A stretch of DNA of 64,000 bases from Euprymna scolopes (lineage: Eukaryota), in NCBI GenBank assembly GCA_053919585.1, contig CM132805.1; one strand, written 5' to 3'. A program made the position numbers and the translations under genes. Below, piece after piece: positions 1 through 64,000 of this stretch. How positions within the stretch are numbered: the first letter of the stretch is position 1; each line of letters begins with the position of its first letter. The notes beneath the pieces were generated by a model. The model searched no databases. It was not told the DNA's origin and was given only the letters and a program-made list of their open reading frames with translations.

Positions 1-942
1 TGAACCGGTTTGGACCGGTTTGGACCGGTTCTATCCGGTTTCAACCAGTCTAATCCGGTCTGAACCGGTCTGAACCGGTCCGAACCGGTCCTAGCCTGAT
101 TTAACTGAGGTAGGAGTAAGCATTATATCATATTTCATCTTGTCACTGGCATGATTATTACATACATCGTGTGTTTCATATGCGACAATGTAGGCTTAGG
201 TGTACGAAAGCTCCAATTAAGGGTGTCAGCCATTTTCCTAGCATATAAAAACATGGAGGCATCATCTAGTGCGTTTACTTAACTATGTATAGTAGCGGCC
301 GGTGGGACCCATTTCTTTACAGTTTCAAAGTAGGTGAGACAGAATTCACTGGTCCGAAATAGTTTGATCAGTTTTTGCTGATGGGTTGAAATGAGTTGAA
401 ATGGCCTGAACCGGTTTGAACAGGTTTTAACCGGTTTGAACCGGTTCGATCCGGTTGGAACCGGTTGGAACCGGTTGGAACCGGTTCGATCCGGTTGAAA
501 CCGGTTGGAACCGGTTCAATCTGGTTTAAACCGGTTCAATCCGGATTGGACCGGTTTGGACCGGTTCTATCCGGTTTCAACCAGTCTAATCCGGTCTGAA
601 CCGGTCTGAACCGGTCCGAACCGGTCCTAGCCTGATTTAACTGAGGTAGGAGTAAGCATTATATCATATTTCATCTTGTCACTGGCATGATTATTACATA
701 CATCGTGTGTTTCATATGCGACAATGTAGGCTTAGGTGTGCGAAAGCTCCAATTAAGGGTGTCAGCCATTTTCCTAGCATATAAAAACATGGAGGCATCA
801 TCTAGTGCGTTTACTTAACTATGTATAGTAGCGGCCGGTGGGACCCATTTCTTTACAGTTTCAAATTAGGTGAGACAGAATTCACTGGTCCGAAATAGTT
901 TGATCAGTTTTTACTGATGGGTTGAAATGAGTTGAAATGGCC

Positions 943-1172
943 TGAACCGGTTTGAACAGGTTTGAACCGGTTTGAACCGGTTCGATCCGGTTGGAACCGG
1001 TTGGAACCGGTTGGAACCGGTTCGATCCGGTTGAAACCGGTTGGAACCGGTTCAATCTGGTTTAAACCGGTTCAATCCGGATTGAACCGGTTTGGACCGG
1101 TTTGGACCGGTTCTATCCGGTTTCAACCAGTCTAATCCGGTCTGAACCGGTCTGAACCGGTCCGAACCGGTC
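943..1172. repeat. Decamer sub-repeat block of the monomer (example copy): 23 x 10 bp, consensus NGAACCGGTT
   Basis: Reads tgaaccggtt tgaacaggtt tgaaccggtt ... cgaaccggtc. Ten of the 23 decamers contain perfect palindromic AACCGGTT. The block is present in every monomer and its length varies in multiples of 10 bp. Confidence 0.98.
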
Positions 1173-4100
1173 CTAGCCTGATTTAACTGAGGTAGGAGTA
1201 AGCATTATATCATATTTCATCTTGTCACTGGCATGATTATTACATACATCGTGTGTTTCATATGCGACAATGTAGGCTTAGGTGTACGAAAGCTCCAATT
1301 AAGGGTGTCAGCCATTTTCCTAGCATATAAAAACATGGAGGCATCATCTAGTGCGTTTACTTAACTATGTATAGTAGCGGCCGGTGGGACCCATTTCTTT
1401 ACAGTTTCAAAGTAGGTGAGACAGAATTCACTGGTCCGAAATAGTTTGATCAGTTTTTGCTGATGGGTTGAAATGAGTTGAAATGGCCTGAACCGGTTTG
1501 AACAGGTTTGAACCGGTTTGAACCGGTTCGATCCGGTTGGAACCGGTTGGAACCGGTTGGAACCGGTTCGATCCGGTTGAAACCGGTTGGAACCGGTTCA
1601 ATCTGGTTTAAACCGGTTCAATCCGGATTGAACCGGTTTGGACCGGTTTGGACCGGTTCTATCCGGTTTCAACCAGTCTAATCCGGTCTGAACCGGTCTG
1701 AATCGGTCCGAACCGGTCCTAGCCTGATTTAACTGAGGTAGGAGTAAGCATTATATCATATTTCATCTTGTCACTGGCATGATTATTACATACATCGTGT
1801 GTTTCATATGCGACAATGTAGGCTTAGGTGTGCGAAAGCTCCAATTAAGGGTGTCAGCCATTTTCCTAGCATATAAAAACATGGAGGCATCATCTAGTGC
1901 GTTTACTTAACTATGTATAGTAGCGGCCGGTGGGACCCATTTCTTTACAGTTTCAAATTAGGTGAGACAGAATTCACTGGTCCGAAATAGTTTGATCAGT
2001 TTTTGCTGATGGGTTGAAATGAGTTGAAATGGCCTGAACCGGTTTGAACAGGTTTGAACCGGTTTGAACCGGTTCGATCCGGTTGGAACCGGTTGGAACC
2101 GGTTGGAACCGGTTCGATCCGGTTGAAACCGGTTGGAACCGGTTCAATCTGGTTTAAACCGGTTCAATCCGGATTGAACCGGTTTGGACCGGTTTGGACC
2201 GGTTCTATCCGGTTTCAACCAGTCTAATCCGGTCTGAACCGGTCTGAACCGGTCCGAACCGGTCCTAGCCTGATTTAACTGAGGTAGGAGTAAGCATTAT
2301 ATCATATTTCATCTTGTCACTGGCATGATTATTACATACATCGTGTGTTTCATATGCGACAATGTAGGCTTAGGTGTACGAAAGCTCCAATTAAGGGTGT
2401 CAGCCATTTTCCTAGCATATAAAAACATGGAGGCATCATCTAGTGCGTTTACTTAACTATGTATAGTAGCGGCCGGTGGGACCCATTTCTTTACAGTTTC
2501 AAAGTAGGTGAGACAGAATTCACTGGTCCGAAATAGTTTGATCAGTTTTTGCTGATGGGTTGAAATGAGTTGAAATGGCCTGAACCGGTTTGAACAGGTT
2601 TGAACCGGTTTGAACCGGTTCGATCCGGTTGGAACCGGTTGGAACCGGTTGGAACCGGTTCGATCCGGTTGAAACCGGTTGGAACCGGTTCAATCTGGTT
2701 TAAACCGGTTCAATCCGGATTGAACCGGTTTGGACCGGTTTGGACCGGTTCTATCCGGTTTCAACCAGTCTAATCCGGTCTGAACCGGTCTGAACCGGTC
2801 CGAACCGGTCCTAGCCTGATTTAACTGAGGTAGGAGTAAGCATTATATCATATTTCATCTTGTCACTGGCATGATTATTACATACATCGTGTGTTTCATA
2901 TGCGACAATGTAGGCTTAGGTGTGCGAAAGCTCCAATTAAGGGTGTCAGCCATTTTCCTAGCATATAAAAACATGGAGGCATCATCTAGTGCGTTTACTT
3001 AACTATGTATAGTAGCGGCCGGTGGGACCCATTTCTTTACAGTTTCAAATTAGGTGAGACAGAATTCACTGGTCCGAAATAGTTTGATCAGTTTTTGCTG
3101 ATGGGTTGAAATGAGTTGAAATGGCCTGAACCGGTTTGAACAGGTTTGAACCGGTTTGAACCGGTTCGATCCGGTTGGAACCGGTTGGAACCGGTTGGAA
3201 CCGGTTCGATCCGGTTGAAACCGGTTGGAACCGGTTCAATCTGGTTTAAACCGGTTCAATCCGGATTGAACCGGTTTGGACCGGTTTGGACCGGTTCTAT
3301 CCGGTTTCAACCAGTCTAATCCGGTCTGAACCGGTCTGAACCGGTCCGAACCGGTCCTAGCCTGATTTAACTGAGGTAGGAGTAAGCATTATATCATATT
3401 TCATCTTGTCACTGGCATGATTATTACATACATCGTGTGTTTCATATGCGACAATGTAGGCTTAGGTGTACGAAAGCTCCAATTAAGGGTGTCAGCCATT
3501 TTCCTAGCATATAAAAACATGGAGGCATCATCTAGTGCGTTTACTTAACTATGTATAGTAGCGGCCGGTGGGACCCATTTCTTTACAGTTTCAAAGTAGG
3601 TGAGACAGAATTCACTGGTCCGAAATAGTTTGATCAGTTTTTGCTGATGGGTTGAAATGAGTTGAAATGGCCTGAACCGGTTTGAACAGGTTTGAACCGG
3701 TTTGAACCGGTTCGATCCGGTTGGAACCGGTTGGAACCGGTTGGAACCGGTTCGATCCGGTTGAAACCGGTTCAATCTGGTTTAAACCGGTTCAATCCGG
3801 ATTGAACCGGTTTGGACCGGTTTGGACCGGTTCTATCCGGTTTCAACCAGTCTAATCCGGTCTGAACCGGTCTGAACCGGTCCGAACCGGTCCTAGCCTG
3901 ATTTAACTGAGGTAGGAGTAAGCATTATATCATATTTCATCTTGTCACTGGCATGATTATTACATACATCGTGTGTTTCATATGCGACAATGTAGGCTTA
4001 GGTGTACGAAAGCTCCAATTAAGGGTGTCAGCCATTTTCCTAGCATATAAAAACATGGAGGCATCATCTAGTGCGTTTACTTAACTATGTATAGTAGCGG

Positions 4101-4984
4101 CCGGTGGGACCCATTTCTTTACAGTTTCAAAGTAGGTGAGACAGAATTCACTGGTCCGAAATAGTTTGATCAGTTTTTGCTGATGGGTTGAAATGAGTTG
4201 AAATGGCCTGAACCGGTTTGAACAGGTTTGAACCGGTTTGAACCGGTTCGATCCGGTTGGAACCGGTTGGAACCGGTTGGAACCGGTTCGATCCGGTTGA
4301 AACCGGTTGGAACCGGTTCAATCTGGTTTAAACCGGTTCAATCCGGATTGAACCGGTTTGGACCGGTTTGGACCGGTTCTATCCGGTTTCAACCAGTCTA
4401 ATCCGGTCTGAACCGGTCTGAACCGGTCCGAACCGGTCCTAGCCTGATTTAACTGAGGTAGGAGTAAGCATTATATCATATTTCATCTTGTCACTGGCAT
4501 GATTATTACATACATCGTGTGTTTCATATGCGACAATGTAGGCTTAGGTGTGCGAAAGCTCCAATTAAGGGTGTCAGCCATTTTCCTAGCATATAAAAAC
4601 ATGGAGGCATCATCTAGTGCGTTTACTTAACTATGTATAGTAGCGGCCGGTGGGACCCATTTCTTTACAGTTTCAAATTAGGTGAGACAGAATTCACTGG
4701 TCCGAAATAGTTTGATCAGTTTTTGCTGATGGGTTGAAATGAGTTGAAATGGCCTGAACCGGTTTGAATAGGTTTGAACCGGTTTGAACCGGTTCGATCC
4801 GGTTGGAACCGGTTGGAACCGGTTGGAACCGGTTCGATCCGGTTGAAACCGGTTGGAACCGGTTCAATCTGGTTTAAACCGGTTCAATCCGGATTGAACC
4901 GGTTTGGACCGGTTTGGACCGGTTCTATCCGGTTTCAACCAGTCTAATCCGGTCTGAACCGGTCTGAACCGGTCCGAACCGGTC

Positions 4985-7900
4985 CTAGCCTGATTTAACT
5001 GAGGTAGGAGTAAGCATTATATCATATTTCATCTTGTCACTGGCATGATTATTACATACATCGTGTGTTTCATATGCGACAATGTAGGCTTAGGTGTACG
5101 AAAGCTCCAATTAAGGGTGTCAGCCATTTTCCTAGCATATAAAAACATGGAGGCATCATCGAGTGCGTTTACTTAACTATGTATAGTAGCGGCCGGTGGG
5201 ACCCATTTCTTTACAGTTTCAAAGTAGGTGAGACAGAATTCACTGGTCCGAAATAGTTTGATCAGTTTTTGCTGATGGGTTGAAATGAGTTGAAATGGCC
5301 TGAACCGGTTTGAACAGGTTTTAACCGGTTTGAACCGGTTCGATCCGGTTGGAACCGGTTGGAACCGGTTGGAACCGGTTCGATCCGGTTGAAACCGGTT
5401 GGAACCGGTTCAATCTGGTTTAAACCGGTTCAATCCGGATTGGACCGGTTTGGACCGGTTCTATCCGGTTTCAACCAGTCTAATCCGGTCTGAACCGGTC
5501 TGAACCGGTCCGAACCGGTCCTAGCCTGATTTAACTGAGGTAGGAGTAAGCATTATATCATATTTCATCTTGTCACTGGCATGATTATTACATACATCGT
5601 GTGTTTCATATGCGACAATGTAGGCTTAGGTGTGCGAAAGCTCCAATTAAGGGTGTCAGCCATTTTCCTAGCATATAAAAACATGGAGGCATCATCTAGT
5701 GCGTTTACTTAACTATGTATAGTAGCGGCCGGTGGGACCCATTTCTTTACAGTTTCAAATTAGGTGAGACAGAATTCACTGGTCCGAAATAGTTTGATCA
5801 GTTTTTGCTGATGGGTTGAAATGAGTTGAAATGGCCTGAACCGGTTTGAACAGGTTTGAACCGGTTTGAACCGGTTCGATCCGGTTGGAACCGGTTGGAA
5901 CCGGTTGGAACCGGTTCGATCCGGTTGAAACCGGTTGGAACCGGTTCAATCTGGTTTAAACCGGTTCAATCCGGATTGAACCGGTTTGGACCGGTTTGGA
6001 CCGGTTCTATCCGGTTTCAACCAGTCTAATCCGGTCTGAACCGGTCTGAACCGGTCCGAACCGGTCCTAGCCTGATTTAACTGAGGTAGGAGTAAGCATT
6101 ATATCATATTTCATCTTGTCACTGGCATGATTATTACATACATCGTGTGTTTCATATGCGACAATGTAGGCTTAGGTGTACGAAAGCTCCAATTAAGGGT
6201 GTCAGCCATTTTCCTAGCATATAAAAACATGGAGGCATCATCTAGTGCGTTTACTTAACTATGTATAGTAGCGGCCGGTGGGACCCATTTCTTTACAGTT
6301 TCAAAGTAGGTGAGACAGAATTCACTGGTCCGAAATAGTTTGATCAGTTTTTGCTGATGGGTTGAAATGAGTTGAAATGGCCTGAACCGGTTTGAACAGG
6401 TTTGAACCGGTTTGAACCGGTTCGATCCGGTTGGAACCGGTTGGAACCGGTTGGAACCGGTTCGATCCGGTTGAAACCGGTTGGAACCGGTTCAATCTGG
6501 TTTAAACCGGTTCAATCCGGATTGAACCGGTTTGGACCGGTTTGGACCGGTTCTATCCGGTTTCAACCAGTCTAATCCGGTCTGAACCGGTCTGAACCGG
6601 TCCGAACCGGTCCTAGCCTGATTTAACTGAGGTAGGAGTAAGCATTATATCATATTTCATCTTGTCACTGGCATGATTATTACATACATCGTGTGTTTCA
6701 TATGCGACAATGTAGGCTTAGGTGTACGAAAGCTCCAATTAAGGGTGTCAGCCATTTTCCTAGCATATAAAAACATGGAGGCATCATCTAGTGCGTTTAC
6801 TTAACTATGTATAGTAGCGGCCGGTGGGACCCATTTCTTTACAGTTTCAAAGTAGGTGAGACAGAATTCACTGGTCCGAAATAGTTTGATCAGTTTTTGC
6901 TGATGGGTTGAAATGAGTTGAAATGGCCTGAACCGGTTTGAACAGGTTTGAACCGGTTTGAACCGGTTCGATCCGGTTGGAACCGGTTGGAACCGGTTGG
7001 AACCGGTTCGATCCGGTTGAAACCGGTTGGAACCGGTTCAATCTGGTTTAAACCGGTTCAATCCGGATTGAACCGGTTTGGACCGGTTTGGACCGGTTCT
7101 ATCCGGTTTCAACCAGTCTAATCCGGTCTGAACCGGTCTGAACCGGTCCGAACCGGTCCTAGCCTGATTTAACTGAGGTAGGAGTAAGCATTATATCATA
7201 TTTCATCTTGTCACTGGCATGATTATTACATACATCGTGTGTTTCATATGCGACAATGTAGGCTTAGGTGTACGAAAGCTCCAATTAAGGGTGTCAGCCA
7301 TTTTCCTAGCATATAAAAACATGGAGGCATCATCTAGTGCGTTTACTTAACTATGTATAGTAGCGGCCGGTGGGACCCATTTCTTTACAGTTTCAAAGTA
7401 GGTGAGACAGAATTCACTGGTCCGAAATAGTTTGATCAGTTTTTGCTGATGGGTTGAAATGAGTTGAAATGGCCTGAACCGGTTTGAACAGGTTTGAACC
7501 GGTTTGAATCGGTTCGATCCGGTTGGAACCGGTTGGAACCGGTTGGAACCGGTTCGATCCGGTTGAAACCGGTTGGAACCGGTTCAATCTGGTTTAAACC
7601 GGTTCAATCCGGATTGGACCGGTTTGGACCGGTTCTATCCGGTTTCAACCAGTCTAATCCGGTCTGAACCGGTCTGAACCGGTCCGAACCGGTCCTAGCC
7701 TGATTTAACTGAGGTAGGAGTAAGCATTATATCATATTTCATCTTGTCACTGGCATGATTATTACATACATCGTGTGTTTCATATGCGACAATGTAGGCT
7801 TAGGTGTGCGAAAGCTCCAATTAAGGGTGTCAGCCATTTTCCTAGCATATAAAAACATGGAGGCATCATCTAGTGCGTTTACTTAACTATGTATAGTAGC

Positions 7901-10900
7901 GGCCGGTGGGACCCATTTCTTTACAGTTTCAAATTAGGTGAGACAGAATTCACTGGTCCGAAATAGTTTGATCAGTTTTTGCTGATGGGTTGAAATGAGT
8001 TGAAATGGCCTGAACCGGTTTGAACAGGTTTTAACCGGTTTGAACCGGTTCGATCCGGTTGGAACCGGTTGGAACCGGTTGGAACCGGTTCGATCCGGTT
8101 GAAACCGGTTGGAACCGGTTCAATCTGGTTTAAACCGGTTCAATCCGGATTGGACCGGTTTGGACCGGTTCTATCCGGTTTCAACCAGTCTAATCCGGTC
8201 TGAACCGGTCTGAACCGGTCCGAACCGGTCCTAGCCTGATTTAACTGAGGTAGGAGTAAGCATTATATCATATTTCATCTTGTCACTGGCATGATTATTA
8301 CATACATCGTGTGTTTCATATGCGACAATGTAGGCTTAGGTGTGCGAAAGCTCCAATTAAGGGTGTCAGCCATTTTCCTAGCATATAAAAACATGGAGGC
8401 ATCATCTAGTGCGTTTACTTAACTATGTATAGTAGCGGCCGGTGGGACCCATTTCTTTACAGTTTCAAATTAGGTGAGACAGAATTCACTGGTCCGAAAT
8501 AGTTTGATCAGTTTTTGCTGATGGGTTGAAATGAGTTGAAATGGCCTGAACCGGTTTGAACAGGTTTGAACCGGTTTGAACCGGTTCGATCCGGTTGGAA
8601 CCGGTTGGAACCGGTTGGAACCGGTTCGATCCGGTTGAAACCGGTTGGAACCGGTTCAATCTGGTTTAAACCGGTTCAATCCGGATTGAACCGGTTTGGA
8701 CCGGTTTGGACCGGTTCTATCCGGTTTCAACCAGTCTAATCCGGTCTGAACCGGTCTGAACCGGTCCGAACCGGTCCTAGCCTGATTTAACTGAGGTAGG
8801 AGTAAGCATTATATCATATTTCATCTTGTCACTGGCATGATTATTACATACATCGTGTGTTTCATATGCGACAATGTAGGCTTAGGTGTACGAAAGCTCC
8901 AATTAAGGGTGTCAGCCATTTTCCTAGCATATAAAAACATGGAGGCATCATCTAGTGCGTTTACTTAACTATGTATAGTAGCGGCCGGTGGGACCCATTT
9001 CTTTACAGTTTCAAAGTAGGTGAGACAGAATTCACTGGTCCGAAATAGTTTGATCAGTTTTTGCTGATGGGTTGAAATGAGTTGAAATGGCCTGAACCGG
9101 TTTGAACAGGTTTGAACCGGTTTGAACCGGTTCGATCCGGTTGGAACCGGTTGGAACCGGTTGGAACCGGTTCGATCCGGTTGAAACCGGTTGGAACCGG
9201 TTCAATCTGGTTTAAACCGGTTCAATCCGGATTGAACCGGTTTGGACCGGTTTGGACCGGTTCTATCCGGTTTCAACCAGTCTAATCCGGTCTGAACCGG
9301 TCTGAACCGGTCCGAACCGGTCCTAGCCTGATTTAACTGAGGTAGGAGTAAGCATTATATCATATTTCATCTTGTCACTGGCATGATTATTACATACATC
9401 GTGTGTTTCATATGCGACAATGTAGGCTTAGGTGTACGAAAGCTCCAATTAAGGGTGTCAGCCATTTTCCTAGCATATAAAAACATGGAGGCATCATCTA
9501 GTGCGTTTACTTAACTATGTATAGTAGCGGCCGGTGGGACCCATTTCTTTACAGTTTCAAAGTAGGTGAGACAGAATTCACTGGTCCGAAATAGTTTGAT
9601 CAGTTTTTGCTGATGGGTTGAAATGAGTTGAAATGGCCTGAACCGGTTTGAACAGGTTTGAACCGGTTTGAACCGGTTCGATCCGGTTGGAACCGGTTGG
9701 AACCGGTTGGAACCGGTTCGATCCGGTTGAAACCGGTTGGAACCGGTTCAATCTGGTTTAAACCGGTTCAATCCGGATTGAACCGGTTTGGACCGGTTTG
9801 GACCGGTTCTATCCGGTTTCAACCAGTCTAATCCGGTCTGAACCGGTCTGAACCGGTCCGAACCGGTCCTAGACTGATTTAACTGAGGTAGGAGTAAGCA
9901 TTATATCATATTTCATCTTGTCACTGGCATGATTATTACATACATCGTGTGTTTCATATGCGACAATGTAGGCTTAGGTGTACGAAAGCTCCAATTAAGG
10001 GTGTCAGCCATTTTCCTAGCATATAAAAACATGGAGGCATCATCTAGTGCGTTTACTTAACTATGTATAGTAGCGGCCGGTGGGACCCATTTCTTTACAG
10101 TTTCAAAGTAGGTGAGACAGAATTCACTGGTCCGAAATAGTTTGATCAGTTTTTGCTGATGGGTTGAAATGAGTTGAAATGGCCTGAACCGGTTTGAACA
10201 GGTTTGAACCGGTTTGAATCGGTTCGATCCGGTTGGAACCGGTTGGAACCGGTTGGAACCGGTTCGATCCGGTTGAAACCGGTTGGAACCGGTTCAATCT
10301 GGTTTAAACCGGTTCAATCCGGATTGGACCGGTTTGGACCGGTTCTATCCGGTTTCAACCAGTCTAATCCGGTCTGAACCGGTCTGAACCGGTCCGAACC
10401 GGTCCTAGCCTGATTTAACTGAGGTAGGAGTAAGCATTATATCATATTTCATCTTGTCACTGGCATGATTATTACATACATCGTGTGTTTCATATGCGAC
10501 AATGTAGGCTTAGGTGTGCGAAAGCTCCAATTAAGGGTGTCAGCCATTTTCCTAGCATATAAAAACATGGAGGCATCATCTAGTGCGTTTACTTAACTAT
10601 GTATAGTAGCGGCCGGTGGGACCCATTTCTTTACAGTTTCAAATTAGGTGAGACAGAATTCACTGGTCCGAAATAGTTTGATCAGTTTTTGCTGATGGGT
10701 TGAAATGAGTTGAAATGGCCTGAACCGGTTTGAACAGGTTTGAACCGGTTTGAACCGGTTCGATCCGGTTGGAACCGGTTGGAACCGGTTGGAACCGGTT
10801 CGATCCGGTTGAAACCGGTTGGAACCGGTTCAATCTGGTTTAAACCGGTTCAATCCGGATTGGACCGGTTTGGACCGGTTCTATCCGGTTTCAACCAGTC

Positions 10901-13900
10901 TAATCCGGTCTGAACCGGTCTGAACCGGTCCGAACCGGTCCTAGCCTGATTTAACTGAGGTAGGAGTAAGCATTATATCATATTTCATCTTGTCACTGGC
11001 ATGATTATTACATACATCGTGTGTTTCATATGCGACAATGTAGGCTTAGGTGTGCGAAAGCTCCAATTAAGGGTGTCAGCCATTTTCCTAGCATATAAAA
11101 ACATGGAGGCATCATCTAGTGCGTTTACTTAACTATGTATAGTAGCGGCCGGTGGGACCCATTTCTTTACAGTTTCAAATTAGGTGAGACAGAATTCACT
11201 GGTCCGAAATAGTTTGATCAGTTTTTGCTGATGGGTTGAAATGAGTTGAAATGGCCTGAACCGGTTTGAACAGGTTTGAACCGGTTTGAACCGGTTCGAT
11301 CCGGTTGGAACCGGTTGGAACCGGTTGGAACCGGTTCGATCCGGTTGAAACCGGTTGGAACCGGTTCAATCTGGTTTAAACCGGTTCAATCCGGATTGAA
11401 CCGGTTTGGACCGGTTTGGACCGGTTCTATCCGGTTTCAACCAGTCTAATCCGGTCTGAACCGGTCTGAACCGGTCCGAACCGGTCCTAGCCTGATTTAA
11501 CTGAGGTAGGAGTAAGCATTATATCATATTTCATCTTGTCACTGGCATGATTATTACATACATCGTGTGTTTCATATGCGACAATGTAGGCTTAGGTGTA
11601 CGAAAGCTCCAATTAAGGGTGTCAGCCATTTTCCTAGCATATAAAAACATGGAGGCATCATCTAGTGCGTTTACTTAACTATGTATAGTAGCGGCCGGTG
11701 GGACCCATTTCTTTACAGTTTCAAAGTAGGTGAGACAGAATTCACTGGTCCGAAATAGTTTGATCAGTTTTTGCTGATGGGTTGAAATGAGTTGAAATGG
11801 CCTGAACCGGTTTGAACAGGTTTTAACCGGTTTGAACCGGTTCGATCCGGTTGGAACCGGTTGGAACCGGTTGGAACCGGTTCGATCCGGTTGAAACCGG
11901 TTGGAACCGGTTCAATCTGGTTTAAACCGGTTCAATCCGGATTGGACCGGTTTGGACCGGTTCTATCCGGTTTCAACCAGTCTAATCCGGTCTGAACCGG
12001 TCTGAACCGGTCCGAACCGGTCCTAGCCTGATTTAACTGAGGTAGGAGTAAGCATTATATCATATTTCATCTTGTCACTGGCATGATTATTACATACATC
12101 GTGTGTTTCATATGCGACAATGTAGGCTTAGGTGTGCGAAAGCTCCAATTAAGGGTGTCAGCCATTTTCCTAGCATATAAAAACATGGAGGCATCATCTA
12201 GTGCGTTTACTTAACTATGTATAGTAGCGGCCGGTGGGACCCATTTCTTTACAGTTTCAAATTAGGTGAGACAGAATTCACTGGTCCGAAATAGTTTGAT
12301 CAGTTTTTGCTGATGGGTTGAAATGAGTTGAAATGGCCTGAACCGGTTTGAACAGGTTTGAACCGGTTTGAACCGGTTCGATCCGGTTGGAACCGGTTGG
12401 AACCGGTTGGAACCGGTTCGATCCGGTTGAAACCGGTTGGAACCGGTTCAATCTGGTTTAAACCGGTTCAATCCGGATTGAACCGGTTTGGACCGGTTTG
12501 GACCGGTTCTATCCGGTTTCAACCAGTCTAATCCGGTCTGAACCGGTCTGAACCGGTCCGAACCGGTCCTAGCCTGATTTAACTGAGGTAGGAGTAAGCA
12601 TTATATCATATTTCATCTTGTCACTGGCATGATTATTACATACATCGTGTGTTTCATATGCGACAATGTAGGCTTAGGTGTACGAAAGCTCCAATTAAGG
12701 GTGTCAGCCATTTTCCTAGCATATAAAAACATGGAGGCATCATCTAGTGCGTTTACTTAACTATGTATAGTAGCGGCCGGTGGGACCCATTTCTTTACAG
12801 TTTCAAAGTAGGTGAGACAGAATTCACTGGTCCGAAATAGTTTGATCAGTTTTTGCTGATGGGTTGAAATGAGTTGAAATGGCCTGAACCGGTTTGAACA
12901 GGTTTGAACCGGTTTGAACCGGTTCGATCCGGTTGGAACCGGTTGGAACCGGTTGGAACCGGTTCGATCCGGTTGAAACCGGTTGGAACCGGTTCAATCT
13001 GGTTTAAACCGGTTCAATCCGGATTGAACCGGTTTGGACCGGTTTGGACCGGTTCTATCCGGTTTCAACCAGTCTAATCCGGTCTGAACCGGTCTGAACC
13101 GGTCCGAACCGGTCCTAGCCTGATTTAACTGAGGTAGGAGTAAGCATTATATCATATTTCATCTTGTCACTGGCATGATTATTACATACATCGTGTGTTT
13201 CATATGCGACAATGTAGGCTTAGGTGTACGAAAGCTCCAATTAAGGGTGTCAGCCATTTTCCTAGCATATAAAAACATGGAGGCATCATCTAGTGCGTTT
13301 ACTTAACTATGTATAGTAGCGGCCGGTGGGACCCATTTCTTTACAGTTTCAAAGTAGGTGAGACAGAATTCACTGGTCCGAAATAGTTTGATCAGTTTTT
13401 GCTGATGGGTTGAAATGAGTTGAAATGGCCTGAACCGGTTTGAACAGGTTTGAACCGGTTTGAACCGGTTCGATCCGGTTGGAACCGGTTGGAACCGGTT
13501 GGAACCGGTTCGATCCGGTTGAAACCGGTTGGAACCGGTTCAATCTGGTTTAAACCGGTTCAATCCGGATTGAACCGGTTTGGACCGGTTTGGACCGGTT
13601 CTATCCGGTTTCAACCAGTCTAATCCGGTCTGAACCGGTCTGAACCGGTCCGAACCGGTCCTAGCCTGATTTAACTGAGGTAGGAGTAAGCATTATATCA
13701 TATTTCATCTTGTCACTGGCATGATTATTACATACATCGTGTGTTTCATATGCGACAATGTAGGCTTAGGTGTACGAAAGCTCCAATTAAGGGTGTCAGC
13801 CATTTTCCTAGCATATAAAAACATGGAGGCATCATCTAGTGCGTTTACTTAACTATGTATAGTAGCGGCCGGTGGGACCCATTTCTTTACAGTTTCAAAG

Positions 13901-16900
13901 TAGGTGAGACAGAATTCACTGGTCCGAAATAGTTTGATCAGTTTTTGCTGATGGGTTGAAATGAGTTGAAATGGCCTGAACCGGTTTGAACAGGTTTGAA
14001 CCGGTTTGAATCGGTTCGATCCGGTTGGAACCGGTTGGAACCGGTTGGAACCGGTTCGATCCGGTTGAAACCGGTTGGAACCGGTTCAATCTGGTTTAAA
14101 CCGGTTCAATCCGGATTGGACCGGTTTGGACCGGTTCTATCCGGTTTCAACCAGTCTAATCCGGTCTGAACCGGTCTGAACCGGTCCGAACCGGTCCTAG
14201 CCTGATTTAACTGAGGTAGGAGTAAGCATTATATCATATTTCATCTTGTCACTGGCATGATTATTACATACATCGTGTGTTTCATATGCGACAATGTAGG
14301 CTTAGGTGTGCGAAAGCTCCAATTAAGGGTGTCAGCCATTTTCCTAGCATATAAAAACATGGAGGCATCATCTAGTGCGTTTACTTAACTATGTATAGTA
14401 GCGGCCGGTGGGACCCATTTCTTTACAGTTTCAAATTAGGTGAGACAGAATTCACTGGTCCGAAATAGTTTGATCAGTTTTTGCTGATGGGTTGAAATGA
14501 GTTGAAATGGCCTGAACCGGTTTGAACAGGTTTTAACCGGTTTGAACAGGTTCGATCCGGTTGGAACCGGTTGGAACCGGTTGGAACCGGTTCGATCCGG
14601 TTGAAACCGGTTGGAACCGGTTCAATCTGGTTTAAACCGGTTCAATCCGGATTGGACCGGTTTGGACCGGTTCTATCCGGTTTCAACCAGTCTAATCCGG
14701 TCTGAACCGGTCTGAACCGGTCCGAACCGGTCCTAGCCTGATTTAACTGAGGTAGGAGTAAGCATTATATCATATTTCATCTTGTCACTGGCATGATTAT
14801 TACATACATCGTGTGTTTCATATGCGACAATGTAGGCTTAGGTGTGCGAAAGCTCCAATTAAGGGTGTCAGCCATTTTCCTAGCATATAAAAACATGGAG
14901 GCATCATCTAGTGCGTTTACTTAACTATGTATAGTAGCGGCCGGTGGGACCCATTTCTTTACAGTTTCAAATTAGGTGAGACAGAATTCACTGGTCCGAA
15001 ATAGTTTGATCAGTTTTTGCTGATGGGTTGAAATGAGTTGAAATGGCCTGAACCGGTTTGAACAGGTTTGAACCGGTTTGAACCGGTTCGATCCGGTTGG
15101 AACCGGTTGGAACCGGTTGGAACCGGTTCGATCCGGTTGAAACCGGTTGGAACCGGTTCAATCTGGTTTAAACCGGTTCAATCCGGATTGAACCGGTTTG
15201 GACCGGTTTGGACCGGTTCTATCCGGTTTCAACCAGTCTAATCCGGTCTGAACCGGTCTGAACCGGTCCGAACCGGTCCTAGCCTGATTTAACTGAGGTA
15301 GGAGTAAGCATTATATCATATTTCATCTTGTCACTGGCATGATTATTACATACATCGTGTGTTTCATATGCGACAATGTAGGCTTAGGTGTACGAAAGCT
15401 CCAATTAAGGGTGTCAGCCATTTTCCTAGCATATAAAAACATGGAGGCATCATCTAGTGCGTTTACTTAACTATGTATAGTAGCGGCCGGTGGGACCCAT
15501 TTCTTTACAGTTTCAAAGTAGGTGAGACAGAATTCACTGGTCCGAAATAGTTTGATCAGTTTTTGCTGATGGGTTGAAATGAGTTGAAATGGCCTGAACC
15601 GGTTTGAACAGGTTTGAACCGGTTTGAACCGGTTCGATCCGGTTGGAACCGGTTGGAACCGGTTGGAACCGGTTCGATCCGGTTGAAACCGGTTGGAACC
15701 GGTTCAATCTGGTTTAAACCGGTTCAATCCGGATTGAACCGGTTTGGACCGGTTTGGACCGGTTCTATCCGGTTTCAACCAGTCTAATCCGGTCTGAACC
15801 GGTCTGAACCGGTCCGAACCGGTCCTAGCCTGATTTAACTGAGGTAGGAGTAAGCATTATATCATATTTCATCTTGTCACTGGCATGATTATTACATACA
15901 TCGTGTGTTTCATATGCGACAATGTAGGCTTAGGTGTACGAAAGCTCCAATTAAGGGTGTCAGCCATTTTCCTAGCATATAAAAACATGGAGGCATCATC
16001 TAGTGCGTTTACTTAACTATGTATTGTAGCGGCCGGTGGGACCCATTTCTTTACAGTTTCAAAGTAGGTGAGACAGAATTCACTGGTCCGAAATAGTTTG
16101 ATCAGTTTTTGCTGATGGGTTGAAATGAGTTGAAATGGCCTGAACCGGTTTGAACAGGTTTGAACCGGTTTGAACCGGTTCGATCCGGTTGGAACCGGTT
16201 GGAACCGGTTGGAACCGGTTCGATCCGGTTGAAACCGGTTGGAACCGGTTCAATCTGGTTTAAACCGGTTCAATCCGGATTGAACCGGTTTGGACCGGTT
16301 TGGACCGGTTCTATCCGGTTTCAACCAGTCTAATCCGGTCTGAACCGGTCTGAACCGGTCCGAACCGGTCCTAGACTGATTTAACTGAGGTAGGAGTAAG
16401 CATTATATCATATTTCATCTTGTCACTGGCATGATTATTACATACATCGTGTGTTTCATATGCGACAATGTAGGCTTAGGTGTACGAAAGCTCCAATTAA
16501 GGGTGTCAGCCATTTTCCTAGCATATAAAAACATGGAGGCATCATCTAGTGCGTTTACTTAACTATGTATAGTAGCGGCCGGTGGGACCCATTTCTTTAC
16601 AGTTTCAAAGTAGGTGAGACAGAATTCACTGGTCCGAAATAGTTTGATCAGTTTTTGCTGATGGGTTGAAATGAGTTGAAATGGCCTGAACCGGTTTGAA
16701 CAGGTTTGAACCGGTTTGAATCGGTTCGATCCGGTTGGAACCGGTTGGAACCGGTTGGAACCGGTTCGATCCGGTTGAAACCGGTTGGAACCGGTTCAAT
16801 CTGGTTTAAACCGGTTCAATCCGGATTGGACCGGTTTGGACCGGTTCTATCCGGTTTCAACCAGTCTAATCCGGTCTGAACCGGTCTGAACCGGTCCGAA

Positions 16901-17948
16901 CCGGTCCTAGCCTGATTTAACTGAGGTAGGAGTAAGCATTATATCATATTTCATCTTGTCACTGGCATGATTATTACATACATCGTGTGTTTCATATGCG
17001 ACAATGTAGGCTTAGGTGTGCGAAAGCTCCAATTAAGGGTGTCAGCCATTTTCCTAGCATATAAAAACATGGAGGCATCATCTAGTGCGTTTACTTAACT
17101 ATGTATAGTAGCGGCCGGTGGGACCCATTTCTTTACAGTTTCAAATTAGGTGAGACAGAATTCACTGGTCCGAAATAGTTTGATCAGTTTTTGCTGATGG
17201 GTTGAAATGAGTTGAAATGGCCTGAACCGGTTTGAACAGGTTTGAACCGGTTTGAACCGGTTCGATCCGGTTGGAACCGGTTGGAACCGGTTGGAACCGG
17301 TTCGATCCGGTTGAAACCGGTTGGAACCGGTTCAATCTGGTTTAAACCGGTTCAATCCGGATTGGACCGGTTTGGACCGGTTCTATCCGGTTTCAACCAG
17401 TCTAATCCGGTCTGAACCGGTCTGAACCGGTCCGAACCGGTCCTAGCCTGATTTAACTGAGGTAGGAGTAAGCATTATATCATATTTCATCTTGTCACTG
17501 GCATGATTATTACATACATCGTGTGTTTCATATGCGACAATGTAGGCTTAGGTGTGCGAAAGCTCCAATTAAGGGTGTCAGCCATTTTCCTAGCATATAA
17601 AAACATGGAGGCATCATCTAGTGCGTTTACTTAACTATGTATAGTAGCGGCCGGTGGGACCCATTTCTTTACAGTTTCAAATTAGGTGAGACAGAATTCA
17701 CTGGTCCGAAATAGTTTGATCAGTTTTTGCTGATGGGTTGAAATGAGTTGAAATGGCCTGAACCGGTTTGAACAGGTTTGAACCGGTTTGAACCGGTTCG
17801 ATCCGGTTGAAACCGGTTGGAACCGGTTCAATCTGGTTTAAACCGGTTCAATCCGGATTGAACCGGTTTGGACCGGTTTGGACCGGTTCTATCCGGTTTC
17901 AACCAGTCTAATCCGGTCTGAACCGGTCTGAACCGGTCCGAACCGGTC
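4985..17948. repeat. Two copies of a 12-monomer (6,502-bp) higher-order repeat, each built as 2+5+5 monomers
   Basis: Diagnostic variants recur at a 6,502-bp offset: CTAGAC at 9869/16371, the GAATCGG monomers starting at 7159/13661, and the TTTTAACC monomers at 4985/11487 and 7695/14197. The internal 5-mer has a 2,710-bp offset (6067/8777, 7159/9869). Confidence 0.9.
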
Positions 17949-20900
17949 CTAGCCTGATTTAACTGAGGTAGGAGTAAGCATTATATCATATTTCATCTTG
18001 TCACTGGCATGATTATTACATACATCGTGTGTTTCATATGCGACAATGTAGGCTTAGGTGTACGAAAGCTCCAATTAAGGGTGTCAGCCATTTTCCTAGC
18101 ATATAAAAACATGGAGGCATCATCTAGTGCGTTTACTTAACTATGTATAGTAGCGGCCGGTGGGACCCATTTCTTTACAGTTTCAAAGTAGGTGAGACAG
18201 AATTCACTGGTCCGAAATAGTTTGATCAGTTTTTGCTGATGGGTTGAAATGAGTTGAAATGGCCTGAACCGGTTTGAACAGGTTTGAACCGGTTTGAACC
18301 GGTTCGATCCGGTTGGAACCGGTTGGAACCGGTTGGAACCGGTTCAATCCGGATTGAACCGGTTTGGACCGGTTTGGACCGGTTCTATCCGGTTTCAACC
18401 AGTCTAATCCGGTCTGAACCGGTCTGAACCGGTCCGAACCGGTCCTAGACTGATTTAACTGAGGTAGGAGTAAGCATTATATCATATTTCATCTTGTCAC
18501 TGGCATGATTATTACATACATCGTGTGTTTCATATGCGACAATGTAGGCTTAGGTGTACGAAAGCTCCAATTAAGGGTGTCAGCCATTTTCCTAGCATAT
18601 AAAAACATGGAGGCATCATCTAGTGCGTTTACTTAACTATGTATAGTAGCGGCCGGTGGGACCCATTTCTTTACAGTTTCAAAGTAGGTGAGACAGAATT
18701 CACTGGTCCGAAATAGTTTGATCAGTTTTTGCTGATGGGTTGAAATGAGTTGAAATGGCCTGAACCGGTTTGAACAGGTTTGAACCGGTTTGAATCGGTT
18801 CGATCCGGTTGGAACCGGTTGGAACCGGTTGGAACCGGTTCGATCCGGTTGAAACCGGTTGGAACCGGTTCAATCTGGTTTAAACCGGTTCAATCCGGAT
18901 TGGACCGGTTTGGACCGGTTCTATCCGGTTTCAACCAGTCTAATCCGGTCTGAACCGGTCTGAACCGGTCCGAACCGGTCCTAGCCTGATTTAACTGAGG
19001 TAGGAGTAAGCATTATATCATATTTCATCTTGTCACTGGCATGATTATTACATACATCGTGTGTTTCATATGCGACAATGTAGGCTTAGGTGTGCGAAAG
19101 CTCCAATTAAGGGTGTCAGCCATTTTCCTAGCATATAAAAACATGGAGGCATCATCTAGTGCGTTTACTTAACTATGTATAGTAGCGGCCGGTGGGACCC
19201 ATTTCTTTACAGTTTCAAATTAGGTGAGACAGAATTCACTGGTCCGAAATAGTTTGATCAGTTTTTGCTGATGGGTTGAAATGAGTTGAAATGGCCTGAA
19301 CCGGTTTGAACAGGTTTGAACCGGTTTGAACCGGTTCGATCCGGTTGGAACCGGTTGGAACCGGTTGGAACCGGTTCGATCCGGTTGAAACCGGTTGGAA
19401 CCGGTTCAATCTGGTTTAAACCGGTTCAATCCGGATTGGACCGGTTTGGACCGGTTCTATCCGGTTTCAACCAGTCTAATCCGGTCTGAACCGGTCTGAA
19501 CCGGTCCGAACACGTCCTAGCCTGATTTAACTGAGGTAGGAGTAAGCATTATATCATATTTCATCTTGTCACTGGCATGATTATTACATACATCGTGTGT
19601 TTCATATGCGACAATGTAGGCTTAGGTGTGCGAAAGCTCCAATTAAGGGTGTCAGCCATTTTCCTAGCATATAAAAACATGGAGGCATCATCTAGTGCGT
19701 TTACTTAACTATGTATAGTAGCGGCCGGTGGGACCCATTTCTTTACAGTTTCAAATTAGGTGAGACAGAATTCACTGGTCCGAAATAGTTTGATCAGTTT
19801 TTGCTGATGGGTTGAAATGAGTTGAAATGGCCTGAACCGGTTTGAACAGGTTTGAACCGGTTTGAACCGGTTCGATCCGGTTGAAACCGGTTGGAACCGG
19901 TTCAATCTGGTTTAAACCGGTTCAATCCGGATTGAACCGGTTTGGACCGGTTTGGACCGGTTCTATCCGGTTTCAACCAGTCTAATCCGGTCTGAACCGG
20001 TCTGAACCGGTCCGAACCGGTCCTAGCCTGATTTAACTGAGGTAGGAGTAAGCATTATATCATATTTCATCTTGTCACTGGCATGATTATTACATACATC
20101 GTGTGTTTCATATGCGACAATGTAGGCTTAGGTGTACGAAAGCTCCAATTAAGGGTGTCAGCCATTTTCCTAGCATATAAAAACATGGAGGCATCATCTA
20201 GTGCGTTTACTTAACTATGTATAGTAGCGGCCGGTGGGACCCATTTCTTTACAGTTTCAAAGTAGGTGAGACAGAATTCACTGGTCCGAAATAGTTTGAT
20301 CAGTTTTTGCTGATGGGTTGAAATGAGTTGAAATGGCCTGAACCGGTTTGAACAGGTTTGAACCGGTTTGAACCGGTTCGATCCGGTTGGAACCGGTTGG
20401 AACCGGTTGGAACCGGTTCGATCCGGTTGAAACCGGTTGGAACCGGTTCAATCTGGTTTAAACCGGTTCAATCCGGATTGAACCGGTTTGGACCGGTTTG
20501 GACCGGTTCTATCCGGTTTCAACCAGTCTAATCCGGTCTGAACCGGTCTGAACCGGTCCGAACCGGTCCTAGCCTGATTTAACTGAGGTAGGAGTAAGCA
20601 TTATATCATATTTCATCTTGTCACTGGCATGATTATTACATACATCGTGTGTTTCATATGCGACAATGTAGGCTTAGGTGTACGAAAGCTCCAATTAAGG
20701 GTGTCAGCCATTTTCCTAGCATATAAAAACATGGAGGCATCATCTAGTGCGTTTACTTAACTATGTATAGTAGCGGCCGGTGGGACCCATTTCTTTACAG
20801 TTTCAAAGTAGGTGAGACAGAATTCACTGGTCCGAAATAGTTTGATCAGTTTTTGCTGATGGGTTGAAATGAGTTGAAATGGCCTGAACCGGTTTGAACA

Positions 20901-23900
20901 GGTTTGAACCGGTTTGAACCGGTTCGATCCGGTTGGAACCGGTTGGAACCGGTTGGAACCGGTTCGATCCGGTTGAAACCGGTTGGAACCGGTTCAATCT
21001 GGTTTAAACCGGTTCAATCCGGATTGGACCGGTTTGGACCGGTTCTATCCGGTTTCAACCAGTCTAATCCGGTCTGAACCGGTCTGAACCGGTCCGAACC
21101 GGTCCTAGCCTGATTTAACTGAGGTAGGAGTAAGCATTATATCATATTTCATCTTGTCACTGGCATGATTATTACATACATCGTGTGTTTCATATGCGAC
21201 AATGTAGGCTTAGGTGTGCGAAAGCTCCAATTAAGGGTGTCAGCCATTTTCCTAGCATATAAAAACATGGAGGCATCATCTAGTGCGTTTACTTAACTAT
21301 GTATAGTAGCGGCCGGTGGGACCCATTTCTTTACAGTTTCAAATTAGGTGAGACAGAATTCACTGGTCCGAAATAGTTTGATCAGTTTTTGCTGATGGGT
21401 TGAAATGAGTTGAAATGGCCTGAACCGGTTTGAACAGGTTTGAACCGGTTTGAACCGGTTCGATCCGGTTGGAACCGGTTGGAACCGGTTCAATCTGGTT
21501 TAAACCGGTTCAATCCGGATTGAACCGGTTTGGACCGGTTTGGACCGGTTCTATCCGGTTTCAACCAGTCTAATCCGGTCTGAACCGGTCTGAACCGGTC
21601 CGAACCGGTCCTAGCCTGATTTAACTGAGGTAGGAGTAAGCATTATATCATATTTCATCTTGTCACTGGCATGATTATTACATACATCGTGTGTTTCATA
21701 TGCGACAATGTAGGCTTAGGTGTACGAAAGCTCCAATTAAGGGTGTCAGCCATTTTCCTAGCATATAAAAACATGGAGGCATCATCTAGTGCGTTTACTT
21801 AACTATGTATAGTAGCGGCCGGTGGGACCCATTTCTTTACAGTTTCAAAGTAGGTGAGACAGAATTCACTGGTCCGAAATAGTTTGATCAGTTTTTGCTG
21901 ATGGGTTGAAATGAGTTGAAATGGCCTGAACCGGTTTGAACAGGTTTGAACCGGTTTGAACCGGTTCGATCCGGTTGGAACCGGTTGGAACCGGTTGGAA
22001 CCGGTTCGATCCGGTTGAAACCGGTTGGAACCGGTTCAATCTGGTTTAAACCGGTTCAATCCGGATTGGACCGGTTTGGACCGGTTCTATCCGGTTTCAA
22101 CCAGTCTAATCCGGTCTGAACCGGTCTGAACCGGTCCGAACCGGTCCTAGCTTGATTTAACTGAGGTAGGAGTAAGCATTATATCATATTTCATCTTGTC
22201 ACTGGCATGATTATTACATACATCGTGTGTTTCATATGCGACAATGTAGGCTTAGGTGTGCGAAAGCTCCAATTAAGGGTGTCAGCCATTTTCCTAGCAT
22301 ATAAAAACATGGAGGCATCATCTAGTGCGTTTACTTAACTATGTATAGTAGCGGCCGGTGGGACCCATTTCTTTACAGTTTCAAAGTAGGTGAGACAGAA
22401 TTCACTGGTCCGAAATAGTTTGATCAGTTTTTGCTGATGGGTTGAAATGAGTTGAAATGGCCTGAACCGGTTTGAACAGGTTTGAACCGGTTTGAACCGG
22501 TTCGATCCGGTTGGAACCGGTTGGAACCGGTTTGAACCGGTTCGATCCGGTTGAAACCGGTTGGAACCGGTTCAATCTGGTTTAAACCGGTTCAATCCGG
22601 ATTGAACCGGTTTGGACCGGTTTGGACCGGTTCTATCCGGTTTCAACCAGTCTAATCCGGTCTGAACCGGTCTGAACCGGTCCGAACCGGTCCTAGCCTG
22701 ATTTAACTGAGGTAGGAGTAAGCATTATATCATATTTCATCTTGTCACTGGCATGATTATTACATACATCGTGTGTTTCATATGCGACAATGTAGGCTTA
22801 GGTGTGCGAAAGCTCCAATTAAGGGTGTCAGCCATTTTCCTAGCATATAAAAACATGGAGGCATCATCTAGTGCGTTTACTTAACTATGTATAGTAGCGG
22901 CCGGTGGGACCCATTTCTTTACAGTTTCAAAGTAGGTGAGACAGAATTCACTGGTCCGAAATAGTTTGATCAGTTTTTGCTGATGGGTTGAAATGAGTTG
23001 AAATGGCCTGAACCGGTTTGAACAGGTTTGAACCGGTTTGAACCTGTTCGATCCGGTTGGAACCGGTTGGAACCGGTTGGAACCGGTTCGATCCGGTTGA
23101 AACCGGTTGGAACCGGTTCAATCTGGTTTAAACCGGTTCAATCCGGATTGAACCGGTTTGGACCGGTTTGGACCGGTTCTATCCGGTTTCAACCAGTCTA
23201 ATCCGGTCTGAACCGGTCTGAACCGGTCCGAACTGGTCCTAGCCTGATTTAACTGAGGTAGGAGTAAGCATTATATCATATTTCATCTTGTCACTGGCAT
23301 GATTATTACATACATCGTGTGTTTCATATGCGACAATGTAGGCTTAGGTGTGCGAAAGCTCCAATTAAGGGTGTCAGCCATTTTCCTAGCATATAAAAAC
23401 ATGGAGGCATCATCTAGTGCGTTTACTTAACTATGTATAGTAGCGGCCGGTGGGACCCATTTCTTTACAGTTTCAAATTAGGTGAGACAGAATTCACTGG
23501 TCCGAAATAGTTTGATCAGTTTTTGCTGATGGGTTGAAATGAGTTGAAATGGCCTGAACCGGTTTGAACAGGTTTGAACCGGTTTGAACCGGTTCGATCC
23601 GGTTGGAACCGGTTGGAACCGGTTGGAACCGGTTCGATCCGGTTGAAACCGGTTGGAACCGGTTCAATCTGGTTTAAACCGGTTCAATCCGGATTGAACC
23701 GGTTTGGACCGGTTTGGACCGGTTCTATCCGGTTTCAACCAGTCTAATCCGGTCTGAACCGGTCTGAACCGGTCCGAACCGGTCCTAGCCTGATTTAACT
23801 GAGGTAGGAGTAAGCATTATATCATATTTCATCTTGTCACTGGCATGATTATTACATACATCGTGTGTTTCATATGCGACAATATAGGCTTAGGTGTACG

Positions 23901-26900
23901 AAAGCTCCAATTAAGGGTGTCAGCCATTTTCCTAGCATATAAAAACATGGAGGCATCATCTAGTGCGTTTACTTAACTATGTATAGTAGCGGCCGGTGGG
24001 ACCCATTTCTTTACAGTTTCAAAGTAGGTGAGACAGAATTCACTGGTCCGAAATAGTTTGATCAGTTTTTGCTGATGGGTTGAAATGAGTTGAAATGGCC
24101 TGAACCGGTTTGAACAGGTTTTAACCGGTTTGAACCGGTTCGATCCGGTTGGAACCGGTTGGAACCGGTTGGAACCGGTTCGATCCGGTTGAAACCGGTT
24201 GGAACCGGTTCAATCTGGTTTAAACCGGTTCAATCCGGATTGGACCGGTTTGGACCGGTTCTATCCGGTTTCAACCAGTCTAATCCGGTCTGAACCGGTC
24301 TGAACCGGTCCGAACCGGTCCTAGCCTGATTTAACTGAGGTAGGAGTAAGCATTATATCATATTTCATCTTGTCACTGGCATGATTATTACATACATCGT
24401 GTGTTTCATATGCGACAATGTAGGCTTAGGTGTGCGAAAGCTCCAATTAAGGGTGTCAGCCATTTTCCTAGCATATAAAAACATGGAGGCATCATCTAGT
24501 GCGTTTACTTAACTATGTATAGTAGCGGCCGGTGGGACCCATTTCTTTACAGTTTCAAATTAGGTGAGACAGAATTCACTGGTCCGAAATAGTTTGATCA
24601 GTTTTTGCTGATGGGTTGAAATGAGTTGAAATGGCCTGAACCGGTTTGAACAGGTTTGAACCGGTTTGAACCGGTTCGATCCGGTTGGAACCGGTTGGAA
24701 CCGGTTGGAACCGGTTCGATCCGGTTGAAACCGGTTGGAACCGGTTCAATCTGGTTTAAACCGGTTCAATCCGGATTGAACCGGTTTGGACCGGTTTGGA
24801 CCGGTTCTATCCGGTTTCAACCAGTCTAATCCGGTCTGAACCGGTCTGAACCGGTCCGAACCGGTCCTAGCCTGATTTAACTGAGGTAGGAGTAAGCATT
24901 ATATCATATTTCATCTTGTCACTGGCATGATTATTACATACATCGTGTGTTTCATATGCGACAATGTAGGCTTAGGTGTACGAAAGCTCCAATTAAGGGT
25001 GTCAGCCATTTTCCTAGCATATAAAAACATGGAGGCATCATCTAGTGCGTTTACTTAACTATGTATAGTAGCGGCCGGTGGGACCCATTTCTTTACAGTT
25101 TCAAAGTAGGTGAGACAGAATTCACTGGTCCGAAATAGTTTGATCAGTTTTTGCTGATGGGTTGAAATGAGTTGAAATGGCCTGAACCGGTTTGAACAGG
25201 TTTGAACCGGTTTGAACCGGTTCGATCCGGTTGGAACCGGTTGGAACCGGTTGGAACCGGTTCGATCCGGTTGAAACCGGTTGGAACCGGTTCAATCTGG
25301 TTTAAACCGGTTCAATCCGGATTGAACCGGTTTGGACCGGTTTGGACCGGTTCTATCCGGTTTCAACCAGTCTAATCCGGTCTGAACCGGTCTGAACCGG
25401 TCCGAACCGGTCCTAGCCTGATTTAACTGAGGTAGGAGTAAGCATTATATCATATTTCATCTTGTCACTGGCATGATTATTACATACATCGTGTGTTTCA
25501 TATGCGACAATGTAGGCTTAGGTGTGCGAAAGCTCCAATTAAGGGTGTCAGCCATTTTCCTAGCATATAAAAACATGGAGGCATCATCTAGTGCGTTTAC
25601 TTAACTATGTATAGTAGCGGCCGGTGGGACCCATTTCTTTACAGTTTCAAAGTAGGTGAGACAGAATTCACTGGTCCGAAATAGTTTGATCAGTTTTTGC
25701 TGATGGGTTGAAATGAGTTGAAATGGCCTGAACCGGTTTGAACAGGTTTGAACCGGTTTGAACCGGTTCGATCCGGTTGGAACCGGTTGGAACCGGTTGG
25801 AACCGGTTCGATCCGGTTGAAACCGGTTGGAACCGGTTCAATCTGGTTTAAACCGGTTCAATCCGGATTGAACCGGTTTGGACCGGTTTGGACCGGTTCT
25901 ATCCGGTTTCAACCAGTCTAATCCGGTCTGAACCGGTCTGAACCGGTCCGAACCGGTCCTAGCCTGATTTAACTGAGGTAGGAGTAAGCATTATATCATA
26001 TTTCATCTTGTCACTGGCATGATTATTACATACATCGTGTGTTTCATATGCGACAATGTAGGCTTAGGTGTACGAAAGCTCCAATTAAGGGTGTCAGCCA
26101 TTTTCCTAGCATATAAAAACATGGAGGCATCATCTAGTGCGTTTACTTAACTATGGGACCCATTTCTTTACAGTTTCAAAGTAGGTGAGACAGAATTCAC
26201 TGGTCCGAAATAGTTTGATCAGTTTTTGCTGATGGGTTGAAATGAGTTGAAATGGCCTGAACCGGTTTGAACAGGTTTGAACCGGTTTGAATCGGTTCGA
26301 TCCGGTTGGAACCGGTTGGAACCGGTTGGAACCGGTTCGATCCGGTTGAAACCGGTTGGAACCGGTTCAATCTGGTTTAAACCGGTTCAATCCGGTTTGG
26401 ACCGGTTTGGACCGGTTCTATCCGGTTTCAACCAGTCTAATCCGGTCTGAACCGGTCTGAACCGGTCCGAACCGGTCCTAGCCTGATTTAACTGAGGTAG
26501 GAGTAAGCATTATATCATATTTCATCTTGTCACTGGCATGATTATTACATACATCGTGTGTTTCATATGCGACAATGTAGGCTTAGGTGTGCGAAAGCTC
26601 CAATTAAGGGTGTCAGCCATTTTCCTAGCATATAAAAACATGGAGGCATCATCTAGTGCGTTTACTTAACTATGTATAGTAGCGGCCGGTGGGACCCATT
26701 TCTTTACAGTTTCAAAGTAGGTGAGACAGAATTCACTGGTCCGAAATAGTTTGATCAGTTTTTGCTGATGGGTTGAAATGAGTTGAAATGGCCTGAACCG
26801 GTTTGAACAGGTTTGAACCGGTTTGAACCGGTTCGATCCGGTTGGAACCGGTTGGAACCGGTTGGAACCGGTTCGATCCGGTTGAAACCGGTTGGAACCG

Positions 26901-29900
26901 GTTCAATCTGGTTTAAACCGGTTCAATCCGGATTGAACCGGTTTGGACCGGTTTGGACCGGTTCTATCCGGTTTCAACCAGTCTAATCCGGTCTGAACCG
27001 GTCTGAACCGGTCCGAACCGGTCCTAGCCTGATTTAACTGAGGTAGCAGTAAGCATTATATCATATTTCATCTTGTCACTGGCATGATTATTACATACAT
27101 CGTGTGTTTCATATGCGACAATGTAGGCTTAGGTGTGCGAAAGCTCCAATTAAGGGTGTCAGCCATTTTCCTAGCATATAAAAACATGGAGGCATCATCT
27201 AGTGCGTTTACTTAACTATGTATAGTAGCGGCCGGTGGGACCCATTTCTTTACAGTTTCAAATTAGGTGAGACAGAATTCACTGGTCCGAAATAGTTTGA
27301 TCAGTTTTTGCTGATGGGTTGAAATGAGTTGAAATGGCCTGAACCGGTTTGAACAGGTTTGAACCGGTTTGAACCGGTTCGATCCGGTTGGAACCGGTTG
27401 GAACCGGTTGGAACCGGTTCGATCCGGTTGAAACCGGTTGGAACCGGTTCAATCTGGTTTAAACCGGTTCAATCCGGATTGAACCGGTTTGGACCGGTTT
27501 GGACCGGTTCTATCCGGTTTCAACCAGTCTAATCCGGTCTGAACCGGTCTGAACCGGTCCGAACCGGTCCTAGCCTGATTTAACTGAGGTAGGAGTAAGC
27601 ATTATATCATATTTCATCTTGTCACTGGCATGATTATTACATACATCGTGTGTTTCATATGCGACAATGTAGGCTTAGGTGTGCGAAAGCTCCAATTAAG
27701 GGTGTCAGCCATTTTCCTAGCATATAAAAACATGGAGGCATCATCTAGTGCGTTTACTTAACTATGTATAGTAGCGGCCGGTGGGACCCATTTCTTTACA
27801 GTTTCAAAGTAGGTGAGACAGAATTCACTGGTCCGAAATAGTTTGATCAGTTTTTGCTGATGGGTTGAAATGAGTTGAAATGGCCTGAACCGGTTTGAAC
27901 AGGTTTGAACCGGTTTGAACCGGTTCGATCCGGTTGGAACCGGTTGGAACCGGTTGGAACCGGTTCGATCCGGTTGAAACCGGTTGGAACCGGTTCAATC
28001 TGGTTTAAACCGGTTCAATCCGGATTGAACCGGTTTGGACCGGTTTGGACCGGTTCTATCCGGTTTCAACCAGTCTAATCCGGTCTGAACCGGTCTGAAC
28101 CGGTCCGAACCGGTCCTAGCCTGATTTAACTGAGGTAGGAGTAAGCATTATATCATATTTCATCTTGTCACTGGCATGATTATTACATACATCGTGTGTT
28201 TCATATGCGACAATTTAGGCTTAGGTGTACGAAAGCTCCAATTAAGGGTGTCAGCCATTTTCCTAGCATATAAAAACATGGAGGCATCATCTAGTGCGTT
28301 TACTTAACTATGTATAGTAGCGGCCGGTGGGACCCATTTCTTTACAGTTTCAAAGTAGGTGAGACAGAATTCACTGGTCCGAAATAGTTTGATCAGTTTT
28401 TGCTGATGGGTTGAAATGAGTTGAAATGGCCTGAACCGGTTTGAACAGGTTTGAACCGGTTTGAACCGGTTCGATCCGGTTGGAACCGGTTGGAACCGGT
28501 TGGAACCGGTTCGATCCGGTTGAAACCGGTTGGAACCGGTTCAATCTGGTTTAAACCGGTTCAATCCGGATTGAACCGGTTTGGACCGGTTTGGACCGGT
28601 TCTATCCGGTTTCAACCAGTCTAATCCGGTCTGAACCGGTCTGAACCGGTCCGAACCGGTCCTAGCCTGATTTAACTGAGGTAGGAGTAAGCATTATATC
28701 ATATTTCATCTTGTCACTGGCATGATTATTACATACATCGTGTGTTTCATATGCGACAATGTAGGCTTAGGTGTGCGCAAGCTCCAATTAAGGGTGTCAG
28801 CCATTTTCCTAGCATATAAAAACATGGAGGCATCATCTAGTGCGTTTACTTAACTATGTATAGTAGCGGCCGGTGGGACTAATTTTTTTACAGTTTCAAA
28901 GTAGGTGAGACAGAATTCACTGGTCCGAAATAGTTTGATCAGTTTTTGCTGATGGGTTGAAATGAGTTGAAATGGCCTGAACCGGTTTGAACAGGTTTGA
29001 ACCGGTTTGAACCGGTTCGATCCGGTTGGAACCGGTTGGAACCGGTTGGAACCGGTTCGATCCGGTTGAAACCGGTTGGAACCGGTTCAATCTGGTTTAA
29101 ACCGGTTCAATCCGGATTGAACCGGTTTGGACCGGTTTGGACCGGTTCTATCCGGTTTCAACCAGTCTAATCCGGTCTGAACCGGTCTGAACCGGTCCGA
29201 ACCGGTCCTAGCCTGATTTAACTGAGGTAGGAGTAAGCATTATATCATATTTCATCTTGTCACTGGCATGATTATTACATACATCGTGTGTTTCATATGC
29301 GACAATGTAGGCTTAGGTGTGCGAAAGCTCCAATTAAGGGTGTCAGCCATTTTCCTAGCATATAAAAACATGGAGGCATCATCTAGTGCGTTTACTTAAC
29401 TATGTATAGTAGCGGCCGGTGGGACCCATTTCTTTACAGTTTCAAATTAGGTGAGACAGAATTCACTGGTCCGAAATAGTTTGATCAGTTTTTGCTGATG
29501 GGTTGAAATGAGTTGAAATGGCCTGAACCGGTTTGAACAGGTTTGAACCGGTTTGAACCGGTTCGATCCGGTTGGAACCGGTTGGAACCGGTTCGATCCG
29601 GTTGAAACCGGTTGGAACCGGTTCAATCTGGTTTAAACCGGTTCAATCCGGATTGAACCGGTTTGGACCGGTTTGGACCGGTTCTATCCGGTTTCAACCA
29701 GTCTAATCCGGTCTGAACCGGTCTGAACCGGTCCGAACCGGTCCTAGCCTGATTTAACTGAGGTAGGAGTAAGCATTATATCATATTTCATCTTGTCACT
29801 GGCATGATTATTACATACATCGTGTGTTTCATATGCGACAATGTAGGCTTAGGTGTACGAAAGCTCCAATTAAGGGTGTCAGCCATTTTCCTAGCATATA

Positions 29901-32900
29901 AAAACATGGAGGCATCATCTAGTGCGTTTACTTAACTATGTATAGTAGCGGCCGGTGGGACCCATTTCTTTACAGTTTCAAAGTAGGTGAGACAGAATTC
30001 ACTGGTCCGAAATAGTTTGATCAGTTTTTGCTGATGGGTTGAAATGAGTTGAAATGGCCTGAACCGGTTTGAACAGGTTTGAACCGGTTTGAACCGGTTC
30101 GATCCGGTTGGAACCGGTTGGAACCGGTTGGAACCGGTTCGATCCGGTTGAAACCGGTTGGAACCGGTTCAATCTGGTTTAAACCGGTTCAATCCGGATT
30201 GAACCGGTTTGGACCGGTTTGGACCGGTTCTATCCGGTTTCAACCAGTCTAATCCGGTCTGAACCGGTCTGAACCGGTCCGAACCGGTCCTAGCCTGATT
30301 TAACTGAGGTAGGAGTAAGCATTATATCATATTTCATCTTGTCACTGGCATGATTATTACATACATCGTGTGTTTCATATGCGACAATGTAGGCTTAGGT
30401 GTGCGAAAGCTCCAATTAAGGGTGTCAGCCATTTTCCTAGCATATAAAAACATGGAGGCATCATCTAGTGCGTTTACTTAACTATGTATAGTAGCGGCCG
30501 GTGGGACCCATTTCTTTACAGTTTCAAAGTAGGTGAGACAGAATTCACTGGTCCGAAATAGTTTGATCAGTTTTTGCTGATGGGTTGAAATGAGTTGAAA
30601 TGGCCTGAACCGGTTTGAACAGGTTTGAACCGGTTTGAACCGGTTCGATCCGGTTGGAACCGGTTGGAACCGGTTGGAACCGGTTCGATCCGGTTGAAAC
30701 CGGTTGGAACCGGTTCAATCTGGTTTAAACCGGTTCAATCCGGATTGAACCGGTTTGGACCGGTTTGGACCGGTTCTATCCGGTTTCAACCAGTCTAATC
30801 CGGTCTGAACCGGTCTGAACCGGTCCGAACCGGTCCTAGCCTGATTTAACTGAGGTAGGAGTAAGCATTATATCATATTTCATCTTGTCACTGGCATGAT
30901 TATTACATACATCGTGTGTTTCATATGCGACAATGTAGGCTTAGGTGTGCGAAAGCTCCAATTAAGGGTGTCAGCCATTTTTCTAGCATATAAAAACATG
31001 GAGGCATCATCTAGTGCGTTTACTTAACTATGTATAGTAGCGGCCGGTGGGACCCATTTCTTTACAGTTTCAAAGTAGGTGAGACAGAATTCACTGGTCC
31101 GAAATAGTTTGATCAGTTTTTGCTGATGGGTTGAAATGAGTTGAAATGGCCTGAACCGGTTTGAACAGGTTTGAACCGGTTTGAACCGGTTCGATCCGGT
31201 TGGAACCGGTTGGAACCGGTTGGAACCGGTTCGATCCGGTTGAAACCGGTTGGAACCGGTTCAATCTGGTTTAAACCGGTTCAATCCGGATTGAACCGGT
31301 TTGGACCGGTTTGGACCGGTTCCATCCGGTTTCAACCAGTCTAATCCGGTCTGAACCGGTCTGAACCGGTCCGAACCGGTCCTAGCCTGATTTAACTGAG
31401 GTAGGAGTAAGCATTATATCATATTTCATCTTGTCACTGGCATGATTATTACATACATCGTGTGTTTCATATGCGACAATGTAGGCTTAGGTGTGCGAAA
31501 GCTCCAATTAAGGGTGTCAGCCATTTTCCTAGCATATAAAAACATGGAGGCATCATCTAGTGCGTTTACTTAACTATGTATAGTAGCGGCCGGTGGGACC
31601 CATTTCTTTACAGTTTCAAATTAGGTGAGACAGAATTCACTGGTCCGAAATAGTTTGATCAGTTTTTGCTGATGGGTTGAAATGAGTTGAAATGGCCTGA
31701 ACCGGTTTGAACAGGTTTGAACCGGTTTGAACCGGTTCGATCCGGTTGGAACCGGTTGGAACCGGTTGGAACCGGTTCGATCCGGTTGAAACCGGTTGGA
31801 ACCGGTTCAATCTGGTTTAAACCGGTTCAATCCGGATTGAACCGGTTTGGACCGGTTTGGACCGGTTTGGACCGGTTCTATCCGGTTTCAACCAGTCTAA
31901 TCCGGTCTGAACCGGTCTGAACCGGTCCGAACCGGTCCTAGCCTGATTTAACTGAGGTATTATATCATATTTCATCTTGTCACTGGCATGATTATTACAT
32001 ACATCGTGTGTTTCATATGCGACAATGTAGGCTTAGGTGTGCGAAAGCTCCAATTAAGGGTGTCAGCCATTTTCCTAGCATATAAAAACATGGAGGCATC
32101 ATCTAGTGCGTTTACTAAACTATGTATAGTAGCGGCCGGTGGGACCCATTTCTTTACAGTTTCAAAGTAGGTGAGACAGAATTCACTGGTCCAAAATAGT
32201 TTGATCAGTTTTTGCTGATGAGTTGAAATGGCCTGAACCGGTTTGAACAGGGTTGAACCGGTTTGAACCGGTTCGATCCGGTTGGAACCGGTTGGAACCG
32301 GTTGGAACCGGTTCGATCCGGTTGAAACCGGTTGGAACCGGTTCAATCTGGTTTAAACCGGTTCAATCCGGATTGAACCGGTTTGGACCGGTTTGGACCG
32401 GTTCTATCCGGTTTCAACCAGTCTAATCCGGTCTGAACCGGTCTGAACCGGTCCGAACCGGTCCTAGCCTGATTTAACTGAGGTAGGAGTAAGCATTATA
32501 TCATATTTCATCTTGTCACTGGCATGATTATTACATACATCGTGTGTTTCATATGCGACAATGTAGGCTTAGGTGTGCGAAAGCTCCAATTAAGGGTGTC
32601 AGCCATTTTCCTAGCATATAAAAACATGGAGGCATCATCTAGTGCGTTTACTTAACTATGTATAGTAGCGGCCGGTGGGACCCATTTCTTTACAGTTTCA
32701 AAGTAGGTGAGACAGAATTCACTGGTCCGAAATAGTTTGATCAGTTTTTGCTGATGGGTTGAAATGAGTTGAAATGGCCTGAACCGGTTTGAACAGGTTT
32801 GAACCGGTTTGAACCGGTTCGATCCGGTTGGAACCGGTTGGAACCGGTTGGAACCGGTTCGATCCGGTTGAAACCGGTTGGAACCGGTTCAATCTGGTTT

Positions 32901-35900
32901 AAACCGGTTCAATCCGGATTGAACCGGTTTGGACCGGTTTGGACCGGTTCTATCCGGTTTCAACCAGTCTAATCCGGTCTGAACCGGTCTGAACCGGTCC
33001 GAACCGGTCCTAGCCTGATTTAACTGAGGTAGGAGTAAGCATTATATCATATTTCATCTTGTCACTGGCATGATTATTACATACATCGTGTGTTTCATAT
33101 GCGACAATGTAGGCTTAGGTGTGCGAAAGCTCCAATTAAGGGTGTCAGCCATTTTCCTAGCATATAAAAACATGGAGGCATCATCTAGTGCGTTTACTTA
33201 ACTATGTATAGTAGCGGCCGGTGGGACCCATTTCTTTACAGTTTCAAAGTAGGTGAGACAGAATTCACTGGTCCGAAATAGTTTGATCAGTTTTTGCTGA
33301 TGGGTTGAAATGAGTTGAAATGGCCTGAACCGGTTTGAACAGGTTTGAACCGGTTTGAACCGGTTCGATCCGGTTGGAACCGGTTGGAACCGGTTGGAAC
33401 CGGTTCGATCCGGTTGAAACCGGTTGGAACCGGTTCAATCTGGTTTAAACCGGTTCAATCCGGATTGAACCGGTTTGGACCGGTTTGGACCGGTTCTATC
33501 CGGTTTCAACCAGTAATCCGGTCTGAACCGGTCTGAACCGGTCCGAACCGGTCCTAGCCTGATTTAACTGAGGTAGGAGTAAGCATTATATCATATTTCA
33601 TCTTGTCACTGGCATGATTATTACATACATCGTGTGTTTCATATGCGACAATGTAGGCTTAGGTGTGCGAAAGCTCCAATTAAGGATGTCAGCCATTTTC
33701 CTAGCATATAAAAACATGGAGGCATCATCTAGTGCGTTTACTTAACTATGTATAGTAGCGGCCGGTGGGACCCATTTCTTTACAGTTTCAAAGTAGGTGA
33801 GACAGAATTCACTGGTCCGAAATAGTTTGATCAGTTTTTGCTGATGGGTTGAAATGAGTTGAAATGGCCTGAACCGGTTTGAACAGGTTTGAACCGGTTT
33901 GAACCGGTTCGATCCGGTTGGAACCGGTTGGAACCGGTTGGAACCGGTTCGATCCGGTTGAAACCGGTTCAATCTGGTTTAAACCGGTTCAATCCGGATT
34001 GAACCGGTTTGGACCGGTTTGGACCGGTTCTATCCGGTTTCAACCAGTCTAATCCGGTCTGAACCGGTCTGAACCGGTCCGAACCGGTCCTAGCCTGATT
34101 TAACTGAGGTAGGAGTAAGCATTATATCATATTTCATCTTGTCACTGGCATGATTATTACATACATCGTGTGTTTCATATGCGACAATGTAGGCTTAGGT
34201 GTGCGAAAGCTCCAATTAAGGGTGTCAGCCATTTTCCTAACATGGAGGCATCATCTAGTGCGTTTACTTAACTATGTATAGTAGCGGCCGGTGGGACCCA
34301 TTTCTTTACAGTTTACAAGTAGGTGAGACAGAATTCACTGGTCCGAAATAGTTTGATCAGTTTTTGCTGATGGGTTGAAATGAGTTGAAATGGCCTGAAC
34401 CGGTTTGAACAGGTTTGAACCGGTTTGAACCGGTTCGATCCGGTTGGAACCGGTTGGAACCGGTTGGAACCGGTTCGATCCGGTTGAAACCGGTTGGAAC
34501 CGGTTCAATCTGGTTTAAACCGGTTCAATCCGGATTGAACCGGTTTGGACCGGTTTGGACCGGTTCTATCCGGTTTCAACCAGTCTAATCCGGTCTGAAC
34601 TGGTCTGAACCGGTCCGAACCGGTCCTAGCCTGATTTAACTGAGGTAGGAGTTAGCATTATATCATATTTCATCTTGTCACTGGCATGATTATTACATAC
34701 ATCGTGTGTTTCATATGCGACAATGTAGGCTTAGGTGTGCGAAAGCTCCAATTAAGGGTGTCAGCCATTTTCCTAGCATATAAAAACATGGAGGCATCAT
34801 CTAGTGCGTTTACTTAACTATGTATAGTAGCGGCCGGTGGGACCCATTTCTTTAAAGTTTCAAAGTAGGTGAGACAGAATTCACTGGTCCGAAATAGTTT
34901 GATCAGTTTTTGCTGATGGGTTGAAATGAGTTGAAATGGCCTGAACCGGTTTGAACAGGTTTGAACCGGTTTGAACCGGTTCGATCCGGTTGGAACCGGT
35001 TGGAACCGGTTGGAACCGGTTCGATCCGGTTGAAACCGGTTGGAACCGGTTCAATCTGGTTTAAACCGGTTCAATCCGGATTGAACCGGTTTGGACCGGT
35101 TTGGACCGGTTCTATCCGGTTTCAACCAGTCTAATCCGGTCTGAACCGGTCTGAACCGGTCCGAACCGGTCCTAGCCTGATTTAACTGAGGTAGGAGTTA
35201 GCATTATATCATATTTCATCTTGTCACTGGCATGATTATTACATACATCGTGTGTTTCATATGCGACAATGTAGGCTTAGGTGTGCGAAAGCTCCAATTA
35301 AGGGTGTCAGCCATTTTCCTAGCATATAAAAACATGGAGGCATCATCTAGTGCGTTTACTTAACTATGTATAGTAGCGGCCGGTGGGACCCATTTCTTTA
35401 CAGTTTCAAAGTAGGTGAGACAGAATTCACTGGTCCGAAATAGTTTGATCAGTTTTTGCTGATGGGTTGAAATGAGTTGAAATGGCCTGAACCGGTTTGA
35501 GCAGGTTTGAACCGGTTTGAACCGGTTCGATCCGGTTGGAACCGGTTGGAACCGGTTCGATCCGGTTGAAACCGGTTGGAACCGGTTCAATCTGGTTTAA
35601 ACCGGTTCAATCCGGATTGAACCGGTTTGGACCGGTTTGGACCGGTTCTATCCGGTTTCAACCAGTCTAATCCGGTCTGAACCGGTCTGAACCGGTCCGA
35701 ACCGGTCCTAGCCTGATTTAACTGAGGTAGGAGTAAGCATTATATCATATTTCATCTTGTCACTGGCATGATTACATCGTGTGTTTCATATGCGACAATG
35801 TAGGCTTAGGTGTGCGAAAGCTCCAATTAAGGGTGTCAGCCATTTTCCTAGCATATAAAAACATGGAGGCATCATCTAGTGCGTTTACTTAACTATGTAT

Positions 35901-38900
35901 AGTAGCGGCCGGTGGGACCCATTTCTTTACAGTTTCAAAGTAGGTGAGACAGAATTCACTGGTCCGAAATAGTTTGATCAGTTTTTGCTGATGGGTTGAA
36001 ATGAGTTGAAATGGCCTGAACCGGTTTGAACAGGTTTGAACCGGTTTGAACCGGTTTGAACCGGTTCGATCCGGTTGAAACCGGTTGGAACCGGTTCAAT
36101 CTGGTTTAAACCGGTTCAATCCGGATTGAACCGGTTTGGACCGGTTTGGACCGGTTCTATCCGGTTTCAACCAGTCTAATCCGGTCTGAACCGGTCTGAA
36201 CCGGTCCGAACCGGTCCTAGCCTGATTTAACTGAGGTAGGAGTAAGCATTATATCATATTTCATCTTGTCACTGGCATGATTATTACATACATCGTGTGT
36301 TTCATATGCGACAATGTAGGCTTAGGTGTGCGAAAGCTCCAATTAAGGGTGTCAGCCATTTTCCTAACATGGAGGCATCATCTAGTGCGTTTACTTAACT
36401 ATGTATAGTAGCGGCCGGTGGGACCCATTTCTTTACAGTTTCAAAGTAGGTGAGACAGAATTCACTGGTCCGAAATAGTTTGATCAGTTTTTGCTGATGG
36501 GTTGAAATGAGTTGAAATGGCCTGAACCGGTTTGAACAGGTTTGAACCGGTTTGAACCGGTTCGATCCGGTTGGAACCGGTTGGAACCGGTTGGAACCGG
36601 TTCGATCCGGTTGGAACCGGTTGGAACCGGTTCAATCTGGTTTAAACCGGTTCAATCCGGATTGAACCGGTTTGGACCGGTTTGGACCGGTTCTATCCGG
36701 TTTCACCCAGTCTAATCCGGTCTGAACCGGTCCGAACCGGTCCTAGCCTGATTTAACTGAGGTAGGAGTAAGCATTATATCATATTTCATCTTGTCACTG
36801 GCATGATTATTACATACATCGTGTGTTTCATATGCGACAATGTAGGCTTAGGTGTGCGAAAGCTCCAATTAAGGGTGTCAGCCATTTTCCTAGCATATAA
36901 AAACATGGAGGCATCATCTAGTGCGTTTACTTAACTATGTATAGTAGCGGCCGGTGGGACCCATTTCTTTACAGTTTCAAAGTAGGTGAGACAGAATTCA
37001 CTGGTCCGAAATAGTTTGATCAGTTTTTGCTGATGGGTTGAAATGAGTTGAAATGGCCTGAACCGGTTTGAACAGGTTTGAACCGGTTTGAACCGGTTCG
37101 ATCCGGTTGGAACCGGTTGGAACCGGTTGGAACCGGTTCGATCCGGTTGAAACCGGTTGGAACCGGTTCAATCTGGTTTAAACCGGTTCAATCCGGATTG
37201 AACCGGTTTGGACCGGTTTGGACCGGTTCTATCCGGTTTCAACCAGTCTAATCCGGTCTGAACCGGTCTGAACCGGTCCGAACCGGTCTTAGCCTGATTT
37301 AACTGAGGTAGGAGTAAGCATTATATCATATTTCATCTTGTCACTGGCATGATTATTACATACATCGTGTGTTTCATATGCGACAATGTAGGCTTAGGTG
37401 TACGAAAGCTCCAATTAAGGGTGTCAGCCATTTTCCTAGCATATAAAAACATGGAGGCATCATCTAGTGCGTTTACTTAACTATGTATAGTAGCGGCCGG
37501 TGGGACCCATTTCTTTACAGTTTCAAAGTAGGTGAGACAGAATTCACTGGTCCGAAATAGTTTGATCAGTTTTTGCTGATGGGTTGAAATGAGTTGAAAT
37601 GGCCTGAACCGGTTTGAACAGGTTTGAACCGGTTTGAACCGGTTCGATCCGGTTGGAACCGGTTGGAACCGGTTTGAACCGGTTCGATCCGGTTGAAACG
37701 GGTTGGAACCGGTTTGAACCGGTTCGATCCGGTTCAATCCGGTTTGAACCGGTTTGGACCGGTTTGGACCGGTTCTATCCGGTTTCAACCAGTCTAATCC
37801 GGTCTGAACCGGTCTGAACCGGTCCGAACCGGTCCTAGCCTGATTTAACTGAGGTAGGAGTAAGCATTATATCATATTTCATCTTGTCACTGGCATGATT
37901 ATTACATACATCGTGTGTTTCATATGCGACAATGTAGGCTTAGGTGTGCGAAAGCTCCAATTAAGGGTGTCAGCCATTTTCCTAGCATATAAAAACATGG
38001 AGGCATCATCTAGTGCGTTTACTTAACTATGTATAGTAGCGGCCGGTGGGACCCATTTCTTTACAGTTTCAAAGTAGGTGAGACAGAATTCACTGGTCCG
38101 AAATAGTTTGATCAGTTTTTGCTGATGGGTTGAAATGAGTTGAAATGGCCTGAACCGGTTTGAACAGGTTTGAACCGGTTTGAACCGGTTCGATCCGGTT
38201 GGAACCGGTTGGAACCGGTTGGAACCGGTTCGATCCGGTTGAAACCGGTTGGAACCGGTTCAATCTGGTTTAAACCGGTTCAATCCGGATTGAACCGGTT
38301 TGGACCGGTTTGGACCGGTTCTATCCGGTTTCAACCAGTCTAATCCGGTCTGAACCGGTCCTAGCCTGATTTAACTGAGGTAGGAGTAAGCATTATATCA
38401 TATTTCATCTTGTCACTGGCATGATTATTACATACATCGTGTGTTTCATATGCGACAATGTAGGCTTAGGTGTGCGAAAGCTCCAATTAAGGGTGTCAGC
38501 CATTTTCCTAGCATATAAAAACATGGAGGCATCATCTAGTGCGTTTACTTAACTATGTATAGTAGCGGCCGGTGGGACCCATTTCTTTACAGTTTCAAAG
38601 TAGGTGAGACAGAATTCACTGGTCCGAAATAGTTTGATCAGTTTTTGCTGATGGGTTGAAATGAGTTGAAATGGCCTGAACCGGTTTGAACAGGTTTGAA
38701 CCGGTTTGAACCGGTTCGATCCGGTTGGAACCGGTTGGAACCGGTTGGAACCGGTTCGATCCGGTTGAAACCGGTTGGAACCGGTTCAATCTGGTTTAAA
38801 CCGGTTCAATCCGGATTGAACCGGTTTGGACCGGTTTGGACCGGTTCTATCCGGTTTCAACCAGTCTAATCCGGTCTGAACCGGTCTGAACCGGTCCGAA

Positions 38901-41900
38901 CCGGTCCTAGCCTGATTTAACTGAGGTAGGAGTAAGCATTATATCATATTTCATCTTGTCACTGGCATGATTATTACATACATCGTGTGTTTCATATGCG
39001 ACAATGTAGGCTTAGGTGTGTGAAAGCTCCAATTAAGGGTGTCAGCCATTTTCCTAGCATATAAAAACATGGAGGCATCATCTAGTGCGTTTACTTAACT
39101 ACATAGTAGCGGCCGGTGGGACCCATTTCTTTACAGTTTCAAAGTAGGTGAGACAGAATTCACTGGTCCGAAATAGTTTGATCAGTTTTTGCTGATGGGT
39201 TGAAATGAGTTGAAATGGCCTGAACCGGTTTGAACAGGTTTGAACCGGTTTGAACCGGTTCGATCCGGTTGGAACCGGTTGGAACCGGTTCGATCCGGTT
39301 GAAACCGGTTGGAACCGGTTCAATCTGGTTTAAACCGGTTCAATCCGGATTGAACCGGTTTGGACCGGTTCTATCCGGTTTCAACCAGTCTAATCCGGTC
39401 TGAACCGGTCTGAACCGGTCCTAGCCTGATTTAACTGAGGTAGGAGTAAGCATTATATCATATTTCATCTTGTCACTGGCATGATTATTACATACATCGT
39501 GTGTTTCATATGCGACAATGTAGGCTTAGGTGTGCGAAAGCTCCAATTAAGGGTGTCAGCCATTTTCCTAGCATATAAAAACATGGAGGCATCATCTAGT
39601 GCGTTTACTTAACTACATAGTAGCGGCCGGTGGGACCCATTTCTTTACAGTTTCAAAGTAGGTGAGGCAGAATTCACTGGTCCGAAATAGTTTGATCAGT
39701 TTTTGCTGATGGGTTGAAATGAGTTGAAATGGCCTGAACCGGTTTGAACAGGTTTGAACCGGTTTGAACCGGTTCGATCCGGTTGGAACCGGTTGGAACC
39801 GGTTGGAACCGGTTCGATCCGGTTGAAACCGGTTCAATCCGGATTGAACCGGTTTGGACCGGTTTGGACCGGTTCTATCCGGTTCTATCCGGTTTCAACC
39901 AGTCTAATCCGGTCTGAACCGGTCTGAACCGGTCCGAACCGGTCCTAGCCTTATTTAACTGAGGTAGGAGTAAGCATTATATCATATTTCATCTTGTCAC
40001 TGGCATGATTATTACATACATCGTGTGTTTAATATGCGACAATGTAGGCTTAGGTAGGTGTGCGAAAGCTCCAATTAAGGGTGTCAGCCATTTTCCTAGC
40101 ATATAAAAACATGGAGGCATCATCTAGTGCGTTTACTTAACTACATAGTAGCGGCCGGTGGGACCCATTTCTTTACAGTTTCAAAGTAGGTGAGACAGAA
40201 TTCACTGGTCCGAAATAGTTTGATCAGTTTTTGCTGATGGGTTGAAATGAGTTGAAATGGCCTGAACCGGTTTGAACCGGTTTGAACCGGTTCGATCCGG
40301 TTGGAACCGGTTGGAACCGGTTCAATCTGGTTTAAACTGGTTCAATCCGGATTGAACCGGTTTGGACCGGTTTGGACCGGTTCTATCCGGTTTCAACCAG
40401 TCTAATCCGGTCTGAACCGGTCTGAACCGGTCCGAACCGGTCCTAGCCTGATTTAACTGAGGTAGGAGTAAGCATTATATCATATTTCATCTTGTCACTG
40501 GCATGATTATTACATACATCGTGTGTTTCATATGCGACAATGTAGGCTTAGGTGTGCGAAAGCTCCAATTAAGGGTGTCAGCCATTTTCCTAGCATATAA
40601 AAACATGGAGGCATCATCTAGTGCGTTTACTTAACTACATAGTAGCGGCCGGTGGGACCCATTTCTTTACAGTTTCAAAGTAGGTGAGACAGAATTCACT
40701 GGTCCGAAATAGTTTGATCAGTTTTTGCTGATGGGTTGAAATGAGTTGAAATGGCCTGAACCGGTTTGAACAGGTTTGAACCGGTTTGAACCGGTTCGAT
40801 CCGGTTGGAACCGGTTTGAACCGGTTCGATCCGGTTGAAACCGGTTGGAACCGGTTCAATCTGGTTTAAACCGGTTCAATCCGGATTGAACCGGTTTGGA
40901 CCGGTTCTATCCGGTTTCAACCAGTCTAATCCGGTCTGAACCGGTCTGAACCGGTCCGAACCGGTCCTAGCCTGATTTAACTGAGGTAGGAGTAAGCATT
41001 ATATCATATTTCATCTTGTCACTGGCATGATTATTACATACATCGTGTGTTTCATATGCGACAATGTAGGCTTAGGTGTGCGAAAGCTCCAATTAAGGGT
41101 GTCAGCCATTTTCCTAGCATATAAAAACATGGAGGCATCATCTAGTGCGTTTACTTAACTACATAGTAGCGGCCGGTGGGACCCATTTCTTTACAGTTTC
41201 AAAGTAGGTGAGACAGAATTCACTGGTCCGAAATAGTTTGATCAGTTTTTGCTGATGGGTTGAAATGAGTTGAAATGGCCTGAACCGGTTTGAACAGGTT
41301 TGAACCGGTTTGAACCGGTTCGATCCGGTTGAAACCGGTTGGAACCGGGTCGATCCGGTTGAAACCGGTTGGAACCGGTTCAATCTGGTTTAAACCGGTT
41401 CAATCCGGATTGAACCGGTTTGGACCGGTTTGGACCGGTTCTATCCGGTTTCAACCAGTCTAATCCGGTCTGAACCGGTCTGAACCGGTCCGAACCGGTC
41501 CTAGCCTGATTTACCTGAGGTAGGAGTAAGCATTATATCATATTTCATCTTGTCAATTGCATGATTATTACATACATCGTGTGTTTCATATGCGACAATG
41601 TAGGCTTAGGTGTGTGAAAGCTCCAATTAAGGGTGTCAGCCATTTTCCTAGCATATAAAAACATGGAGGCATCATCTAGTGCGTTTACTTAACTACATAG
41701 TAGCGGCCGGTGGGACCCATTTCTTTACAGTTTCAAAGTAGGTGAGACAGAATTCACTGGTCCGAAATAGTTTGATCAGTTTTTGCTGATGGGTTGAAAT
41801 GAGTTGAAATGGCCTGAACCGGTTTGAACAGGTTTGAACCGGTTTGAACCGGTTCGATCCGGTTGGAACCGGTTGGAACCGGTTTGATCCGGTTTAAACC

Positions 41901-42499
41901 GGTTGGAACAGGTTCAATCTGGTTTAAACCGGTTCAATCCGGATTGAACCGGTTTGGACCGGTTTGGACCAGTTCTATCCGGTTTCAACCAGTCTAATCC
42001 GGTCTGAACCGGTCCTAGCCTGATTTAACTGAGGTAGGAGTAAGCATTATATCATATTTCATCTTGTCACTGGCATAGTTATTACATACATCGTGTGTTT
42101 CATATGCGACAATGTAGGCTTAGGTGTGCGAAAGCTCCAATTAAGGGTGTCAGCCATTTTCCTAGCATATAAAAACATGGAGGCATCATCTAGTGCGTTT
42201 AATTAACTACATAGTAGCGGCCGGTGGGACCCATTTCTTTACAGTTTCAAAGTAGGTGAGACAGAATTCACTGGTCCGAAATAGTTTGATCAGTTTTTGC
42301 TAATGGGTTGAAATGAGTTGAAATGGCCTGAACCGGCTTGAACAGGTTTGAACCGGTTCGATCCGGTTGAAACAGGTTCGATCTGGTTTAAACCGGTTCA
42401 ATCCGGCTTGAACCGGTTCGGACCGGTTTCATCCGGTTTCAACCAGTCTTCTCCGGTCTGAACCGGTCCGAACCGGCCCTAGCCTGATTTAACTTTGGT

Positions 42500-43220
42500 C
42501 TGATTTAAGGCTTCTGATCCTGATTCTTTCTGATCTTGACCAGTTTAAGACTTCTGATTTTGATTCTTTCTGATCTTTACCAGTATAAGACTTCTGATCC
42601 TGATTCTTTCTGATCTTGACCAGTTTAAGGCTTCTGATCCTGATTCTTTCTGATCTTGACCAATTTAAGGCAACTGATTCTGATTCTTCCTGATCTTGAC
42701 CAGTTTAAGGCTTCTGATGCTTATTTAAGGCGTCTGATCCTGATTCTTTTTGATCTTGACCAGTTTAAGACTTCTGATCCTGATTCTTTCTGATCTTGAC
42801 CAATTTAAGGCTTCTGATCCTGATTTTTCCTGATCTTGACCAGTTTGAGGCTTCTGATGCTGATTTAAGGCTTCTGATCCTGATTCTTTCTGATCTTGAC
42901 CAGTTTAAGGCTTCTGATCCTGATTCTTTCTGATCTTGACCAGTTTAAGGCTTCTGATCCTGATTCTTTCTGATCTTGACCAGTTTAAGGCTTCTGATCC
43001 TGATTCTTTCTGATCTTGACCAGTTTAAGGCTTCTGATCCTGATTCTTTCTGATCTTGACCAGTTTAAGGCTTCTGATCCTGATTCTTCCTGATCTTGAC
43101 CAGTTTTAGGCTTCTGATCCTGATTCTTTCTGATCTTGACCAGTTTAAGGCTTCTGATCCTGATTCTTTCTGATCTTGACCAATTTAAGGCTCTGATCCT
43201 GAACAGTTTAAGGTCCTGAT
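42500..43220 (+). repeat. 40-bp minisatellite, about 17 copies
   Basis: Unit TGATTCTTTCTGATCTTGACCAGTTTAAGGCTTCTGATCC, with two half-unit irregularities near 42720 and 42860. Confidence 0.97.
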
Positions 43221-43490
43221 TAAGTTTCCATTATCAAACGTTATGCTCCTGAACTTCTATTCTCTCGAAATTATTCAATCTCTGTTTAGCAAAATCAGGT
43301 TTCCTTTCTTGTTAGAAACTGTCCTCTGTTGTCGCTACCTTTAAAAAATGTTGGTGATCGTCCTGAAGTTTCTGACATTATTAGATCTCTTCTTTCTGAT
43401 CGAAGCTTTTGAGTAACTATGGATGGTATCTCTTTCTTTCTCTTTTCCTATCAATGCTGGTGTTCCTCAGGGCTCTACTCTAGGCCCCTC
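43212..43490 (+). mobile_element. Degenerate CR1/L2-group LINE ORF2 (reverse transcriptase) fragment with internal deletion
   Basis: Manual translation across frameshifts gives GPD*VSIIKRYAPEL / ILSKLFNLCLAKSGFLSC*KLSSVVATFK ... IIRSLLSDRSF*VTMDG ... INAGVPQGSTLGP. GVPQGSxLGP is the hallmark non-LTR RT motif. Confidence 0.85.
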
Positions 43491-43662
43491 TTGGGATTTG
43501 TACACAACTGACCAACAAATAAATAAATCCAACTACACTAAGTTTTTTTTTGGGGGGGGTTGTCTCCCCCACTAGGAGATAGTTCAGCAAGTTCTGTGTT
43601 CACGGTAACATCAGGATTTGGCCTTCAGGTCAAGATCAAAAAAAAAAAAAAAAAAAAAATTG

Positions 43663-43690
43663 CACACACACACACACACACACACATACA
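43663..43690. repeat. (CA)n microsatellite preceded by an A-tract
   Basis: Read directly from the sequence. Confidence 0.95.
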
Positions 43691-44325
43691 GAAATTGTAT
43701 ATATATCCTTTTTGCAAAAACGCTGGGGTTTTTCATTAGTTTAGAGTCCACAGAGTGAATGAGGTATTGTGGTAAATGTTGCCAGTCAAGAGTAAAGTCG
43801 CCAAAGACTCCAATTTTTACTTTAGTTACAAAGACCCTGCAATACTCTCCCTCCCCAGATCTTATAGGGGCTTGTGCCTAAATTTGTATTGTCTTTTGGA
43901 GATTTTACTTTTTTAAATGTTTTAATGTTATATTGGAATTTTTTTTTTATTGTAATTTTTTCTTTAAACAAAATAAATTAAATATGAAGATCAAGGTGTA
44001 GTATCTGTTCCGGCAGATGCTGCAATCAAAGACCATATGGGGGGGGGGGGAACCCCACATGTAAGAACATTGTTCTTGTAGCAATCAGTTATTGGTCAAT
44101 GTAGGGGAAACCCTTCATACCAATTGTCACTATCCAGTTCCCCTACTCTCCGGGGAGTTAGTCCCCCTTATCCCCAATCTCTCCACATTAAAAAACGACC
44201 TTGTGTCTAATTTGCTCAGTGGGGAAGCAAATAAATACTGTTCTTCAGACGCCACACTTCAGTTTCTTGTTGTCTCTCACAGTAAATCCTTCACGACGGA
44301 GACAATTTTTATTCCTTTTCTCCAC

Positions 44326-44357
<32 letters not shown>

Positions 44358-44419
44358 GACCCTGGTGTCTAACTCTGTCCCGTGGAGATCAGGGTGTAAT
44401 ATTTACAAAGATAGTTGAT

Positions 44420-44530
44420 AGTAGTAGTAGTAGTAGTAGTAGATAGTATACCAGTGTACCACAGTCGATGCACGATTTTTTTATCCCTTATAAATTTAAG
44501 ATTTGTAGTAGTAGTAGTAGTAGTAGTAGT
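44420..44530. repeat. Two (AGT)n microsatellites
   Basis: (AGT)n runs at about 44420-44443 and 44505-44530; these produce the poly-Ser in the ORF track. Confidence 0.9.
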
Positions 44531-45309
44531 GGCATTGTTCTTTCTGTTATAATTGTTATACTTTTTATTGCTCTGGATGATAACAGTGGTAATAGTAGCG
44601 AGGAGGTGGAGGATAAGGGGGAAGTGGATTGTGATTATAGCAGACGCAATCAGATTATTTGATATATCAACGTAAAAAGGTCAAAATTAAGCTTTATCAT
44701 GTTTGTTACTAAAATGTCTGCTATTCTTGGATTATAAGTCTTGAAATAATGATATTTAATATTGGTAGTAATATTAACCATAAATAATAATAATAACCAG
44801 CAGGACCTGTGGAAATTCCCCAGTTGTATCCTTCATCTGTTGTTCATCGCTATCATGTTTGGTTTAACGGCCATTTTACATACTTGCATATATTGGACAG
44901 CTTCAACTAACCTATCTCTACCCAGGTCTTTATTTGTCCTTTTTAGTATTAAATAAATATTAAACCAAGAACTCAAGTAGTCTTAATTTAAGATTTAATC
45001 TTCCTCTGATGTCATCAGATTTAAAATCCGTCTTTAAGACTTACGTTACATATATCCCTTAAATCATTTTTATAATATTTCCCTTCTACCAACATGTCCG
45101 AAACTCTCACTGACCTGATCTCAATTTCATACATCATCACATTGTGCTTAAAGGTAAAGGATCCCAATATATAACAGACGCTTTCTTTACCTTAGCCCTA
45201 ACGAAGCCATGAACTCCCAACACAAATTAGCACAAGAGCTCCAGCAGTTCAGATAGATACATATGCATGCATAAAGTAAAGAATCAAGACGAACTTACCT
45301 TAGTATCAA

Positions 45310-45375
45310 TTCACAAGCTATGAAGGATTTTGGAAACACTTCAAGGAGTGCTTCAACCAACTGCCAACACTCCGC

Positions 45376-45412
<37 letters not shown>

Positions 45413-45930
45413 TCTCAAATGCTGATTACTATGACAAATAACATCCTTATCGAGAGCACATTTTTCAAGCTTCTTAGCCAAACATTCATAGATGGTAGGA
45501 ATTAGAACAAATACAGTGAGAATATTTCCAAGGCTGCTACAAAGTAGGTGGGCTCCCTCTACTGTGTTAGAAAATTACTCACACCAAAGAGTATCCTATA
45601 TCTTTACAAGGCCACCATTGCCCTTATGCATGGGATATTGTTGTCACATCTGGACTGGTGCATCTACCACTAGTCTTTCACTTAAAAAAAAAAAAAAAAA
45701 AAAAAAAAAAGCAGCCAAGCTCCAACCTCTGTCCCATCACCACAATGTCGCATCCCTATGCCTGTTTCACAAGTACTTTAATGGAATATGCTCTGATGAA
45801 CTCATAGCACTCCTTGATGTCCCAAGTAACCAACAAGCAGCAAAATCCCACCCTTTCACTGTTGAGATGCTGAAAAGCCATCTTCTCTAATAGTTTCTTA
45901 TCTCAGACTGGTATTGGAATTCCCTCTATT
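45310..45930 (+). mobile_element. Decayed CR1/L2-group LINE ORF2 fragments (mainly C-terminal region)
   Basis: Peptides CMGYCCHIWTGASTTSLSL and KLQPLSHHHNVASLCLFHKYFNGICSDEL match the RPxMEYCCHIW...LQPLSHRRxVASLxLFYKY pattern of invertebrate CR1-like ORF2. The 5' boundary is approximate. Confidence 0.8.
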
Positions 45931-46689
45931 TCCCTTACAAATTAACTAAACGCAAACAATTATCCTGCAGGAATTAGAATAACAGGTGTGACCTGTGACT
46001 CTTCTGGGATTGTTTATAGCTAGGCTCACCGAGGTCAGTAGACCATGCTATAGACAACTGTCAAAATATTTTCTAGAATCTGGGAACACAAATATATCTC
46101 TGATGAGAAAAAGAGATAGAAACTTTAACTTAGAATTTTTACATGCAGAGTGGCAGAAATCTCAATACCTGATAGTGTCAGGTAAAAGACAGTGCAAGTT
46201 AGCAATTTGCTTCTGCTAACCAAAATAATCTATGCCATTCTGAGAGAGCCACCCAGACTTTGAATCATTGTCACCAACTAAAATCGTCCAGAATTCTAGA
46301 ATCAAAAACCAATCCCAAAACATTAAATACAAAATACAATAATATATTTTTCTTCCTCTAACTCAATATTGTAACATTCATTCAAATAATTATTTTCATA
46401 AAAAAAAAACAAAAAAAAAAACAGATCAGCCGTTGACTTATCAATTCTTATTTTGTGCTTCAAAGAATGTTCCTATTTACAATGCCTCCCCACGGGAGAG
46501 AGTTAGACACCAGGGTCTTTTTTAAACTCTTCAATGGTATTGCTCTGATGACCAATGCTGGATGATTGCCCTCTTTATCTGGACGAGAGCAGTAATCAAC
46601 GAACCAGGACTCTTCAACATCCAGTCTTTATCCGAGCAGCAACCTTTTTGCAAGCAGAATACAAAGTGACCCACCGAAAACGAAAAATG

Positions 46690-47249
46690 GTCAACAAGGA
46701 GTTGAGGTGCATTTTCAATGGTGCCACTAGTAAAACCAGAGGCTATTCTCTATCTCTACAAATCTACTGTTAGACCATGTATGGAGAACTGCTGTCATTT
46801 CAAGGAACTTGATAAATTGCAGAAATATATTTGCAATTTGATTGGCCCCACTCTTTCTTCTTCACTGCAACCTCTTTCTCACAAATGTGATGTTGCTAGT
46901 CTCAGTCTTTTCTATAAATATTATTATAGCATGTGTTCTTCAGAATTGTCTGATCTATTCCTTGCTTCCTTTGTTCAAGCTCATTTGACTCATTGGTCTA
47001 GAGGTCTCCATCAGTTCGCTGTAATACAACTTCCTATTCCAGTAGCTTCTTTTCAAGGACTGCAAAGTTGTAGAACTCTCTTCCTGCCGACTGTTTTCCT
47101 TCTATCTAAAATCTTGGTCTTTTCAAGACTGAGGTCAATAGGCATCTCCTGTCTTTGCGATAATCAGCTTTAGTTGTTGTTAGCTCCTTACATCAAGTGG
47201 CCTTGTTTCTAGAGATTTCCAGAAAAAAAAAAAAAAGAAGAAAAAAAAA
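46690..47249 (+). mobile_element. 5'-truncated CR1/L2-group LINE 3' end with A-rich tail
   Basis: ORF 46718-47173 reads ILYLYKSTVRPCMENCCH...LDKLQK...LQPLSHKCDVASLSLFYKYY...CSSEL. It is followed by a short 3' UTR containing CAAGTGGCC and an A-tract at about 47223-47249. Confidence 0.88.
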
Positions 47250-47574
47250 TGTATGCCACACATCTGACACGCATATTTTACTGCCGCTGACCAAAGAGAA
47301 TTAGAGAAAACAAAAATTCATTTTTAATTAAATTCTTTCATTATTAGAGATTAAAAAAAAAAAAAAATGTTGGGTGCTTATAGAGATGGTTACACATGTG
47401 AAAATCGCACATCCAAAGCAATTAACAGGAAAACTCTTTTATATACTTATCAGGCAAAAATACGATTCTAAAACAAAAGTGAGAAAAAAATTATTGAATA
47501 GAATTTTAATTAAAAATAAAAACCAGTTTTATCTTATTTTATCGCATTGATAAAAGCAGAAATCTTGTAAAGCA

Positions 47575-47650
47575 AGGGGAGATAAGTCAGTGTCATTTAA
47601 CCAAGTACTAATGAATGACAGGTGGGCAAATTATGAAAACAATATTTTTA
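47575..47650 (+). repeat. Dispersed repeat, second copy at about 49921-49995
   Basis: GGGAGATAAGTCAGTGTCATTTAACCAAGTA(C/A)TAATGAATGACAG(G/A)TGGGCAAA occurs at both sites in the same orientation. Confidence 0.85.
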
Positions 47651-48128
47651 ATCAAAATTTTGTTTGATCATTTTTCTTAATTTTTGGTGAGAATACTTAT
47701 TTTTTGCATGATATGCACATTTATCAAAGAGTGTTTTTTTTTTTACTTGTAATGCGATTTTCACACTTTTGTCAAATATTATATAACCACCGAAAGCTGA
47801 AATTGGAGCGGATCTTTTTAACAATTACTTCTACAATAGATATTTTTAAGATGAAAAAATATGTAGCACACATTTTATCGCCACCAGCCACCAGAAAAAA
47901 AAAAGAAAAGAAAAAAAATGTTACAAAAAAACAAAAAAAAACACGGAATAAAAATTTTGTTGATATTAATTAGAGAACATTTTTTTATGTTTGATTTTAT
48001 TTTGAAAAAAAAAAAAAGAAAGAAAGAAAAAAGAAAGAAAGAGGGTAACACCTGTTACATTTACAATAATTATTACACAACAAAGACAAAAAACAAGAAT
48101 GATAAGTTAAGATCAATAAAAAGAATGC

Positions 48129-48719
48129 GGGTTTGTATTACTGTACACATAGATTGGAAAAAGTTGTCAAAAAACAAATAACAAATAAATGTTATCAAAG
48201 GCAAGATAAGTTACTTTTCTACCAAACTGGATATATTTTTTGTGTTTTTATTCAGTGTAACATGTTTATTCAGCTCGAAAAACATGCAGTGTTTACCGAT
48301 GTATTGGAAAATTCAAAATGGCGGCCGACTCTCTCTCAGAGAGGGTAAGTTTGGGAAAAGGTATTATAAATAATAAACTAGACAAAATACTGTTAGAAAT
48401 TCGCTCAATATATGTTACCTTGACATAAGTTGACATATATTCGGTTGTTTTTTAATAGTATTTTGTCTAGTTTATTATTTATAACATCTTTTCCCACACT
48501 TACCGTGTTAAAGAGAGAATAAGACGCCATCTTGAACGTTCCAATACATCGGTAAACACTGTATGGTTTTCGAGCTGAATAAACATGTTACATTGAATAA
48601 AAACACGAAAAATGTATCCAGTTTGGTAGAAAAGTAACTTATCTTGCCTTTGATAACATTTATTTGTTATTTGTTTTTTGACAACTTTTTCGAATCTATG
48701 TGTACAGTAATACAAACCC
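48129..48719. mobile_element. Foldback MITE (591 bp, almost wholly palindromic) with 8-bp TSD AAGAATGC; Mutator/Foldback-like
   Basis: Termini GGGTTTGTATTACTGTACACATAGATT ... AATCTATGTGTACAGTAATACAAACCC, with arms of about 290 bp. AAGAATGC lies at 48121-48128 and 48720-48727. The superfamily call is an inference from the long TIRs and TSD length. Confidence 0.93.
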
Positions 48720-49164
48720 AAGAATGCATATTCTCTGGAGTTATTCATGATTAATCGGGCATTATTTTTTTTTCGGAGTCTCAACTGATATGGCCAGTTT
48801 TCAAATAGATTTCTTTTTGCCAAACGTATACAAATTGCTTTTTGTTTTTGTTTTTTTTTTTTGGGGGGGGGGTATTTCTTTTTAGCACTGTTAGCGTTCA
48901 CATCTTTTTTGTCTTTAAAATTATTTTTCAGATTGTTATTCATTAAGCACCAAATTCTCTGATCATAAATTTCTTTTTTATGGTATTTTTTTTTAAATTA
49001 ATTGTTCAATTTTTTTCTCTCAGTTTGCTGTGTAATTTTAAAAAAGAGGGTGATATTTCCCAGAGCATTTCAACTAAAAATTTTTTTTTTTTTTTTTTTT
49101 TAAATCATTTCCAAAGAAAATTTTTAGATTTCTAATTTTAAGGGTTTTTTTTTGTTTGTTTGTT

Positions 49165-49800
49165 TTTTTATTACTCTTATTCACTTCCGAAGAAGGCACA
49201 GGGCCACTTGAACGTAAGGGGCTATTATTTGGGGTCATATCTACGTGAACACTATGTAGGGAGTTAAGTAGAGCGATGTCTGTTAATATTCCACTTGAAC
49301 TCTTCATGTTAATACAGTCAGGGAAGCTGAGATCCGGGAGGAAATTCCAAAGTTTAGTAGTTTGAATGAAGAAACTATTAGAGTAAAAAGAATCTGTACT
49401 ATGTGAAAGGGTGGGATTTTGCTGTTAGGTTAGTTGGAGATATTCACGTCAGGGAGTACAAGTGCTGCGAGTTCAGAGCACATTCCACTAAAATACTTAT
49501 AAAACAGCCCAGTGATACAACATTGCAGTGATGGATGGGATAGAGGTTGGAGTTTGGTTGATAGTGCGGGATCTATTCAGATTGGAGACATATATGGAGT
49601 CTGTGTTAGAGGGAGAGACTAGTGATAGATGCACCAGTCCATATGTGGCAGCAATACTCCATGCATGGTGGCTTTGTAGAGATATAGGATAGTGTCAAGT
49701 GGGAATAATTTTCAGGCCCAACTTTTTTTTTTTTTTTTTTTTTTGCAACAACCTTGGCAATGTCTTCATTGTATTTGTTCCAATTCATGTTGAGTTTGAA
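49165..49800 (-). mobile_element. Decayed CR1/L2-group LINE 3' end, same family as the 45.5-kb copy, inverted
   Basis: The minus strand encodes PCMEYCCHIWTGASITSLSL. It shares CACAT.TGGACTGGTGCATCTA.CACTAGTCT with about 45645-45680. The 3' UTR contains CAAGTGGCC and ends in an A-rich tail near 49165. Confidence 0.85.
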
Positions 49801-50529
49801 TGTAGAGCTTTCAGGTAGGTTGTTATTAATCGTGAAAATAGGCAGGAAGGTTTCTTGTAAATTTTTATTTATTTTTTTATCAACCATATTTTTTTTTTTT
49901 TTCAACTATTGATAAGAGCAGGGGGAGATAAGTCAGTGTCATTTAACCAAGTAATAATGAATGACAGATGGGCAAAATATGCAAACAATATTTTTTTTAA
50001 TTTTTGGTGAGAATATATGCACATTGCAAAGTCTAGTAGTTTGCAGGAGGGGTCTAGTTTGTTATTCAAATGATTCCCCCGATTAAAATTTTGGAAATGA
50101 AATTATTTTAGATAATGATTAGTAAAAAAAAAAAAATAAATAAATAAATAAAATAAAAAAATAAAATAAATAAAAATAAAATAAAAGGACTATTTTACAT
50201 TTAACTCTGAGAAAACAAATAGATCGTTTTTGTTTTGAGATTTTTTTTTCTATTGTCTGAATATTTGGTTCTTAACGGTCAACAATCTGAACGTTGTTTT
50301 TTTTTTTCTTTTTTGTTTTGTTTTTTTTTCAAAACTGTTAAAACATGCTTTTCACTCATTTTTTTAACATTTACAAATGTATTAAACAATTTTCGAGTTT
50401 GAATACAATGTTAATATTCATACAAAAGAAAAATTTATATTTTTGATATTTGCTATAAATATTGAAAAAAATATATAAATAAAATAATAGGATCTAAACA
50501 GCTGAAAAAACATTAAAGACAAAAACAGT

Positions 50530-51288
50530 TTGGTTATAGTCAGCTAACATACTTCCTAACTTCCAGTATAACAGAAGCGATGACAAGGCAAATTAATTCA
50601 TTCACTATTTTCTCTCACACCTATATTTCCCCTGTGTATGTACTTTTTATTACATTTTTCCCGCTCTTTTTTTTTTTTTTTTTTTAATACTCGTGAAAAG
50701 TTTTTTTGGTTTTATTTTAATTAAAAATTATTGAAACTATTTACTTTTATACATTTTTCAAATAAAATAATTTTTGTTTTTTTGTTTTTTTAGGTATTTT
50801 TAGAAGGCTAGAACAATGCAGTCGTGAGAAGATAAGTAAATAAATAAATGAATGAATAATTTAATTTTTTTATTTATTATATTTTTTTTAATAATATAAT
50901 AATAAATAAAAAAGGAAAAAAAAAAATTGAATTATTTATCATTCATTTATTTATCTTCACACAACGACTGTACATTTCTGCACTGTCCTTGCCTTCTAAA
51001 ATACCTTTTATTCTCTAACAATGCTTCAAGCAAACTACGACATACTTCTTACTTTTTTAATTTTTTCTATTACAAGTGCAAATAAGACTAATTGTGTTAT
51101 TTTTATCTGTATAATTTTGTTAATTTTTATTTTATAATTTTCATTAATATCCTTTTCTCATATTTTATTTCAAGAAATTGCTTCAAAATAGAAAAATACT
51201 GAAGAACAAGAAAAGTAAATTTGCCTTGTCACCACTTCCGGTAGTGCTAGGCCGGAAGTTACAATATAAGTTAGTGGCTATAACTAAA
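50530..51288. mobile_element. Old, diverged foldback (long inverted repeat) element centred near 50900
   Basis: Outer pair: GGTTATAGTCAGCTAAC...TGACAAGGCAAATT versus AATTTGCCTTGTCA...GTTAGTGGCTATAACT. Inner pair: AGGTATTTTTAGAAGGC (about 50792) versus GCCTTCTAAAATACCT (about 50991). No clear TSD. Confidence 0.7.
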
Positions 51289-51518
51289 TTTTTATATAAA
51301 TAAAAACATTAAAAAAAATTTTAAGCTTTGTTAAAAAATAAATAAAGATCAACATTTATACAATGACTTTTTGTTTTTTCCATAAATTCACCATTTTCAA
51401 GTTGGATATTTTATGTTTTTTTCAAAACAAAGTTCCAACAGGCATTTATTTTTGAAAATAAGGCTTTTAACTTGATCTCTCTTTTTATATTTAATAACAA
51501 CCTACTAGTACATTTCTC

Positions 51519-51997
51519 GGTACTTGTACAGTTTAAGCAAGACATTAAAAAATTAAAATATCGAAAAAAGGTTATATTTTACGTATCCGTTATAAAACGA
51601 AGTTCTCTGAAAAAAAAATTTCACTTAATTTCATCAAGTAGTTTTTTTTTTTACAGCAAAAAAAAAAAAAACAATTTGTTATGATACCGATCAAAAAGTT
51701 CGATTTTTAGGAAGAAAAGCTAGAATTAAAGATGGGAAGGGAGTGTCGGCACTTTACATTGAGTTATCTCCCCATGGCATGTTGTTCAGCTTCAGTAAAT
51801 TTCACAATGGCTGACTTCAACGCACTCTCATAAGAACGTGTTTTTCGCTGTAAAAAAAAAAAAAAAAAAAAAAAACTACTCGATCAAATTAAATTAAAAA
51901 TTTTTTCGGAGATCTTCAATCCAAAACAGATACGTACAATATAACCTTTTTTCGATATTTTCATTTTTTAATGTCTTGACTAAACTGTACAAGTGCC
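51519..51997. mobile_element. MITE (479 bp) with about 160-bp TIRs and 8-bp TSD CATTTCTC; Merlin-like termini
   Basis: Termini GGTACTTGTACAGTTTA ... TAAACTGTACAAGTGCC. CATTTCTC lies at 51511-51518 and 51998-52005. Ends GGTAC/GGCAC fit the Merlin GGNRM terminus with an 8-bp TSD. Confidence 0.9.
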
Positions 51998-53173
51998 CAT
52001 TTCTCATGCAGATTTATATTTGAAAAACATGAATATAGTTTTGTGGCTTGTGATCTTTAGACCAATTTGTCTATGCTCTTCAAACTTCGACTTGTCTGTT
52101 CAGACATGTTGATGAACAAACCTCAAGCAAGTGTTTATTCGTCCAAATCACATAACCTATAATAATATCTTTGTTTATATCGTTTCAGAAATGCATACAG
52201 ACCAAAAACTTTTCCATATTATTGAGCACTTATAAATATAGCAACTATATCTTCCCTTCTTTTTATTATTCTTAATATCCTGGGGTTTTTTTATTTGGAT
52301 CACTATTTACTTCAACATTGCTCGATATGAGTAGCACATAGTAGTATTAGGAAAATATACGTATGACATACATAGAAACTTCTATTTCTTTCCAAGCAAG
52401 CTCATCAGACTTATATAAGAAAAAAAATTTCCAAAGGTATCGATAGAAGATTAATTTAATAAATGCTGAAAATTTGTTTTAGATTTTTTTTTTTTTTTTT
52501 TATTCATACGATTTTTTTCTGCGCATTTATTATCAAGAAAAATATGGTAAGATATTTCAAGAGGGTTGACGCAGTGGGTTTTTTTTTTTTTTTCTCATCA
52601 AATTAAACACAAAAAAAAAAAGAAAAAAAAAAAGAAGAAAAGCCTGCTCTTTTTATTTTACTTTCCCTCCCCCTAAAATATACTAATGAAAACAAATTTT
52701 AGTTCTGCCTTGGGGGGGGGGGAAGAAAAAAGAAAAAGAAATAAATAAGTGAAATGAAGAGAATAATTTCAATTTTAATGTTTTATGTTTTTTTTTGTTG
52801 TTGTTGTTGTTGTTGTTTGAAAATGGGGAAAAAGTGAGTGAAGAACCTCTTCAAGACATCTTTAACTTATCAAAAACATTTGCTTTGAAAATGAACAGAA
52901 ACAATTGTATGAAGAAAAATGTTATATAAAAACTTGAAACATTAAATTATATTATGAGCAAACTTTTGTATAAATCTAAAGGAATTTAAATACACACACA
53001 GACATATAGTGTGTGTACTTAGACAGGATTTTTTTATTTAAGCAAACATTGTTAAAAATGGCAATTCTTCTGTTAAATTATACCAGTTTTATTTTTTCAA
53101 ATGATTTTTGTTGTGTTAAAATCAAAAATCTAGCATCACAAAATTTAAATTGTTAATGTCTTTTCTAGAATAG

Positions 53174-53387
53174 TTTTTTTTTATGATAAGCCATGATAAT
53201 AGAACCGTTTTTTTTTTATGATAAGCCATGATAATAGAACCGTTTTTTTTTTATGATAAGCCATGATAATAGAACCGTTTTTTTTTTATGATAAGCCATG
53301 ATAATAGAACCGTTTTTTTTTTTTATGATAAGCCATGATAATAGAACCGTTTTTTTTTTTATGATAAGCCATGATAATAGAACCGTT
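53174..53387 (-). repeat. Six tandem copies of a 25-bp unit plus variable oligo(A), forming the 3' tail of the adjacent LINE
   Basis: The minus strand reads [CGGTTCTATTATCATGGCTTATCAT(A)9-12] x6. Confidence 0.92.
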
Positions 53388-53930
53388 AGCAATAGAAAGA
53401 TTCTACCAAAGATTCCAAGTAGAGAATGCATAAAACTTTTTTTTCACGATAGTTAGTCAATACAGAACTCCAAAAGTGTGACAATGATACATGTTCATTC
53501 ACACAATTCTGAGGCAGCACGTTAAAGACTGCAGAACACAATGCGAAAGGAGATCTCTGAGCAAACACCAGTTATTGTGCAGAGGGTCTAACGTGAACGT
53601 ATATCTTCACAGGTTCGGTCTATTCAGGGCGGTATTTAAGCATTGCGGTGGGGCAAGAACCATAAAATAATCTGCAGGCAACAAAAGCAACTGTTACATT
53701 TTGGTGAGTAGACAGTAGATCTAATCCAAGTAGATCATATACTCCAGCGGGAACAGGGTCGCGGCAGGGAATATGTAGTTTATATCTGATGGCACAACGC
53801 TGTAGATGTTGAGAATCAGAGAACACCCTGCCAACTCTGGGAACAGCTAGGAACCTATATTCCAAGTGGAGACAAATCATTGTCTTATAAAGCCTAGTCA
53901 GCAAATTCCATTCATTCCTGGTAGCTCAGA
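53388..53930 (-). mobile_element. 5'-truncated non-LTR retrotransposon 3' end (ORF2 C-terminal remnant plus 3' UTR); clade uncertain
   Basis: ORF 53620-53904 reads LTRLYKTMICLHLEY...HLQRCAIR...VYDLLGLDLL, resembling the LYKxxIRPxLEY...LQxxAxR...LGLxxL pattern downstream of LINE RT domains. Confidence 0.65.
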
Positions 53931-55336
53931 ATACGCAACACAAAGCTCCTTATAAACCCTATTGGATCGTCACTGGTGATCGTCATCAGTATTGAAATTC
54001 TATATTTTATCCGTGTTTTCTGTCCATTTGCTTTTTTACCTGTTGAGGATTTGAAAACTTTTTTTTTATTGAAACCTGCATTAATTTTTTGATCTTAACA
54101 TAAAAATGATAATTGAATAAAATTTAAAAAAAAAAAAAAAATGTATAATCAAACAAAAGATTTGTCATTTTTAATAATGTTTGCTTATTCTAGCATATTC
54201 CGTTTGTATATGGTTTGTATCTGTTTTATGCGTTAATCATTCTTTCCATACAAAAGAGGGAAATAAAATTAAAGATACATTTTGAAGTTTTCACCTACCT
54301 TGCAATCAGACTTATGCAAGTTACTTTTTAAAGGTTTTGAAAGAATGATCCACCTATCACAGACACGGTATGTCTACTCTATTGGATAAAGCCTAACAAT
54401 AATGAGTGTTGTAAAATTGACTTTTTCCATGGATTCAGATCAAACTGATTTTTTTTATGCTTTGAAATGTGCCCATGTCAAATAGATTTTAATCAATTTG
54501 ACTTGGACAATTTGGAATTGTGGGAAGAATTTTTAGTGTGAATATATTTCTGAAACAATATATGAAAATGAAAAATTGCGTTTCTCTCCAAATGACCTCA
54601 TCAGGGATCATATATACTTTTTATTTTTTATTTTTTTTTTACATTAAAAAGTATATTTTGCTCTACTTTGGCATTGAGCATTTCTGTATGAACTTTGTTA
54701 AACTCATGGGATGTTTTCACCTTTGAACAGAGCAACATTGGTACCATCGGTTTCAAATCTAACAACGGGTAACACATTGTGGACCCTTCTTAGCGTCTGT
54801 TGTTTTCTGCTGCTTTAGAGAGAGAAAAGTTTTAAGAGAAAGATGCACAATTTTTTAACTATTGTGTTAGGGGGAGATAAGTCATTAGTAATCAATATAT
54901 ATTAAATATTACTAATCAATATTTGAACCGCCATCACTGTGGATAAACTTGAAAAAGGTTGAGTAGGGGGGGGGTACATCAGCTTAACCGTAATCAAAAA
55001 CTCAAATTACGAATAGTGTGGAAAATGGGCTGTAGGAAAACACCAATATACACTGCTTCCAAACAAAACAAAAAAAAAAAAAAAAAAAAAAAAAAGCTTT
55101 GAAAATCTATTTTATTCGATTCATATATAGAAGAATCTATTGAGCTTTTGAAAATATGTGCAGTTACAATCTACAGCTTTTTTTGCCTTTAACATAGAGT
55201 AAACATTGATAAAAGAAATAGAGAGAAAATGCAAAGAAAAATGAGTAATGTTTGAAGATCGCAATCAACGTAATGCAGGAAAATTTCTGTATAAACATTA
55301 ACAATCGATTAATGTTATTTCTGTCAGATATTATTC

Positions 55337-55340
<4 letters not shown>

Positions 55341-55379
<39 letters not shown>

Positions 55380-56165
55380 CATTATATAAATTTACATACA
55401 CTAATATATATTACTAAATAATATATTAATATATATATTATATAAGTCATACATATAATATATTCCTATTACTAAATACATACAAATATATACTACTAAA
55501 TAGCATTAATATATATTATTAAATATAGAGGATGCCCCAAAAAATTTGATTTCATTTTAAATGCCAATATCTCGGAAACTACTAAAAAATTTTCGGACAC
55601 CCTATATATTAAAATATATTACATATCAGTATATACAGATTAATATGTATTACGAAATATATATTAAATATTACTAATCAATATACATTAATTATTACTA
55701 ATCAATATATATTACTAAACATATACTAATTAATATATATTACTAAACATTAATTATTAACATTAATTATTACTAAACATTAATTATTACTAATCAATAT
55801 ATGTTACTAAATATATTACTAAACATTAATTATTACTAATCAATATATATTATTAAACATTTATTAGTAATCAATATATATTACTAATTAATATTTTCAT
55901 TATTACTAATTAATATTTTTATTATTACTAATTAATATTTTTATTATTACTAATTACTATATATTTTTATTATTACTAATATATATATTAATTATATATT
56001 CATATTAAAAACTACTAAATATACATTAATTATTACTAATTAATATATATTAATTATATATTCATATTAAAAACTACTAAATATACATTAATTATTACTA
56101 ATTAATATATATTAATAAGTATATATTAATATATATTTATGTATATCAATAAATATTACTAAATG
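55341..56165. repeat. (TA)n plus extremely AT-rich degenerate minisatellite (TTACTAA/ATTAATTA motifs)
   Basis: Repeated ttactaaacattaattattactaatcaatatata; near-exact 61-bp duplication at about 55985-56105. Confidence 0.85.
55526..55606. mobile_element. Possible tiny Tc1/mariner-type MITE remnant in the TA-rich tract
   Basis: GAGGATGCCCCAAAAAATT ... AATTTTCGGACACCCTA form imperfect inverted ends flanked by TA, resembling CAGGGTGTCC-type termini. Confidence 0.4.
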
Positions 56166-57266
56166 AGTAATCATTTGAGTGAAAATTTAAGTTTTTAGAT
56201 AAACATGACATTGGATCAAATTCAATCACTATTTCTTTTTTTGCTTTAGCTTATTCACATAATTTTGACACATTTCGAGTGGGTTTTTTTTTTATTTTTA
56301 CATGCATAATCAGTAATCATTACTCTTTTCTTAATATATAACAAAAACATAGAACTTTTTAGCCTATACAGAGTTTTTTCCTGCATTCTTCTGACTGTAA
56401 TCTTTAAATATTTTTTAAAAATGTTAGTCTCACATTTTAAATTAATTGATATGTTATTAATTCATAATTAAGCAATTGTTGAATTGAAACCTGTAATATG
56501 TTGAGATCTTAATGAAAAATTGTTTATTATGGCATTACACAATTTCTATGCTAAAAGTAGTTTATTTGAAAGGGAAATGGGATGGTTAAATCCTTAATGA
56601 TTAGGAAATCTCAATGGTTATATATCATAAATCTTTGGACGGTATTAATGCTGCCCATGTGATATTGAAAAAACCCAAAGTTACATGATGTACATTTATT
56701 TATTTTATCTGCTTCAAAATTTTTTTTTTTTTTTTTTTTTTTTGTAAATTTAATAATAGAAAAATCTAGATTATGAAATAAATAAGAGTTACCTCCCTTT
56801 GTTTAATGGCAGCCGATTACTGATGCTTTTATATAGTCCATTGACAAACCACAAAAAAAATCGGTTGGACAGCATCAAACAAAAATATTTTTGAAGAATA
56901 AATATTCATTGTTACTATAATTTTTTTTTTTTTTTTAATCATTTCTTGCAATCTGTGAATATGAAAGATTTCGAAACAAAGCTAACTGCATATTTGTATG
57001 TTAGATGTTCAGATATAAATCATAAAGTAACAATTTATCAGAAACTGAAGTTAAGCTCTTTTTTTTTTCTTTTTTTTGAGGGGGGGGCATTTTTACTAGA
57101 TCCATCTGAATAATAGAATGATATGACATTGATTAATTAATTTAATAGAAAAGGATTCTTTATATATACATAAATAATTTCATTAAAGTGTTTTATGATT
57201 ACGTTTAAATGGCAGATATAGTTGTAGTGCAAGAATTAGTTCCCTTGAAATTAAAAAAAAAAAATC

Positions 57267-57298
<32 letters not shown>

Positions 57299-57569
57299 AG
57301 CATTTCTTTCAAACTATTCAGATTCCTAAAATGAAATGTCTGAAGAAGAAATCTTCAACCGAGAATATATAAGTCTATTTACAATACTTTTTCATTGATG
57401 ATAGATGAATGTATTTTTTTTAATATAACAATTTCAGAATGTTATTAACTTGTTTCTTTGAGTTGGTCTCTTTGGTTATTGTTTTTATAATTTTTTTTTT
57501 TTTTTTTTACTCCTTATACACAGTTGTATTTTTTTTTTAATCATTCAGTAATGATTAAACATCATTATA

Positions 57570-57796
57570 TTTCAAAATTGAGTTTCAGTTCAAATGAACT
57601 TTGAAGCTTTTGTTTTGTTTTTTACAGTCAAAATTTTGCTGTAAAAAATAAACTGAAACTGGAAAAACAGTCATTTTTTTTTTATTCAATAATGAAAAAC
57701 ATCTTTTCAAAATTGGCTTTCAGGTTAAATAAACTTTGAAGAGTTTTATTTTTTAATTTATTATTTTTGCAGTCAAAACTTGACTGTAAAAACTGA

Positions 57797-57867
<71 letters not shown>

Positions 57868-58200
57868 TTTAAATGAGCTTTGAAGTTTGCTTTTCATAGT
57901 CAAACTTTTGCTGTAATGAAAATGGAAAAACGCAATCATTCTTTTTTTTATTCAATAACAGATAAACATTCTTTCAAAATTGAGTTTCAGTTTAAATAAA
58001 ATTTGAAAGGTTTTTTTTTTTGGTTTTTTTTAATTTATTTTACAGTCAAATTTTAACTATAAAAACTGAAACCGGAAGAACAATCACTTTATTCAATAAT
58101 AAATAAACATTAATCTTTCAAAATTGAGTTTCAGTTAAAGTGAGCTTTAAAAGGAGTTTGTTTTTATTTTTAGTCAAAACTTGGCTGTAAAAACAGAAAG
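57570..58200. repeat. Degenerate tandem repeat (about 4-5 irregular units) containing a (GT)n microsatellite at 57799-57865
   Basis: Recurrent TTCAAAATTGAGTTTCAGTT ... CAGTCAAA...CTGTAAAAACTGAAA blocks at about 57572, 57706, 57973 and 58117. Confidence 0.8.
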
Positions 58201-58203
58201 TTC

Positions 58204-58253
<50 letters not shown>

Positions 58254-58308
58254 TATATTGCGCAAGTGTATTTAGATGTAAGACCTCATGATTTACACCA
58301 GAGGCAAA

Positions 58309-58581
58309 TCAAGATAAGAAGGCATCGGGTGACAATACCAATGTATCTTGGTGGGACAAAGTGACTATTTGGTTGTCATCCTGTTCTCTGATCAGAGGAA
58401 GAGATTGTGGAGTTTGGGAGAAGAATTTATTTAACGATGCTCTTACTGGTGGTGTAGAGTACTCTTTTGATAAGTTGAACAAGGATTCAACTATGTGCGT
58501 TAAGCAGAGTCCAACAGAGTCTAGTTCGTGTTCTCCTTGGGTTACATATAACCAATCGGATTCTTCCACACCAGAAGGAGG
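58309..58581 (-). CDS. Terminal coding exon of an uncharacterised protein (tentatively SLOG/LOG-like)
   Basis: Acceptor tttttatttctcgtttcAG, phase 0. 273 nt encoding PPSGVEESDWLYVTQ...SPDAFLS*. In frame with the upstream exon; GC content is raised relative to the flanks. Confidence 0.85.
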   Translation of the reverse strand, partial: PPSGVEESDWLYVTQGEHELDSVGLCLTHIVESLFNLSKEYSTPPVRASLNKFFSQTPQSLPLIREQDDNQIVTLSHQDTLVLSPDAFLS

Positions 58582-59017
58582 CTGAAACGAGAAATAAAAA
58601 TGATAACGTGAATAGGAATTAAATATGGTGCTCGTTAAGATAGAGTCGACAGATCGATTTTTTTAAATGTCGTTTTAAGTGAAAACAACAGTACTTAGTT
58701 AATTGTCATGCTGAAAATAGTCATATATCCAAAAATTACACAAATTCATGTTGTAGAACTACTACTGTGCTTTCAGTAAAAAAAAAAAAAAAAATTAAAA
58801 AAAGAAAAAATCTATCACTATCAGCTAAACAAAACATCACCATTAAAGTAGCGAAAAGCAGGATAAGTATGTCCACTGTATTTGCAATCTTCTTATAGGG
58901 AAAATGCCAGTTCCCCAAATTTTCCCTTAAATTTACTCATAACTATTGATATGTTAAAATCATAAAATTGACATAGCGATTTTTCTTGTCTCAACAGATC
59001 GATTTTTTTAAATATAT

Positions 59018-59117
59018 AAGTGTTAGATGGAATAGATTCTGACTCAAAAAACAGCAATTCTTCCCTCTTTGTCAGAAAGTTTGCTCATGGAATGTGAGAA
59101 CTAATGAACAAAATAAA
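59018..59117 (+). repeat. Intronic duplicated segment; second copy at about 60197-60379 is interrupted
   Basis: Both sites share AAGTGTTAGATGGAATA, AAAAACAGCAATTCTTCCCTCTTT and TGGAATGTGAG.ACTAATG.ACAAAATAA. Confidence 0.8.
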
Positions 59118-59462
59118 AGAAAAAGTTATGAGACTGCTGAAATTAAAACCAAGATCTACTTTCTACTTGCCTTAATTCTGTTTAAAAAAAAACGGAGAAC
59201 TTGTATAATATTTTTTATTTTTATTATCTATATATTAATACGATAGTGTGTGTTATTTTGTGTCACACTTATACCCGGGTCGTTGAATTGTTATGTACTT
59301 CCATTTCTTGTTATAAATAATTTTACCAAGAATTCTTCATAAGTTTTGGCTTCCGTTTCGATTATATCTGATGGCACTTAAGTCATCTATTTTTTTTTTT
59401 ATAAATAATTTTATCAAGAATTCTTCATAAGTTTTGATTTCGATTATGGCTGAAGGAACTCA

Positions 59463-59501
<39 letters not shown>

Positions 59502-60257
59502 TTTAAGTTTTTACTTCGGTTTCGATTCAAGTTAATGCACTCAAGCCATATAGATATATTTTTGAAATCGCAACTTTATATATTATATAAAAATCGATAG
59601 AACATTTACTCTATAATAATATATACAAAATCTGCAAGAATTAAAATATCATATTTAAGCATACTTTACTTTAAGCTGACTTTGCCAAGCGTTCATGCTA
59701 GCTTAGATAAATACTTTTGCAGTTTTAACAAAAGAGCTATAATAATATCAGGGCATCTCCATTTACACTGAACAGCTACAGAATGACATCAATATATTAC
59801 ATATGAGTCTCCTGTGGAAGTTCCACAGGTCTCCTTAGTTTATGCTCAGAGCTGCTTCTGAAGAGTCCAGAGTGCAAGAATTGTGAAATCTTGTATTAAT
59901 TCTAATTCTTCTTAATGATGACATTCTTTTAGTGAACTGGTGCATAATTTAAAAAAGACTTCCACAGTAACTAATAGAAACTACTCGTGGAAAGGGAAAA
60001 AATTTGGCATCATGGTTATAGTAAGGTTATGGTCGGCATAAAATATTTGAAAGGAAATGCAGTCAGGAAATAATTTAGAAACAATTTATTCTGCTTTTTT
60101 TTATGTAAATCGCTCCAGACAAGGCATGAAACCACTTAATGTAAGGAGCTAAAAATATAATAGAAAATAAACTACTTCAAGGTCAAAAAGTTGCCAAAGT
60201 GTTAGATGGAATAAATTCGGCCCAGAAAAACAGCAATTCTTCCCTCTTTTTACTTTT

Positions 60258-60342
60258 CTACTTTTCTCATCTTGATCATTATTTGCACATCATTTCAGTC
60301 AGTGTAACCTCTGACCTTCTTACGATGTATCTTCTCAAACTC
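60258..60342. repeat. Short dispersed repeat; near-identical copy at about 63801-63885, diverged relative at about 61310-61352
   Basis: CTACTTTTCTCATCTTGA.CATTATTTGCACATCATTTCAGTC.GTGTAACCTCTGACCTTCTTA.GATGTATCTTCTCAAACTC. Confidence 0.85.
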
Positions 60343-61423
60343 TTTGCTCTTGGAATGTGAGGACTAATGGACAAAATAAGGGAAGCACGAGTTATGTTCT
60401 AACTTTAACTGCAACTTATTTGCGTTACAATTTAATATTTAAAAATGTTCCTATTTATTTGCATCTGCCTCCCCTGCATCTGCAAAATAAAAGACAATAT
60501 CACTTTTAATGTGGGGAATATCCAACTCCCAAAAAAGGGGTACTCTTGATTGGAACAAAAATTTAAAATTGTCTCAGTCTGGAAGGATTTCCCCTTCACT
60601 GAGTAAGGACAGCATTAAGTGCAGCACCAGAACAGATACTACACTTTGTTCCTAGACAAATCACGGAGTTTGACAAACGGTTTTAGTCAATTTAATTTAC
60701 CATCAACAGAAACAGTAGCATAGTCCGTTTAAGTACTTATTTCCTTAGTAAAATAAAATAAATATTATGAACATAAATATTTTACTCAGTCACTGGTTCG
60801 GTGCTGGAAGCATGAGTACGCACGGTTCTCATGATTTCCAAGACAATGGCAAGATTGAAAGTTAGTCTTGATGTTTATGGATGCCCACAAAAACTTACAC
60901 TCACTACTTGAAATGGTTTCATTTAAGTGCAAGAAAAAGGTACGCCTTTTACTGGCTAACTTTTTGTGTGAGGGACGGGATCTATATTTATGTATATAGA
61001 AATACACATTGGTCTTTAAGTGAAGGCTATGTTGATTAGCTATCCATACCAGCGGTTTCCAGAGAAATATAGAAATCAAACTGTTGGATTCCTTGAAAAA
61101 AATAAAACAAAAATTTTTAAATTTAAAATACACAGGAACAATTTTGTTTGATCTTGTTATTGGGTTTTGTTTTCGATTGTATTCACAATAAATGAAAAAT
61201 TGGAATCAATAATCATAAATTAATGACCCCACAGAGGACGATTTTAATGGCTTAGATTAGATTATTCAGATACTGTTTTAATTTTGGAGGTTATTCTCAC
61301 ATTCTGGCCGATGTAACCTCCAACCTTCTTCAAGTGCGCCTTGTCAAACTCTGGAATATTCATGTCAACATTTTATGTTGTAAGTTTGAGCCAGTTCCAG
61401 CTGTACAAAGATATCTTATGAGG

Positions 61424-61465
<42 letters not shown>

Positions 61466-61661
61466 GGGGGGGGGAGATTATATTTTTGCTTTGTCACGGC
61501 TACATACATCATATAGATTTTCTTTATTTTCGTTTTTTAATAAAGGGTGAAATCTGGACAGGAGACAAAAAATCTAGCTCAACAGGAATTAAACCTGCAA
61601 AAAAATTAACTTTTTTAAATATATGAAGAAGAAACTGTTGTAGCTTTCAAGAATAACTGAC

Positions 61662-61771
61662 CTCAAATATTTTTTCAGGTAACATTTCCCTGTTCTTGTA
61701 GCAACTCACTGGAATGATAATGTTATCGTTCCACACAAAGTGCTGCGTCATGGAAGACATTTCTGCATCAC
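61662..61771 (-). CDS. Internal coding exon (110 nt) of the same gene
   Basis: Acceptor tttctatcttttcttgcAG and donor GAG|GTCAGT. Phase 1 in, phase 0 out. Encodes (G)DAEMSSMTQHFVWNDNIIIPVSCYKNREMLPEKIFE. Confidence 0.85.
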
Positions 61772-62353
61772 CTGCAAGAAAAGATAGAAAATTAATAGAC
61801 ACAAAGCAGAAATGCAGTTTTAATCTTCTTGATAATAAAACACTAGCAGGGAGACCTGACGTTGCCCGGGATTGAATGATGATCAACGAATGTTTTCACA
61901 CTTCTATATTTTTTTTGTCATCGAAATCGGTTTTCAATCAATTGGATTGATTGCCTACTTTAGTTGGGGACCCATCGTCATGCACTGGGAGGAAGTTTCA
62001 CATACCTCTCGCAGTGACAGTCTACATTTCACTGTTGAGAACTTACTGTTGATTTTATAAAATTATTTTATATATATATATATATAATGACTTAAATTAA
62101 AGTTTAAAATACAAAAGCCATCATGTTTCAAAACAAACATTCATTTCAAAAGTGCCTTTGTCATATCAAAGATCATACTGTTTACTTTATATGCATGGCC
62201 TTACTGCTTGTGCAGTGATAATGGCTTCAAGTGTTATAAATAAAACTTGTCTATTAGATAAAAGTCAGATGTCTTTTTTTTTTTTTTTGTATTTTACTTC
62301 AGTAAGTTTTAAGATATCAAGAGGTTCCCTCCTGGAGCTAACACTTGATTCTG

Positions 62354-63150
62354 TTATGATTTAAATTTATATCCGAGGGCTCTTTTAAGAATAGATGCTG
62401 TTCCCTTTATGGCTGCTATTTGTATCTCGTTACAGCTTGGTCTTCTAGGGATTGCTTCTAAGTATTTATGAAGATTCTTTTTTATTAAGCCAGTTGCTCC
62501 TATCACAACCAGTATTATGTTTATTTCATTCAGAGACCATGTCGTTTTTAGATCATTTTTTAGGTCCTGATATTTTGTTATCTTTTCCCGTTCAGCTCTA
62601 TTAAGACTGAAATCTGGAATGGGACTGTGACATCGACAATGAGTGCCGTTCTTTCAGGCTTGTTCCATATTACAATATCTGGTTTGATAGCTTTGTCTTT
62701 TATGTATCTGCCTGCCTGTATGTTTTTGTCATAGAACACGCTCACTTTTCCGTTTGATGTTATCGGTGGTGGTTCATGTTCCCAGATGTTCGTTGCTCTG
62801 TCAAGTTGCATCTCTCCACAGATCTTCCAATGGAGGTACTTACATACTTTGTTGCGACGGGCAGTGTAAAGGCTATCTGCCAATAAGATTGGGCATGCAG
62901 ACATTAGATGGCTTGGGCTCTCAATTGCTGAAAGGCAAAACCGGCATCGGCCATTTCCTTGTAGGCCCGCCATTTTTTTTTTAATCCATTTGTGAGTAGC
63001 CCAGATCTTGACTGGCTACAATGAGTCTTTCCTCATCAAATGGAAGTCTCTCGCTCTTGAGCCATTGGAGTGAAGCATCTTTGTCTATAAATTCCTGTTT
63101 AAGCTCCTCTAGGAACTTTCCTGCTCTTTTATGTTGTTTCCATCCTTGTT
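62354..63150 (-). mobile_element. 5'-truncated RLE-type non-LTR retrotransposon (R4/Dong-like): CCHC zinc knuckle plus restriction-like endonuclease, frameshifted
   Basis: Translation: WKQHKRAGKF...DKDASLQWLKSERL...ERLIVASQD; CRFCLSAIESPSHLMSAC (CCHC); YTARRNKV; KPDIVIW...IVDVTVP. After a frameshift it continues EREKITKYQDLKNDLKTTW...VVIGATGLIKKNL...ILKRAL to a stop at 62354. Confidence 0.9.
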
Positions 63151-63586
63151 TTTTTATGTGTGAATATAAACGTCAAAAACATAGTAAGCATTAATCCAAG
63201 TTTTATATAAGGCCACTTGAGGATAAGGGTTAAGAAATGTGCAGTAGTCAATTGGACAATATAGCAATTGTTAGTAATGGAAACTTGGTAAATTGGTTAA
63301 CTTAAGTCGAATAGCTCATCAGGAACTTGGTTACGTTGGATTTGAAGACAACCATATTGTAGTCAGCTGGAAAGCAGGCAAATGAAAGAGTTTCACAGGC
63401 ATGCAGTTTTAAGAAAGTTTTTTTTTTTTTTTTTTTTTTACAATGGAAGTTCTTGGTGTATTTTTGGCAACTCTTTTGGGCTATTTCCACAGCGGACTTA
63501 TGTGTGTGTGTCCAGCTAAAAGTCAAAGACATTGTAAGTATTAAGTCAAACTTTTTTTCTCTCAGATAGAGATAGAAAGATCTCAC

Positions 63587-63710
63587 CTTCTACAAGAATA
63601 CATCGTTCAAAGGCGTGGGCAGCTATGATGTCCCGCTGGTGACGACCAGAACCAAAATAAAGAGTCTGTCCAGGAACTAGAGTTGAACATTCTCCATTTT
63701 CCTTTGGCTT
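63587..63710 (-). CDS. Internal coding exon (124 nt) of the same gene; the 5' part of the gene lies beyond the window
   Basis: Acceptor (t)13-cAG and donor AAG|GTGAGA. Encodes KPKENGECSTLVPGQTLYFGSGRHQRDIIAAHAFERCILVE(G). Its phase 1 end matches the next exon. Confidence 0.85.
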
Positions 63711-63885
63711 CTGAAAAAAAAAAAAAGTAGAAACAGACAAATAATATTACAGAATTCTTAAAATGCTGTTCAACACATTCCAATATTTGGATTATTTGGA
63801 CTACTTTTCTCATCTTGAGCATTATTTGCACATCATTTCAGTCGGTGTAACCTCTGACCTTCTTATGATGTATCTTCTCAAACTC

Positions 63886-64000
63886 GGGGAAATCTTTCTC
63901 TGTGGAACTCTGCGGGTTGCGGGTGGGGGGCACCTTTCTCTGTTGAACTCGGGGGGGGGGGGATCTTTGTTGAACTCAGGGTGTGGGTGGGGGGAATCTT
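63886..64000. repeat. Degenerate G-rich tandem repeat (ATCTTT..TGTTGAACTC plus G-runs), truncated by the window end
   Basis: Three to four irregular units separated by G3-G11 runs. Confidence 0.6.

What the first reader, a model, noticed from the sequence alone, without database searches (positions are those of the whole stretch)
1..42494. Satellite decamer blocks are phased Grainyhead/CP2-type binding-site arrays
Seen: each full monomer has 23 decamers, 10 of them with perfect AACCGGTT. All 23 cores (20 CCGG plus CAGG, CTGG, CCAG) fit CNRG and are separated by exactly 6 nt. Established: AACCGGTT is the Grainyhead/GRHL consensus, and CP2/LSF (TFCP2) oligomers bind CNRG-N6-CNRG. Inference: the window holds several hundred perfect sites, one per helical turn on the same DNA face, so the array could act as a factor sink, a pioneer-factor-opened chromatin domain, or a sequence-specific nucleation site for a centromere or chromocenter. 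A TATAAAA lies about 155 bp downstream of each block, so monomers might be transcribed. Caveat: CTGG and CCAG are also simply the expected CpG-deamination products.
Basis: partly seen in the sequence, partly recalled or inferred. Interest (0 to 1): 0.72.

Follow-up and report, generated by a model that had tools for sequence, protein, structure and literature searches.

The report
Single-locus satellite with Grainyhead-like decamers
A young 60-kb tandem repeat found at only one place in a large mollusc genome carries about 1,050 perfect copies of the Grainyhead transcription-factor motif, but it looks like an ordinary, probably neutral repeat expansion, not a centromere, a factor sink or a transcribed element.

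Summary
The modal monomer is 546 bp: a 230-bp block of 23 decamers plus a 316-bp unique part. Each full block has 10 perfect AACCGGTT and 20 CCGG, plus one each of CAGG, CTGG and CCAG, all 10 bp apart. TATAAAA lies 154 bp after the block.

The context changes the reading. The array is one 60,318-bp locus of 111 monomers at about 81% of a 122.5-Mb contig in a 5.9-Gb genome. Neither the unique part nor the phased motif was found elsewhere. This argues against a centromere or chromocenter role. Its 1,051 sites are only 2.2% of the genome's 48,227.

Monomers are more than 99.7% identical, with local higher-order repeats and a decayed right edge. Block lengths vary by whole decamers, and the block is strongly self-complementary.

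CNRG-N6-CNRG fits 21–39% of random decamer repeats. Three polyA RNA runs gave no reads, but there was no positive control.

The host encodes both Grh-type and CP2-type factors, so binding is plausible but untested. Earlier scan notes record other young single-locus arrays in this genome.

The parts
1..42494 (+). Right 70% of a 60,318-bp head-to-tail tandem array. The whole array has 111 monomers and spans C23:98,748,177-98,808,494.
   Evidence: TRF and anchor parsing. Genome-wide pattern and DNA searches place all copies at this locus, all on the + strand.
943..1488 (+). One full 546-bp monomer, taken as the reference copy.
   Evidence: Modal spacing is 546 bp, with 536 bp second. All length differences except a few are multiples of 10.
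943..1172 (.). 230-bp block of 23 decamers with majority unit TGAACCGGTT. It holds 10 perfect AACCGGTT and is strongly self-complementary.
   Evidence: Decamer parse. Single-strand DNA fold gives -90.2 kcal/mol against -41.9 +/- 3.6 for shuffles, z = -13.5.
921..942 (+). Two degenerate decamer-like units (TGAAATGAGT, TGAAATGGCC) in register just upstream of the block. This is the decayed edge of the decamer run, and these units do not fit CNRG.
   Evidence: Read directly from the sequence.
1173..1488 (+). 316-bp unique part of the monomer. It is non-coding, with no Rfam family and no tRNA.
   Evidence: 99 of 110 copies are exactly 316 bp, and only two sites carry common variants. ORFs are no longer than 57 aa. 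Rfam and ARAGORN found nothing.
1326..1332 (+). TATAAAA, starting at the 154th base after the block.
   Evidence: Same offset in 105 of 111 monomers. No polyA RNA reads support promoter use.
5800..17700 (+). Zone of local higher-order repeats. A five-monomer unit (types GT230, AG230, AG230, AG220, GT220) is repeated about four times.
   Evidence: Monomer typing by two variant sites and by block length.
42329..42494 (+). Last and most decayed block (150 bp, 10 substitutions) and the right junction of the array.
42504..43202 (+). Flanking 40-bp minisatellite of 17.5 copies. It is not detectably related to the decamer block.
   Evidence: TRF. The local alignment score is no better than 91 of 500 shuffles.
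43340..43500 (+). Decayed, frameshifted fragment of a LINE reverse transcriptase (…SDRSF*VTMDG… / …NAGVPQGSTLGP…).
   Evidence: Three-frame translation. The family was recognised from known LINE reverse-transcriptase motifs and was not scored against a profile.

Best explanation
This is a young, non-coding tandem array confined to one locus: a local satellite or small macrosatellite. I infer that a roughly 0.5-kb single-copy segment already contained a run of palindromic decamers and was amplified in place by unequal crossing-over or replication slippage. Multi-monomer segmental duplications then produced the local higher-order repeats.

The decamer block behaves like an embedded minisatellite. 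Its units are eight-tenths palindromic, so each strand can fold back on itself or misalign by whole units, and blocks gain and lose whole decamers.

The perfect match of the decamer core to the Grainyhead consensus is real. I read it as incidental to how the array arose and persists. Grh or CP2 proteins may well bind the block, but nothing found here indicates that binding was selected for or gives the array a function.

Shown here: the anatomy, single-locus status, homogeneity, length variation in 10-bp steps, self-complementarity, and the presence of candidate reader genes. Inferred: the mode of origin and neutrality.
For: Single locus:
- A 39-mer from the unique part occurs 108 times, and a 38-mer at up to 3 mismatches occurs 111 times. 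All are on the + strand, and all listed copies lie at C23:98.748-98.809 Mb.
- A DNA search with the unique part raised 112 candidates genome-wide.
- The phased triple AACCGGTT pattern occurs 104 times, and every listed hit is at this locus.

Youth and homogenisation:
- 56 substituted cells of 24,520 in the blocks.
- 25 of 31,284 in the unique part outside the two common variant sites.
- Many monomers are 100% identical over 291 bp.

Unequal-exchange dynamics:
- There are GT/AG dimers and a five-monomer higher-order repeat.
- The older GG type and most of the divergence lie at the right edge.

Slippage:
- Block lengths run from 150 to 250 bp and all but one are multiples of 10.
- Missing decamers cluster in runs of identical units, at indices 8, 11 and 15.
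- The block fold has z = -13.5.

No sign of function:
- No coding capacity or known RNA family.
- No polyA reads.
- Blocks are no better conserved than the unique part.

Base rate: earlier scan notes report several other young single-locus arrays of 50-90 kb in this genome (these are leads only).
Against: - AACCGGTT is an exact 8-bp consensus. A random decamer contains it with probability about 1.5e-4 (my calculation).
- Among the 23 decamers, the two positions most critical for Grh/CP2 recognition (first C, second G) never vary, while 35 deviations fall elsewhere. That mirrors the protein's specificity profile (PMC5829564, PMC13105062).
- Grh-type and CP2-type genes exist in the host.
- Closely spaced same-face motifs are reported to be favoured by GRHL2 in vitro.
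- The 28 bp at the monomer junction is matched by neither array edge, so the founding event is not fully reconstructed.
- Neutrality is a default assumption and has not been demonstrated.
Confidence: 0.68

Rival explanations
1. Grh/CP2-bound array with a biological effect. Host Grainyhead dimers and/or CP2 tetramers occupy the roughly 1,050 perfect sites and 1,400 near-perfect sites. This would create a locally open or specially marked chromatin domain, a nuclear focus, or a modest buffer of free factor.
For: - The sequence matches the consensus exactly, and the CxxG core is invariant in all 23 decamers (PMC5829564).
- GRHL2 prefers adjacent same-face motifs (PMC13105062).
- Both reader genes are present.
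- There are few CpG-transition events in the blocks (4 of 36 distinct events). This is compatible with an unmethylated state, and equally with the array simply being young.
Against: - The array holds only 2.2% of the genome's perfect sites, so a sink effect would be small.
- It is a single locus, so it cannot serve as a genome-wide structural element.
- Recent substitutions do hit the critical first C: 3 events, 10 cells. Avoidance of the C and G of CNRG is not significant (3 of 28, P = 0.16).
- Selection on any one of about 1,000 redundant sites would be negligible anyway, so sequence data cannot settle this.
- There is a look-elsewhere effect: hundreds of arrays were noted in this genome, and many transcription-factor consensus sequences exist.
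Confidence: 0.12
2. Structural DNA element. In each decamer the A/T-rich half (TTTGAA) and G/C-rich half (CCGG) alternate every 10.0 bp. This is the classical rotational nucleosome-positioning or curved-DNA pattern. Each 230-bp block would seat one tightly positioned nucleosome, and each 546-bp monomer would hold about three, or the block would extrude as a cruciform. Any effect would be through chromatin or DNA structure and not through a sequence-specific factor.
For: - The A/T fraction by decamer phase is 0.52, 0.26, 0.91, 1.0, 0, 0.09, 0.04, 0, 1.0, 0.78.
- A 10.0-bp period fits nucleosomal DNA twist better than free DNA at 10.5 bp per turn (established knowledge; drift computed).
- The block is strongly self-complementary, z = -13.5.
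Against: - The pattern follows automatically from the decamer's composition.
- No nucleosome or structural data exist for this locus.
- The single-locus status makes a selected structural role hard to motivate.
Confidence: 0.1
3. Transposon-derived unit. The monomer would be an internal piece of a mobile element, for example one with an internal microsatellite, amplified in tandem after insertion.
For: - The flanks are rich in LINE debris.
- Another CCGG-bearing decamer repeat, (CCGGCGTTGC)n, is dispersed over many loci in this genome.
Against: - No copy of the unique part or of the phased AACCGGTT motif was found outside the array.
- The monomer has no ORF, tRNA, ribozyme or other Rfam family.
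- The flanking minisatellite is unrelated to the block.
Confidence: 0.05
4. Centromere or chromocenter nucleation satellite.
For: Only the analogy to decamer satellites bound by sequence-specific proteins, such as Drosophila Prod on (AATAACATAG)n (PMC6382350).
Against: - There is one 60-kb array in 5.9 Gb, on one contig, at 81% of its length.
- Chromocenter models need satellite on many chromosomes.
Confidence: 0.03

Closest known systems
Young single-locus satellite or macrosatellite arrays, such as human DXZ4 with one CTCF site per monomer (comparison from my own knowledge)
   Same: A head-to-tail array at one chromosomal locus, with highly homogeneous monomers, higher-order repeat patches, a decayed edge, and a transcription-factor consensus repeated in every monomer.
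   Different: The monomer is 0.55 kb, not several kb. Each monomer carries 23 phased sites, not one. No factor binding, chromatin state or transcription has been shown here.
Drosophila (AATAACATAG)n decamer satellite bound by Prod, which forms chromocenters (PMC6382350)
   Same: A 10-bp repeat unit that could be read by a sequence-specific DNA-binding protein.
   Different: The Prod satellite is pericentromeric, megabase-scale and on several chromosomes. This array is one 60-kb interstitial locus, and its decamers sit in 230-bp blocks inside a longer monomer.
Grainyhead/GRHL response element AACCGGTT and CP2/LSF element CNRG-N5/6-CNRG (PMC5829564, PMC2908540, PMC13105062)
   Same: Exact consensus in 10 of 23 decamers, the CxxG core in all 23, and 10-bp centre-to-centre spacing close to the reported same-face optimum.
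   Different: Known elements are single or paired sites in enhancers and promoters. No tandem array of this kind turned up in the literature search. Binding here is untested.
Artificial and natural nucleosome-positioning decamer repeats, the (A/T)3NN(G/C)3NN type (from my own knowledge)
   Same: A/T-rich and G/C-rich halves alternate with a 10-bp period.
   Different: Not tested for nucleosome affinity. The palindromic core is not a feature of those sequences.

Membership tests
Grainyhead (GRHL) response element | Match to the consensus AACCGGTT with the first C and second G intact | tested here: met
   10 perfect octamers per full block, 1,051 in the array. C5 and G8 are invariant in all 23 consensus decamers. 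Consensus taken from PMC5829564.
Grainyhead (GRHL) response element | The host encodes a Grh-subfamily factor | tested here: met
   Collinear CP2-domain exons at C7:140.836-140.852 Mb (-). The best solved relatives are GRHL1 and GRHL2.
Grainyhead (GRHL) response element | Bound by the factor in vitro or in vivo | not testable with these tools
   Needs EMSA, DAP-seq or CUT&RUN.
CP2/LSF (TFCP2) element | CNRG-N5/6-CNRG direct repeat | tested here: met
   2,367 overlapping matches in the array. The rule is weak, however: 21-39% of random decamer repeats satisfy it, and the unrelated (CCGGCGTTGC)n arrays fit it too. A CP2-type exon is present at C33:58.104 Mb.
Centromeric or chromocenter-forming satellite | Large arrays at the centromeres or pericentromeres of many or all chromosomes | tested here: not met
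   All copies lie in one 60-kb locus on C23.
Centromeric or chromocenter-forming satellite | Coincides with the primary constriction or CENP-A chromatin | not testable with these tools
   Only the position is known: 98.75 Mb of 122.5 Mb.
Single-locus tandem array (local satellite or macrosatellite) | Head-to-tail copies, one locus, high homogeneity, higher-order repeats, decayed edge | tested here: met
Transcribed satellite with its own TATA promoter | RNA reads that start downstream of the TATA box | tested here: inconclusive
   0 reads among about 31 million sampled reads from three polyA libraries. There was no positive control for those runs. One 156-nt contig at depth 2.6 appeared in an oligo-dT metatranscriptome and may be DNA carry-over.
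Transposon-borne repeat | Dispersed copies elsewhere in the genome | tested here: not met
   The unique part gave 112 candidates genome-wide, matching the array's own monomer count.

The most novel reading that the evidence does not exclude
The array is a natural 'operator array' for Grainyhead. In Grh-expressing epithelia the pioneer factor loads onto about 1,000 phased sites at one locus, giving a visible nuclear focus and a constitutively open 60-kb domain. The domain could influence neighbouring genes or serve as an endogenous live-imaging handle for Grh in a cephalopod-type mollusc. Detectable occupancy alone is more likely, about 0.3 by my estimate. Occupancy with a selected function is much less likely.
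Probability: 0.1. Interest if true: 0.55.

Novelty: new member of a known kind. Interest (0 to 1): 0.25.

Why it matters
As it stands, this is one more young local satellite in a repeat-rich mollusc genome, and a reminder that short tandem units easily mimic transcription-factor sites. If Grh or CP2 did load onto it, it would be a rare natural single-locus array of about 1,000 high-affinity pioneer-factor sites. That would make it useful for studying cooperative binding, pioneer activity on repetitive DNA, and how local satellites acquire chromatin identity. That part remains a hypothesis for the bench.

Tried and rejected
- **Whole-monomer DNA search of the genome:** not scored because there were too many candidates. 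I replaced it with pattern searches and a search using the unique part only.
- **Common origin of the decamer block and the flanking 40-bp minisatellite:** rejected. The alignment score is matched by 91 of 500 shuffles.
- **Hidden RNA gene in the monomer (hammerhead, tRNA-SINE, snRNA):** no Rfam hit at gathering score. There were only sub-threshold miRNA-hairpin matches over the self-complementary block, and no tRNA.
- **Coding capacity:** ORFs are no longer than 57 aa in normal monomers. The one 124-aa ORF (31972-32346, minus strand) has no Pfam family at E ≤ 0.001 and no Death-domain hit at E ≤ 0.1.
- **Reconstructing the founding duplication from the edges:** only partly successful. The left edge starts inside the unique part and the right edge ends just after a block, but 28 bp of the monomer junction matches neither flank.
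- **A 36-position degenerate pattern:** I replaced it with a 34-position pattern.
- **One script:** I re-ran it from files.
- **Positive control for the RNA runs, and laying the DNA runs of 'organism B':** not possible, because read laying and the look-up of sequencing runs are capped at one call each.
- **JASPAR/FIMO scan:** no matrices were on hand, so I used consensus matching and the literature instead.
Full report
**1. What is there**

Window 1-42494 is tandem DNA with a modal period of 546 bp; 536 bp is second. Each monomer has two parts:
- a 230-bp block of 23 decamers, for example 943-1172;
- a 316-bp unique part, 1173-1488.

In the consensus of 65 full blocks the majority decamer is TGAACCGGTT. 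Ten decamers contain perfect AACCGGTT. The cores are 20 CCGG plus one each of CAGG, CTGG and CCAG, all in strict 10-bp register. The window holds 728 AACCGGTT, and none lies beyond 42494. TATAAAA starts at the 154th base after the block in 105 of 111 monomers.

Qualifications:
- Only 65 of 111 monomers are 'full'. Blocks range from 150 to 250 bp, and all but one are multiples of 10.
- Two degenerate decamers before the block (921-942) and one after it do not fit CNRG, so 'all 23 fit' depends on where the block is cut.
- At 10.5 bp per turn the sites rotate a full turn over one block. 'Same face' is therefore only local.

**2. Extent and copy number**

The window is G000:C23:98,766,001-98,830,000 in a 5.9-Gb assembly, and C23 is 122.5 Mb long.
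- A 39-mer from the unique part occurs 108 times in the genome. A 38-mer at up to 3 mismatches occurs 111 times. All are on the + strand, and every listed copy lies between C23:98,748,178 and about 98,808,500.
- A BLAST-type search with the unique part raised only 112 candidates genome-wide.
- The phased triple AACCGGTT-N2 pattern occurs 104 times, and all listed hits are at this locus.

I fetched the upstream DNA. The array is 60,318 bp with 111 monomers and lies at about 81% of the contig. The left edge starts inside the unique part, after AT-rich microsatellite DNA. The right edge ends just after a decayed 150-bp block. Beyond it come an unrelated 40-bp minisatellite (42504-43202) and decayed LINE reverse-transcriptase debris.

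Run labels suggest a mollusc. Earlier scan notes call the genome cephalopod or squid-like. I did not test that.

**3. Age and dynamics**

The array is extremely homogeneous.
- In the blocks, 56 of 24,520 aligned cells differ from the consensus.
- In the unique part, only two sites carry common variants (position 114 G/A and position 240 G/T). The remaining differences amount to 25 of 31,284 cells.

Typing each monomer by those two sites and by block length shows:
- GT230-AG220 dimers at the left;
- a five-monomer unit (GT230, AG230, AG230, AG220, GT220) repeated about four times, at roughly window 5.8-17.7 kb;
- a GG type, together with most substitutions and indels, at the right edge.

This is the usual signature of growth by unequal exchange with poorly homogenised edges.

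Missing decamers cluster in runs of identical units, at indices 8, 11 and 15. The block is also strongly self-complementary as single-stranded DNA: -90.2 kcal/mol against -41.9 ± 3.6 for shuffles, z = -13.5. Slippage or hairpin-mediated misalignment by whole units is therefore the likely cause of the 10-bp length steps. This last step is inference.

**4. Not coding, no known RNA, no polyA transcripts seen**

- ORFs in normal monomers are no longer than 57 aa.
- The single 124-aa ORF, found in one copy, has no Pfam family at E ≤ 0.001.
- Rfam gives nothing at gathering score. It gives only sub-threshold miRNA-hairpin noise over the self-complementary block. There is no tRNA.
- Three polyA RNA-seq runs with the same species label gave 0 reads on 11 monomers, from about 31 million reads sampled. 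I could not run a positive control for those runs.
- One 156-nt contig at depth 2.6 in an oligo-dT metatranscriptome covers part of the unique region and may be DNA carry-over.

The TATA-driven transcription idea is therefore unsupported, but it is not firmly excluded.

**5. The Grh/CP2 reading**

- Grhl factors bind AACCGGTT as dimers, and the first C and second G are the most conserved positions.
- CP2 binds CNRG-N5/6-CNRG as a tetramer (PMC5829564; PMC2908540).
- A 2026 preprint reports that GRHL2 specificity is dominated by CxxG, that the central CG is tolerant, and that two motifs bind best with a 1-bp spacer on the same helical face (PMC13105062).

The array has a 2-bp spacer, which is close to that optimum. 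The host has a CP2-type gene (C33:58.095-58.105 Mb; best solved relative TFCP2, E = 2.5e-32) and a Grh-type gene (C7:140.836-140.852 Mb; best relatives GRHL1 and GRHL2). In-vitro binding is therefore plausible.

**6. Tests that bear on function**

(a) *Scale.* The genome has 48,227 perfect AACCGGTT sites (the mirror control TTGGCCAA has 157,973). The array holds 1,051 of them, or 2.2%. As a titrating sink this is minor.

(b) *Distribution.* A single interstitial locus does not fit a centromere or chromocenter role, which requires satellite on many chromosomes. Compare Prod and (AATAACATAG)n (PMC6382350).

(c) *Specificity of the CP2 rule.* Between 21% and 39% of random decamer repeats satisfy CNRG-N6-CNRG on one strand or the other. 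This genome also carries a dispersed, unrelated (CCGGCGTTGC)n decamer repeat that fits the rule equally well.

The two recognition-critical positions never vary. But the minimum number of events is only 12, which gives P of about 0.07, and sub-duplication makes the decamers non-independent.

Across monomers there are 36 distinct substitution events, by phase 7, 7, 1, 2, 3, 8, 3, 0, 5, 0. Eight of them could be inter-decamer conversions. After removing those the counts are 3, 4, 1, 2, 3, 7, 3, 0, 5, 0. The C and G of CNRG then carry 3 of 28 events (P = 0.16), and uniformity across phases is not rejected (P = 0.076). The critical first C is hit in 10 cells. The test is inconclusive.

It also has little power in principle, because selection on any one of about 1,000 redundant sites would be negligible.

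(e) *Conservation.* The blocks are not better conserved than the unique part.

(f) *CpG decay.* Only 4 of 36 events are CpG transitions. This fits a very young or unmethylated array. It says nothing specific about factor binding.

**7. Verdict**

- **Best explanation (about 0.68).** A young, probably neutral, single-locus tandem array whose embedded palindromic decamer run happens to spell the Grh consensus.
- **Grh/CP2-bound array with a biological effect (about 0.12).** Mere occupancy is more likely than that.
- **Structural element: nucleosome positioning or cruciform (about 0.10).** The A/T-G/C alternation with a 10.0-bp period is clear, but it follows from the unit's composition.
- **Transposon-derived unit (about 0.05).** No copies exist outside the array.
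- **Centromere or chromocenter satellite (about 0.03).**

A literature search for satellite DNA together with Grainyhead sites returned nothing, so I found no described precedent. Earlier notes of this scan report several other young single-locus arrays of 50-90 kb in the same genome. That raises the prior for an ordinary expansion. I used these notes as leads only.

Noticed in passing
G000 genome-wide, e.g. C1:5,276,232; C1:32,928,720; C2:4,029,678: A different CCGG-bearing decamer repeat, (CCGGCGTTGC)n, occurs as short arrays at many loci on many contigs. It is probably carried by a mobile element or belongs to a dispersed microsatellite family. About half of the 2,010 genome-wide hits for four phased CCGG come from such loci and not from this array.
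   Followed up: no
G000:C3:15,899,686-15,899,719: A (CCGGTTAAAT)n decamer array whose unit resembles decamers 12-14 of the block. It could be a distant relative of the decamer run or a coincidence.
   Followed up: no
window 42504-43202: A 40-bp minisatellite of 17.5 copies (84% matches) abuts the array's right end and is followed by a frameshifted LINE reverse-transcriptase fragment at about 43340-43500. It is not significantly similar to the decamer block.
   Followed up: partly
window 31972-32346 (-): A 124-aa ORF is open in this one monomer only. It has no Pfam family at E ≤ 0.001 and no Death-domain hit even at E ≤ 0.1.
   Followed up: partly
genome-wide: AACCGGTT (48,227 copies) is 3.3 times rarer than its non-CpG mirror TTGGCCAA (157,973 copies). 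This indicates genome-wide CpG depletion, in contrast with the intact CpGs of the array.
   Followed up: no
G000:C7:140,836,185-140,852,226 (-) and G000:C33:58,095,389-58,104,682 (+): These are the likely Grainyhead-type and CP2/TFCP2-type genes of the host, seen exon by exon through the Pfam CP2 domain and their solved-structure relatives.
   Followed up: partly
window 53174-53387: A 35-bp tandem repeat of 6 copies at 97% identity, in the AT-rich flank that is full of LINE debris.
   Followed up: no
L002:230-300 and 1740-2050 (C23:98,746,230-98,748,050): The left flank of the array is (TG)n/(TA)n-type microsatellite and polypyrimidine low-complexity DNA right up to the junction. This may have erased the founding left edge.
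   Followed up: no
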